Source: Hemiscyllium ocellatum (Eukaryota). Taken from it: DNA of 63,647 nucleotides. The position numbers were made by a program, and so were the translations under genes. Location: contig NW_026869159.1 of the NCBI RefSeq assembly GCF_020745735.1, positions 124,001 through 187,647 on the forward strand, written 5' to 3'. Positions 1-63,647 of this stretch are shown here, one piece after another. Numbering within the stretch: the first letter of the stretch is position 1; each line of letters starts with the position of its first letter. The notes beneath the pieces are model-generated. The model was not told the origin of the DNA. It did not search any database and saw only the letters and a program-made list of their open reading frames with translations.

Positions 1-1270
1 ACCAACGAGTTGCTCTTCTCCCTTTGGTGATAAGTGAGAGAAACAATGTCGAATTTTGGTAGCGTGTCACAACAATAAAGTTCCTGTGTTTGGGCATTCG
101 ATCCAGTAAAACGTGGTTCATCAGAAAAGAGGATGCACTTGGAACTCGGCATCCTGCATTCTGCCAATCAGCATAACCCTTTTGTTATAGAAGAAGTGAA
201 ACCTTTTGAAACGATCACACGTGAGATGATGTATTGAGTAGACGACAGTTGAGAGTTTCTGATAAGCAGTTGCAAAAATGGTTTGTGGGAGTGCTCAGTG
301 TTTGTGTCAGCACATCTTTGTACAGTGGCACACTACAGTGCCTGACCACTCAGTACCACCACCAGCAATAACGTAATGAGCAAAAAGAGGAGTTGCTGCA
401 AAAGCTTGGTAGGTTTATCAACATATGTGAAAAAATAGTTGAGTTAATGTTTCGATGTATTGATCCTTCATTAAAATTGAACCCAGAACTTTCAGTCGGA
501 GTTTTCTTCACCGATGTTGCCATACCTACTCAGCTTTTCTATAACTTCTGTTTTTGATCCTGATTTTCACTATCATTGATCTTTCTGTTTTAAATTTACC
601 AACAATGTCATTACTTATTGTTCATTCAGTCAAAAGGGTGAACCTACAGTCATAGTCGGTTATAGAACAATACGACATAGAAACAGACCCTTTGGCCCGT
701 CATGTCTGTGCTGACCAAGTGATGATGAAAATATTTTTCATAAATGCTGCAGGCACTCACTCCACATCACCAATAAAAGTGTTCTTCACCTCGTGTGAAT
801 ACAGAACCCTCACTAAAAATGTCCAGAAGTTCCTCGATGAATTTGTTGAAGATGTTGACTTCTTAAGACCTCGCACTAGGCATGAAGGGTCATTTCACGA
901 GAATGAATTATAAAATGGATGAATAACTGTGAAACAGGGAAAGAGATGACAGTGAGGCAGCCAAATAGGCACAAATACAGTTTGTTTTCCAGAAAACTAC
1001 AGCTGAAATTGTAGCAGTTATTATCTTTGCTTTTCGTTCAGGTTAGGAAGTTTACTATTCCCGCTCTTGTCTCTGTTAGCACCTCAACTCTGCAGGATAT
1101 CTACAGAAACGCGACCTGGACTGGCAATGCGATGGACAGCGTAGCTGAATGAGGTCAAACATATTGTGCTTCATTAAGTCCTGATCCGCACCTTCACGTT
1201 AACAGTTCCAGAATGACACGTTGTCGATTCACAGGTCAAGGATAACAGTGACATGCTTAAAATATCAAGA
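1..1270. repeat. Copy 1 of a local tandem segmental duplication (paralogue of 1480-3170; a short partial third copy near 56300-56420)
   Basis: Collinear matching blocks: 10-410 vs 1487-1885 (ctcttctcc..gataagtgagagaaac), 680-725 vs 2090-2137, 765-850 vs 2655-2745 (acatcaccaataaaa..ccagaagttcctcga), 985-1100 vs 2895-3030. Confidence 0.8.
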
Positions 1271-1479
1271 GGATCGGATGTAACTCACATCTGAGCTGCA
1301 CTCACCAATTAAAAGCATTCAGTAGCGGCTGACTAATGAGTCAGAGCCGCCAGTAAAAGTCTTAGGTGCTTGAGAATTCTGTTAGGCTGTACGGAAATGA
1401 ACATTTTTCATCCTCTCAGCAAATTCCCTAATTATTTGTCAGCAAATCACATCTTGATATTTCAGCTGCATATAAACGA

Positions 1480-3170
1480 TCGGGTTACTCTTCTCCTTTT
1501 GGCGATAAGTGAGAGAAACAAAATCCTATTTTGATAGCGAGTCACAAAAATAAAGTTCCTGACTCTGGGCTTTGTATCCAGTGAAGTGGTTCTGCAGAAT
1601 AGAGGATCCACGAGGGAAGTGGCATCCGTGAAAAGTTAGTCAGTATAACAGTTTTGTTACGGAAGAGGTGAAATCTTTTGATTGGATCACACATGAGATG
1701 ACGTGTGGAGAAGTCGACAGTCCTGAGAGTTTCTGATGGGCAGCTGGAAAGATGGTTTGTGGGAGTGCTTTTTTTTGTGTCAGCACATGGTTGTACAATG
1801 AAACTCCGCAGTGCCTGACAACTCAGTACTACCAGGACCAATAAAGTAACGAACAAAAAGAGAAGTTGCTGCAAAAGCTTGGCAGTACTGGACCCAAAAC
1901 TTTCACACAGATCTTTCTTCACAGTTGTTGCTTGCCTACTCAGCTTTTCCAGAACCATCTGTTTTTGGTCCTGATTTTCAGCATCTGCTGTTCTGTCGGT
2001 TTTTATTTATCAATAATGTTATAATTACTTGTGCATTAATCAAGAGGGTGAACCAGCAGTCATCGACAGTCATATAACAATACAGCATAGAAAGAGACCC
2101 TTTGGCCCATCATGTCTGTGCTGTCCAAGTGGTGATGTAAATGCTTTTCACAAATACACCTGGCTACAGGCTCTCTGTGCACTTTGTCCATTTGACCTTT
2201 TTCATTAGAATGCCAAACAGATTTAAATGCAATTACAAAACGAGTACTTATGACATAATTGTTCATATAGTCAATGACTACAATAGGTATCTCTGCATTT
2301 AAGCAGAACATATTGCCAAAATATTTGTAATGATGTTGCTCAGTGAGAACCCTCAAAACAGGGCACATAATTTAAGACAAAAGGTATTTCGACATGATGC
2401 TTAAAGAGGCACCAGCATCACATCTATCTGATTCTCCAAAATACTTAGTGTAGGAATGTGCAGTGTCAATTGTTCTGTATGAAATGTACTTTCAATCCTG
2501 TGCATAACATTGAAGATTGAATAGGTTCATATTGTCGCCTTGGGTTTCATTCTGAAGAAAGTGGAATTGTGATAATTTGATGTTGTTCAGCAGACGTGCT
2601 GCACGAAAGAAGAGAGGAGGTGCCTGCTTTGAGGTGCTGAGCTGCAGCAAATGTACATCACCAATAAAAAGTGTCATTCAACTCGTCTGATTGCAGAACG
2701 CTCGCTTGAAATGGCCAGAAGTTCCTCGAAGAATTTGGTCAATGTGATTAAGTCAATAGACTCGCGCGAGGCATGCAGGCACATTGCACGAGATTGGATT
2801 ATATAATGGAAGAACAATTGCGAATGAAAAGAGAGAAATTTCCAACCGGAAAGAGATGATAATGAAGCCTCCATATGAAAACAAACACGGTTTGCTTTCC
2901 CGAAAAACACAAGGCTTTTGAAGACTCAATTTAAATAATATCAATCATTATCCTCGCTTTTTCTTCAGGTTGTGAAGGTTACTCTTCCTGTTCATGGCTC
3001 TGTTAACACCTCGACTCCGCAGGATGTCTGATAAAACATGATCTGGTCTCGTGACGCAACGAACAGCACATCTGACTGCTCCCCAGCTAGATCTAGGTAT
3101 CACTCCACCATGTTCTGGTGAATGTTGAAATGTGTCTAACCTGGTCACGATTCTCATGTCACTCATTTAA
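1480..3170. repeat. Copy 2 of the local tandem segmental duplication
   Basis: Same collinear blocks as 1-1270, plus an insertion at about 2140-2640. Confidence 0.8.
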
Positions 3171-3289
3171 GCGTTCGATTTCAGAAGAAATAATTTCATG
3201 ATATTCGCCACTTTTCTGTGGGTTGTGGCATGACTCCTACCAACTCCAAGATCCACACTTAAGACCATGAATTTGGCCATCTCTGAGGG

Positions 3290-3490
3290 AGTTGGAATTA
3301 CGTTTTGTGTTCGAAATTGGTGGCATTCCTTTCTACAATTCCTGTTCCAAGTTTCAGCTTGGAAGTTGTGTCCCTGGATGCAATAGAAAGACGGTCTCCC
3401 ACTTGTTCACATCTCTTCTATTTCTGGAGGCAAGTCTTCAGGATGTCTTTGAAATGTTTCCTTCGACGTTTGAGTACTCCTTTAACTGAG
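3290..3490 (-). mobile_element. Old RTE-like LINE 3' fragment
   Basis: Minus strand reads GVLKRRRKHFKDILKTCLQK, resembling the RTE ORF C-terminus (GGQRKRFKDTLK). Confidence 0.35.
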
Positions 3491-4352
3491 TGAAGCTGAT
3501 TTGTTTTCATAGTCATAGCTTAGGCATGCTGTCCCATGTCCAGAGTAGCGGAGTGGGATCTAAGGGTCGGTAACTTGGATGTTGGGTCTATTGGTGATTT
3601 GAAGCACTTTGAATTTTTTTTTGGTGGTCTTCATATCTGGTCACTGTTATAACTGAATTCAGTGCGCAAATTGCTGAACAACAAAATGGCTGGAATGCCT
3701 CTTGGATGATGTGACAATTTGCGATTGTCTTACTCAGGTGTCTGCACAAACTATTGTGCGGCAGATGCAACAGAGGAAAGATTAATTTCGGCCATTTTGT
3801 CAACTCGTCAAGTTGCATAAACAAAAAAGTGCGGTTTTTGTCAAAGTCCGCTTTATGTTCAGAACTTTCAAATGTATTGTCAGAGCAATCATTAGTTTGT
3901 ATTTAATTTTTGCTGTCTGTTCTCGAACAAGAAAATAAGAATGTGAATGCTGAAATCTGAAGCCAAAGAGAACTTCTTGCTGATGAAGCTCAGCCGGTCT
4001 GGCAGCAGCTGTCAGGAGAAAACAGAGTTAAAATTTTGAGTCCACTAACTCTTCATCAGAAAAATGCGTGTCCCAGTTGACTTTTATAAGAGCATAAGAA
4101 CATAAGAACGAGGAGCAGGAGAAGGCCACCCGACCTTTCGAGCCTGCTCCAACATTCAATAAGATCATGCCCTAATTTTTTTGGTGACACAGATTTCACC
4201 GATACGAACATGTCAAATTAAAGGTTGGTGTTCAATTAATCTCTTCTGCTAGATTTTCACCCTGCACGTTTGTTGAAACTTGTGTCAGTCCAACCGCCAC
4301 TGCAGCATGAAGAATACGCAACAACCTTGGTGGAGATGTTCAATTCCCAAGA

Positions 4353-4480
4353 NNNNNNNNNNNNNNNNNNNNNNNNNNNNNNNNNNNNNNNNNNNNNNNN
4401 NNNNNNNNNNNNNNNNNNNNNNNNNNNNNNNNNNNNNNNNNNNNNNNNNNNNNNNNNNNNNNNNNNNNNNNNNNNNNNNN
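4353..4480. other. Assembly gap (128 N)
   Basis: Run of N. Confidence 0.99.
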
Positions 4481-5444
4481 CAGATAAATAACAATGAAGA
4501 TGTCCACAATACTTGCAATCGAGGAGCAATTGTTTGTCTGCATGGTAATATAATTGTTATTGCAGAACAAGTAGAAGAAACATTATATATTAGTCACTGA
4601 AAATCGCCGCATGTAATTTATCTGAATGCCTTACCATATTAAGAACCTTCATAGAGGGTAAGGCGAGGAAAGACAAGCAGGACCTGGCAAATGTGTTAAT
4701 TGTCTAAAGCACAAACGAAACATCGTTTCTGTTCGTCCTGCATATTATTGATCAAAACATAACATTGGGAAATCATGAAATTAACCTTGATTTTCTTCTA
4801 GCTAAAGGAAATAGCACGCATTTGACTTCAGGCGCAAAATATATGTGTGTATGACGAGGTTTAGCGTGGGGAGGTTTTGCTGGAGTGGGGAAGGGCGAGG
4901 GGGCTGTGTTCTTTGGAGCTGCAAATACTGTGAAAGGCTTTGACTAAAATTGAGTTTTACCAAGAGAGGCATCAATTATGTAATCTAGCGAAAACATGAA
5001 AATGTTGAGGTCATTGTTGAGGACATAAGGAGCTATTCATCAGGATTGTGTCAAATTGAAAGACAACGTGAACGATTCAAATAAATAGATGAAATAGTGC
5101 TGAGACACGAATGAGGGAGAAAACGGAAGTAACATAAGAATGCCGACCGAGAGGGAAGGGGCGGAGGAGAGAAAGAAATGATTATCAAATGATATAGCTC
5201 GGACCATTGGCCATGTAAAATAGTCATGACAGGCATGGACCACAGGTGACTTCCTCATCCTTAAAAATACATTTTCTGCAAGTTTTATTTTCCATGAGTA
5301 TTAGTAACAGAGTACGGCAAGGCTGATAAATACACTGTCCATAATTCCAGTACAGAAGCATGAACGCACAAATGTCATTTAATTTTGACAGGGAGAGAAT
5401 GTGTTTCACACTGAGCCCCCTTGATTGACGGAAAACATGATAAC

Positions 5445-6907
5445 TTTGTTTGCACACAGCGAGAGGTGTGAAGGGAGACATCACCTTGTTTAGTTCATCT
5501 CAGAACTTGCTCTGGGATATTGCATAAATGAAGACGTTGTTGCAAGAACTTAGTATCTGCAGATGTTCGTCGATTCTCTGGAGAATGAAATGTTGGTTAG
5601 TGAAATCCATGCCGCTGAAGTATACCTCAACTGCAAGCCGCACACAGGGGAAGCGTCCGACATAGGTGACCCTTAGATGGAGGAAGCTGAACGAGATGGT
5701 GAAGAGCAGTCTTATGGACCTCTTGCACTTGGCCTTCTCAGAGTTTCTGTGGCTCGCTGTGCCCCTGAGTCTGCTTCGGACACTGCTGGCCACCAATATG
5801 TATCTAACAGTCACAGCATTGAGCAGCAGAATAAGGAGGAATGAGACAATAGGCGTCAAGATGTGATTCAGCCAGTCATAGGATTTACATGCAGAGTTTA
5901 AGTACGAGTCTCTGAAGTCACAGAACCAGGACACCACGTCCACAATGTACAAGGGCTGGTAGACGAAGTAGGAAGGCAGGTTTTTGATGCATCTCATGAT
6001 ACAAACCACTCCGAAGAGCAGTGATGCAGTTTTTTTCGATTCAGTAACTTGTCTTCAGACTTCAGCAGTTAGTAACGACAAAACGGTCGATGGTGAATTT
6101 AACAGTTCGCCAGACTGAACCATCCCGGCTGGCATAGATCATCAGGGTGCGTACTGTACAGGTAGTGGTCGTGGACAGGGCACTGTGTCGAAAGTAAGTG
6201 TCGCCAGTCGCATTCAGGATGCACTCAGTGATGATCACAAGAAAATCACTCACTGTTGTCCTCATCAAGGAAAAGGTTGTGCACCCAGAAAGTCCGCACT
6301 GTCCTTGTGATATTATGATGATCGCTAGCAGGTTGACTGGGGGCAATTTAAATCTATTATCGAACTGACTTGAGTAATCACGAGATATACTTTTAATCCT
6401 TAAAATAATGACGTATCTGCAATAATTCTCTTCGGGATCATCGTGTCATCTGTGCATTAAAGTATCGAGCACCATGATAGCCCATTATTACAGACAATAG
6501 CAAAAAGAGCAGTTTGTCGTTTCAACAATATGACATAATTTAATTTTGTGTAGTTAATCTCATTATTATTCAGGCAATACCACGTATTGCAATTCACAAA
6601 CCAGTAATCTAATAACCGGCTATTCACTAATTGCTCAATTGAGCAGCTCAATAGATATAATGTTGCTGTGCACTGCAAACGCGTGCAAGTTAGTGTAACT
6701 TAATACTTTGCATATACATGGTGATTTGGCTGCGTTTCCTTCAGCGGTGACGATCAAAAGAAAAAAAAACGGCCATGAAATTTAATAGAAAATACTTTTT
6801 TGCACTTCTAAACAACTGCTTAGAATCTGTTACTTACCAGGGACACCGGTACTAGCAAGAGCTGAATAATACAGGGCATTGAACGAGACATTCGCTGGGC
6901 CATGCAT
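5445..6907 (-). pseudogene. GPR139/142-like class A GPCR pseudogene A (exon 1 6838-6907, exon 2 about 5445-6336); paralogue of the intact gene at 58046-59492
   Basis: Exon 1 MHGPANVSFNALYYSALASTGVP with phase-1 GT donor. Exon 2 VNLLAIII..SDFLVII..IDRFV..; two TGA stops and a +1 frameshift after DRF (6020-6065); premature TGA at 5500 after SSCNNVFIYAISQSKF. Confidence 0.93.
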
Positions 6908-8229
6908 CACTTGTTGTAAACTAATCGAAATCTCAAAACTCCTCGCTTGATCTCCGTGACATAAAGAAAAAGGTCTCTAATTTATACAATTTCAGAGTCT
7001 GGAGAGTGTCAATTGCATTCGAACATGTACCTTCGTTTCTGGTCCGGTGTCATGCCTGCTGTGTAACATTGGAATATTGCACAATTGCACACACGTAAAT
7101 CGAGAACAGCAACCTCCAAATTCTGAAGCCCCCTTCCACGTGTTTTGATTACTCCATCAAATAGAGTTCCTACTTCAATAGGTGAGCTTAGGTCTTATAC
7201 TTAATTTGAAGGACATCTCAGTCCTTCACTGCATTTTCCCCAATTGTTTCTATGTTTAGTTGTGAAAGTCGTGAAAGATTTTCCTTCTACGGTTTTGCTC
7301 TCTTAACATTCGTCTATAAGTAAATTTCAAAAAGTTGTTGGGTCTGTTTACCAATAATGGATGATATCTGAGGAGGAGTCCAGAGCATGAAAATCTTTTG
7401 GATGCTGAGAACAGAAAACTTCTTACATTGAAGGTTGATAAATTCCTCGGCCAAATCGGGTCCATTCCAGAGTCTAGCATGAGGTGGCTGAACAGACAAT
7501 GAGTGCACTGATGGTTACCACTGGAAATTCTCGAAATTCCAGAAAAGTGCCTGAGCATTATTGAAACAGAAGATAATATATCAACTCTATAAGAACGGTG
7601 AGATCAGAAAACAGGGGCCACAGTACTGTTGAATTCCAATTATAAGGAAATGCCAGGTCATATGTTGAAGGAGACGATAAGTAGACATTTCGTAACAATG
7701 GTATGTTTGACATGAGTCAATACAGAATTATACAGTAGAAGGACTGTTTGGCAAACCCACTGGAATTCGTTTTGTAGATGCTAATTGTAGCAGCGATTAG
7801 GCGAAACCAGCAGATGTGTTGTGTTTTCGTTATTTTGAAAGTTTTTGATAACATCCCATACAGGAAATCTGTAAATATATTGTAGAAAACGATGTTGATG
7901 TTAAGTTGCTGTGATTAATTAATGAGGAGAATTCAAATTGTAGAAGGGAATGGATTATCCTCAGGATGGTCAAATGTTATTAGTTGAAGTAAGAATCTGT
8001 GAGACAGAGCTTAGCAATTTATACGATGATTGTCTCAGTCATAGTTATTCAAAAATTGTTGATGTCATGAAACTAAGTGATAACTTATTTTGTGTAAGCC
8101 AAAGGGAGGCTTCAGTCCAGCTTAGACTGGATAATAATATTGGACTGTTAAACATTACACAGCAGCAAGTTGCATTCCAATAAATTTAATTGAAAAAACA
8201 AGGTTTTGGAGAGCTTCACCTTCGTCAGT

Positions 8230-9600
8230 TAGCTAGTGTGGCAGGATCATAGAACACAGAATTTACAGCAAAAGATCAAAGTATCACACAACTGATGCGA
8301 TGCATTAAAGAAAACTGGATTTCTGTTAAGTCTTTAATCCCTTATAATGGGGAAGTAGGTTTTGATTGATTAATATATAATTCCAGACCTGCTTTCAAGT
8401 CACAGTCCCGAGACAATTTGAGTTTTTTATTGTAAAAACAACAGTGACACCTCAGCTCAGACATTAACGATGTGTGGTTAGTGTCTGTCTGTGTCCGAAA
8501 GTTAAGTCAGTCTGGTTCTGTTTCCTAAGTAAGATTTTTCAAATGTCACATGGACTGACTGCCTACAAATTGTGTGTTTTAAGCAAAATAGAACGTATAT
8601 GCAAAGAAAATCTGCAAATGCAATTTCACCCCATAAATTTATATGTGCGTGTACATGGGTATGAGGGAGAGAGAGAGAACATACGTGTGGTGCAGAGAGG
8701 GAGACATTATGCATGGGTGTGTGCGCGCGTGCCTGCGTGTGTTTGATAGAGTGTGTGCCTGAGTGTGACAGAGTATATGCTTCTCAGATGGTGTGCTAAT
8801 GAGTGTGAGTGCATGAGTGTATGTGTCTGTGTCTGAGAGAAAGTATGTGATCGTGTGTCTGAGTGCACGTGTTTGTGTATTTTGGTGTGCGTTTGTGTGT
8901 GTGTGTGTGTGTGTGTGTCAGCGTATATCTGCAGTGGAGTACCCTGTGGTGTGACATGAACCCAAGACCCCGTTTGACGCTGATCTCATGAATACTGAGG
9001 TTGAATTTCAGCATCTGCTCCTCAAATCTGCGTTGCTGCGAAGCCGAGGTCTTCCTTGGAGGATAGACACCCGAAGATCCGAGGCTGATTCTCTGGACAC
9101 CTGAAGTGCTGGAAGTGGCCATTGCTGTCTGGCAATTGTTGTGTGGTATCAATTCATCTCTTGTTGCAACGTTCGCTTGGTCTCACCAATATATGCATCC
9201 TTTCTTCAGCGTTTGAGATAAAGAAGTTTGGCCGAGTCTCATGAATATCTGTCACGCACCAGGTGGGTAGTGTCCCCCCTTGTAATGATAATATATATTT
9301 CGACATTCTGACACGTCTTGCAGTGATTGTCGTGATAGGTTTGCATAACCAAACCACAGCTTGCAGAGAAATGCCTAGCCTTCGGACGACATTGAACTCA
9401 ACACCATGCAATCCCATTATGCCAACCACTGCAAAGCGTGTTGACAAAGATATTACAACTAAAAGTGCGGCCGGCACCCGCCAGGTGGACGGCACTTACT
9501 CATGTGACTCGCCCAACATCGTCTATCGCATAAGATGCAGGATAGGTTGCCCATAGACATGGTATTTTGGAGAGACCACACAGACTGAAATAGCAGAAAT
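8230..9600. mobile_element. Penelope-like element relic: GIY-YIG fragments head-to-head (minus about 8230-9310 with CA-rich tail; plus about 9310-9600)
   Basis: YSCDSPNIVYRIRCRIGCP on +; mirror GIY-YIG C-terminus (..EEQMLKFNLSIHEISVKRGLGFMSHHR) on -; (GT)n tail at 8690-8920. Confidence 0.8.
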
Positions 9601-10384
9601 TTTAATGAGACCTTCTGAGGACCAGTCACTGGACTGGAAATATCAACTCAGCTTTTTCTCCAAAACATTGAGAGACATGCTGAGTTTTTCTGGAAATTTA
9701 GTCTTGTGGTTAGCATATATTCCTGTTAATGCAGGAAAACGAAGTTCTGATGTAGAAACTGGGGCAGAATCTAATGATATCGTTACAATGTTCAATACTC
9801 CGAGGAATTCAACAGGAGAGTAAATGTAAAACATGCAGACTCAACAATAAACAGAATGCATCTTTACTGTGGACACAGTTCAAACACAGGGATTGGGTTA
9901 TGGATCTTCTTGAAGATCACGTTACTCTGCACAACATCCTGAACTGGAGACTGGAATAAGCAGATAAGACAGCCCTCGGAAAAGAAATAACGGCAAACAG
10001 GGAGACAGTGCTGACGGAAACGTGCAAGGAATGCTGTGAGAAAGGAGTGAAGAGATGGGAAAATGACATCAAGAGCAAAACAGTGAGGGAAAGAAATGAA
10101 TAAACAAAGGCGAACTGTGATGAGACCTGTGAGGATCGGAGGAAGCGTGACTGCAAACAAATCATAAGTTCGCTTCATGTCGAGAGTGAAATAATTTCCA
10201 ATATTTCTGCATTCTTTCAGGCTATGCTTCAGGTATCTGTACAGCAGGATATCATGCCTTATGCCGATTTATGACAGGTGTTTATTTTCGTCAGATTTCT
10301 GCATCGAATATAGATGGTAGTAATTCCCGCTAGGCCACACTGTTGAGAAAGAAAAAAAAAATGAAGTGACTTTCCAATCCTTCA

Positions 10385-11933
10385 TCATTTAAGGAATCTG
10401 GTGAGAGCAGTGAAGAGGTAAATCTGAACTTTCTTCATTTGTGTTTGAAACAAATTCTGAGAGAGTGTATATATGAAGACCTTGTTCCAGGAACTAAGTA
10501 ACTGGAGTATGTTGGTGCTCTCATCAAAGATGTACTCCAATTTACTTAAATCCAGTCCATCAAAGTCACTCTTAGCTCTCAGCCGCACATAGATAACAAT
10601 CGGGTATCCCATCCAAAATGAACAAAGGCTGGAATGTAAAGTACAAAGGCATGATCTTGATGCAACTCAGAACACAGACCAGTTCTATGACCAGTGATTC
10701 AGCCTTCTCTTTGCTGTATCTGGTCTTCTGTCTCTGGTAGCAGATGGCTGCGAAGCGACCGATGGTAAAGGCCACTGTCAGCCAGACCGAGCAATCCAGA
10801 GTAGCATTGACCAATACGATGCTAAGAGTGCACGCAGGAGTGGTGGACAAGACGTTTTCCCGAAAATAGATGCGGCTGATTCGGTTGAGGATGACGGCAG
10901 TAGTAATGACGAGGAAATCACTCACTGTAATTGCCACCAGGTAGTAGGTGATACACCTCGAGAAACAGCACCATCCTGGCAATAAGATTGTTATTGCAGA
11001 AAGTTGGCTGTGAAAAATCAAATGATAAATTACTAAGCTCAGTCCAAATATTGTCTGTCACCTCATGAAATATTTTACGGAACTGCCTTCAACTATCAGC
11101 TTGCCAATTCCAGTGTCTAGCTTTTCTGAAATCATTGACAATTATTAGACATCTAGTGTAGTATTAGACACGTAGTGCAGTATTAAACATCTAGCAATAC
11201 ACGTGATGAAGGAACAGCAGTCCGAAATCTTCTTATTTCAAACAAACCTGTTGGAAAATAACCTGGGCTACTGTCATGTCTGACTTTCTCCACCCCAGTC
11301 CAACATTGCACCATCACATCATCTGTCAATGTGATCAATCCAGGAAATGAAATCGCTCTCCAGTGACTGAGGTAATGTTAAGTAGCCACTTGTCCAATTC
11401 GGAATAACAGGAATAATGTGGTTTCCATGAACATATTCATATGAAGCACGGGCCATGCGTCATACCATATCATGTTAAATAATCCATCCTAAAATGGAAC
11501 AAATTTCATTTTTCTGAATTGGATTTGAATCGAATCTGTGATACTATTACAATTGAATATTCATGCATTGTCATTCACCACAGTTATCAGTTCCGTGTCT
11601 CATAGACGATCTTTCTCCAAGTCTTCAGCATTCAAAATTGAATAACGCAGTGCCCTTTATTATACTGAAATCGGAAGCAATTCATGATGATTTGCCGTAG
11701 CACAGATATTATTTCATGATGTATTATAGGGATTGGAGACCTGTGGATGTGCCTTAAAATCAAGGAGTTGCATGTTGAGAAAATGCTACCGAATTCTGGA
11801 AGGGAAAAGAATAAACTTCTGGAAAGACATGATGAGCTAATCGATTTTCTCGAACATCAGTAACACCAGGGCCAGCGATAGCTGCAACAATTGAATAGAA
11901 AATGAAGAATGGTGCAATGGCTGGCTCATGCAT
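10385..11933 (-). pseudogene. GPR139/142-like GPCR pseudogene B (exon 1 11867-11933, exon 2 10385-11007); paralogue of the intact gene at 34721-37106
   Basis: Exon 1 MHEPAIAPFFIFYSIVAAIAGP plus GT donor. Exon 2 has a 1-nt deletion just after the acceptor, DRF changed to GRF, and loss of about 275 nt (ECL2-TM6) at about 10600; ends ..FIYTLSQNLFQTQMKKVQIYLFTALTRFLK*. Confidence 0.92.
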
Positions 11934-11994
11934 CTTCGTTAAAAACTGCAGGATTTATTGTCGCCGTAGGGGTTTGGTGGTATCAAACCGAAAC

Positions 11995-12130
11995 AAAGCT
12001 TTTGACCTGCATGAACTGTGGAAGAGATTCACTCAGTCATCCACCCTTAAACATCAGCAAATCCACACTGAGGAGAAACTGATTACATACTCTTCTGTAC
12101 AATCTAAATTCCACCAATGTTCCACGTCTC
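11995..12130 (+). pseudogene. C2H2 zinc-finger fragment
   Basis: tgcatgaactgtggaagagattcactcagtcatcc.. reads CMNC-GKRFTQSSTLKHQQIHTEEKL (frameshifted), with a degenerate HTGEKP linker. Confidence 0.6.
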
Positions 12131-13039
12131 TTCAGTTCTGGAGAACAGTTATTCTTAATTAGAACCTTTCTCTTCCATAGACACTGCCAGTTATGCTGAG
12201 TTTCTACAGCAATTTTTGTTGTTGTTTCAGGTATCCTGGTCGGGAAAGTCTTGCGTTTTTTGCCTAGATGATATTAGAACAGCTGACAGATAGGTTGGTC
12301 ATGGAGGAATTCGTTCAGGGGTGTTTTTAAGGAGGAAAGGGATGTATGCAGGAGGATCACTTTAAGCAGGAAATTTTCGAGCATTTCACATGTGCAAAAT
12401 AAAAGAATGGCCCTCAGTCATGAAGTAATCAAGAATGCATAACAGACCTGAATGAGATGAATGCAGATATTTTAGAAGGTTATGCTTCTGCAGAGATTAC
12501 ATCGACAGGAATGATTATAATCATGGAGCTAAACAAAATGTCGATATTAAAATGTGGTGCCTTCCAAGTCCAGAACGCTTATAGTTTCAGGAAGACATGG
12601 GTGCATTGTAGGACTTTGTAAAGGAAGCTAAAACAAATGGACTTATTTTCAGGATCACTGATATTGTAGACATTTATTGACATTGTGTGTGACCTTCTAA
12701 ATTCTTGTTAAATGTCTTTTGAGTTTCTCCTCCACCACCCTGAAAGGCAGTGAATTGAACACTCGCAAGTCATTTGGTTAATGTATTGTCCCTCACATCT
12801 CCCTAAACTTCCATCCAACTACCATTAAAATATACCACCAGATCATCGATGCCCAAGTAAATAAAAAAGTTAAATCACATCAGGTAAGTGGAAAACTCTT
12901 TCCTAGTGACACCCCTCCAGCCACAAAGTTTGGAATCGTGGTCTGCACAAGTGGAAAGTGCATGGTCAGTTTGACACCTTGGATGTCTCTGTGGCCATCT
13001 TAACAATAACCACTCTAAAATAGATCTTCTTCGAAGTAT

Positions 13040-13212
13040 TTAGATGAGATTAGATTTCCTACAGAAATGAAACAGGCCCTTCAGCCCAACAAGTCCACAC
13101 TGACCACTAAAGGGTAACCCACCCAGACCCATTCCCCTACATTTACCCCTTACGGACCTAACACTACGGGTAATTTAGCACAGCCAATTCACCTGACCTG
13201 CACATCTTTAGG
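13040..13212 (-). mobile_element. HE1-like shark SINE, 3' fragment
   Basis: (TTAGA)-type tail followed by aacaggcccttcagcccaacaagtccacac..cacatctt; matches the copies at 30979 and 44774. Confidence 0.8.
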
Positions 13213-13269
13213 ATTGAATCATTGTGTACCCCAAGACATATAACAGTGTGTTATAAGATATGAATGATA

Positions 13270-13905
13270 TCTCATTTGTGAATTTGTTGCTGTATGACGA
13301 GATTGAATGAAAATGACTCATTTCCCACATTCATGGCAAAAGAACGGCGTTGTTCTAGAGTGAAGACGCTGATGAATCACCAGTTCAGATGAATTAGTGA
13401 AATCCTTCCCCCACCCAAGACAGGAGTGTGGTCTATTCACAATACGAATCATTGGTGTGCCAAATGCTTGGATGAAGTGGTAAATATTTTCCCACAGTCA
13501 TAGTGGGAGAATGATGTCATGTGGCATGGACCTGCTGATGTACAACGAGTTGAGATGATCACTTGAACCTAGTGCTACAGAGAGATAAGACGAGTTGTCT
13601 CTTGTCCTTATGAACACGTTGATGAAGATTCAGTTCACTAGAACTTTTAGAGAAATTCTGGCAATTTGGAGATTTAAAATGTCTCTTTCCTCTTCAGCGT
13701 GAAACCGCTGAGACGTCAGCATATGTGAATACCAAATAAATCCCCTTCCATACTTCAAACAAATGAATTGCTTCGACTCAGTGTGATTTTGTTGATAAAT
13801 TTCCAACTCGGACGGGTATTTGAACCCTTTTCCACAATCTCTGGTGCAGGTAAAATTGAATCTCTCCAGTTTGGATGATCTTTTGAAAGCTTCTCCACAC
13901 TCAAT
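13270..13905 (-). pseudogene. Krueppel-type C2H2 zinc-finger array pseudogene (about 7-8 decayed fingers)
   Basis: Minus-strand translation ECGEAFKRSSKLE..DCGKGFKYPSELEIYQQNHTESKQFIC..SSELNLHQRVH..DCGKIFTTSS..GKDFTNSSELVIHQRLHSRTTPFFCHECGK, with stops and frameshifts. Confidence 0.85.
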
Positions 13906-15949
13906 TTATGTTCATTTAATTGCACATTTATTGGTTACGTGCCTATTGAAGAGCATTTGCTTCACCGCCAAGTTAGCTTGACAATATTTTGAAACTTTGT
14001 TTCCGCTTCTGACATTTATTTATTCACTTCTGTCGAATGAGTCCAAATCTTTCCTGGTTATCATTAAACTATTAGCCTCAAGCATATCAACAAGTGACAT
14101 TTTCTTGAGAATGTCAATTTCTCTTTTTATTTTGTCATCAAGACAGCATTGGCTTTGTGGCCACTGTGTCCACCGTTGATGAGAATATACCTTGATCTTG
14201 TCAGAACTATTTCTGCTTGAAAGCAGTACAATGTTCACCCATCATTGTGATTGCAATTTATCTGCCTCCAATCCATTTATACCCATTGAAGTTGGGTCTC
14301 CACCCAATGGCTCTTACCGTTCCTTGCAGCGTTGCCGACAGACAGAATAAATGGACATTTGTGTTCCAACTTCAAAACCAATGATGTTCAGATCTTGAAG
14401 AATTTCACGACCCTGTGTCGTATCTTGATGTGACGGCTGAGCTCAGCTTCTCAGCGATAAACTCTCTGCTTCAAAGGTACTGCAGAAAAAAAACATAATT
14501 AAAGCCTTCAATACCAATTCTAAATAGAAATGCAGAAGGGTTAAACATTTCTCTTGAACAAATATGCAATACTGCAAGTTTTGGAGATCTGAAATGAAAG
14601 ACTAGCATAATTGGCCCAGCAGCATGTTTGTAGAGTAAATTAGGACGAACATTTCAAGTTCAGCAACTCTTGTACATTATTAGGAACGCTGCGTGTCCCT
14701 CCAAAGATTCTGGCAGACATGAATTTCTTTGTACTTCCAGTCTTCCTTCACTACTCCTCTTGGTTTAAATTCCCCGTGGATAAATCCCAAACAAAACGAT
14801 TTTATAAACTTCATCCCTGCCCGTTTTGCAGAGACATTCACGGCGTTCCTCTCTGAACTCAGAATTAGCGCGCATGTACGCTGATAGTCATTGCACCCCA
14901 GCAAAAATTATGTCATCCATTAGGCAAGGCTTGTCGCTGAGATACATGGCAGAATAGCTTCAGGTTAGTGGCTGTCAAAGCAGGGTCATGAGTGCATTAT
15001 TCGAGGTTTGAGGTCTGCACTCGGTGTTTATGAAAGCTCCACGCTCCTGCAACCACCTCCAATGACCCTCCCACATTCTGCTTTCTTTCGCATTTGCCAG
15101 AGACCAAGAAAACTTATCGTGCATGCGTCTGTCAGAATACTTACGGCTCATGATCAAGTCGGTATTGCATTGCTCATGATGCTATTGCTACGGTCCGGAC
15201 ATGGACAGGAGATATTGTGAGATAAAAGCTGATGTTTTTGAAATTGATTTCACGTAGTTTCAGGGCATATACAGAGTTTGTGTTTATTAACGCATTTTCC
15301 ATACCCGACAAAACCTCGGCTTGCAGTCTGGTCTCTGATACTGTTTGTGAAATAATAATAGCGTAATAAAAAGGGTGTTCGGGTGGTGCAAGAGTGTAAT
15401 TAGCTCCAAGAGAAACTATTGGAGCTGGGTACAATTAGGACATTTGAATGTCATTTGGATGGGTACATGAATAGGAAGGATTTGGCAGATATCGATCAAA
15501 TGCTGGCAAATGAGACACAATCAGTTTATAACTTCTGCTTAGCATGAACAAATCAAGCCAAAATGTCCGTTTCTGTGCTGTGTAACTCTGTGTATGAATT
15601 TAAGAAGTTAAGTTCAAATTTGATGTCCATTTTAAGATATTTTTTCATGTTCAACACACCTTAATTTATATCAGTCAACGTTCAAAATAATCTCCGTTCA
15701 TACACAACTATTGTGGTGGCTGTGATAGAGAAGATGGAAAGTCAGGTTGGCTGCTGATGTACAAAACCCTGGTTAGATCATATAGGGAACGCTGGGTATT
15801 GTGCTGCTACTGCGCATTATATGGGATCCATGTACACATCGAAAGTTTCAGAGCATTTGTAAAACTGAATTGGTCACCTCACTGTTAACTTCATGTCCTC
15901 ATTTAACTTATCTGAAGCAATTATTATTGCATACTTATCCTGTGATTAT

Positions 15950-16560
15950 ACTAAATATCTCAGTTTCAGAAATGACAGCCAGATTACTGAGGCCCCTCGG
16001 AATCCCAGTAGCACACAAACCCACCAACACTCTCAAACAAAAACTAACAAACTAAAAGACCCACTACAACCCATGGACAAAACCAGCGTCATCTATAAAA
16101 TTCCATGCAAGGACTGCCCCAAACACTACGGCGGACAAACCGGAAGAAAGTTCGCCACTAGGATACATGAACACCAGCTAGCCACAAAAAGACACGACCC
16201 CCTCTCCCTCATAGCCGTACACACGGATGAAAAAAAAACGTTTCGACTGGGACAACACATCTATCCTGGGACAGGCTAAGCATCGACATGCCAGAGAATT
16301 CCTAGAAACCTGGCACTCCAACCCCAATGCCATAAGCAAGCACATAGATCTAGATGCCATCTATCAACCCCTCAGAAAACGAAAAGAAAATGACATCACC
16401 ACAAACCCCAGGAACCCCATCCAGGAGAAAGATTTGAAAAGAAAACAGGAGACAACAACTTCGCTTCACTTGGAGGTCGCCACTGATGATGTTACCTAGC
16501 CAGGTAATGAAACGTCTGGATATCAAATCTACAGTTCAGCGAGCAACCCTGCACCCGATA
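15950..16560 (+). mobile_element. Penelope-like element 3' fragment (GIY-YIG endonuclease plus pseudo-LTR)
   Basis: ORF 15893-16279 VIYKIPCKDCPKHYGGQTGRKFATRIHEH; continues FDWDNTSILGQAKHRHAREFLETWHS. Confidence 0.9.
16480..16519 (+). ncRNA. Minimal hammerhead ribozyme motif in a Penelope pseudo-LTR
   Basis: cca-CTGATGA-tgttacc/tagcca/ggtaat-GAAAC-GTC-tgg: intact core, stem II TTACC/GGTAA, stem I CCA/TGG, GUC cleavage triplet. Confidence 0.7.
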
Positions 16561-17204
16561 CAAAATAAAATGCAGAGTGACCGGGGAATTTTGTGGCAAA
16601 TCACTTTCCCTGGTGTGACCGTTCATTAATTTCACACCAAGAGTAAAGATGTCTATTTATGTCTTATAATTGCGGTAGAATTGTTTTGTGATTCATTACA
16701 AATTCCATTTAGAATTACAAAGTTTCATAATCATTTGTGCGAAGTAATGTTTCCTCGCTTCATTCCTAAATTACTGCCGCATTATCCGGGGCATGTGAGC
16801 ACAGTTATCAACATTCCAGCCCGCAGGGAACGCGCTTCATGAACTCTATTCTCAGAATGTCTCCGAAGTTTGACGTTTTCAAGATTGCACAAGGGAAATT
16901 CAAGAGATGGACTGTCAGAGAGACCCAGACAGTGAGTACATGCGTCCATCTATTTGTGTTTTTGTTTCTCTATCTGTATGTTTCTGTATCTCTTCCCGTA
17001 ACTATCCATGTGTGTTTGTAAGTACGTATTTTTGTATTTAGTGTATATTCATGTGCGTTTCTACGTTTGTGTATTCTATATCTGTACCTGTGTGCAATGG
17101 TTTGTCTGTTGTTTCGGAGCTTTATCTGAAGAACAGAGTTAACATCTCTTTTTCTTTACCTGTCTCTCTTGCTGTTAAAGTGATGAAGTGTTGCTGGTCG
17201 ATAG

Positions 17205-17208
17205 GTTT

Positions 17209-17239
<31 letters not shown>

Positions 17240-17240
17240 C

Positions 17241-17267
<27 letters not shown>
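17205..17267. repeat. (GT)n(GC)n(GT)n alternating purine-pyrimidine microsatellite
   Basis: Direct reading. Confidence 0.95.
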
Positions 17268-17271
<4 letters not shown>

Positions 17272-19559
17272 CATCTCTGTCTGTAATGTGAAAGCCTTTA
17301 TTCTGGAGAGACTTTTGAATGAATGACTTTCAACCTGATGAATAGGAGGCTCAGAATCTCTCTCTCTCTCCATCTGCGTGCCTGTTATTCCCTCTTCTGT
17401 TTAAAGTGATACAATGACACCACACCACTGTTTTGTGTTTGACATGATTCTGGCTCTTCAAGTATTTTCGTATTAGAATCATGTAACATTTCAATGTTAC
17501 TCGAATCGGTGCTGCAGTTACTTGCCTCACAGTAAGATTTTACTCTACTAAACTGGTTCTTGGGCTTTCTACAGCGCCCCAATCGTTTAATGGGGAAAAA
17601 CTTGGAGACTTTTAGAAAGGCCCAAAACACGTTCTTTATTTTGCATTTCCTAAACAAGCAGCATCAATTCATTTTAAGAATATATTTATAAATATTGAAG
17701 TTTTGCTTGAATATGTACGGTCAAAAGATGAACCATTTCAATTCTGGTTTGAATACGTCTCTGAGAGGAGCAATACACTGCAGAATTTGTGAGTTCTGTT
17801 TTCAACATTTTCACCTGGAATGAGCGTTTCACGTGGTCAAACTACGAGAAGAAGCAGTATCCCAGAAATCTCCAGCAGTTGTCACTGGCAAAGGCAGCCT
17901 TTTTACCCTTCCCTAATTGCCCTTTGAATTTTGTGCATTGCAAAATATATCCGGAGATTAATTAAGAATCAACCGCTTTGTCAGGAGACACATGCACACC
18001 AGGGAACTCTGGCAATACACTTCTAAACGATATCAAAGATTGTTTTACTTAACTCATATCAATTATTTACCGTATCACGTCCGCCATTAAATGAACTAGG
18101 TAATTCCAGGTTAACTGAATTGTCATTCGACTAGCCGCTCTGTCTGCAGAATATTAACCCGTGCAATTAATAAAATTGTTTGGAATATCAATCAGAAAAG
18201 TTCATCTTGGAATATTGTTAGTCAAATCCAGAGGAAATTCCAGCGCAATCATTCAAATCTGTGAATTTCAAGTTACAGATCAAGTGTAAATCTGTTACAA
18301 TCCTGATGTGGAACATAAATTCTAATGTAGAAATCCAAAATTCGAGGAAAGAACGAGAGTCAATCCAGCAAAATGCTTCGCAAGTTGAAACATAAAAAAA
18401 ATTGAAGTTGCATCAGAAATCAAGTAAACTGTTTACCGCGTTTTTAAGTCACTGGAGCAGTGACTTGTGCATCCCGCAAAGGGCCATCACTGTATGAAAA
18501 CACTTGCCCGACAAGATACTTTACGCCAGTGCTTTGAATTGATGCAATTCTAGTTTAAGTAGATTTTAATGATTTTAATGATGACGCAGAATCGACAGGT
18601 GAAAATGAGAGAAAAGCCTTACCAGACATTGATTATTGCAGCATGCACGAATGGACACATATTCGAGTCCTATGATATATGTTCCTATCAAGCAACAGGG
18701 CAAGCTTTTAGGTTAAATTGAGTCACGATTTGCTGTATTATAATCAAAGGCATCACTTGATGTACTCTGACTGGGCACATGGATTCGTTTAAAGTAATGC
18801 AAACTGAGTCTGGTTCCAGTGCAGTTATGTTTTTAAACAGATTCATGCAATATACATTATCATGATTTCAATGCCATGAACAAGACATACTTTCGTAATG
18901 GATATGCTATGAAAAGTCAATTTGAGTTCATGGTCCTAAGAAGAATGTTGGGAACATTGACATATTGGAATACAAAAAGAGCCATTCGGCTAATGTGAAT
19001 GCCCTCGAAAGAGCAATTTACCTTGGGTCAGTCGCCTTCCATAGAAGAGAACTATATTTATTTTTTTGAAATTTATTTTCCCTTTCTGAAAGTTTCTGCA
19101 GATCCTGCCTGCAACAGATTCTCAGTTAGATTCCCATAACATCTAAACTTCCTTTGTGTTGATTGAAATTATGATACCATTGTCCTTTCGTCTCCCATGT
19201 GCCTGAAATGTGTACGATTTGCTGCCAGCAAATCCTTACATCTGAGGGAACTGTTGCCTTCCTCCAGTCTATTCAGAGTCATTGTCATTTTAAACACTTA
19301 TTCTTCACCCGGATTCAAACTTTTCTTTTCCCAAGCAATTAGGCATAACCTTTCCTATATTTTGATGTTCCTGGTGTTCCTCATCACTGGGGAAATTCTT
19401 GAAATATTTTCTTGCCCCCTCTCAGAATTTCATAATTGTGACCATCGATGTAGATTTTGATTTCCCACGACACCCAGAAATGCAGAACCTCCAATTTTTC
19501 TGTATTTTATAAGTATTGGTAGCAAAGAGAGTTTTACATTTCCGCTATCTAACACAAAG

Positions 19560-20250
19560 GACTATGTTATTGTTGTTGCAAACCAGCCTTCTCAGCCCAA
19601 GGACATCTCTGCAGGGGTTCCTCAGGATAATATTCGAGGTCAATCAATCTTCATCTGCTTCATAAATGATCTTGCCTCCATTACAGTGTCAAAAGTGCGA
19701 ACATTCGATGATGATTGCAAAATATTTGGAATCATACATGACTCCTGACACATTGAAATATTACACCTACATGATGCCGTGGAAGACCTCAACAACACCC
19801 AAATTTCTATTGTTAAGGGGAAGTGACATTTGGGCCAACCAAGTTCCGTGCAGTGAACATCTGAAACATTACTTGTTCTAAACATTTCATCCAGAGGTTA
19901 CCACTCGTGAATCTAAGACTGTCAACAATTTCTGGCATTACTATCAATCAAAAGCTGAAGTTGATTAACGATATAATTATTGGAGATGCAATGATAATTG
20001 AGAAGTTAGGTTTACTGCCTGAAGTACGTCATACCGTGTCTGCTCAATGCGTGTCTGCCGACTAGAAGGGAGGAGTTTGCAATGTGTTGAAATGCTCTGT
20101 ACTTATCTGGAACAAGGCAGTTCCAAAACACTCCAAGATGCTCGACAACGTCCATAGCAAAGCAACATGATTCGCAGGCGTTAAAACTTCCCCCTGCAAC
20201 TTTCACCAGTATCATTCTATGGACAGTGGTATGCACCATCGTAAGGTAGA
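19560..20250 (+). mobile_element. Old LINE (CR1/L2-type) 3' fragment
   Basis: RT-like RTFDDDCKI; similar to fragments at 50150-50680 and 52900-53410. Confidence 0.6.
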
Positions 20251-21459
20251 CTGTGTTTTCTCACCAACGGTCCACGAGCAATATCTCTAAGTTGCACGAC
20301 GTCTGGCAACAAGATGGACAAGCGAAGAAGATGTATTGTAACACTCCTTACATTTAGGTTCACACAACTCACCATCCTCAGGTGTTAGGTCTTCTTTGGT
20401 TTGTCATGTACATAACTAAGTTAGTTGAGAATATAGAAGGTATGGTTAGTAATTTGTGGATGACACCGAAATTGGTGGTATGATAGACAATGACGAATAT
20501 TATCTAAGAGGATAAACAGATCTCGAGAGGACCGTTATGTTGATTTTGAAGCATCAGTGTTACGAATTCTGGGTTTCAGAAATTGGAGATAAGGGAAATG
20601 AGACCAGAATGCAACAGAAAATATCGAACAGCAGAAGTTAAAGATGGTCAGAAGTAAAGATAATTAGCTGTGTGGTCGGAGGGGCTGGAATAATATATTT
20701 CTAAAACAGAAATATTGAGGTAAAAAGTTGAAAGTGGGGAAATGCAGTACTTATACTTGCCGAGGACAGAATTGTTAGAAACTGTTGAAGGAGAACTGCA
20801 AGAAAGTGAAAAACAACAAGTATGTGGCACACAGTGTAAAGATCAGGTTAAATCACAATTCAACGAAACATGATGGAATTATGGTTCCCCTTCCTTTGAC
20901 GACAATAGTAATGAAATACAATCACCTCAATAACGCATCCTAAGAATTCATCATTTGGCATTGCCCTTCTGGAAATTGTTCATTTTCTGCCAGTGCAAAT
21001 TTCACAGATATTCCCTCAGAGGGCGATGTAGTCACACTCACTGATACAGTCTGCGCCTTTTTCTAATTGTGGACACTTTGATTCACCCTCACCACTTGCC
21101 CTTCCGCTTACATTTGCGTCATCTGTAAAATTGTCAGTAGCACGTTCACTTCAGTCAGGATTTAAATAGTGTGTCAACGTGTATCTCTGCTCTTTCACCA
21201 TTTTTATTCTCATGAGGAATATTTTACTACAAAGTCATTTTTTTATTCGAAGGTTCCATTGTCCTTGTATGGTGCTGCTTGCAATGGTGATATTTATATC
21301 TAATAGTGAATGGCAATATGTTGATGAGTGATCGTTTTGATACACTGAATCTGATATGGTCATAAAAGTTACATTTGCGATTATGAAAGATGAAGTCAAC
21401 GAAAACCAGCTTTTGACAATGTAGAATGCCTACAGTATGGTAGCAGGCCGTGCCCCACC

Positions 21460-24097
21460 CCGAGAGAGACTGGAGTGCAGGGGATTGAAGGAAGTTAATG
21501 GGGGAGAGGTGAATGGGAGGAGGAGTGCAGGGGATGGAGAGGAAGTGGCTGGTGGTAGAGGAGTGGAGGGGATGGAGAGGAGTGACTGGGGGAAGGAGGT
21601 GTCGGGGGAAGAAGTGACTGGGAGTGGGAGGAGTGCAGGGGATTGAGGAAATGACTGGAAGGGATGTACCTGACTGGGTGGGGGAGTGGGAGGAGTACAG
21701 AGGTTGTAGGAGGGGAGGGGGAGACTGCTGAGGGCCGGGAATCGAGGATGAGAATGGGAGAGGGCATAGTGCAGGGAATGTAGATGAGGGACTGGGAAAG
21801 GAAGGAGTGAGGGGATGGACAAGGTGACATGCAGATGGAGGGGTCCAGGGGATGGAGGAGGTGACTGACTGGGGAGGAGGTCACTATGATGGGATGGACG
21901 GCAGGGGATGGAGGAGTTGGTTGGTCGGTATTGTGTGCATGGGGTGGAGCAAGTGACTAGGATGAACAGGATCCGACTGGGAGAGGGGAGGTGTCCCTTG
22001 GAGCGGGAGGAATTCAGCGGATGGAGGAGGTGACTGGGAGGAGAGGGAGGTGGATGTTAGGGGGAGGAGTGCAGGGTTTGGAGAAGGTGTCTGGGAAGGC
22101 GAAGTAAGCACGGGATGGAGGAGGTTACTGGAAGGGGGCAATGTTGACTGGGTGGCGGAGGAATACACGGGATGGCGGATGGGACTGGGAGAGGTAGGAT
22201 TGGACTGGGAGAAGGAGGAGTGTACGGGATGGAGACGAGGTGACTGGGAGAAGGCGGAGTGTGGGGATGTACTGAATGTGACTGGGAGGGGTAGAAGGTG
22301 ACTGCGAGGGGAAGAGTGCAGGGGATAGAGAAGTGACTGGGAGGAGGTGTGGGAGCAGTGCAGTGGATGGAGGAGGCGACTGGGATAGGGAGGTGTGCAG
22401 GGAATGACGAGAAGATGACTGGGCGGGGGATGAGTGCAGGGCATGGAGAGGAAATGATATGGGGAGGATAGGACTGGATGAGGGAGGAGGTGACTGCCAG
22501 GGTGAGGAGTGCAGGGGGATTCAGGAGGTGACTGGTATGAGAGGAGGTGCTGGGTATCGAGAGGCGTGCTGCGGATCGATACAAGTGGGGGTGTGGGAGG
22601 ACGGCACTGTGAGTGGGAGGAGGGGCCGGGGAGAGGGATGAGTGTAGTGGTTGAATGAGGGGGCCTAGTAATGGTAGGAGGTAACATGGAGGGGAGGATT
22701 GCAGTGGATAGACGAGATAAAAGGGAGAGTGAGAAGGTGATTGGGGGAATGGGTTCAGTGGATTGTGGAGATGAGTGGGAGAGACTGGAAAGGAGGGGAT
22801 GGAGGAGGTGCCTGGGAGAGGGAAGGGTGCAGGAGCTGGAGGAGTGGACTCGGAGGGGGAGTAGGTGACTGGGAGGTGGAGGAGTGCAGGGATGAAGACG
22901 AGTGCAGGGGATGGAAGGGAGGTGAATGGAGTTGGAAAGGAGAGAGGAGAAGGTGATGGGGCGGGGGACAGGTGCAGGGCAATGAGAGGAGGTGACTGGG
23001 AACGGGAGGCGTGCAAGATTTGGAGAAGAGTTGTCGGAGATTTGAGAGCAGGGGATGGGGAGGATGTGACTCGGATGGGGAGAGGTGCAGATGATAGAGA
23101 GGAGGTCACTGGGAGCGGGAGGAGTGCAGACGATGGAGAAGAAGTCACTGGGAGAGGGAGGTGTTGACTAGAAAGGGGAGGAGTGCAGGGGATGAAAGAG
23201 GGTGAACTGGGACAATGAGGTGATCAGGAGAAGGAGGAATGCAGGGAATGGATAGGTCACTGCGGGCGGAGTTGACTGTGTGGTGCAGGAAAGGCATGTA
23301 GGGAATAAAGAGGACGTGACTGGGAGAATATGGAGGGGATGGAGACAAATGTAATTGATAAAGAGGATGCGACTCGAAGCGGAGGAGGGGGCTGGGTGGG
23401 TTCGAAGATGACTGGGATGGGATGGATTGCAGGGAAGGGAAATGTGACTGGGAAGTCTAGGATTGCAGGGAAAGGAAGAGGTGACTGCGAGGAGAAGGAG
23501 CAGACTGCGAAGTGAAGGAGGAGACTGCGAGGGAGAAGGGGAGACTGGGAGGGGATGGAGTGCCGGGAATGAAGAGGTGACTGGGTGGGGTAGGATTGTC
23601 GGGGATGGTGGAGATGAATGAGAGGTGTTGGTAGTGACTAGGAGGGGGTGCACTGCAGGGGATGGAGGAGGTGATGTGTAGTTGGATGAGCTGAATGGGC
23701 CAAGGGAGGTGACTGGGGCAATGCAGGGCATACAGGAGGTGACAGTAAGATGGAGGAGTGACAGCTATGGGGAGAGGAAGGAATGCCGGGTTTGAAGCAG
23801 CTGACTGGGAGAGGGAGGAGTGAAGGGGTTGGTGAGATGACTGGGAAGGGGATGAAGAGACTGGTAGGGTAGGGAGTGGAGTGGAGGGGATGGCAAATGG
23901 GACGGGGAGACTGGAGTGCAGGGGTTGGTGAGGACTTGACTGGGAGAGGGAGCAGGTGACTTGGATGAGGAGGGGATGAGTGGGAGGGGGAGAATTCCAA
24001 GGCAGGGGTAGGAGGAGTGTGGGGGAGGAGTGCGTGCAATGGTGAGGAGGTCATTGGGATGGGGAGCATTGTTGGGGATAGAGATGAGGTGACTGGG
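21460..24097 (+). repeat. Purine/G-rich degenerate minisatellite, unit about 37-39 bp (GGAGGAGGTGACTGGGAGNGGGAGGAGTGCAGGGGAT)
   Basis: GTGACTGGG and GAGTGCAGGGGAT recur throughout; extreme G+A strand bias. Confidence 0.95.
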
Positions 24098-24104
24098 TTT
24101 CAAT

Positions 24105-24364
24105 ACCTGGGTTCAATTCCTGCCTCAGCCAAATGTGTGTGTAGTTTGCACATTCTCCCCGTGTCTGCTTGGGAGTCCTTTGGTACTCCGGTTTCCTCCC
24201 ACAGTCTAAACTTGTGCAGGTTAGGTGAATTGGCCATGCCCATCGTGTTAGGTGAAGGGGTAAATGTAACGGAATGTGTCTGGGTGGGTTGTGCTTTGGA
24301 GGGTCGGTGCGGACTTGTTGGGCTGAAGGGCCTGTTTCTACACTGTAAATAATCTAATCTAATC
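24105..24364 (+). mobile_element. HE1-like SINE (5'-truncated)
   Basis: Box-B-like gggttcaattcc, HE1 body, (TAATC)n tail. Confidence 0.85.
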
Positions 24365-24974
24365 ATGCGCCTGAGTTGCCATTGTTGTTAGTTGAAATGA
24401 TCCTTGGTGTCGCTGGTCTCTGATCGAATTCTTGTTGAGATTCAACCTGAGGTAATGCAGCAGCGAATATACACCAGCAGAGCGTGGCACAGTGGCGCAC
24501 AAAATATAATATCGTGGAATCTCTCCACATATTATATCTCCCATTGTTGCTGGAAACAGTCTTCTGAAAAGACATGATTCCTATCATGCCACGAACTGGA
24601 GAACAGGTCTAATCATTTGAACGTGTAACTAACCAGATACTGAGACACGCACGCGCGCGCGCGCACACACACACACACACGAATGGACAAGAAGACCTCC
24701 AGGCACATTGAGTCATACTGATAAAGGTTGTTACAGCATAGGCAAATATCCTATGGACCAGCAAAATTGCGCTGGTCAACAACGAGCATTTAAGTATTTC
24801 AATCTCAACTTCCAACACTTGGCCAATGGCCTTGTATTACTCGGTGGCGTGAATGGATGTGAAAAGAATTGTCAAACATTAATAGGATATTTTCCCCGTC
24901 CCAGCCGCAATGACTCATCGTAGGCTACTGGCATACCACTGGCTTAATTGAAATTTCTTTACATTTAAAGTCTG

Positions 24975-25720
24975 GTTGAAGATTTGTAGCTCGGGTGTCC
25001 GTTGTTGTGGTTCTGTTCGCCGAGCTGGAAGTTTTTGCTGAAAACGTTTCGTTCCCTGGCGAGGGAACATCATCAGTGCTATTGGAGCCTCCTGTGAAGC
25101 GCTGCTTTGAGGTTTCTTCCGGTATTTATAGTGGTTTGTTCTTGCCGCTTCCGGGTGTCAGTTTCAGCTGTAGTAGTTTGTATGTGGGGTCCAGGTCGAT
25201 GTGTCTGTTGATGGATGTTCTTGCCGTTTCCGGGTGTCAGTTTCAGCTGTAGTGGTTTGTATATGGTGTCCAGGTCTATGTGTCTGTTAATGGAGTTTGG
25301 GGATGAATGCCATGCCTCTAGGAATTCTCTGGCTGTTCTCTGTCTGGCTTGTCCTATGATAGTGGTGTTTTCCCAGTCAAATTCATGTTCCTGGTTGTCT
25401 GAGTGTATGGCTACGAGAGATAGCTGGTCGTGTCGTTTTGTGGCTAGCTGAGGGAACATCATCAGTGCTGTTGGAGCCTCAAAACGACACCCGGAAACGG
25501 CAAGAACATCCATCAACAGACACATCCACCTGGACCCCACATACAAACTACTACAGCTGAAACTGGCACCCGGAAGCGGCAAGAACAAACCACTATAAAT
25601 ACCGGAAGAAACATCAAAGCAGAGCTTCACAGGAGGCTCCAATAGCAATGATGATGTTCCCTAGTCAGGGAACGAAACGTTTGCAGCAAAAACTTCCAGC
25701 TCGGCGAACAGAACCACATT
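24975..25720. mobile_element. Penelope-like 3' fragment with inverted pseudo-LTR (arms 25006-25238 and 25486-25718)
   Basis: HEFDWENTTIIGQARQRTAREFLEAWHS on -; 233-bp near-perfect inverted arms; 79-bp internal tandem duplication. Confidence 0.9.
25037..25080 (-). ncRNA. Minimal hammerhead ribozyme motif (Penelope pseudo-LTR); the mirror copy at about 25645-25687 has a core C>A change
   Basis: Reverse complement: agca-CTGATGA-tgttccc/tcgcca/gggaac-GAAAC-GTT. Confidence 0.6.
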
Positions 25721-25739
25721 TCTTTACATTTTCGGTGAA

Positions 25740-26950
25740 CCCACTGCCTCTTACCTTAAATTTATTCAGCGGTCACTGAAACGTCCACCAATGGGAAACG
25801 TTCATTCCTTTCCATTCTATTGACATTCATTCTTGTCCTTTTGATCGACGCTCCTCATAATTTCATAATTGTCCATCATGATCGCTGAGCCTCCCATATT
25901 GCAAGGCAAGTAAGCCAAGTCAATCCATGCTTTATTCATAAATAAATCTCGTCAGCTAAGTCAAATCGAAGAAATCTGCTTCGACACTCGCTCTTGCACA
26001 ATGCACTTCTTTCTATATTGTGAATTCCAAACCTGAACACAGTAATTTATCTGCACCCTAACCCACATTGCAAGCAGTTCCGCCAAGACCTCACCATTCG
26101 AAGCACTATGACCTAGCTATAAAAACAAATGCCCCGTTACTTTTATGTCTATCCCACCACCTTAACGGACCAATGGAGATGCATGCCAAGGTCTCTGTGG
26201 TCCACGGCACTTTGCAATGCCCCATCGCTCATCATGCATTACCTCGCATTTAGGAAGACTGAATTGAACTTGCCTCTAATCAGTCGATCAGACAATCCCG
26301 TCTCTCTTCCTGTTATGTTCGACTATCTTCCCCAATATTAATCACACATATTTAAAACGAATTTACACATCATCCACGAACGAATCAATCAACATTTCTA
26401 ACATTCACATTTAAATAACTTATATAGCCACGGACAGAATCATTCCAGCACTGATTCTGCTGAACTTCACTGAAATCAGGATTTCAGTTATACAAACTCG
26501 CCCGACCATGACACTGACTTCTGTCCCAAACCCAAATCTGGATCTAAACAGCGATTATTTCTGAAATTGAATGGGCTATTATTTTTGTTTTGAGTGGCCT
26601 CTGCGGGAACTAATCTAATGCCTTTTTGAAGTCCAAGGAGTCTATGTCAACTGCATTGTCCTCTTTAACAGACCTGTTCTTCAATTCTAAAAATTCAAGC
26701 AAGTTGTGCAACAAAACCCCCAATCATAACAATACTGTGCTGTTCACACTTAGTTAGTCTCTGACGATCCAAATGCATATTATTTCTTTCCGTCAGAGGA
26801 CCAACAATCGAGTTCAGAGTGAGTGGCTTGCAGTTTCTTGATTTATCACTTTCTTCATTGTGAAATAGCGTTACCACTTTGCCTGTCCTCCAGTCAGCTG
26901 GGAAAATGTAGTAAACACAGAAATTCATACAAATTCGTGTTCACTGACGA
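25740..26950 (-). mobile_element. Old CR1 LINE RT fragments
   Basis: ADWRTGKVVTLFHNEESDKSRNCKPLTLNSIVG resembles CR1 EDWRIANVVPLFKKG..NYRPVSLTSVVG. Confidence 0.65.
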
Positions 26951-28029
26951 TGTTAGTTTTAAACTATCACAGAAATACTGAGTCAATCTTCGAATACCTC
27001 ATGCGATGATATGGAACTTTGTCTACCCACTTAGGATACAACATCGCGCCTGACTGTGTGGCTCTGGTGCATTCTTTCCTCTTCTGGTAGCTTTCTGCAT
27101 CACTACAAAGCATCCCAAATTTATTAGTGAATGATTCAGTGCCGTCTTATTCCCTTCTGATGGCGTCTGTCTGTCTTTATCGGGGTTCATCCTCTCCTGC
27201 TGTTGCAATCTGTCTTTAACAGTGTACTCAGCGTTACTTTGATTTGAGAGAGGATAATTTAACAAAATTCAGTTACAAACGGCGCCTTCAATATTTATTT
27301 CCCCCGATTGCTGTCAAAATGCAGGGTGATGAAATGAACTAGTAGAGCTGAAAGGATATACTGAGTGAGTACGGAAAATCATAGGGAAATTTCCTTTTTA
27401 ATTTATGCATATGATTGTTGGTATGGCTGAAATTGTTTCCCTATCCGTACAGTTACCTGCAATGTAGAGATGCCAGCTTTGGACTGGGGCGGACAAAGTC
27501 AGAAGTCTGATAATACCAAGTTAGAGTCCAACAGGTCTATTTAATGTCATGATATTTCATAGCACTGCTTCGTCTGTTGGAATACAACCTGGTACCGTCA
27601 GACTTCCGACAAAAGTAAAGTGAGAACTACATGGCTCTCCGTTTGGTGTCACGTGTAGGATTCACTAGACTAGGCGAGGACGACAGCTTCCTTTCCTACA
27701 CCAATTTATTGGACCAGATTGGATGTTCCTGAAAGCTGATTCGAGGTCATCATTAATTCTTAATGGTAACTCTTTTTTGCTGATTTATCGTCTTCAATGG
27801 CAGGATTGAAATCCCTATTGCTCGCATATTACCTTACACTTTAGACTAATAGGCTATTGATCTTACCACAAGGACTACCCCTCAGTGTTTGATCATTATA
27901 TAGCTGAAGCTGATATATACAATGATACAACGATAGAGTAGCTGACAGTTAACTTTGAACTTATGTCCAGTGATGTAGGAAATGGGATTTGAGGGTTGAA
28001 ATTTAGAGAAGGGCAGCTTGTGTTTCCAC

Positions 28030-28720
28030 AAACTGTTTCGTATGGTGTGTGGCATAATGCAGCCGATGAATCCCTCTGCTAATTGAAACCAAACACCCAG
28101 AGAAGCTCACTTCGTCTCGTAATCTGTTAAAAATATCTAAATGAAAGAAGGTCTCAGATTTACACTCCATAATAAAACTTAACCATTTATCAAATTAACC
28201 CCAGCAAAGAAAACTAACCAAAACTATTGTCAAGATAAACACTCTTTCCCATAACCAACCACTATCCCTGAGCTGAACACAATTGCATTAAAATGCAGTT
28301 CCAATTTCACAAATACCGAACATTGCATTAGCTTAATTTCTCAAATTCCATAAGCCTCTTATGCTGTCTTCCTTTCGGTCTTCCTTCCAGTCTTCCGATT
28401 CTTCCCTGGGTCATCTTTTTACTTTTTACAGCTTTTACAGGGGAGAAAAAAAACTGTTGATGGATAGTGCATGCTGAAATTTCTTTGAGACAAGATGTTT
28501 ACATCTTCAGATGGCAGTTGCTCTGGTAAGTTTGCAAAATGCACGCTTTTTAAATCCCCCAATATCATTCCCTCTCATTGGCCCAATTTTTTTCAGTCAA
28601 CAAATTCAAACTCGATTGGATTTTAGTATCCTGGGAACGAATTAAATCAATTGGTCAAATTTGAAATGTTGTCAAAACAACAACCAAAACTCAGGCAACC
28701 ATTTAACAACCATTTGTGAC
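28030..28720 (-). mobile_element. Possible solo LTR
   Basis: Ends ..tttgtgaca (TGTCAC start on -); composition resembles the LTRs at 29149 and 32943; TSD not confirmed. Confidence 0.3.
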
Positions 28721-29747
28721 ATTTAGCTACTTTGAATCAGCCCGTCTCTTCGCTGTTCTGCATTCTGGCAGTTGTGGCTGTACTTCAAATTTACTCTTCA
28801 AATTCAGAACGCACTATGTACCTTAACGTGAGCATCCACTCTTCCAACTTTGTAACAGGTGGAACTATTGAGCGAGGGTGTATGGCCAATTTGTGCCGTA
28901 AAAATGAACTTTGCAGCAAGATAACCTGTAACAAAATGAAGACGTGGAACATGTAGAAAAAAAAATCTTCATAGCAAGACTACTGGAAATCTGAGGAACT
29001 ACATCCAATTGCTGAAAGATATAGTGTCAGAATGTTATGTTCATTCGTGTAATGACAATGAGAAACTAGCACTAATCAGCAATATGAGACCAGCTGATAC
29101 CACAAGACAGCAGCGCACTGAGAGCGGGGTTTCAGAATTCGTGTCATCTGAGATGAGACTGTTCCTTTAACAAAGTTATGTTGTCCTTTTTTTCAGAGAA
29201 GTCGTAAATGACACGCTGAAAAGTCTGGTGTGGACGGTTTTAGGGCGAATTTGATAATATCTAACGGGTACTACCTCATGCGGAGGCTTTCTGTGAAAGA
29301 AAGCTGGACAATGAAAGCGATGTGGCCATTTCTACGAGTTCAGATATCTCTGTTTTTTTTAACAGTGGTGTCAAAACAGGATCTACAGAAGCATGTCTAG
29401 GCTGGTACACTCTCTCTAACTTGTATTCTGGATGGCGTTGCATTTGATTTGAACTTTTGTGGCATGAGTTGTGTTTGGGAATTTTTCCAAATATTTGAAA
29501 CAGCATCATTAGTTTGCGATGATCTTTTGGGTTTTTGGAAAGGTTAAGTTATTTGTTATTTTCGTGGTCGTGTTTCATTCAGTGATCTAGTAAATGAATT
29601 CTTTATTTTCTAAAACCACTCGGAGTTTTCCCAGCTGATTATCTCCTGGAATATCCTCTTTACACCTTCTTAAAACAACAAGTAAAGTTTTGGTTGTGGA
29701 TACCTTCTTGAAATGTTTGGAGGTGTCTGGCATGGTCCATAACAGAT

Positions 29748-29765
29748 TGAGGGCTCGTTCAGGAT
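29748..29765 (+). promoter_or_regulatory. Primer-binding site, tRNA-Pro type
   Basis: tgagggctcgttcaggat vs TGGGGGCTCGTCCGGGAT (15/18), 3 nt after the 5' LTR. Confidence 0.7.
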
Positions 29766-30978
29766 TTGCTCTCGTTCCAAATTGGGATTCGAGTTGTTGG
29801 ATTCAAAGGCAGTGAGTGTTAGGTACTTGCGTCTTTTGTTCTTGGTGTTGATTTTGGTTAGTTTAAATGGTGCTTGGCATAGAAATGGCTTTTTCAGTTA
29901 CCAAGAGTTTTCTGGCTTCGGGGTTTTACTAAAGGTGATTAAGGCCAAGCCGCTGTAATTAGCAGATAAGCTGGAGTTGGAGCTGCCTCCTTGTGTGAGG
30001 AAATGAGAATTAACTACAGCAAGAGCTCAGCATAGATGTTTGCTGGAAACGCCTTCAGAGTCTTGAGAGATGGTTAAAAATCAATTCAAAATGTAGCATA
30101 TTGGGTTAGAGGCGAAGGACAACGAATTACGACTGAAAGCATAAGAAAAAGATATGGCAAGAGAGAGAGAAGAGGGAGATAATGAAAGAGAAAGAGAGGA
30201 GTGTTACGAAACGGCTAGATTTCCAGAGGCTGTTGCATTACACAAAATTGCAGGTAAAAGGTTTGTAGTGATATTACTCAAATTTTCCATGAAATAAGGA
30301 CTACCCACAGATATACAATCAGATCAAGGGTCAGACTTCACATCAAAATTATTCAAGGAAGTTATGGACATCTTAGGATTTAAACAATTCTACTCTTCTG
30401 TAACATTCAGCATTGCAGGGAGAGCTAGAAAGGGGGCATCAGATATTAGAGGCCATGTTGAGGGTTTATATTCAAGACTATCCAGCCGATTGGGATAAGA
30501 TCATTCCATTTGCGTTTTCGTGATCAGAGATGCTCCAAATGTATCGATCAAATTCAATCCATTTTAATTAGATTTTGGCAACGGAGTGAGAGGACCGTTA
30601 AAATCGATGAAAAAATAAATTGATAGTCAGAAGTAAAAGGCGACTTAATTGGATTATGTGTCAAATTTTAGGGAACGATTAAATAGAGCTAAGGAGTTGA
30701 CGAGACGGGTTTTAATAGCATAACAGTATATAATGAAACAGGAAGCAGAAAAGAAATCAACACTTCGCAATTTTTCTGTGGGGCTAAGGTATTATTGTTA
30801 CTTCAAGTGGTAGGTGAACCTTTAAAGGCATGATTTTGTGGACCTTATCAACTTGAATGGAAATTTAGTGAGGTGAACAGCTTGATAAGGGCTCCCGACA
30901 GAAACAAATCTCATAGAGTGCGTCATGCGAACATACTCAACAGGTATTTTGACAAGGAAGGTAAGCAACAGGAGAATA

Positions 30979-31286
30979 TTAGATTAGATTAGATTAGACT
31001 TACAGTGTGGAAACAGGCCCTTTGGCCCAACAAGTCCACACCGACCCGCCGAAGCGAAACCCACCCATACCCCTACATTACCCCTTACCTAACACTACGG
31101 GCAATTTAGCATGGCCAATTCACCTCACCCGCACATCTTTGGACTGTGGACCGGAGCACCCGGAGGAAACGCAGACACGGGAGAACGTGCAAACTCCACA
31201 CAGTCAGTCGCCTGAGTCGGGAATTGAACCCGGGTCTTCAGGCGCTGTGAGGCAGCAGTGCTAACCACTGTGCCACCGTGCCGCCC
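30979..31286 (-). mobile_element. Full-length HE1-like SINE nested in the LTR element
   Basis: On -: gggcggcacggtggcacagtggttagc (box A) ..gggttcaattcc (box B) ..(TAATC)n tail. Confidence 0.9.
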
Positions 31287-32931
31287 ACAAATATGTTTCC
31301 AATTACAACACAGAGGGAAGAGCGAAGTTCAGAGAATTCTGAATTTGACATTCCTCAAATTAAATTGTACAATGAGGAAACTGTCAAAAATTGGGAAAAA
31401 ATATTGACTTAACTTTCCAGAGGAAAATCGACTTTTCCTGAAAGAATTACTGCTATCACTTGGGTGGGCCGGGGACGGGTATGTGGAATTAAGCTAGGAA
31501 GTACTTACCTAATTGTGCATGATGTAGACATAGAACGTGCTGTTCTGATGTCGAAACATCCTCACAGGCATAACCCTCAAAGTTGGCACAGCTTGAAAAG
31601 GAGATGGAATGTATGCTCCAAGACATATTTGAAGTGAGTTACAATGACTGGAACTCACACACAGTAATCGTGCCAAAACCAAATAGCACTCAACGGTTAT
31701 GTGTGGACGATCACAAAATCAATGCAGTTATAAAGACTGTTGCATACCCGATTCCGTGATTGGAAGATTATGTTATGAAGGTGGGAGAAGCAACTTATTT
31801 TTCTCAGTTGGCCTTGCTCGGAGATACTGACAGGTTCTTTTGTCAGAAAGAGCAGACACATTTTCGGCTTTGATTACACCAAATGGAGTTTAAAGTCATG
31901 CCACTTTGAATGAAGGATGAGCCAGCCACGTTTCAGAGACTAACCAGTTGCTGGGTTACCTAACTGCGTCGCATATATCGATGGCCTGGTGACTTTTAGT
32001 CATCGTTATACACGACACAGAAGTGACATTTACAACTTTTTATCAGACTTATTCAATCGGCTTTGGAAGGCATAAAAGCGAATTTGTTAAAGCCCAAGTG
32101 ACCTCCCTGGCAAAAGTTATTGAACACGGCAAATAGCTCAACACGATGCAAAACAAAGGTAATTGGGAAATTGCCCATACCATTGACAAAAAGAGCAATA
32201 GTGCGGTTTCTGGGATTGTGTGAATGCCATCGAAAATTTGTACCACAAATTTGGTAGTGTGACTATTCCACTCACTGAATTGCTAAACAAAAGCATGACG
32301 TTTCAGTGGACAACAGAGTGGTCAGAAGGCATTTCACAGCCTGAAACCTGTGTTAACCACTGCCCCTGTATTAGCCACATCTAATTCTGTAAAACCATTC
32401 AAGGTGATTATCAAAGCAAGTGATGTGGTTGTTGGTGCAACGCTCTTAAAAAAAGTTGACGAGAAGACAGAAGTACATATCTGGTACTTCTCCAGGCAGT
32501 TGAACATACATCAGCAGAAATATTCGACAGTTGAGAAGGAGTATGTGAGTTTGGTGTTGACATTACGACATTTCAGTGTTTATGTTCCCAGTAATGTATC
32601 TAAGACAATCATGCACCCTGATCATAACCGAATGGTTAACATGGAGACGTTAAAGGACAACACAAACAGACCTTTCAGATCGAATTTGTTGTTACAACCA
32701 TTCAATCTGAAAATTGTGCATGTGATAGAACAGGAAAGTGTGATTGCCGACGTATTGTCAAGACTCGAATGAGAAGCGCAGGTATTCGGTGGCAGGAGTA
32801 AAACAGACTAAACGTGCATATTTGCACGTTTATAGCAAATGTAGTGGCATATGTGTGTCTTAGAATACTAGTAAATATTGAAATGTTTGAAAAATTAAGC
32901 CATCTTTGGATATTTTTGATTCATTATTTTT

Positions 32932-32942
32932 AAAGGGGGAGG
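32932..32942 (+). promoter_or_regulatory. Polypurine tract of the LTR element
   Basis: aaagggggagg immediately before the TG of the 3' LTR. Confidence 0.75.
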
Positions 32943-34720
32943 TGTGACGAAGCTGCTACTTTAACACAGTTATGCAGTCAGTGGTTTTATTTTCAGAGGC
33001 CGTAAATTACAGACATGGAAATATCTGTGACGTCGGATTTTAGGGCCATTCTGTTAACAGATCCTGCCTCAGGCCGAGCCTTTCAAGTTTACTGACTCTC
33101 TTTTTCCCTCTCTTTCTGACTTCCACCTGAAAGAATTTGAGTTTGATTTTACCTTTGGAGGGAAGGGGTGTTTATGGGGATTGCTGCAAATATTTGGAAC
33201 AGCATCATTTAGTTGGAGTGATCTGTTGGGTTTTCGGCGAGGTCAAGTTATTCAGTATTCTGTTTTATGTTGTTTGTGCTTCATTCAGTAATTTTGTAAA
33301 TAAATTATGTTTTGTTTGAAACTAAGTGGTTTGACGACCTGAAATCCATTCTCTCCACCCCCCTCCCCCCGGAATATTCGCTTTATTCCTCCATAAAACA
33401 CGAGCAAAGTTGGGGTCAGCGCTACCTTCTTGAACTGTTTTGAGCAGTCTAGCCTGGTCCATAACACTTCCCATTCCTGACTCTCCTTTCGCGAGATTGC
33501 AGCTACTCAGTGTCTGGTTTGTCTGAGGAGTACTTCTGACAGGTAACTATGGAGGTTTACATTCCACATTGCTTTTGAATTTTTATTTAAGTAAGTTCCA
33601 ATCTGAAAACATGAATTCTTCCCTTGAATTATTTCATTAAAAGGTTAAAAATAAGGAAAGCAAATTTTCTAGTGACTTAGAAACGAGTTTGACAGTATTA
33701 ATAAAAGAAAAATAATAACTGAATGAACCACCTACAGCTGCACATCAGCACCATTAGGAAAGTTCACTCTTGTAAAAGACTGGAATGGCAATGAGTAATG
33801 GTCAAATGCATAAATGAATTGGAGCTCTAAATTCTATCTGAAAACATGCTTTCTGTCTTCCTGAAAAATAAATCAAAACGTGTAAGCAGAAATATCAAAG
33901 AGTGCAAGCAAAAAAAAATCTGAATAAGTGTCACTGCATTCGAAATGTTAACACAGCTTTCTCTTCACAGATGCCTCCAGAACTGCGGACTTTCTCCAGC
34001 AATTATTACCATAAATTTCCCACTTTGTAACTGAATAAACGAACAGAGAGAGAGATCGAGAGAAATAAAAGATATCTGATGCAGGAACTGGGTAAGAACT
34101 TGGTAATGTTGATACCCAGTTAAAGAATCCGCGGTTACTCAGTAGGAGCATGGAGTGTAAAACATACAGCGTCAACGATCAATTGAAAACATCATTCATG
34201 GGGAAGCGGTTCAAACATTTGGACTGGGTACTGGGTTTTCTTCTTAATAATGATACATTTCAGGCTATCATGAAGAAGAAACTGGGATGAATAGAAACGA
34301 TTGGTCTGAAAAATAAAGAATGGCAATGGAGCACAGAGTGATGCAGCAAGGCTGGAATGAAAGGAGCGCTTACAGAATGAATGGATGGGAACATTTAGGA
34401 AGAACTGAAATAGGGAGAGTCATAAATAAATTAACAAATGCCACTTGGCCAAGAACATTGCAGACTGCAAGCAGGTAGGGCTGGGGATGGGACATAGATC
34501 ATGAGTTCGCCTCTCCTCTAGAAAGGACGAATTTTCAATTGTTCCACATTTGCTCAGGATCGATTGCAGTTAATTGTCAGAGGTGGAGAATGGACGTTCT
34601 GCCATTTTGTTATTTGTCCTGGTTTTCCATAATTTTCTGTATTAAATGCAGATTAAGCATTGTACTCTGCGATACTCTTATAGAAAAGAAACAACATGAA
34701 GAGATGTTTCTTTCCCCACA

Positions 34721-35619
34721 TTATTTAAAGCAATTAATGAGGGTGGCAAATGGGTAGATCAGAACATTCTTCAAATCCTCTCGAAACATATTCTGAGATA
34801 TTGTGTAAATGAAGACGTTGTTGCAGGAACTTAGTAACTGAAGTGTATTGGTTGCCTCTTGGAAGATATACCGAGGGTCACTGAAATCAAGGCCACCATA
34901 GTAACCCTCGGCTGTAAGCTTCGTGAAGATGAAATGTCCAACAAGAGGGGCCCACAGGAGGAGAAAACTGAAAGAGATAGCGAACAGCAGAATAATTGAC
35001 CTCTTGCGGTTCTCCATCTCTGAGTCATGCTGCTTCTCTGTGCCCCGGAGCCTCCTGCGGGCTCTGTTGGCCACTACGATCTGTCGTATGGTCAGGGCAT
35101 TGAGCAGCAGAATGGCAAAGAATGGGAGAAAAGGAGTATACATCTGGAAGAACCAATCATAAACCTGCCAAGCTGGCTGGATGTAGTAATTGGCTTTGAT
35201 GTTGCAAAACCAGGATATCCCATCTAAGACGTATATGGGTTCATAGATAAAGTAGAATGGGATGTTCTTGATGCAGCACAATGCACAAACTATCCCGATG
35301 ACCAATGACGCCATCTTCTCTGTGCAGTACCTGGTTTTCAATTTCTGGCAACAGATGGCCACAAAACGGTCGAAGGTAAAGGCAACTGTCAGCCAGACCG
35401 AACAATCCCAGATGGCAAAGACTACCACGATGCTGAGAGTGCATGCAGGAGTGGTAGACAAGACACTTTCCCGGAAGTAGAAGCGGCTGATTCGGTTGAG
35501 GATGACTGCAAAGATGATGACAAGAAAGTCTGTCACTGCGATCGCCACCAGGTAGTAGGAGATGCACCGGGAGAGACCGCACCGTCCTCGATATAGGACA
35601 ATGATTGCCAGCAAGTTGG
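34721..35619 (-). CDS. GPR139/142-like orphan class A GPCR gene C, exon 2 (intact; 322 aa with exon 1)
   Basis: Acceptor ctcacag|CC AAC TTG at 35619. Open frame with 7 TM segments, TM2 AVTDFL, TM3 TPAC..FDRFVAICC, ECL2 WFC, TM5 TPFLPF, TM6 LLLWAP, TM7 SSCNNVFIY, helix 8 FREDL. Confidence 0.95.
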
Positions 35620-37036
35620 CTGTGAGAGATTAAAAGAGAAAGCTATAACTGAACGCATTTCAAACACTAATTGCTGCTTTGTGCATTCTTCAATCATCAA
35701 CCTGCCACTTCGAGTCTCTGCATTTTCTGAAACTGTTGACAAATATTGGACATCCATTGTCAGCATCAAACACCGATCAATATAATCAGTCCTGGGAATG
35801 AACATCACTCTCTGGTCACTAAATAAATACCAGTTGTGATTTGTACAATTCAGGAACAAATGAAGTAATGTTATTGCCATGAATTATTCATACCAAACCC
35901 CGGTCAACCTTCAACTCATAAAGATGAACCTCCTTACGAGTGATGTCTCATTCTTTATAATATCAACCTACGACTTTTCTGAACTTCTGATGACTCACCA
36001 CATCGGTTTCAGAAAATCATGCAAAATGATCTGAAATCTCAGCTAACTTCAATCTGTTTCCCGTGTCTCCTATAATTGATCCTACGAACTGTGTCACTTA
36101 AAGATTTAACTCATAAAGCCACTCGTAACACTATCTGGAATTGTCACCTCAGCTGTTCTGCTTCTGCGCCCTTCTATCAGATGTTACATTGATCAAAACG
36201 TTTGGCAATATCTCACATTACTCGAGTCTAAATCGGTTTGCTGAAGTTGTTCTGGTGAATGCTACATACAGTGAGGCATTTCGAGGCGAAACGCCACTAC
36301 ACTTTCTCGTAGTTGTGAACAACGCTTTTCTGGGTAATTATATAAAAATACAATTATCCAAAATACTCGAAACTTTGCTGCAGAGAATCAAAATACCAAT
36401 GGCTGAAAAATTGCATCTCCACTGACGTCTTTGGATTAAATTGAATGTATTCCTGAAACCACTGGTGCCATCCATTGGGAATTCTATACTTTAACATATC
36501 CTTCCACAGCGCACACTGTAGATTAATATGATCACTAAACGTTTATTTAAAATAATAAACATCTCGTAAAGTACTACCACAAAATAAATCATCTTCAAAT
36601 ACTGCAATGCGATCCATGCAGAAGAGCATTTCACTACACTGTGACAAAGTATTCAACACACAATCAACTGAAAGGCTCGATTGCATTCTGCTGAATTGGA
36701 ATGGATAGTATATGTAACAATAATTACAATTTAATATTCATGCATAGTTGTTTCTCACAATTCAGCGTCTACTGGAACATTTTCCAATAAATACACAACA
36801 TACAAGAAACAAGAACAGCTTGCCTTGTATTAAAATGAAATTGGAAGTAGTGCACGATTATTTGCCTTGGGACTATCGGATCCAAAATGCAATGTATGCA
36901 CAGGAATCCGGTTGAAGTCACTTAAAATCAAAACGCTCAATATTTTAAAAGATCTGCAGGATCCTGAAAGTGAAAAAAATAATTTTTTGCAAATAAAGTA
37001 TTGGGAGAACGATTTTTTCGAGCGTCAGTGTCTTAC

Positions 37037-37106
37037 CAGGGGCTCCAATAACTGCGAGAATTGAATAGCAAATGAGAAAGAAGGGGGCAATGACTGGCGC
37101 GTGCAT
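37037..37106 (-). CDS. GPCR gene C, exon 1 (MHAPVIAPFFLICYSILAVIGAP)
   Basis: 70 nt (23 codons +1), GTAAGA donor, phase matches exon 2; homologous to exon 1 of genes A, B and E. Confidence 0.9.
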
Positions 37107-38289
37107 CTTCGCTCAGAAACGGTAGCAGTTGGCTGTTGCTGTGGATGTTGGTTCTGTGACACATTCAAGTGGGCTCTCATATATTCTAAGTGATTGTCTC
37201 GAGAGTGACAATTAAATAACAGCATGCACCTTACTTACAGTTCGCTACACAAAGAGATTAACTCTCTGCTTCATGTCTTTAAACAAGGTGAATAATTGTA
37301 TTTGAGGTTGGGACAGGGTCGTTGGAATTGCTTTGTTTCGTCCAGGTCCACAAATCATGATGTTGTGTCTGCATCAGGTAGATCCGCCAATGGTGGACAT
37401 TGAGCTGAGCTCCTGCATCTGAACTTTCTTTCTACTTTGACTTCTGCTATTCCCCAGTTGATTAATCATTTAAAGCGTTGTCCTAGATTTTCATTTGCGT
37501 TCATTCATATATCTTTTAGTGACTGGTATTTTAACATTTTCATAAATTTGCGTTTGAACCTTTGGGAAACAAGCATGGGAAGTTAGCAAGCATGGGACGT
37601 TAATGTGGTAGTGGTTGTCAAATGCAAATCTTCTCCCACCCACTGAATCTGAAAAATCCTTAATTTAATCTGAACAATCAGAATGCCGAAAGGCCGTTTA
37701 AGTGCTGATGCTCCTGATCACAGTTGCTTGTTCAGGAACAGTTGATCAATGTCAATGTTTAATATAAGGACAGAAATATCAGATAAACGAGTGACTGGAA
37801 GCTGTTTTAAAATATGTTGCCAGGTTCATCAACAAAGCAGACTTGGTCAATGTAATGCAGAAATTCCACAGTGTCTGCAGGAACAATTGGGATGAACCTG
37901 ATTGAAGTGTTCACTGGGACAGACGTAGTGTAACTTTGAAAGAGATATATAAATTTGCAGTAGCAATTAAGACACGTAAAGTTGCAGTATGAACTAAAAC
38001 AAGGTCAAATCCAGTAAATAACGTGATTGCATAATGCCATTGACACTGTTCCAAGAAACAATAATTAAGATAGAGGATAATTTCATACATTAGTGACACA
38101 GAACATAAAACGTGACAGTTAAGCACCAGCCCTTCAGCACTCAATGTTGCGCCAACCGGTGGAACCAATCTGAAGTTCATCTAACCTTCCACATCCAATT
38201 TGGTTCCATATGCCTATCCAATGACTACTTAAATGCCCTGAAAGGTTGCGAATCCAGAACTGTTGCATGGGATGCGTTATACGCCCCCT

Positions 38290-40330
38290 GCTAATCTCTG
38301 AGTAAAGAAGCTAACTCTGACATCTGTCCTGTATCTATCATCTTTCAATTTAAAGCTATATCGAATCGTGCTAGCCATCGCCATCCGAGATAAAACGACT
38401 CTCACTGTCCAAATTATCTAACCCTCGGATTATTTTATATGTCTCAATTAAGTTGTCTCAACCTTCTTCTCTCCAACGAAAACAGCTACAGGCACCTCAG
38501 CGTTTCCTCGTAAGACCTTCCCTCCATAACAGGCAATATCCCAGTAAATATCCTCTGAGCCATTTCCAAAGCTTTCACATCCTCTCTATAGTGTGGTGAC
38601 TAGAACTGTACGCAACACTCAAAATGTTGCACCAGTGTTTTGTCCAGCTACAGCATGACTTCATGCTTCGGAAACTCAATCCCTCTACCAATAAAAGTTA
38701 ACCAACCGTTTGCCTTCTTAACAGCCCTATCATGCTGGGTGGCAACTTTCAGGGATCTATGTACCTGGACACTGAAATATCCAAGAAACTGACCATGAGC
38801 ACAGTTCTCTGCATTATTGTTACTCCTTTCAAAGTGAATCACCTCACACCTTTCCGCATTAAACTCCATTTGCCGCCTGTAAGCCCAGTTTTGCAGCTTA
38901 TCCACGTCTCTCCAACATCCTTCATCACGATCCACAACTCTACAGACCTTAGTGTCAATCGCAAATTGACTAACCCAAACTTCGATGCCTTGTTCCAGGT
39001 CATTTATATTAATGACAAACAACAGCGGATGCTCAACAGATCCTTGCAGTCTCCCTCTTGTAACTGAACTCAAGGATGAACATTTGCCACCAACCATCTC
39101 TGTCTTCTTTCAGTGAGCTAATATCTGATCCAAACGTCTAAATCACCCTCAATCTCATGCATCTGTACATTGCGCACTAGTCTACTGTGGGGAACCTTAT
39201 TAATTGCCTTATTTAAATCTATATTCAGCACATCAACCGCTTGACCCTCACCCACCTGTTGGTCACCATCTCAAAAATCTCAATAAAGTTTGTGTGGCAC
39301 GACCTAACCTTCACAAAACCGCGTGGACTATCCATAACTTATTCATCTCTAGATGATTATAAATCTTATCTCTTACAACCCTTTCCAACACTTTACCTAC
39401 AACCGAAATAAGGCTGACAGGTGCAAAATACCCAGGGTTGTCTCTACTTCCCTTCTTTAGGAAGGGAACAACATTTGCTATCCTTCCATCTTCTGGCACT
39501 GTTCCTGTAGATCATGGTGACATAAAGATCAAAGCCAAATGCTGTGCAATCTCCTCCCTGGCTTCGCAGAGAATTCTAGGATAAATTCCATCCAGCACAG
39601 GGGACTTATATATTTTTACACTTTCCAGAAATGCTAACACCTCCTCCTTATGCGCCTCAGTCCTATCTGGTCTAGTAGCTTTTATCTCAGTGTACTCCCT
39701 GAGGACGTTATCTTTTTCTAAAGTGAATACCAAAGAACAGTATTCACCTATTTCCTCTGGCACCACTTCCAACTTCCCACCACTATGCTTGATTGGCCGT
39801 AATCTTCCTCTAATCATTCTTTTATTTCTGATATATCTGTAGAAAGCCTGAGGGTTTTCCTTCATCCTGTTCGCCAATGACTTATCATGTCCACTCCTGA
39901 CTCTTCTTAGCTCTCTCTTTAGGTATTTCCTGGCTAACGTGTAACTCTCAAGCGCCCCAATTGAGCCATCACAGCTTATTATAACATAAGCCTTCTTCCT
40001 CCTCTTGAAAATAGATTCAACTTCCTCAATCAACCACGGCTCCTGCGCTCAAAAACTTCGTTCCTGCCTGATCGGTACATGCTTATGAAGGGCCCACAGC
40101 AGCTGGAACTTGTATATGCTCCACATTTTAATTGTGCCCATCATTATGCATCATAAATCTTGCTTAATTGCATCTTTCCCCCAGCTATAACTCTTGCCCT
40201 GCGTTACATACCTATTCCTTTCCATCACTAAAATCAACATAAATGAATTATGGTGACTATCACCAAAGTGCTAACTTACCTCCAAACCTAACACCTGGCC
40301 GGGTTCGTTATCCAAACTCTAACTTATTTT
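38290..40330 (-). mobile_element. CR1 (HER1-like) LINE, ORF2 3' part, decayed
   Basis: ORFs 38648-39097 (QGSVEHPLLFVININDL..SQFAIDTKV), 39311-39499 and 39512-40033. Confidence 0.9.
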
Positions 40331-40509
40331 GAACAGAGACAGGGTGTAACGTAATTCCAGCAAATCTGAGAGAAATGACAAAGTGAAGTTAACTGTAATT
40401 AATGGCACAGCTCTCTATAGGAGTAGGTGATGTAGTATCTAGTCTAGTAAAATAAATAGCTGGACATTGTGAGTGACAACTTTGGGAAGATATAAAGTAC
40501 GATTTAGAA

Positions 40510-41465
40510 CATCGAACGTCGAACATCGAGAACAGAACAGTGCAACACAATACAGGCCATTGGGCCCTCGATATTGTGCCGAACGTTTATTCTACTCATT
40601 GACCAGACTAATCGACATATCCCTCATTGTACTATCTTCGATGTCCCTATCCAGGAGTCGGTAAAATTTCGGTGAAGTTTCCAATTCTACTACCACTGTT
40701 GGCAGTGCATTCCACGCACCATCGACTCTCTGTGTAAAGAATCTACCCCCTGAAATCTTGTCTAAACCTTCCTCCATTCAACATAAAATTATGCCCACTC
40801 ATGATAGCTACTTCCACCATGGGAAAACGTCTCTGACTATTCATTGTATCTATTATACTCATCCTCTTCTTCACGTCTATCAAGTCATCTCTCATCCTTC
40901 TTTGCTCCATTGAGAAAAGCCCTCGCTCTCTCAAATTTGCTTCATACGAAATGCCCTCCAGACCAGGAAGCATCCTGGTAAGCTTCTTCTGCACTACCTC
41001 TAAGGCTTCCCCATACTTTCTATCATGAGTTAACCATCACTGAGCGCAATATTCCAAGTGTGATCTGACCATGGCTCTATAGAGCTGCAGCATAACCTCG
41101 CGGCCCTTCAACTCAATCCCCTTACTAATGAAAGCCAAAACACAATATAGCTGTTTCACGACCCTTTTGACTTGGGTGGCAGCTTTGAAGGATCTGTGGA
41201 CATGGACTCCAAGATCTCTCTGTTCCTCGATATTGCCAAGAATGCTGCCTTGACCCTGTATTCTGCATTCAAATTCAAACTTGCAAAGTGAATTTCTTGA
41301 TACTTTCCAAGGTTGAACTCCATCTGCCACTTCTCAGCCAAGTTCTGCATGCTTTCAATGTCCCGTTGCAACTTGCAACATTCCTCCAAACTCTCTACCA
41401 TTCCACATCCCTTCTTATCATCGGCAAATTTACTCATCCAGCTTTCCACTTCCGCATTCAAGCAC
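40510..41465 (-). mobile_element. CR1 LINE 3' fragment
   Basis: SKFADDKKGCG..WQMEFN; LYRAMVRSHLEYCAQ; (TTCTA/TGTTC)-type tail near 40510. Confidence 0.9.
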
Positions 41466-41809
41466 ACGTTTTACAGGTCAGTGAACATCGAGTTCAATGT
41501 GCTGTTTCACGCCTTCAGTCTGCATCATTGGTAAAATAAATGTTTGCTCTATATCTGTGGAAGATCGTGGATTCTGTGCTTCCAACCTTTCCACAAACCT
41601 AGTTTTCTCTCTCCATCAACTGAACCGCTGATGATTCATATTTCCATTTCTAAGATCGTCAACTTTATCTCTTCAATTAAGTGTTTGTTTTGAAATTTCA
41701 GATTAGTTCACGTATTTAATTTATTTGTAAGAGTGCTCTTATTATTTGTGTCAACATTTTTGTCCACAGATTTTCGAGACGTCATCAGAACAAGCCGCAG
41801 AGACAGCTA

Positions 41810-43200
41810 GATCTCAAATCTAGGTCTTAAGATCCTTTCCCATCCTTTTCCAGTTTCTGCTGTAGCACCTGATCTGCGGATCCAGACACTCTATACAGTC
41901 AACCCAAGAATTCTTGGACATCATCAGAAATATACACATAGACAAGGAAGAAACCATGGTCTCATTCGATGTAACGGCACTGTTCACCTCGATCGACAAA
42001 ACCCTAGCCAGAGAAACAATATCCAACCTGCTGGACATACAGAACAGACAACAGGACGTTGAACCTATTAACAAAGACGGCATACTTAAATTACTGGACC
42101 TGTACCTCACAACACACTTCACATTCAAAAACCAGATAGACGAACAAATCAACGGAACACCCATGGGCTCACCGATTTCTGGACTGGTAGCAGAAGCAGT
42201 AATGCAAAGGTTAGAACAAACAGTCTTAGCGCAAATGCAACCCAAACCTTTGTAATCATTAAAACACACAGAAATAGAGAACACACACCGGATCATCAAC
42301 GCCACACTCACAGGAATCCGATTCACGAGAGAGGAAAAAAATGGCAACCAGCTCCCATTCCTACATATGATGGTACAGCGAACACCGAGTGGAGAATTCA
42401 GTGGCGTATACAGGAAAGCCACACACACAGACCAAGTCCTGAACTATGAAAGCAACCACCCCAACACACACAAACGAAGTTGCATCAGGACACTATTCAA
42501 AAGGGCCACAACACACTGCAGCACACCAGAACTGCAAAAAGAGGAAGAAGAACACCTATACAAGGTATTCACCAAAAACAGATTCCCGCGCAATTTCATC
42601 AACAGATGCCTAAGGGTAAGACAATGGAACGAGGACATGCCGTAACCCAAAGGACTGGCCACACTACCATACATCAAGAGCATTTCCGAACTGATAGCCA
42701 GACTGCTGCGACCATTAGGACTCATAACAGCACACAAACCAACAGCCACGCTCAGACAACAACTCACCAGGACAAAGGACCCGATACCCAGCATGAGCAA
42801 ACAAACGTAGTGTAAAAAATCCCATGCAAGGACTGTACAAAACACTTCATAGGACAAAAACGAAGACAGCTAACAGACCGCATCCATGAGCACCAAGTAG
42901 GCACGAAACGACACGACCAACTATCCTAACTAGCTGCACACTCAGATGACAAACAACATGAATTCGACTGGGCAACACTACTATTATAGGGCAAGCCAAA
43001 CAGAGAACAGCCAGGGAATTCCTAGAGGCATGGCACTGACCCAATATGCCGGCCACTGCAGCGGACAGCAACTGACAACCGGAAGTGCCAGAGACAAGCC
43101 ACGATAAGTGCCGGACGAAACATCACAGAAGCGCTTCACAGGAGGCTCCCAAGCACTGAGGATGCCACCTAGAAAGAGTAAAAAACGTTCGCAACAAGAA
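41810..43200 (+). mobile_element. Penelope-like element (RT C-half plus GIY-YIG), decayed
   Basis: MVSFDVTALFTSI, QINGTPMGSPISG, VYRKATHTDQVLNYESNHP, KIPCKDC; degenerate hammerhead core at about 43152-43192. Confidence 0.92.
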
Positions 43201-43789
43201 CTCTCAGTTGTTTTAAAATGTCTACAATGTGTTTAACACCCAATGAGCACTGCCAGTGACCATTGACAAACTGCGTGTCTCTACTTTTCAGAACGGAATG
43301 TTGCTCATTGCCGACTCTCTGCTTGCTGGTGATAGTCAATGATCGTGGATGGTCATTTTGCACCTTTGTCCGGACATTGCGTCATTGCTTTGGAATGCCT
43401 TCCCACTACTACTGGCACTGGCCAGAAAGACTGTGATCAAAATTCATTGTAGCAAATACAAATGGCCAGAGCCTTGTTTCGTGCTATGTTCAATTCGTTT
43501 GAGGGAAAAAGAATAATTAAATCTGGAATTAATACTCTAATGAAGTCTATGAACCCATTGCCACTTGCCAGAAAAAAAAAACATCTGAGTCACTAACATA
43601 CTTCAGGGGAGGAAATTGTCATTGTTTTGATAATGGTGAGATCCACTGGAAGCCAAAAACCGAGAATCGGTATCATTGATTTGATTCGCAGTATGCAGAT
43701 AGGAGCTGGACAATTGCAAAAAAAAAAGACGATTCAGAATGATGGAAAAAATTAAGAGTGAAGGAAAGGAATGTGTTCCTTTATTGCCT

Positions 43790-44620
43790 TCTTATTCATG
43801 TATTCATCCAGTTGTTTCTTGAATTCTGCTACTGTCTGCTTCCACCGTCTGCTCGGGCAGCAGCATATTCCCGGCACTCATCACCCTTTGTGCAAAACAC
43901 TTGCCTCGCACAGCTCTCTTAAACCCTCCCCCCTCGCACGTTGAACCTTTGTCCCCTACTAACTAACCCCTCCATCCTGGGAGAAGTCCTCATACTTTCC
44001 ACTCTATCATGCCATTTGCAACATTAAAAAGTCTACCAGGTCGCCCCTCAACCTCCTGCGTTCCATTGAAAATGATCCTAGTACATCCAACCTTTCTTGA
44101 CAGTTAAACTGGTTCCTAACCAGGCAACACTATTGTAAAACTTTTCCCCACTTCGCCGACTTCCTTCTGGTAGTATGATGAACAGAACCGTATCAATATT
44201 TCAAGTGTGGCCTAATTGAAGTTCATAATGCTGCAGCATAACTTTCAGACCTTATATTCTTGTCCATTCAAATGAAGGCAAGCATGTCATAGGCCTTTAC
44301 TTTGCTACCTTATTTATCTGCACTGCCACCTTCAGGGATCTGTGGATGTGCACACCCAGATCGCTCTGCATATCAAAATTTCAACATGTTCTGGCATTCA
44401 CTTCATAATTTTCAGCAGTATTTGACTTACCAAAATGCATCGCCTCACATCTGTCTAGATGAAATTCCATCTGCCTTTTCCCTGCCCAAGCCTCCAACTG
44501 ATCTATATTCTGATATATTCTCGCACTGCCCTCTTTACAATTCGCAACTCTATCAATCTTTGTAAGCTCCTCTGAATTATTTATTAGAACAGCTACGTTT
44601 TCCTTCAAATCATCTTCCTC
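43790..44620 (-). mobile_element. Old CR1 LINE 3' fragment
   Basis: ARIYQNIDQLEAWAGKRQMEFHLDRCEAMHFGKSN. Confidence 0.8.
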
Positions 44621-46620
44621 GCAAACATTTTCACTATAGAAAATGAAAATGTTGACGAGGAAGATACAGAGATACTTACATCTAGACTAGAAGAGATTGA
44701 GGTTCACAAGGAAGAGTTATTAGAAATAATGCAGAGTGTGAAAATAGACAAGTCCCCTGGGCTGGTTGGGATGATTAGATTAGATTAGTTTACTTACAGT
44801 GTGGAAACAGGCCGTTTGGCCCAACAAGTCCACACCGACCCGCCGAAGCGCTACACACCCATACCCCTGCATTTACCCCTTACCTAACACTACGGGCAAT
44901 TTAGTATGGCCAATTCACCTGACCCGCACATCTTTGGACTGTGGGAGGAAACCGGAGCACCCGGAGGAAACCCACGCAGACACGGGGAGAACGTGCAAAC
45001 TCCACACAGTCAGTCGCCTGAGTCGGCAATTGAACCCGGGTCTCAGGCGCTGTGAGACAGCAATGCTAACCACTGTGCCACCGTGCTGCCTAGGATCGAT
45101 TATAGGATCCTCTGGGAAGCAAGGAAAGAGATTGCCGTGTCTTTGGCATTGATCTTCAAAAAATCATTTTCTACAGGAATAGTGCCTGAGGATTGGTGGA
45201 TAGAAAATGTGGTTCCCTTGTTCAAAAAAGGTGGCAGAGACAGCCCTGGTAATTAAAGACGAGTGAGTCTCACTTCAGTTGTTGGTAAAGTGGTGAAAAA
45301 GTTTATAAGAGACAGGATTGACAACCATCCAGAAAGAATAATCGGTTCAGGGACAGTCAGCACGGTTTTGTGAAGGGTAGGTCGTGCCTAACGAATGTTA
45401 TTGAGTTTTTTGACAAAGTGACCAAACAGATAAATGAGTGTAAACCGGTTGATGTGGTGCATATGGATTTCAGCAAGGCATTCGACAAGGTTCCCCACAG
45501 TAGGCTATTATACACAATGCGGAGTAATGAGATTGTGGGAGACATAGCAGTTTGGATCTGTAATTGGCTTGCTGAAAGAAAACAGAGTGTGTAGTTGATG
45601 AAACTTGTTCATCTTAGTGTCCAGTTACTAGCGGAGTACCGCAAGGATCGGTGTTGGGTCCAATGCTGCTCGTCATTTTTATAAATGACCTGGATGAGGG
45701 CTTAGAAGGGTGGGATAGTAAATTTGCGGACGACACTAAGGTCGGTGGAGTTGTGGATAATGACAAAGGATGTAGTAGGTTGCAGAGAAACATACATAGG
45801 ATGCAGAGATGGGCTGAGAGTTGGCAAATGGAGTTTAATGTGGACAGATGTGAGGTGATACACTTGGGCTGGAGTAATCAGAATGTAAAGTACTGGGCTA
45901 ATGGTAAGATTCTTGGGAGTGCAGATGAGCAAAGAGATCTCGGTATCCATATACACAGATCCCTGAAAGTTGCCACCCAGATTGACAGGGTTGTTAAGAA
46001 GGCATACAGTGTTTTAGCCTTTATTAATAGAGGGACTGAGTTCCGGAACCAGGAGGTTATGCTGCAGCTCTACAAAGCTCTGGTGCGGCCACACTTGGAG
46101 TATTGTGTACAGTTCTGGTCACCGCATTATAAGAAGGATGTGGAAGTTTTGGAAAGGGTACAGAGGAGATTTACTAGGATGTTGCCTGGCATGGAAGGAA
46201 TGTCTTACGAGGAAAGGCTGAGGGCCTTGAGGCTGTCCTCGTTAGAGAGAAGAAGGTTGAGAGGTGACTTAATAGAAACACACAAGATAATCAAAGATTA
46301 GATAGGGTGGAGAGGGAGAGCCTTTTTCCAAGTATGGGGACAGCAAAAACGAGGGGACACAACTTTAAAGTAAGGGAAGATAGGTATAAGACAATTGTCA
46401 GAGGTAGTTTCTTTACTCAAAGAGTAGTAAGGGTATGGAATGCTTTGCCTGCATCGGTAGTAGATTCGCCAGGTTTAAGTGCATTTAAGTCATCATTGGC
46501 CAGGCAAGTGGACGTACATGTAATAGTGTAGTTGGGATGGGCTTCAGATTAGTATGACAGGGCGGCGCAACATCGAGGGCAGAAGGGCCTGTATGCGCTG
46601 TAATGTTCTATGTTCTATAT
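44620..46620 (+). mobile_element. CR1 LINE ORF2 3' half with intact 3' end, interrupted by a SINE
   Basis: SCLTNVIEFF..VDVVHMDFSKAFDKVPH; ORF 45651-46301 FINDLDEG..SKFADDTKVGG..LVRPHLEYCVQFWSP; tail gttctatgttcta. Confidence 0.93.
44774..45090 (-). mobile_element. Full-length HE1-like SINE
   Basis: Near-identical to 30979-31286. Confidence 0.9.
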
Positions 46621-46621
46621 A

Positions 46622-49200
46622 TGTAGACCACGATCAGCAAAGGTCCCTGCATTGATCCATGCGGAGCATCACTAGTCACAAACCTCCATTCGGAAAAACA
46701 GCCTTCCCCACTACCATCTGTCTCCTATTACTAAGCCAGTTCTGTGTCCATCTTCCAGCTCATTCTGATGCCGTGTGACTTCAATGTTTGACACCAGTCT
46801 GTCATGAGCGTGTGAGTGAAATATTTTACTTACGTCCCTGTCGACAACATCAACACATTTCTTTCATCAGTCATCTTAATTTCCTCCTCAAATAACTCAA
46901 ACAAGTTAGTGGGGCTAAATCGTCCCTGCACAAAACCGTGCTGTGCATCACTAATAAGTCCAATTGCCTCTGAATACGTACAGATCTTCTCCCTGAGAAT
47001 GTTTTCCAATAATGTCCGTGCCACTGACCTGAGGTTCACAGGCCTGTAATTTCCTGGATTATCCCTGCTACCCTTCTTAAACAACGGGACAACATTAAAC
47101 GTTCTGCACTACTCTGGGACTTCACCTATAGCCAACATGATATAAAAATGTCTGTCAATGCTTCAACAATTTGCTTATTTGCCTCCCTCAAGTTTCTGGC
47201 TTAGATCTGATGAGAACCTGAGGACCTATCTAACTTAATGATATTTTTAAGGCACACAACATGTCTTCCTTTTTAATAGTAACTTGAATTGTAAATTCAG
47301 ACTCCACTAGTTTCTTCTCTTTCGTAAATACCAGCACAAAATGGTAGCTTCAGACCTCACTTACCTTTTCTACTCCACATGTAGATTTACTCCTTTGTCC
47401 TTGAGTGGGCCAACCTTTTCCATGGCTTCCCTCTGGCTTCTTAAAAAATTCTACAAATGCCATGGAATTTTCCTTTATCCTGTTTACTAACGACTTTTCA
47501 TGAGCCCTTTCAGGTTTTCTAATTCCTTGTTTAAGTTCTTTTCTACTTTCCTTGTGACATTCGAGTCACCATCAGTTCCCATCCTGTTAGACCTTATGCA
47601 TGCTTACTTTTTCATTGTGACTAAGGTCATATGATCCCTTACCATGAAAGTTTCATGTAACTTTCCATGTCTCTCCTTCATTCTCGCAGTCACGTTCAAC
47701 TCCTGAAATTGTATTAAGTACCATTTTAAATAATTCCATATATCTGATGTGGATTTACTCATAAACAGTTGCCTCCAGTCAAATTTCTCTATTTCCTGCC
47801 TAGTGTTGCTGTAGTTCACCTTTCCAAAATTTAAAACCTTTACTCGAGGGCTGCTTTTATCCCTGTCCATGAGTATCTTAAAACTCAAGGTATTATGATT
47901 ATTCATCCCACAATGCTCACCTGGCCAGGCTCAATTTCCAAAACCCGATCCAAACTAATCTCTTCCCTGGCTGGACTGTTTGAATGCTGTGTCAAAAAAA
48001 CCTTCTTGAATAGTCTTTACAAATTCTTCCCCATACAAGCCCCAAGCACAATGCGAGTCTCAGTCAATATAAATAAGTCAAAGTCAACCATCACAAAAAC
48101 CTTGCAGATTTTACTTCGTACCAAAACCATTCTACATATTGTCTCTTCTATCTCCCGCTGGCTTTTGGAACCCATACAGATTGCCTCCAGCATGCGATTT
48201 CAGCTTTCTTACTCCTAAGTTCTATCTATATTGTCTTGCTAAACGAGTTCTCTCATGTATTGTCCTTCAGTACAGCTGTCCGATCCTCCTTTACCAGTAA
48301 TGCAATTCCCCCCCATTCCTTTTGCCTCCCCTTCTCTCACACCTGAAGCATTTAATTCCTGGGATATTCAGATGCCCCAGTCCTGTCTCGCTTTCATTCA
48401 GCTCTCTGTAATTGCAATAATGTCACAATTCCAAGTTCTAACCAAATGCCCTAAGTTCATTTATCTTGCCTATTATATTTCTCACATTGGAACATATAGA
48501 TTTCTGATATCTTCCCTGCTCTTTACAGCAGCATTACCCCACCTGTTGTTGTTCGTTATCATATTTGCCATGGTTTGTAAAACTCCCTTAATTTCTCCAG
48601 TTGTTGCTTTACTCTGGTTCGCATTCCCCTGCCACACTAGTTAAAAACCTTCTGAACTCTTCTAACTAAGTTGACCCTCAAGGACATCAATCCTGGACCT
48701 GCCCAGGTGCAACAAGTTCAGTTTTTAAGGTCCCACCAACCCCAGAAGCGATCCCAACTGGCTAATAATCTGATACCCTCTCCTTCACACCATCTTTTCA
48801 GCCAAACGTTCATCATATTTTTCTGCTGTTTCTACTCTGACTAGTTCACGGCAATGTCAGTAATCCTGATGTGATTAACTTTACGTCCTACACTTCAAAT
48901 TTATGCATCATTCTTTGTATTCTATTTTTAGGATCTCATCCCTTTTTACACCTGTGTCTTTAGTACCATCGTTTACCATGACCACTGGCTGTTTTCCCTA
49001 ATCCTCCAGAATGTCCTGCAACTGCTCTGAGACATCCAGGACGTCAGCACCAGAGAGTGAACAAACCATCCTGGACTCTCGTTTGTGGCCACAAAAAGAT
49101 CTATCTGTTTCCCTTACAGTTGAATCTGCGATAATTATAGCATTTCTATGCTTCTTTCTCCCTCACTCTGCAGCAGAGCAAGCCATGGTGCCATGAATTT
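46622..49200 (-). mobile_element. CR1 LINE 5'/middle part (ORF1 esterase, APE endonuclease, RT N-terminus), decayed
   Basis: AIIIADSTVRETDRSFCGHKRESRMVC (SGNH-type ORF1) at about 49000-49140; SDHNTLSF-like at 47900; FKKGSRDNPGNYRPV at 46830-47084. Confidence 0.85.
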
Positions 49201-49439
49201 AACTGCCTCAGAATCGCTTCGTCTCATCTCTGTTTTGATTTACGGCTCCTTATTTTTCAGCTATGACCTTTAAGTTGAGCTCCGCTCCCCTGGAAATTCC
49301 CAAGAGGAGCCTGAAAAAAGATGCCTTCTCATAAATCCATCGCTTGTGTAGTACCATCGATTCGCCAGTAGGTGGTGGCATTGTGTTATTTGTATTATTT
49401 CAACGAGAAGAGAGCAACAGTGAAAGACGCTTTTGGTTA

Positions 49440-49688
49440 ATTCAACCTCTACCCATATTTCTCCCACTGCTTGCAGAAATGAATGCACAGACAGAAAAGC
49501 ACAATGACAGACACACATAGAAACACAACCATACACAGACATCCACCGGAGAGAGAAACAAACAAATTGACAGACAGAACGAGAGATGCACACGCAAGAA
49601 CACGTAGATGGACACAAAAACAGATAGAAAAATAACGGCACACTTGCATGCACACAGATATAATATGCACTGAGCTGCACATTCACGT

Positions 49689-49720
<32 letters not shown>

Positions 49721-49730
49721 GCGCACAAAT
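49440..49730. repeat. Degenerate (CA)n-rich simple repeat
   Basis: Direct reading; pure (CA)n at 49690-49717. Confidence 0.9.
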
Positions 49731-49784
49731 ATTAAGCTTAGCAAGTTAATGAGTGGGACTGGATCATTTCAGTGCTGTATGACC

Positions 49785-50130
49785 TTATGAGTTAGCAGTT
49801 GGGAAGGCAAATGCAGTATCAGCACTCATTTTGAGAAGGCTAGAATGCAAGAGCAGGGGTGTATTCCTGAGGCTGTACATGGCTCTAGTGAGACAACATT
49901 TTGGAATGTTGTGAACACTTTTCGGCCTCATTTCTAAGGAAAGATGTGTTGGCCTTGGAGGGGGTTCAGAGGAGGCTTGCAAGAATGATCCCAGGAAGAA
50001 GCACTTATTATATGAGAGTTGATTGAAGCCTCTGGGTCTCTACTCGAATAAGTTTAGAAGGATGATGGGGAACCTGGTTGAAACTTATAGAATACTTGGA
50101 AACCTGAATAGAGCGAACATGGAAAAGATG
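49785..50130 (+). mobile_element. CR1 LINE 3' fragment
   Basis: gtacatggctctagtgagacaacatttggaatgttgtgaacac.. (LVRPHLEYCxQFW region). Confidence 0.75.
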
Positions 50131-50149
50131 TTTTCACTCCTAGTAACTT

Positions 50150-51510
50150 ACTTGCTGTCTCCACAAAGCTTGTCCACCATCTACAATGCACAAGTCAGGT
50201 TTGTGATTGAATGCTCCTTACGTGTCTGGATGAGTGCAGCCCCAACAATTCTTAGGATTCTCAACACCATCCAGGAGAAATCAACCAGCTTGATTGGCAC
50301 AGCATTCACAAGTACCCATTGCTTCCAACACCGACTCTCCGTGTATATTACCTAAAAGATGCACTGCCAAAGTTTAGCTAAGACCCTCACACAGCACCGT
50401 CGAAACGCATGACCAAATCCATCTGGAAGGAAAAGGGTCAGCTGATGAAAGAGAAGACGACCAAATTCAAGTTCCTGTCCAAGCCACTCACCATCCTGAC
50501 TTGGAAATAGATCTCCATTCCTTCTTTGTCGCTGTATCTGGGTCAGTGTCCTGAAATTCCCTCTGTGGTATTGTGGGTCAATCCACAGCAGATGAACTGC
50601 AGCGGTTCAAGAAGACAGCTCACCACCACCTTCCCAAGGGCAACTAGGAATTGTCAATAAAGGGTGGTCAGTCAATGATGCCCACGTCTGACAAAATCAA
50701 TAATAAAGAAAAGAGTTCCACATCTAAGCATGATGTCCCTCCAGCATGGCAGCATGGCATTCGGCTTATCGAATCTCTGAAGTGCATCACACCCAGATAC
50801 ATTCTAACCCGGCATCTCCAATTGCTAACTTACCTGCTTTATCCAGTTTTGGACTGTGGGAGGATTCAACAGCACCTATAGGATACTCATGCTGAGAGAG
50901 GGAAAATGTGCAAACTTCACGCAGGCTCGTGCCTGAGACTGTAAAGGAACCCAGCTGATTGCTGCTGGGAGACAGCAGTGCTAAACACTGAGCCACCGTG
51001 CCATCATCAGAAGAATGCTTCCTGAGAATTCATGATTCGGTAATGCACCACTCAGAAATTGCTCATTTCCTGGCAATGCAAACATCCTCGCGATCTCGCC
51101 AAGGTACTGTATAGTCACACTCACTGAAATAGTTTGTAACGTCGTCTTCTTTAAGGTTTTTTGAACCATCATCACCATTTCCCTTCCCATTTATTTTTGT
51201 CTCATCTGTAAACGTGACAGTGGTACATTCCCTTCAATCAGGATTTGGCTGGTGCATTGACATGAATCTCTGCTCTTTCACCATTCCCATTCAAATGAGC
51301 GAGACTTTACCACAGTGTGTATTCTTTCTCTTTAACACATTTGCTTAACTTGTGTGTGCGTGGCTGGGAATGCTTACATCTACCTCAAATAGTGTGTGAC
51401 AATGTGGTGTTAGCCGTAAATTTGACGAACTGCAAGGGATCTGATATAGATACAACGGTTATGTATACAATGTGACACAGTAAAGCTAACCAATTCCGCT
51501 TATGATGGAT
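50150..51510. repeat. Direct-repeat cassette copy 1 (old LINE end + old SINE + CR1 RT scrap), upstream of TRAV #1
   Basis: Same stacked order and same SINE/CR1 junction (ccacYgtgccatcatc..gaatg..gaRaattcatga) as 52900-54200. Confidence 0.75.
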
Positions 51511-51774
51511 CTTACAATAAATCTTACAAGGAACAGCAATTTTCGATTTTGCTGCTTCATTCATTGCCAATTTTCCTTGTGGAATAGAGACTTACTCACA
51601 GTGCAGGGCAAACATAGTCTGAAATCGGTGGATGCTGCACATGAATTTGAAATGCAGAGCCTCACATGTTCGCAGTGTTATACGGGGGATGAAGATGCAT
51701 AATTTCTTTAGCATATTGGTGACACGCAATTTGAGAGGGAATTTGAACAATGCAATTACTTATAAACACCACTA

Positions 51775-51975
51775 GATGTCAGTGCGAATCCATGATAAAT
51801 ATCGTGAAAGAGGTCTGGAGGAGGAATGAACTTTCAGACAGTGTGAGCGATGTCAGTATGAGAGGATTGTTACAGTAACATTCACTGAGACTCAGCTTCT
51901 TCTACAACTCAAACAGGGAGGCGTTCAGAGTTTAACAGGAGACGAAAGTTTTTTCTAGTTACTTACTCATATAAA
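51775..51975 (+). promoter_or_regulatory. Candidate V-segment promoter: two CRE-like GATGTCA motifs (51775, 51849) and TATAAA (51970)
   Basis: Motifs read directly, 70-270 nt upstream of ATG 52048; resemblance to the TCR V decamer AGTGAYRTCA is only partial. Confidence 0.3.
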
Positions 51976-52047
51976 TGTTAGAATTAATTGCTGTTTCCTC
52001 AACAAAGCGTCGTGGACAATTGTTTTCACCACTGTTCTTGCAATCTG

Positions 52048-52384
52048 ATGATGTTTCGAATTTGCAGTCTCCTCCTGCTGTTTTCCAAAGTGATCTCCAA
52101 GGAGGGAATTGGAGAAGGCGAAGTGAAGAAACATCCTCTGTGGATGGTTGTTACTGAAGTGGGAATTGTGTCCATGAATTGCTCCTTTGCCACTTCATTT
52201 AACACAGTGCGTTGGTACAGACAGCTCCCGAATCAGCCACCCCAGCATTTGGTGATGGCCAAAAGGGAAGATACTTCATCCGAGAGAATTACGGCTTCAA
52301 TCAATGGAGACTACAAGACCAGTATCCTGACAATGAAAGACGCCAGACTTAATGACTCCGCCATCTACCTCTGTGCAATGAGGG
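52048..52384 (+). CDS. TRAV: T-cell receptor alpha(/delta) variable segment #1; leader and V in one continuous exon
   Basis: MMFRICSLLLLFSKVISKEGIGE-GEVKKHPLWMVVTEVGIVSMNC..VRWYRQ..ILTMKDARLNDSAIYLCAMR; conserved C23, W41, C104; immediately followed by a 23-RSS. Confidence 0.92.
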
Positions 52385-52423
52385 CACAGTGTCACAAAGA
52401 GAGGGCGAGGCTTTACTAAAACT
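52385..52423 (+). promoter_or_regulatory. 23-bp-spacer recombination signal sequence
   Basis: CACAGTG (52385-91) + 23 nt + ACTAAAACT (52415-23). Confidence 0.93.
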
Positions 52424-52899
52424 CGTATAGAGTGGGGAGTCCTGTTTTGCTGAACTTGAAGAATCAGTGTTACTACTTCTGTACTCCAAAATGAGAGACA
52501 ATGGAAATGGGAGTAAACTGCAGGGGAAAGTATGGAACAGCAAAATTTAAAGATTGTCAGAAGTGATAGCAATCGGATATGGGGATGGAGGTGAAGTAAG
52601 GATATATTTGCAAGTCAGAAACATTAATAGAGAAAAGGGACGGTAGAGATAAAGTCGTAATACTCTCAGAGGGCAGAATGGTGAGAAACTGTTGAAGACG
52701 AATTTGAAGAATGTGAAAAGTAATGAGCTTGATGCACAGAGAATAAAGATCAGGTTAAATCAGAATTGTAGTAAACTTGAAGGAAATATGTTGTTAGCAT
52801 CACTGAATTCCCCACTGTCAAAATAGTGGAGGCTTTAATGACCAAAGCCTGAACTGGATCCAACAAATTAGCACAATGTTTACAAGAGCAGGTCAGAGA

Positions 52900-54200
52900 C
52901 AAAAAGTTCTGTGATTATTAACATATCTCCTGACTCCCCAAAGCCTGCCACTATCTACATTGCAGAAGTCAAGGGTGTGACGGGAATACTCTCTACTTGC
53001 CCAGATGAGTACATTCTAAACAACACCCAAGAAGTTTGTCACCATTCAGGACAAAGCAGCCGCTTGATTGGTACTACTTCCACATCCATCCACTCCCTCA
53101 ACCACCGATGGAATGCAGACGTTTACCAAAGATCCTCAGACACAACGTTCCAACCCTACGACCACTTCCATCAATAAGGACAATGGCCAGGAGATATGTG
53201 ACAACACTACCACTTTCAAGCTCCCTTCCAATGCAGTCACCATCCTGACATGGATATACACTGATTTTTTTTCACTGTCGATTGGGCAGAATCCTGGAAT
53301 TCCCTCCTTAATCGCATTGTAAGTCAACCCAGAGCAAGTGAGCTGCAGGGGTTCATCTCACCCTCACCGTCCTAAGGACAACTAGTGATACGCAATAAAT
53401 GCTGGCCGCCAGCAGCGCCAAATCCCACAGACAAAGACATTAAAAACGTCAGTCATTACGCAATCTAAATATAGAATCCTGCTGTGTGGATGCATGCCAT
53501 TCGGCCCATCGAGCCTCTGATGAACATAATATCCAGATCCACTCTACCCTGCATCTCCTATGTCTAATTTACCTAACCTGCCCAACGTTTGACTGTGGCC
53601 AGAAGCCGGAACACCCAAAGGAAACCTATTCAGACTCAGGGAGAATGTGCAAACCCCATACTTACAGCTACCTGAGGCTGAAATCGAACTTGGGTCTTTA
53701 GTGCTATGAGACAGCAGTGGTTACCCTTAAACCACTGTGCCATCATCTAGAGAATGTTTGATGAAAATTCATGACTTGGTTTTACCCCACTTATAAATTG
53801 TTTATTTCCTTGTCCTGTAAATCTCCTGGAGACGTCACCAGAGTACGCCATGGTCACACCTACTGAAACAGTTTGTAGCTTGGTCTTTTATAGTCTCTTT
53901 GATCATCATCACAAATTACCTGCCCTTTTATTTTTGTATCACTTGAAAACCTGGCAAACGTGCATTCGCTTCAGTGAGGATTTGGAAGTTGTGTTGACAT
54001 GTACGTCTGCCCTTTCACCATTCCCATTCAAATGAGGGAGACTTTACCAGACGGTCTTTTTTTACTTCATAAAATGTGTTAGCCTGAGGCAACGTGGCGG
54101 TGAGCTCTGTGTTTGATGCACGGCAATGTTTCTGATACCCAGGAACTATGTTTTCGATGACACAAAGTGAAATTAAACAAATTCAGTTAGAATGGATCAT
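52900..54200. repeat. Direct-repeat cassette copy 2, between the two V segments
   Basis: Collinear with 50150-51510. Confidence 0.75.
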
Positions 54201-55115
54201 GCCAGTAAATGCATTAGAAGCGACATTCGATTCTCCAGTTACATGCATTGAAAGTGTGTTAATTCGTTTGTTTCGTTCCCTCAGTATTGCAGCAGAATCA
54301 GCCAGACCGATTCATCCTATGCATCAACTGAAGTGGCTTTTTAAGTCCCACAGGAGCTGTGTTAACTGGGGTACAACATTTCTGATACTCAAACAACATG
54401 AACCAAATTTATTTTCTGCATTTGCTTACAGAAATAATAATCGTTATGGGACAATATTTTGTTTAATTTCTGTCCAAAACCCTGCTTGTAGGTGAACAAG
54501 TTTACTTTGCGCCTGAAATAACTACACAGATGCTGCTATTTCGTCGCTAAGTAACCCTTCATTTAAATATGGAGAGTACACTGACCGTGGTCATCCAGCT
54601 CGGAGTCAGTCCTTGAAGTGAGGAGATTCAAATTCTGCTGTTTATACCCATGGCCCAGGGGTCCCTGACTGATCCAAGTTTCAAAACCCAATGTAGGACT
54701 TCACGGTCAATGGCTCTAATTACAACAGTTGGCTTGACAAAAATAACAAAGAACAGTGGTTGCTTGAAATCCAATACAAAAACAGAAATAACTAGAGAGA
54801 CTCAGCAGGTCTTGCACCAACTGTGAAGAAAAAAGCTGAGTGTACTTTTCGGGTCTACTAAACATCCTTCAGAACTTTGTTCCTTTCTCACACCAACTAT
54901 AATATGAAGTGGAGCTCAAAAGAGCTTGAAGCTGATTGGCGGAATTGAGTAATAAGGGAGCCTGTAGCTCATTGGCTATCATGTGATGCCTTGAGCAACA
55001 ATGATCCAACGAGGAGAGATCCGGAAATTACTCAACCTCAATTACCCTACTCTTGATGAAACCCATTTTAGCTTCAGCCAGTTCTGCTCACATTCACCGC
55101 AAATTCTCTGCAAAC

Positions 55116-55167
55116 ATGTTACCTGGAGCTCTTTGTTTACTCCTCTCAACTATAGGTCTTCTCACTG
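55116..55167 (+). CDS. TRAV: Leader exon of TCR V segment #2 (MLPGALCLLLSTIGLLT-G)
   Basis: 52 nt (17 codons +1), hydrophobic, G|GTACGT donor; phase 1 matches the acceptor at 55622. Confidence 0.85.
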
Positions 55168-55622
55168 GTACGTTGAAAGCTTGTCTACTTATGTGTGTCA
55201 GCTCTTTGCTGGGACTTACGTTTACTCGATCAATTTGAGTGATGCAGAAGTAAGAATACATTCTCCTAAATAAAACTATTTAGATCTAAGCTTTCCCCAA
55301 CAATGAGCAGATTTCGGGAGAAATTAGCAAATTTACGTGAGTGAATGGCAGTGGAATAGTTAGACGGCAAATTCAGGCAGGACTGAGGCCATTGAGATAA
55401 TTCGACAGAACGGAGTGTTTTATATTCACCAATATATTTCAGTTTTCCTTTCACGTTGTGGGAGATGAAATGGGGAATGATCTCCTCATATGAAATTGAT
55501 CCCAGTCCAAATTCCCTGATTTTTTTCTTTTTCGGGTTGTTGATGAAGGTAAACTGGCTGAGTATATGAGATAAGAATGTTGAAGTACCTCATTAAATTT
55601 CTATAATTCTTGGCTCTTACAG

Positions 55623-55923
55623 GACTTTGTCATGGCGATTCTGTCTCACAAACTCCGCCTGAAATCACAGTAAACGAGGGTGATGATGCCCTGTTGTTCT
55701 GTAAGTACTCTACAATAAACAGCAATCCTGCTCTGTTCTGGTACCGTCAACCTTCCAACGGGTCCATGAATTTTCTGCTGCAGATAAACCAATATAGCCA
55801 GAAAACGAGTTTTCTATCAGACAAGCTCTCCTGGGACTTTGACCATGTGAACCGCACTATGCAGCTGAAGGTTTTGAAAACAGTACTCACAGACACTGCA
55901 GTGTATTACTGCGCACTGAGTCC
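55623..55923 (+). CDS. TRAV: T-cell receptor alpha/delta variable segment #2, V exon
   Basis: cttacag| GLCHG-DSVSQTPPEITVNEGDDALLFCKYS..LFWYRQ..MQLKVLKTVLTDTAVYYCALSP; open frame with canonical C/W/C. Confidence 0.95.
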
Positions 55924-55962
55924 CACAGAGACTCAGAACTGGGCTGACCGTGTACAAAAACT
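55924..55962 (+). promoter_or_regulatory. 23-bp-spacer recombination signal sequence
   Basis: CACAGAG (55924-30) + 23 nt + ACAAAAACT (55954-62). Confidence 0.93.
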
Positions 55963-58045
55963 CTCGGAGCGTCTAGGCAAACAGTGAGATCAGGAGTGGA
56001 TCTAATGTGGTTCCGGAGTTCAAGGTGATAGCTGATACTTATCATTCGGACACAACACTTTAATTGGTATAAATCTATTATTGAACGGAATGCCGTCAAT
56101 TTCGAGAACAGAAAACAACTAATTTATTTTACATCCTTCATGGTGTTCCAAAATGTTTTATTGTTATAGGAATGAAGTGCGATAGAAAATTCAGGGACTC
56201 GTTTTGATCCAGCAAAATCTTCAGGCAAAACAGGGAACTGCAGTATCCTGTTTGAGATACAATGACCTGTCACAAGATTCTAGTAATGAGACACTGGAAC
56301 AACCTCTACAACGTTAAACACATTGTGGGTTGTTGCGTACTGCCATTGCGCCTTCATGATAACAGCTCCAAAATGATATGTTGTCGATTCGCAGGTCCAG
56401 AATAACGCAGACCTGTCGATGTTAAGTGTTGAAAAAACTGTACTGTGCAGCATACAGATACACCACAGGAAAGATTAAAGTCGTGCAAATTGCCAACTCA
56501 TCGAGATATGCAAACAAAAAAGTGTTTTGTCAAAGTCCACTTCCTGTACAGAACTTTCAAACATTATATCAGAACAATCGTTAATTGATATTTCATATTA
56601 TTGTCTGTACCATAACAATAAAATAACGTGCTGTGCATGCTGAAGATCTGAAACTAAACTCAAGTTGCTGGCGAAACTCAGGAGATCTGGCAGCAAGCTG
56701 TTGCGAGAAAGCAGAGTAAGAATTTTGAGACCAGTGACTCTTCATCAGAAAACTGCGTGTTCCAGTTGACTGTGATAGGAACACTCGAATTAGGAGCAGG
56801 AATAGGGGCTTCGACGCTTTAAGCCTGCTCCGCCTTATAATAAGCTAATTGTTGATTTGTTTTGTGGACTCAGCTCCACTTACCCGTGCTCTCAACGATA
56901 AGAACATGGTAAATTAAAGGAACGTGTTCAATTCACCTGTTGCATTACATTTTAATTTGCATGAATATTGAAACTTCTATAAATCCTAGCCCTATTACAG
57001 CATGAATAATACGCAAGAAACTTTGGTGGATACGTTCACTTCCGAAGAATGTATGACACACATTTTTAAAAAAATTAAATTATTAGCCTGACTAAAAACA
57101 GATAACTAATAATGTAGCTGTCCTCAATAGTTGAAATTGAGGAGCAATTGTTTGTCCTCATGATAATATCGGTTTCATTGCAAAAAAAAGCAGAAACATT
57201 AAATTTCTTTGATTGAAAATTTAGACTTAATTTTCCGAAACCACCACCAGATTGTGTCCTTAGTCCATTCACAATATTCACACAGGGAAAGGAGAGGAAT
57301 AACAATCAGGACCTGGCAGATGTGTTAATTGTCTGTAGTACAACATCGTTTCTGTTTGCTTTTTAGAATATTGATCAAAACGCAATGTTAGGAAATCATG
57401 AAAATAACCTTGATTTTCTTGTGGTTAAAGGAACGAGAGTTACGTTTGACTTTAGGTCCAGGATATATGTCTGCATGTCAAGGTTTGCTGTGTAGAGGCT
57501 GGGACGGGGTGGAGACGCCGAGATCTCTGGAGCTGCAAAAAGTAAATCTGAGATTTAACAGGAGAGGCATGGATTGTATGATGCAGTGAGAACATGAAAA
57601 CTGTCGAGAACATTTTTTAGGATGTAATGAGCTGTTCATCGGGTCTATGTCAAAGTAAAAGGCAACGTGAGCGATTCAAATAAATAGATGCAATAGTCCT
57701 GAGCACGAATGATGGAGAAGGAGGAAGGAAGAATAGAATGGCGACTGAGAGGGAAGGAGGGAAGCAGCAAAATAGATGAATATCAAATGACTTAGCCGAG
57801 ACCACTAGAAGTATAATGCAGTCATCAGAGGCAAAGAAGACAATTTCGCCTCACATCCATAAAAACACTACTTCGGCTGGTTTTTATTTTCTGTTTGTCT
57901 TAATAACAGGCAATGTAAAGGCTGGAAAAGGAACTGGTCATATCTCCGGTAGTGAAGCACGAAACGCACAAACATTATTTAGTTTTTAGTAGGAGAGAAT
58001 ATTTTATGCACTGAGTCACTCTGATCGATGGAACACGTCAAAACA

Positions 58046-58941
58046 TTATTTGCACACAGCGAGAGATGTGAAGGGAGACAACATCACTTTCTTCAGTTCA
58101 TCTCGGAATTTGTTCTGGGATATTGCATAAATGAAGACGTTGTTGCAGGAACTTAATATTTGCAGCATGTTCGTCGTTTCTTGGAGAATAAACTGTGGGT
58201 CAGTGAAATCTAAGCCGCTGAAATATGCCTCACCTGTAACCCGCACATAGAGGAAGCGCCCGACATAGGTGACCCATAGAAGGAGGAAACTGAGCGAGAT
58301 AGTGAAGAGCAGTATGATGGACCTCTTGCGGTTGGCCATTTCTGAGTCTCCGTGGCTCGCCAATCCCCGAAGCCTCCTTCGGGCACTGCTGGCTACCAAG
58401 ATGTACCTGACAGTCATGGCATTGAGCAGTAGAATAAGAAGGAACGGGAGAATAGGCGTCAAGATGTGATTCAGCCAGTCATAGGATTTCCATGCAGGTG
58501 AGTTATAGTACGTGTCTCTGAAGTCACAGAACCAGGACCTCCCGTCCACAATGTACAAGGGCTGGTAGACGAAGTAGGAAGGCAGGTTTTTGATACAGCT
58601 CAGGACACAAACTACTCCAATGAACAGTGATGCAGTTTTCACAGTGCAGTACCTGGTCTTCATATTCTGGCAGCATATGGCCACGAAACGGTCGATGGTG
58701 AATGCCACGGTCAGCCAGACTGAGCCATCTCGGCTGGTATAGATCATCACGGTGCTGACTGCGCAGGCAGTGGTCGTGGACAGTGTGCTGTGTCGGAAAT
58801 AAATGCCACCGATCCGATTCAGGATGCACCCAGTGATGATCACAAGAAAATCACTCACTGCTATCCCCACCAAGTAATAGGTGGTGCACCCAGAGAGTCC
58901 ACACCGTCCTCGCAATAGTATGACGATCGCCAGCAGGTTGG
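58046..58941 (-). CDS. GPR139/142-like orphan class A GPCR gene E, exon 2 (intact; 321 aa with exon 1)
   Basis: Acceptor ttcccccag|CC AAC CTG at 58941. Open 7TM frame: AVSDFL, TTAC..IDRFVAICC, WFC, TPILPF, LLLWVT, SSCNNVFIY, NKFRDEL. Confidence 0.95.
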
Positions 58942-59422
58942 CTGGGGGAAATTGCGAAGTATTATTGAACGGACCTGATTAATCACTAGATATACTTATA
59001 ATCTTTAAAATAATGACCTACCTGCAATGATTTTCTTCGGGATTATCATGTAATCTGTGCATGAGAATATCGAACGCAACGATAGCGTATTATTCCATAC
59101 ACCAGTAATTTCCAGCATTACAACTGAATTTAATTTTGTGCAGTTATTCTGATTAATATTCAGGCAATGCTACATATTACAATTCCGAACTCAATGATGT
59201 AATAATCAATTGCTCCATAATTGTTCAATATTACATTTTGGATAGAATGTTGCTGTGTACTTCAGAGGTTGCAATTGAGGAAAGCTCAATGTTTGACACA
59301 TGTATAGGGACCTGCGCTCAATTCCTTCAGTCGTGAAGATCAGAAAAAAATGTCATTCCTGAAATTTAATACAAAAGATTTTCTTTCAACTAACAAACAT
59401 ATATTTGGAATCTGTAACTTAC

Positions 59423-59492
59423 CAGGGACACCAATAGCAGCAAGAGCTGGATAGTAAATGGCATAGAAAGGGCCACTCGCTGGGCCATGCAT
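59423..59492 (-). CDS. GPCR gene E, exon 1 (MHGPASGPFYAIYYPALAAIGVP)
   Basis: 70 nt, GTAAGT donor, phase 1. Confidence 0.92.
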
Positions 59493-60829
59493 CACTTGTT
59501 ATAAACTAATGGAAATCACAAAACTTCTCACATGAGCTCTGTGACACAAACAACAGGTCTCTAATTTATAATGCTTCAGGATCTCGAGAGTGTTAATTAA
59601 GTTTCAACATGTACCTTTGTTTCAGTCTGGCGAAAAAACCTAATTACTCACTATTTCATGCTTTCTATGTAAATTGTAATGTTACACAATTGCACACACG
59701 TAAACTGAGAATAGCAACCGGCAAATTTAAAGCCCCCTTCCAAGTATTTTAATTTCTCCATCAAATGGATTCCCGATTTCAAAACATGAGCTTATGTCTT
59801 TTGCGTAATTTGAAGGAACTCTCAGCCCTTCTCTGCGATTTTCTCAATTGTTTCGTCTCTTTAGTTGTGAAATTAGTTAAAGATTTGCATTCTACTGTTA
59901 TTCTGTCTTAACATTTATCTATATTTAAAGCTGAAAAGTTTGAAATTCGGTTTACCAATGATGGATGACATTTGAGAAGCATGGTATCTGATACCAGCGC
60001 ATGAAAACTTTTTAGCAAATGAGAACAGAAAACTTCTTGTAATAAAGATTGATAAATCCCTCGACCAAATGGAGTCCATTCCAGAGTCTTGAATGATGTG
60101 GGGAGAAAAAAGTGATTGCACTGATGGTTATCCTTGGAAATTCGAGAAATTTCGGAATGGTTCCTTAGGTTTAGAAAGTAGGGAAAACAACCCAACTATT
60201 TAAGAAGAGTGGGATAAGAAAACAGCCACCAAAGACATGTTGAATGTTGGTTATAAGAATAAAAGCCACGTCATATAATGAAGGAAACGATAAGTAGACA
60301 TTTTGAAATATGATATGATTGAGATGACTCAATATGAAGTTATAAAAGGGAATGAATGTTTGGCAAAACCATTGGAATTCGTTTTGTGGATGCTAATTTT
60401 AGCACTAATAAGGGACAACCAGTGTGTGCAATGTATTTTCGGACATTAGAAAGTTTTGATAACATGCCAGACTGATGAGGTCTTACGAGATTGATGTTAA
60501 GGTGCTGTGATGAAGTAATGAGAAGAAATCAAACAGTAAAAAGGAATGAGTTATTTTAAGAATGGCCGACTGTTAATAGTTGTATGTCTCAACAATGAGT
60601 GATGCAGAGCGTGACAATCAAATAATGATTGTGTGAATCATAGTTTTTGGAAACTCATTAATATAATTAAACTAAGTGGTAGCTTAATTCACGTAAGCTG
60701 CAGGTAGGCTTTTCAGTCGAGTCCAGTCAGAATAATTATATCGTAATGTCAAAAAATCGCACAACAGCAGGTTGCAATCCAACAAGTTTATCCGGAAGGA
60801 CGAGCTTTTGGTGAGCTGCTCCTTTGTCA

Positions 60830-62790
60830 GCTAGTGTGGCAGGATCATAGAACACAGCATTTACAATAAAAGATCAAACTGTCAAACGACTGATGCGATG
60901 GATTGAACAAAATCAGATTGCTGTTAAGTCTTTAATCACTAACAATGAGGATACAGGTTTCGAATATTGATATGTATATCCCAGAACTGCTTTCACGTCA
61001 CAGTCCCGATATAAATTAAGGTTTTATTAGAAAAAAGTGACACCTCTACTTAGACATTAAATGTGTGCGGTTAGTGTCTGTCTGTATCCCAAGCTGAAGT
61101 CCGACTACATTGATTTCCAAAGTAGCAACTTTCAAATACCACATGAACTGATTGCCTACAGATTGTGTATTTTTGAACAAAATAGAATAAACTTGCAAAG
61201 ACAAATCTGCAAATATAATTTCAACCCATAGACTTACATGTGCGTGTGCACGGGTGTGAGGGAGAGAGAGACAGAAAACATGTGTGTGTGGGAGAGGGAG
61301 AAAGTGTGTGTGTGTGTTGTGTGTGTGTGTGTGTATGCGTGTGCGCTCTGGATGCAGTGTGTGCGTGTTGGTGACAGAGTATATGCCTGTGAGAAGATGC
61401 GCACATATGTTTGAGTGTGAATGTGTGTGCGAGTGTAATTCAGAGAGCGTGTGTGTGAGGGAGGATCTGTGTGATTGTTCGAGTGTGATCCTGTGTCCGA
61501 ATGTATGTATATGCTGATTTGCTTGTGTGTGAGTGTCTGTTTCAGGGTGTACAATATAGGGGAGTACCCTGTGGTGTGACATGATCCACGATCCCTTTTG
61601 AGGATGTCCTCATTAATACCGAAATTGGCTATCAGCGTCTTCTCGACAACCCTGCATTTTTCCGTGACCCAAACTCCTCCATGATGCATGGTCACTTGAA
61701 GATCCGAGGGAGATCCTCCTTGACCCCGAAGTGCTCCACGCCTGGAAGGGAGCTCCCCATCTGGAAATGGTTGTGTGGTTCCATTCACCCATTCTCTTAG
61801 CACCCGCGTGGTCTCACCAATATATGATGCCACAGGGATCCCAGCTTGCAACATTTGAGGTAGACAATTTTGGCTGAGTCGCATGAATATCTGCCACACA
61901 CCAGGTGGGTGGTGTCCGCACTTGTGATGATAGTATCCATTGTGACATTCTGACACATGTTGCAGTGGTTGTCATCACAGATTTGTATAAACAAACCATT
62001 GATCGCAACAAAATGCCAAGCGTCCAGGATGACATTGAACACAACACCAAAGCACACCATTGCAAGACGTGTCAGAGCATCGACTTGGATAGTACAATTA
62101 AACGTTGGCCACCACCCATCAAATACGTGGCAGTTACTCATGTGATTTGGCCAACATCGTCGCTCTCATATGTTGCAGGCTAGGTTGCTCTCATGATAGT
62201 ATAATGGCGAGGCCACACGGATGCGAAGACAACCAATAAATGAACACTGTGCAGCAATCGCCAAACAGGGATGCTGCCTCTCAGTTGGAGAATACTTCAC
62301 CCGTGAAGTATATTCTGCTTTGGATCTTCACGTGACCATCCTCCAAGACAGAATGTGGATGTGTAACAACACAGAATAGTCCAGCAGAGGCTGATCACCG
62401 AATTCAGTATCAATGAGAACGACCTGAACCGGGATGTTGGGTTCATGTCGTACTCCAAGGGACGCCACTACACTGTACGCCCTTATACGCACACTCGCAC
62501 ACTCACACAGACCCTCTCTTACGAACATGTTCTCTCTCAGGCACATGCTCTCTCAGACACACACAAACACATGCATCTACACATGCACATTCAAACGTGC
62601 ATCATCTCACAGGCAAACACTCCAATAAACTCGCCCACACACTATCAAGCACACACGCAGACACTCTCACAGGTAGATCTCATACACATGCACGAACACA
62701 CGCTTGTATGTATATGGTGTGAATTTATATTTGCAGATCTGTAGTTGAAGACACGTTCTATTTTGTTCGAATAGAACAGAATATGCCGGC
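60830..62790. mobile_element. Penelope-like head-to-head GIY-YIG relics with CA-rich tails (minus about 60830-61960; plus about 61960-62790)
   Basis: YIGETTRVLRE on -; HCKTCQSIDLDSTI on +; same inversion as 8230-9600. Confidence 0.82.
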
Positions 62791-62794
62791 AAAC

Positions 62795-63530
62795 ATCCCA
62801 AATCCAGACTACCAAGGCAGTCCTGTCTTCGAACCTAAGTGTAGAGGAATCGTCTGACATAAAAGCTCCACAGGAATACAAAGCTGTTAGACATTGGGAA
62901 CAGAAGAACAATGGAACAATTGTGCTTGATCATCTCGTTGTCTTCACTATGCAGAGCTTCAGAACCTTTTGTCTGCCCTTTGGCCTCTATGATGATGCTA
63001 ACGGTAAGGGCGGTGAGCAGTAGAACGATAATGAACGGGAGTTAAGATATATATGGTCATGGTATCGGTAGATCTGCCAAGCAAGCGAGGTGTAGAAGCT
63101 TGTCTTGATGACATAGAGAGAAGGCATCCCTTCCAGTATAAGCAAGGGATGTGAGACAAAGTAAAATGGTGCGTTCTTGATGCAGAACAAGGAGCAGATC
63201 CCTCCCATGAGGCGCAAAGCAGTTTTGTCGGTGCAGTTTTTGCTGCTCAGGCTCTGGCAGGAGATGACCACAAAACATTGAATCGTGGAGGTTACTGCAA
63301 GCCAGACTTATCCATTTCGGTTGATGTAAACCACCACTGCACTAAACACACACTCACTAGTGTATTAGACAGGATAGTGTATCTATAGTAAATGCCGGAG
63401 ATTCTATTCAGAATGCATCCAGTGATAATAACAAGGAAAGCAGCGATAACTATCGCTATGAGATCGTAGGTAATGCAATGCGAGGGTCTACACTGACCTC
63501 GGGATAGCATTATGATTGCCATCAAGCTGG
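62795..63530 (-). pseudogene. GPR139/142-like GPCR pseudogene D (exon 2 only; exon 1 presumably beyond the window; C-terminus lost)
   Basis: LMAIIMLSRGQC..AFLVIITGCILNRISGIYY..CIKNAPFYF..SLAWQIY..PFIIVLLLTALTV..CSIVLLFPMSNSFVFLW; frameshifts; original acceptor AG appears mutated to AT. Confidence 0.88.
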
Positions 63531-63647
63531 ATGGAAGAGGTCAAAAGAGCCAGATGATACTGCTCTAATTTTAAATGACAGCTTTTGTCTCATCCAGACT
63601 GTTATTGATATCATATTAAAACATCCTTAGTCACTTTCTGGCAATGA

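What the first reader, a model, noticed from the sequence alone, without database searches (positions are those of the whole stretch)
5445..63530. Expanded orphan GPCR array interleaved with RSS-flanked TCR V segments
Seen: five paralogous two-exon GPR139/142-like genes (A, B, C, E, D) surround two intact TRAV/DV segments with 23-RSS. All share a ~70-nt exon 1, a phase-1 intron, a very short N-terminus, DRF and an NNVFIY TM7 motif. Gene E ends 2.1 kb from the RSS of V #2. Established: tetrapods have single GPR139 and GPR142 amino-acid-sensing receptors, and mammalian TRA/TRD has olfactory receptors at its V-distal edge. Inference: in sharks a different, lineage-expanded GPCR family occupies that position. 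It may be an undescribed chemosensory or immune-sensing receptor repertoire linked to the TCR locus.
Basis: partly seen in the sequence, partly recalled or inferred. Interest (0 to 1): 0.8.

Follow-up and report, generated by a model that had tools for sequence, protein, structure and literature searches.

The report
Orphan GPCR genes among shark TCR-Vs
In a shark genome, two working and three dead copies of a large, unstudied receptor gene family lie between T-cell-receptor V gene segments; the mix is real, but it looks like long-standing neighbourhood, as with smell-receptor genes in the mammalian TCR-alpha locus, not shared function.

Summary
The observation largely holds. The window carries five minus-strand paralogues of a two-exon class A GPCR. 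It also carries two plus-strand TCR alpha/delta-type V segments with 23-bp-spacer RSSs; gene E ends 2,084 bp from the RSS of V2.

Only genes C (322 aa) and E (321 aa) are intact. A, B and D are pseudogenes, so the claim that all five share DRF and NNVFIY is wrong for B and D.

"GPR139-like" is only a label: human GPR139 scores 33.8 bits at about 22% identity. The family has 103 clusters (50% identity) at E<=1e-30. It occurs in sharks, rays and a chimaera, with distant single relatives in newts, coelacanth and a teleost.

The intact copies are under purifying selection (dN/dS 0.20) and share a conserved promoter-like block.

Close family members sit on 10 contigs in Hemiscyllium ocellatum but concentrate on one scaffold in several other species.

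The most likely reading is a birth-and-death receptor array sharing a duplication-prone neighbourhood with TCR V segments. Chemosensory or immune roles are untested.

The scan already noted the same GPCR/TCR-V mix on other pieces of this genome. I found no paper describing it.

The parts
34721..35619 (-). GPCR gene C, exon 2 (TM1 C-terminal half to stop); intact
   Evidence: Open frame, Pfam 7tm_1 E 5.8e-20. With exon 1 it gives 322 aa, 95% identical over 322 columns to the H. ocellatum protein P0001. AF2 model pLDDT 85.7.
37037..37106 (-). GPCR gene C, exon 1 (70 nt, ATG plus 23 codons plus 1 nt; phase-1 donor GTAAG); intron 1,417 nt
37153..37241 (-). Conserved upstream block of gene C with a TATA-like element 77 nt before the ATG; candidate core promoter
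   Evidence: It aligns with the matching block of gene E at about 71% identity, although C and E flanks are otherwise unalignable.
58046..58941 (-). GPCR gene E, exon 2; intact
   Evidence: Pfam 7tm_1 E 2.7e-20. With exon 1 it gives 321 aa, 97% identical to the H. ocellatum protein P0032.
59423..59492 (-). GPCR gene E, exon 1 (70 nt, phase 1); intron 481 nt
59538..59626 (-). Conserved upstream block of gene E with TATAAAT at -78 from the ATG; candidate core promoter
5449..6907 (-). GPCR copy A, pseudogene (exon 1 6838-6907, exon 2 5449-6336): two in-frame stops and a frameshift near 6040
   Evidence: Sister of E in the tree. Part of the 5.8-kb A/E duplication block.
10400..11933 (-). GPCR copy B, pseudogene (exon 1 11867-11933 with a 3-nt deletion; exon 2 remnants 10400-11007): 1-nt deletion at the exon 2 start, about 96 aa (TM4 end to TM6) deleted, GRF for DRF
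62799..63529 (-). GPCR copy D, pseudogene: stops, two frameshifts, QCF for DRF, TM7 missing; exon 1 not in the window
52048..52384 (+). V1, TRAV/DV-type V segment; leader and V domain in one uninterrupted ORF
   Evidence: Pfam V-set E 5.7e-11. Among the best PDB matches TCR alpha chains predominate. ORF shown. 68% identical to C. punctatum P0285, which starts with the same leader.
52385..52423 (+). 23-RSS of V1 (CACAGTG, 23-nt spacer, ACTAAAACT)
55623..55923 (+). V2, TRAV/DV-type V exon (after an AG acceptor, phase 1). Leader exon uncertain; candidates 55116-55167 or 55465-55561.
   Evidence: Pfam V-set E 3.8e-13. Best PDB matches are TCR alpha chains, E 5e-15. 67% identical to C. punctatum P0121. 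Leader candidates.
55924..55962 (+). 23-RSS of V2 (CACAGAG, 23-nt spacer, ACAAAAACT)
   Evidence: Read.
17769..17852 (-). FR3-only relic of a V2-like segment (77% nt identity); no RSS
3762..9584 (.). Duplication block holding copy A, about 73% identical to 56455-62221 (the block holding gene E). V2 lies just outside the block.

Best explanation
The window is a stretch of a shark TCR alpha/delta-type V region. Members of a large, cartilaginous-fish-expanded class A GPCR family lie in it, antisense to the V segments. Each GPCR gene is a separate two-exon unit with its own conserved TATA-type upstream block. The family turns over by tandem or segmental duplication and decay: here there are 2 live genes, 3 pseudogenes, and one old 5.8-kb duplicate block. 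The live genes encode signalling-competent 7TM receptors under purifying selection. The extracellular (ligand-side) helix halves vary more than the G-protein side. The GPCR/V interleaving is best explained by both gene sets living and duplicating in the same unstable neighbourhood, like OR genes among mammalian TRAV segments and trypsinogen genes in TRB. It is not explained by a functional tie to T cells. Shown: gene structures, intactness, family size and spread, selection, and V/RSS anatomy. Inferred: the neighbourhood explanation and receptor competence.
For: Five paralogues and their lesions. Intact 322-aa and 321-aa products match annotated H. ocellatum proteins at 95% and 97%. Pfam 7tm_1. 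Confident 7TM model with an ECL2 hairpin that matches peptide-type class A receptors. In the 62 family rows of the alignment, D and R of DRF, W6x48, N7x49 and the ECL2 Cys are invariant, and Y7x53 and the TM3 Cys nearly so. dN/dS between C and E is 0.20. In the A/E block, exons are 81-84% identical against 73-77% for intron and flanks. C and E share an upstream block although their flanks are otherwise unalignable. Extracellular helix halves have entropy 1.10 against 0.79 for intracellular halves, p=0.001. The window genes fall in three old subclades, each with partners in the protein set: a whale-shark partner for A/E, a bamboo-shark partner for B/C, and so far only an H. ocellatum paralogue for D. 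So the array is old, not a recent burst. The A/E duplication block stops short of V2. Mammalian precedent: PMC2275272.
Against: The scan's unchecked notes report repeated co-occurrence of this family with TCR V segments on several other pieces of the same genome. That could reflect more than chance neighbourhood, for example co-amplification as a cassette or shared chromatin. No expression data were available, so a T-cell or thymic role is not excluded. Linkage of this window to J and C segments was not seen directly.
Confidence: 0.7

Rival explanations
1. The family is a so-far unrecognised chemosensory receptor repertoire of cartilaginous fish (olfactory, taste or solitary chemosensory cells). 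The TCR linkage would still be incidental.
For: The evolutionary style resembles chemoreceptors. There are 103 clusters (50% identity) at E<=1e-30. Members form tandem arrays with a high pseudogene share, 3 of 5 here. Gene structure is compact and the ligand-side helix halves vary more. Papers report very few ORs in sharks (PMC6368271 title and abstract; PMC8455134). An acidic residue at 5x43 in 45 of 62 members could bind a basic ligand group; that is my inference.
Against: There is no expression evidence. [quoted passage not shown] Family members are rather similar to each other, 55-69% identical, with dN/dS 0.2. The fold and ECL2 hairpin resemble peptide receptors. The Pfam OR model is below its cutoff.
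Confidence: 0.25
2. The GPCRs are immune-sensing receptors functionally tied to the TCR alpha/delta locus through shared regulation or T-cell expression.
For: Physical interleaving here and, by the scan's unchecked notes, on other pieces. Some automatic names of relatives are GPR15-like, and GPR15 and chemokine receptors appear among the fold matches.
Against: V1 and V2 have their RSS facing genes E and D. A deletional join to downstream J segments would therefore remove those GPCR genes from the rearranged chromosome (inference). Each GPCR gene has its own conserved promoter-like block. Family members also lie on at least 10 contigs, including four of 116-168 Mb. The fold matches are generic for class A. 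The mammalian analogues (ORs, trypsinogens) have no T-cell role.
Confidence: 0.05
3. The apparent mix is an assembly artefact: a chimeric join, or an uncollapsed haplotype that inflates copy number.
For: Genes C and E each have a 95-97% identical counterpart, both on one 6.18-Mb H. ocellatum contig. That could be an allelic or duplicated scaffold. The window holds a 128-N gap at 4353-4480.
Against: The single gap lies inside the A/E duplication block, far from the V/GPCR junctions. V2 and gene E are 2.1 kb apart in ungapped sequence. The five copies are 40-75% identical, so they are old paralogues and not haplotigs.
Confidence: 0.03

Closest known systems
Olfactory receptor genes interspersed with TRAV at the 5' end of the mammalian TRA/D locus (PMC2275272)
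   Same: A class A GPCR multigene family is interleaved with TCR alpha/delta V segments, and both evolve by duplication and loss.
   Different: The GPCR family is different: it is not an OR (Pfam 7tm_4 is below its cutoff). The genes have two exons with a split TM1. Their position relative to the locus edge, and conserved flanking genes such as METTL3, SALL2 and DAD1, were not seen here.
Trypsinogen genes intermixed between TRBV and TRBC in the TRB locus (PMC2275272)
   Same: Unrelated genes lie between V segments and the rest of an antigen-receptor locus, so they are liable to deletion on rearrangement.
   Different: A different gene class and locus; only an analogy for passive co-residence.
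GPR139 / GPR142 (vertebrate aromatic amino-acid-sensing orphan receptors)
   Same: Human GPR139 is the only solved structure matched at E<1e-5. Both lack Pro in the NPxxY motif. Position 3x33 is aromatic, W6x48 is kept, and N7x38 is mostly kept (PMC5430874).
   Different: The match is only 33.8 bits at about 22% identity. H187(5x43) is mostly Asp and R244(6x51) is mostly Tyr. P6x50 is mostly Thr. The N-terminus is far shorter. There are hundreds of copies instead of one each.
Amphioxus and lophotrochozoan 'GPR139-like' or FMRFamide-receptor-like orphan expansions
   Same: They are the next-best sequence relatives outside vertebrates, at 26-30% identity and E 1e-15 to 1e-22. They are also lineage-specific expansions.
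   Different: No orthology is established. Those proteins are longer (400-500 aa), and their ligands are also unknown.
Single 'GPR139-like' genes of newts and axolotl, coelacanth and a teleost (P0213, P0230, P0240)
   Same: They are closer to the shark family (147, 110 and 100 bits to gene C) than the newt and coelacanth proteins are to human GPR139 (53 and 70 bits; the teleost was not compared). They are probably the bony-vertebrate side of the same family.
   Different: Not seen as expanded in the hits looked up; 27-37% identity; the position-specific motifs differ.

Membership tests
Class A (rhodopsin-like) GPCR | Seven-helix fold matched by Pfam 7tm_1 above its cutoff | tested here: met
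   72.3 and 73.4 bits against a cutoff of 30.5. AF2 model with pTM 0.84; the exon-2 query starts within TM1. TM-scores 0.65-0.76 to solved class A receptors.
Class A (rhodopsin-like) GPCR | E/DRY motif at the end of TM3 and a TM3-ECL2 disulfide pair | tested here: met
   D and R are invariant and F is present in 58 of 62. The ECL2 Cys is present in 62 of 62 and the TM3 Cys in 60 of 62.
Class A (rhodopsin-like) GPCR | Canonical CWxP (TM6) and NPxxY (TM7) motifs | tested here: not met
   W6x48 and N7x49 are invariant and Y7x53 nearly so (61 of 62). But 6x50 is Thr in 49 of 62 (Pro in gene C), and 7x50 is V, T or I, never the usual Pro except in 1 of 62. This is a variant motif, as in GPR139.
GPR139/GPR142 orthogroup | Close sequence similarity or orthology to GPR139 or GPR142 | tested here: not met
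   33.8 bits, E 2e-7 to human GPR139. 21-23% identity to GPR139 and 19% to GPR142 in fold alignments. Invertebrate orphan receptors score higher. A joint tree with true GPR139 and GPR142 was not built, because no stored sequences were available.
GPR139/GPR142 orthogroup | Agonist-pocket residues F109(3x33), H187(5x43), W241(6x48), N271(7x38) and R244(6x51) (PMC5430874) | tested here: not met
   3x33 is Y or F in 57 of 62, W is in 62 of 62 and N7x38 in 56 of 62. But 5x43 is Asp in 45 of 62 (Phe in gene C), and 6x51 is Tyr in 47 of 62 (Leu in gene C). Mapping comes from the alignment; counts.
TCR alpha/delta V gene segment | V-set domain with Cys23, Trp41 and Cys104, and best similarity to TCR alpha/delta V regions | tested here: met
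TCR alpha/delta V gene segment | RSS with a 23-bp spacer directly 3' of the V coding end | tested here: met
   V1 has a consensus heptamer and a 7/9 nonamer. V2 has a 6/7 heptamer (CAC kept) and an 8/9 nonamer. Both have 23-nt spacers.
TCR alpha/delta V gene segment | Linkage to TRAJ/TRDJ and TRAC/TRDC, and use in rearranged transcripts | not testable with these tools
   There is no J or C segment in the window. The scan's notes place a NAR-TCR cassette 23-27 kb before the window; I did not check this.
Vertebrate chemosensory GPCR repertoires (OR/TAAR type) | Large tandem arrays with birth-and-death turnover | tested here: met
Vertebrate chemosensory GPCR repertoires (OR/TAAR type) | Expression in chemosensory neurons; sequence membership of OR or TAAR families | not testable with these tools
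   No expression data. Pfam 7tm_4 scores 18.1 bits against a cutoff of 27, so it is not an OR by sequence.

The most novel reading that the evidence does not exclude
The cartilaginous-fish 'GPR139-like' family could be the missing large chemoreceptor repertoire of sharks, rays and chimaeras. These animals have very few ORs. On this reading the family was amplified inside and around the TCR alpha/delta V arrays because that region is a duplication hot spot. It would be tuned to basic or aromatic small ligands through an acidic 5x43 and an aromatic 3x33.
Probability: 0.2. Interest if true: 0.8.

Novelty: new variant of a known kind. Interest (0 to 1): 0.45.

Why it matters
Sharks are known for a tiny olfactory-receptor repertoire. 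A family of roughly a hundred or more divergent class A receptors is annotated only by an automatic and misleading name. I found no paper on it, so it is an obvious candidate for an unstudied sensory or neuropeptide system. Its residence inside TCR V arrays parallels the OR/TRAV mix of mammals with a different GPCR family. That suggests antigen-receptor V regions repeatedly act as nurseries for unrelated multigene families. For annotation, the result also corrects the label: these are not GPR139 orthologues.

Tried and rejected
1. Cross-species synteny by DNA failed. The look-up of encoding contigs returned no DNA and no neighbouring genes for four homologues, because the shark assemblies are too large.
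2. I tried to map TCR V proteins to contigs. Searches with V2 and V1 each found one C. punctatum protein on a 2-4 kb contig, which is useless for linkage.
3. A scan for J segments found no credible J with a 12-RSS.
4. An exact consensus RSS search gave zero hits. A relaxed scan was needed.
5. Rfam gave nothing.
6. The bacterial promoter/terminator scan is irrelevant to a vertebrate and was ignored.
7. Seven literature queries on GPR139 or GPCR expansion in sharks and on shark TCR locus maps found no description.
8. I rejected the idea that V segments were co-duplicated with the A/E GPCR block in this window. The block starts about 490 bp beyond the V2 RSS, and no V2-like sequence lies at the matching place near A.
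9. I rejected filing the family as GPR139/142 (see the membership test).
Full report
**What is in the window.** A tblastn search of the two long GPCR ORFs against the window finds five copies, all on the minus strand. They lie at about 5.4-6.9 kb (A), 10.4-11.9 kb (B), 34.7-37.1 kb (C), 58.0-59.5 kb (E) and 62.8-63.5 kb (D).

Alignment of the upstream regions shows a short first exon in A, B, C and E. It holds the ATG, 23 codons and one extra base: 70 nt in A, C and E, and 67 nt in B. It ends at a GT donor. Exon 2 begins after a conserved pyrimidine tract and AG. Its length is 1,417 nt in C, 481 nt in E, 501 nt in A and 859 nt in B.

Splicing gives open products of 322 aa (C) and 321 aa (E). 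These match annotated Hemiscyllium ocellatum proteins over their whole length at 95% (P0001) and 97% (P0032), which supports the exon-1 model.

**State of the five copies.**
- C and E are intact.
- A has two in-frame stops and a frameshift near 6040.
- B has a 1-nt deletion at the start of exon 2, has lost about 96 residues (end of TM4 to TM6), and reads GRF instead of DRF.
- D has stops and two frameshifts, reads QCF instead of DRF, has no recognisable TM7, and its exon 1 is not in the window.

The array is 2 live genes and 3 dead ones.

**The V segments.**
- A motif and RSS scan finds two plus-strand V domains.
- V1 (52048-52384) is followed by CACAGTG, a 23-nt spacer and ACTAAAACT (52385-52423).
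- V2 (V exon 55623-55923) is followed by CACAGAG, a 23-nt spacer and ACAAAAACT (55924-55962).
- Both match Pfam V-set. The best solved-structure matches of V2 are TCR alpha chains, and TCR alpha chains predominate among those of V1.
- Each has a counterpart at about 68% identity in Chiloscyllium punctatum.
- The stop codon of gene E (58046) is 2,084 bp from the end of the V2 RSS, as reported.
- A further FR3-only V relic lies at 17769-17852 on the minus strand.
- No J segment is in the window.
- The scan's own notes place a NAR-TCR cassette and its supporting V-delta 23-27 kb before the window. I could not check this. If true, the window lies inside a TCR alpha/delta V region and not in an orphon cluster.

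**What the receptor is.**
- *Fold.* Exon 2 of C and of E matches Pfam 7tm_1 at 72-73 bits. An AlphaFold model built on a 69-sequence family alignment is confident (pLDDT 85.7, pTM 0.84). It shows the helices from the end of TM1 through TM7, a beta-hairpin ECL2 and helix 8.
- *Fold matches.* Fold searches return peptide-type class A receptors: cholecystokinin, ghrelin, galanin, neurotensin, neuromedin U and GPR15. GPR139 ranks only 22nd in the PDB search (15th in the Swiss-Prot models) and has 21-23% identity.
- *Distance to GPR139.* By sequence, human GPR139 is the only solved chain below E 1e-5, but at only 33.8 bits.
- *Pocket residues.* I mapped the GPR139 agonist-pocket residues of PMC5430874 through that alignment. 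The family keeps an aromatic residue at 3x33, W6x48 and mostly N7x38. It has Asp at 5x43 where GPR139 has His, and Tyr at 6x51 where GPR139 has Arg.
- *Family hallmarks.* These are DRF, W6x48 followed by Thr instead of Pro at 6x50, and N7x49 without the Pro of NPxxY.

This is therefore a distinct family. "GPR139-like" is an automatic label, not an orthology statement.

**Size and spread of the family.**
- The word-indexed search returns 1,891 proteins. The best 120 are almost all named cartilaginous-fish proteins: sharks of several orders, skates and rays.
- The exhaustive search of 50%-identity representatives gives 103 clusters at E<=1e-30, then a sharp drop.
- Look-ups show a chimaera member (Callorhinchus, 47% identity).
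- Outside cartilaginous fish there are relatives in newts and axolotl, coelacanth and one teleost at 27-37% identity.
- The newt and coelacanth proteins score better against gene C (147 and 110 bits) than against human GPR139 (53 and 70 bits).
- The next relatives are amphioxus, crustacean, mollusc and brachiopod orphan receptors.

The family therefore predates the chimaera/elasmobranch split and is not shark-specific, but it is greatly expanded in cartilaginous fish.

**Selection and age.**
- C and E differ by dN 0.23 and dS 1.18, a ratio of 0.20.
- Their flanks and introns no longer align. Two exceptions remain: exon 1, and a block of about 90 nt upstream of it that carries a TATA-like element about 78 nt before the ATG. 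That block is also present in A. I read it as a conserved core promoter.
- A and E lie in a 5.8-kb duplicate block (3762-9584 and 56455-62221, about 73% identical). Within it the exons are 81-84% identical, against 73-77% for intron and flanks.
- In a FastTree phylogeny of 128 sequences, the window's copies fall in three well-supported old subclades. E and A group with a whale-shark protein. C and B group with a bamboo-shark protein. D groups with another H. ocellatum protein.
- Across the family, the extracellular halves of the helices are more variable than the intracellular halves (entropy 1.10 against 0.79 bits, p=0.001).

This is the pattern of a birth-and-death receptor array whose live members are constrained.

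**Is the TCR linkage meaningful?** I used contig length as a proxy for contig identity.
- The 18 H. ocellatum proteins among the best 120 hits lie on 10 contigs, four of them 116-168 Mb long. More distant subfamilies lie on further chromosomes. The family is therefore not confined to one locus.
- The close relatives are nevertheless concentrated. All 10 whale-shark hits are on one 11.7-Mb scaffold. All 5 basking-shark hits are on one 65-Mb chromosome. In C. punctatum 7 of 11 are on one 76-Mb chromosome, and in Heterodontus 8 of 13 are on one 59-Mb chromosome.
- Whether those chromosomes carry TCR alpha/delta could not be tested. No DNA or neighbouring genes could be fetched for shark assemblies, and V proteins are almost absent from the protein collection.
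- The scan's notes report the same GPCR/TCR-V mix on several other pieces of this genome. They also report arrays of the family described without V segments. These are leads, not evidence.
- In this window the A/E duplication did not carry a V segment.
- V1 and V2 point their RSS toward E and D. A deletional join to downstream J segments would excise those GPCR genes (inference).

Together with the mammalian precedents of ORs among TRAV and trypsinogens in TRB (PMC2275272), the most economical reading is shared residence in a duplication-prone region.

**Known or new?** The genes are auto-annotated in RefSeq. Seven full-text queries found no description of the expansion or of GPCR genes inside shark TCR loci. 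They covered the catshark sensory atlas, the whale-shark gene-family study, a shark chemoreceptor survey and recent TCR-locus papers. Function remains open. The chemosensory idea is attractive because sharks have few ORs, but it has no support yet. [quoted passage not shown]

**Verdict.** The finding repeats what the scan has already noted elsewhere in this genome.

Noticed in passing
window 52048-52384 (+): V1 encodes its leader and V domain in one uninterrupted ORF, with no leader intron, yet keeps a germline 23-RSS. The C. punctatum protein P0285 (68% identical) begins with the same leader in one ORF, so the intron-less layout seems conserved. This is unusual for V segments.
   Followed up: partly
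window 37153-37241 (-), 59538-59626 (-), about 6950-7040 (-): A block of about 90 nt with a TATA-like element about 78 nt before the ATG is conserved among GPCR genes C, E and A, although C and E flanks are otherwise unalignable. It is a candidate family-wide core promoter and includes a TTAATT-type motif.
   Followed up: partly
window 17769-17852 (-): FR3-only relic of a V2-like segment, 77% nt identity, in the opposite orientation to V1 and V2, without an RSS.
   Followed up: yes
window about 21400-24100: G-rich stretch (GC 0.58, GC skew up to 0.71) of degenerate units of about 39 nt and 20 nt. It produces long spurious Pro/Ser-rich ORFs on the minus strand.
   Followed up: partly
window 34721-37106 and 58046-59492, against H. 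ocellatum proteins P0001 and P0032: Genes C and E, 23 kb apart here, each have a 95-97% identical annotated counterpart, and both counterparts lie on one 6.18-Mb H. ocellatum contig. This indicates either a recent large segmental duplication or a diverged allelic scaffold.
   Followed up: no
window 32350-32772 (+), 45651-46301 (+), 38100-39578 / 45103-46616, 15964-16372 / 25251-25450 / 42683-43037: Retroelement debris lies between the genes. It includes an LTR-type RNase H fragment (Pfam E 4e-18), a weak RT fragment, inverted copies of a 1.5-kb repeat, and a thrice-repeated ORF family with no Pfam match.
   Followed up: partly
family alignment A3, gene C exon-2 residues 156, 223, 224: Most family members have Asp at 5x43, Thr at 6x50 and Tyr at 6x51. 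Gene C itself departs from its family at all three (Phe, Pro, Leu), which hints at a different ligand or activation switch within the family.
   Followed up: no
window 55116-55167 and 55465-55561 (+): There are two alternative phase-1 leader exons for V2. The distal one encodes a cleaner signal peptide with a GTACGT donor and a 455-nt intron. The proximal one would leave only a 61-nt intron. Which is used is undecided.
   Followed up: partly
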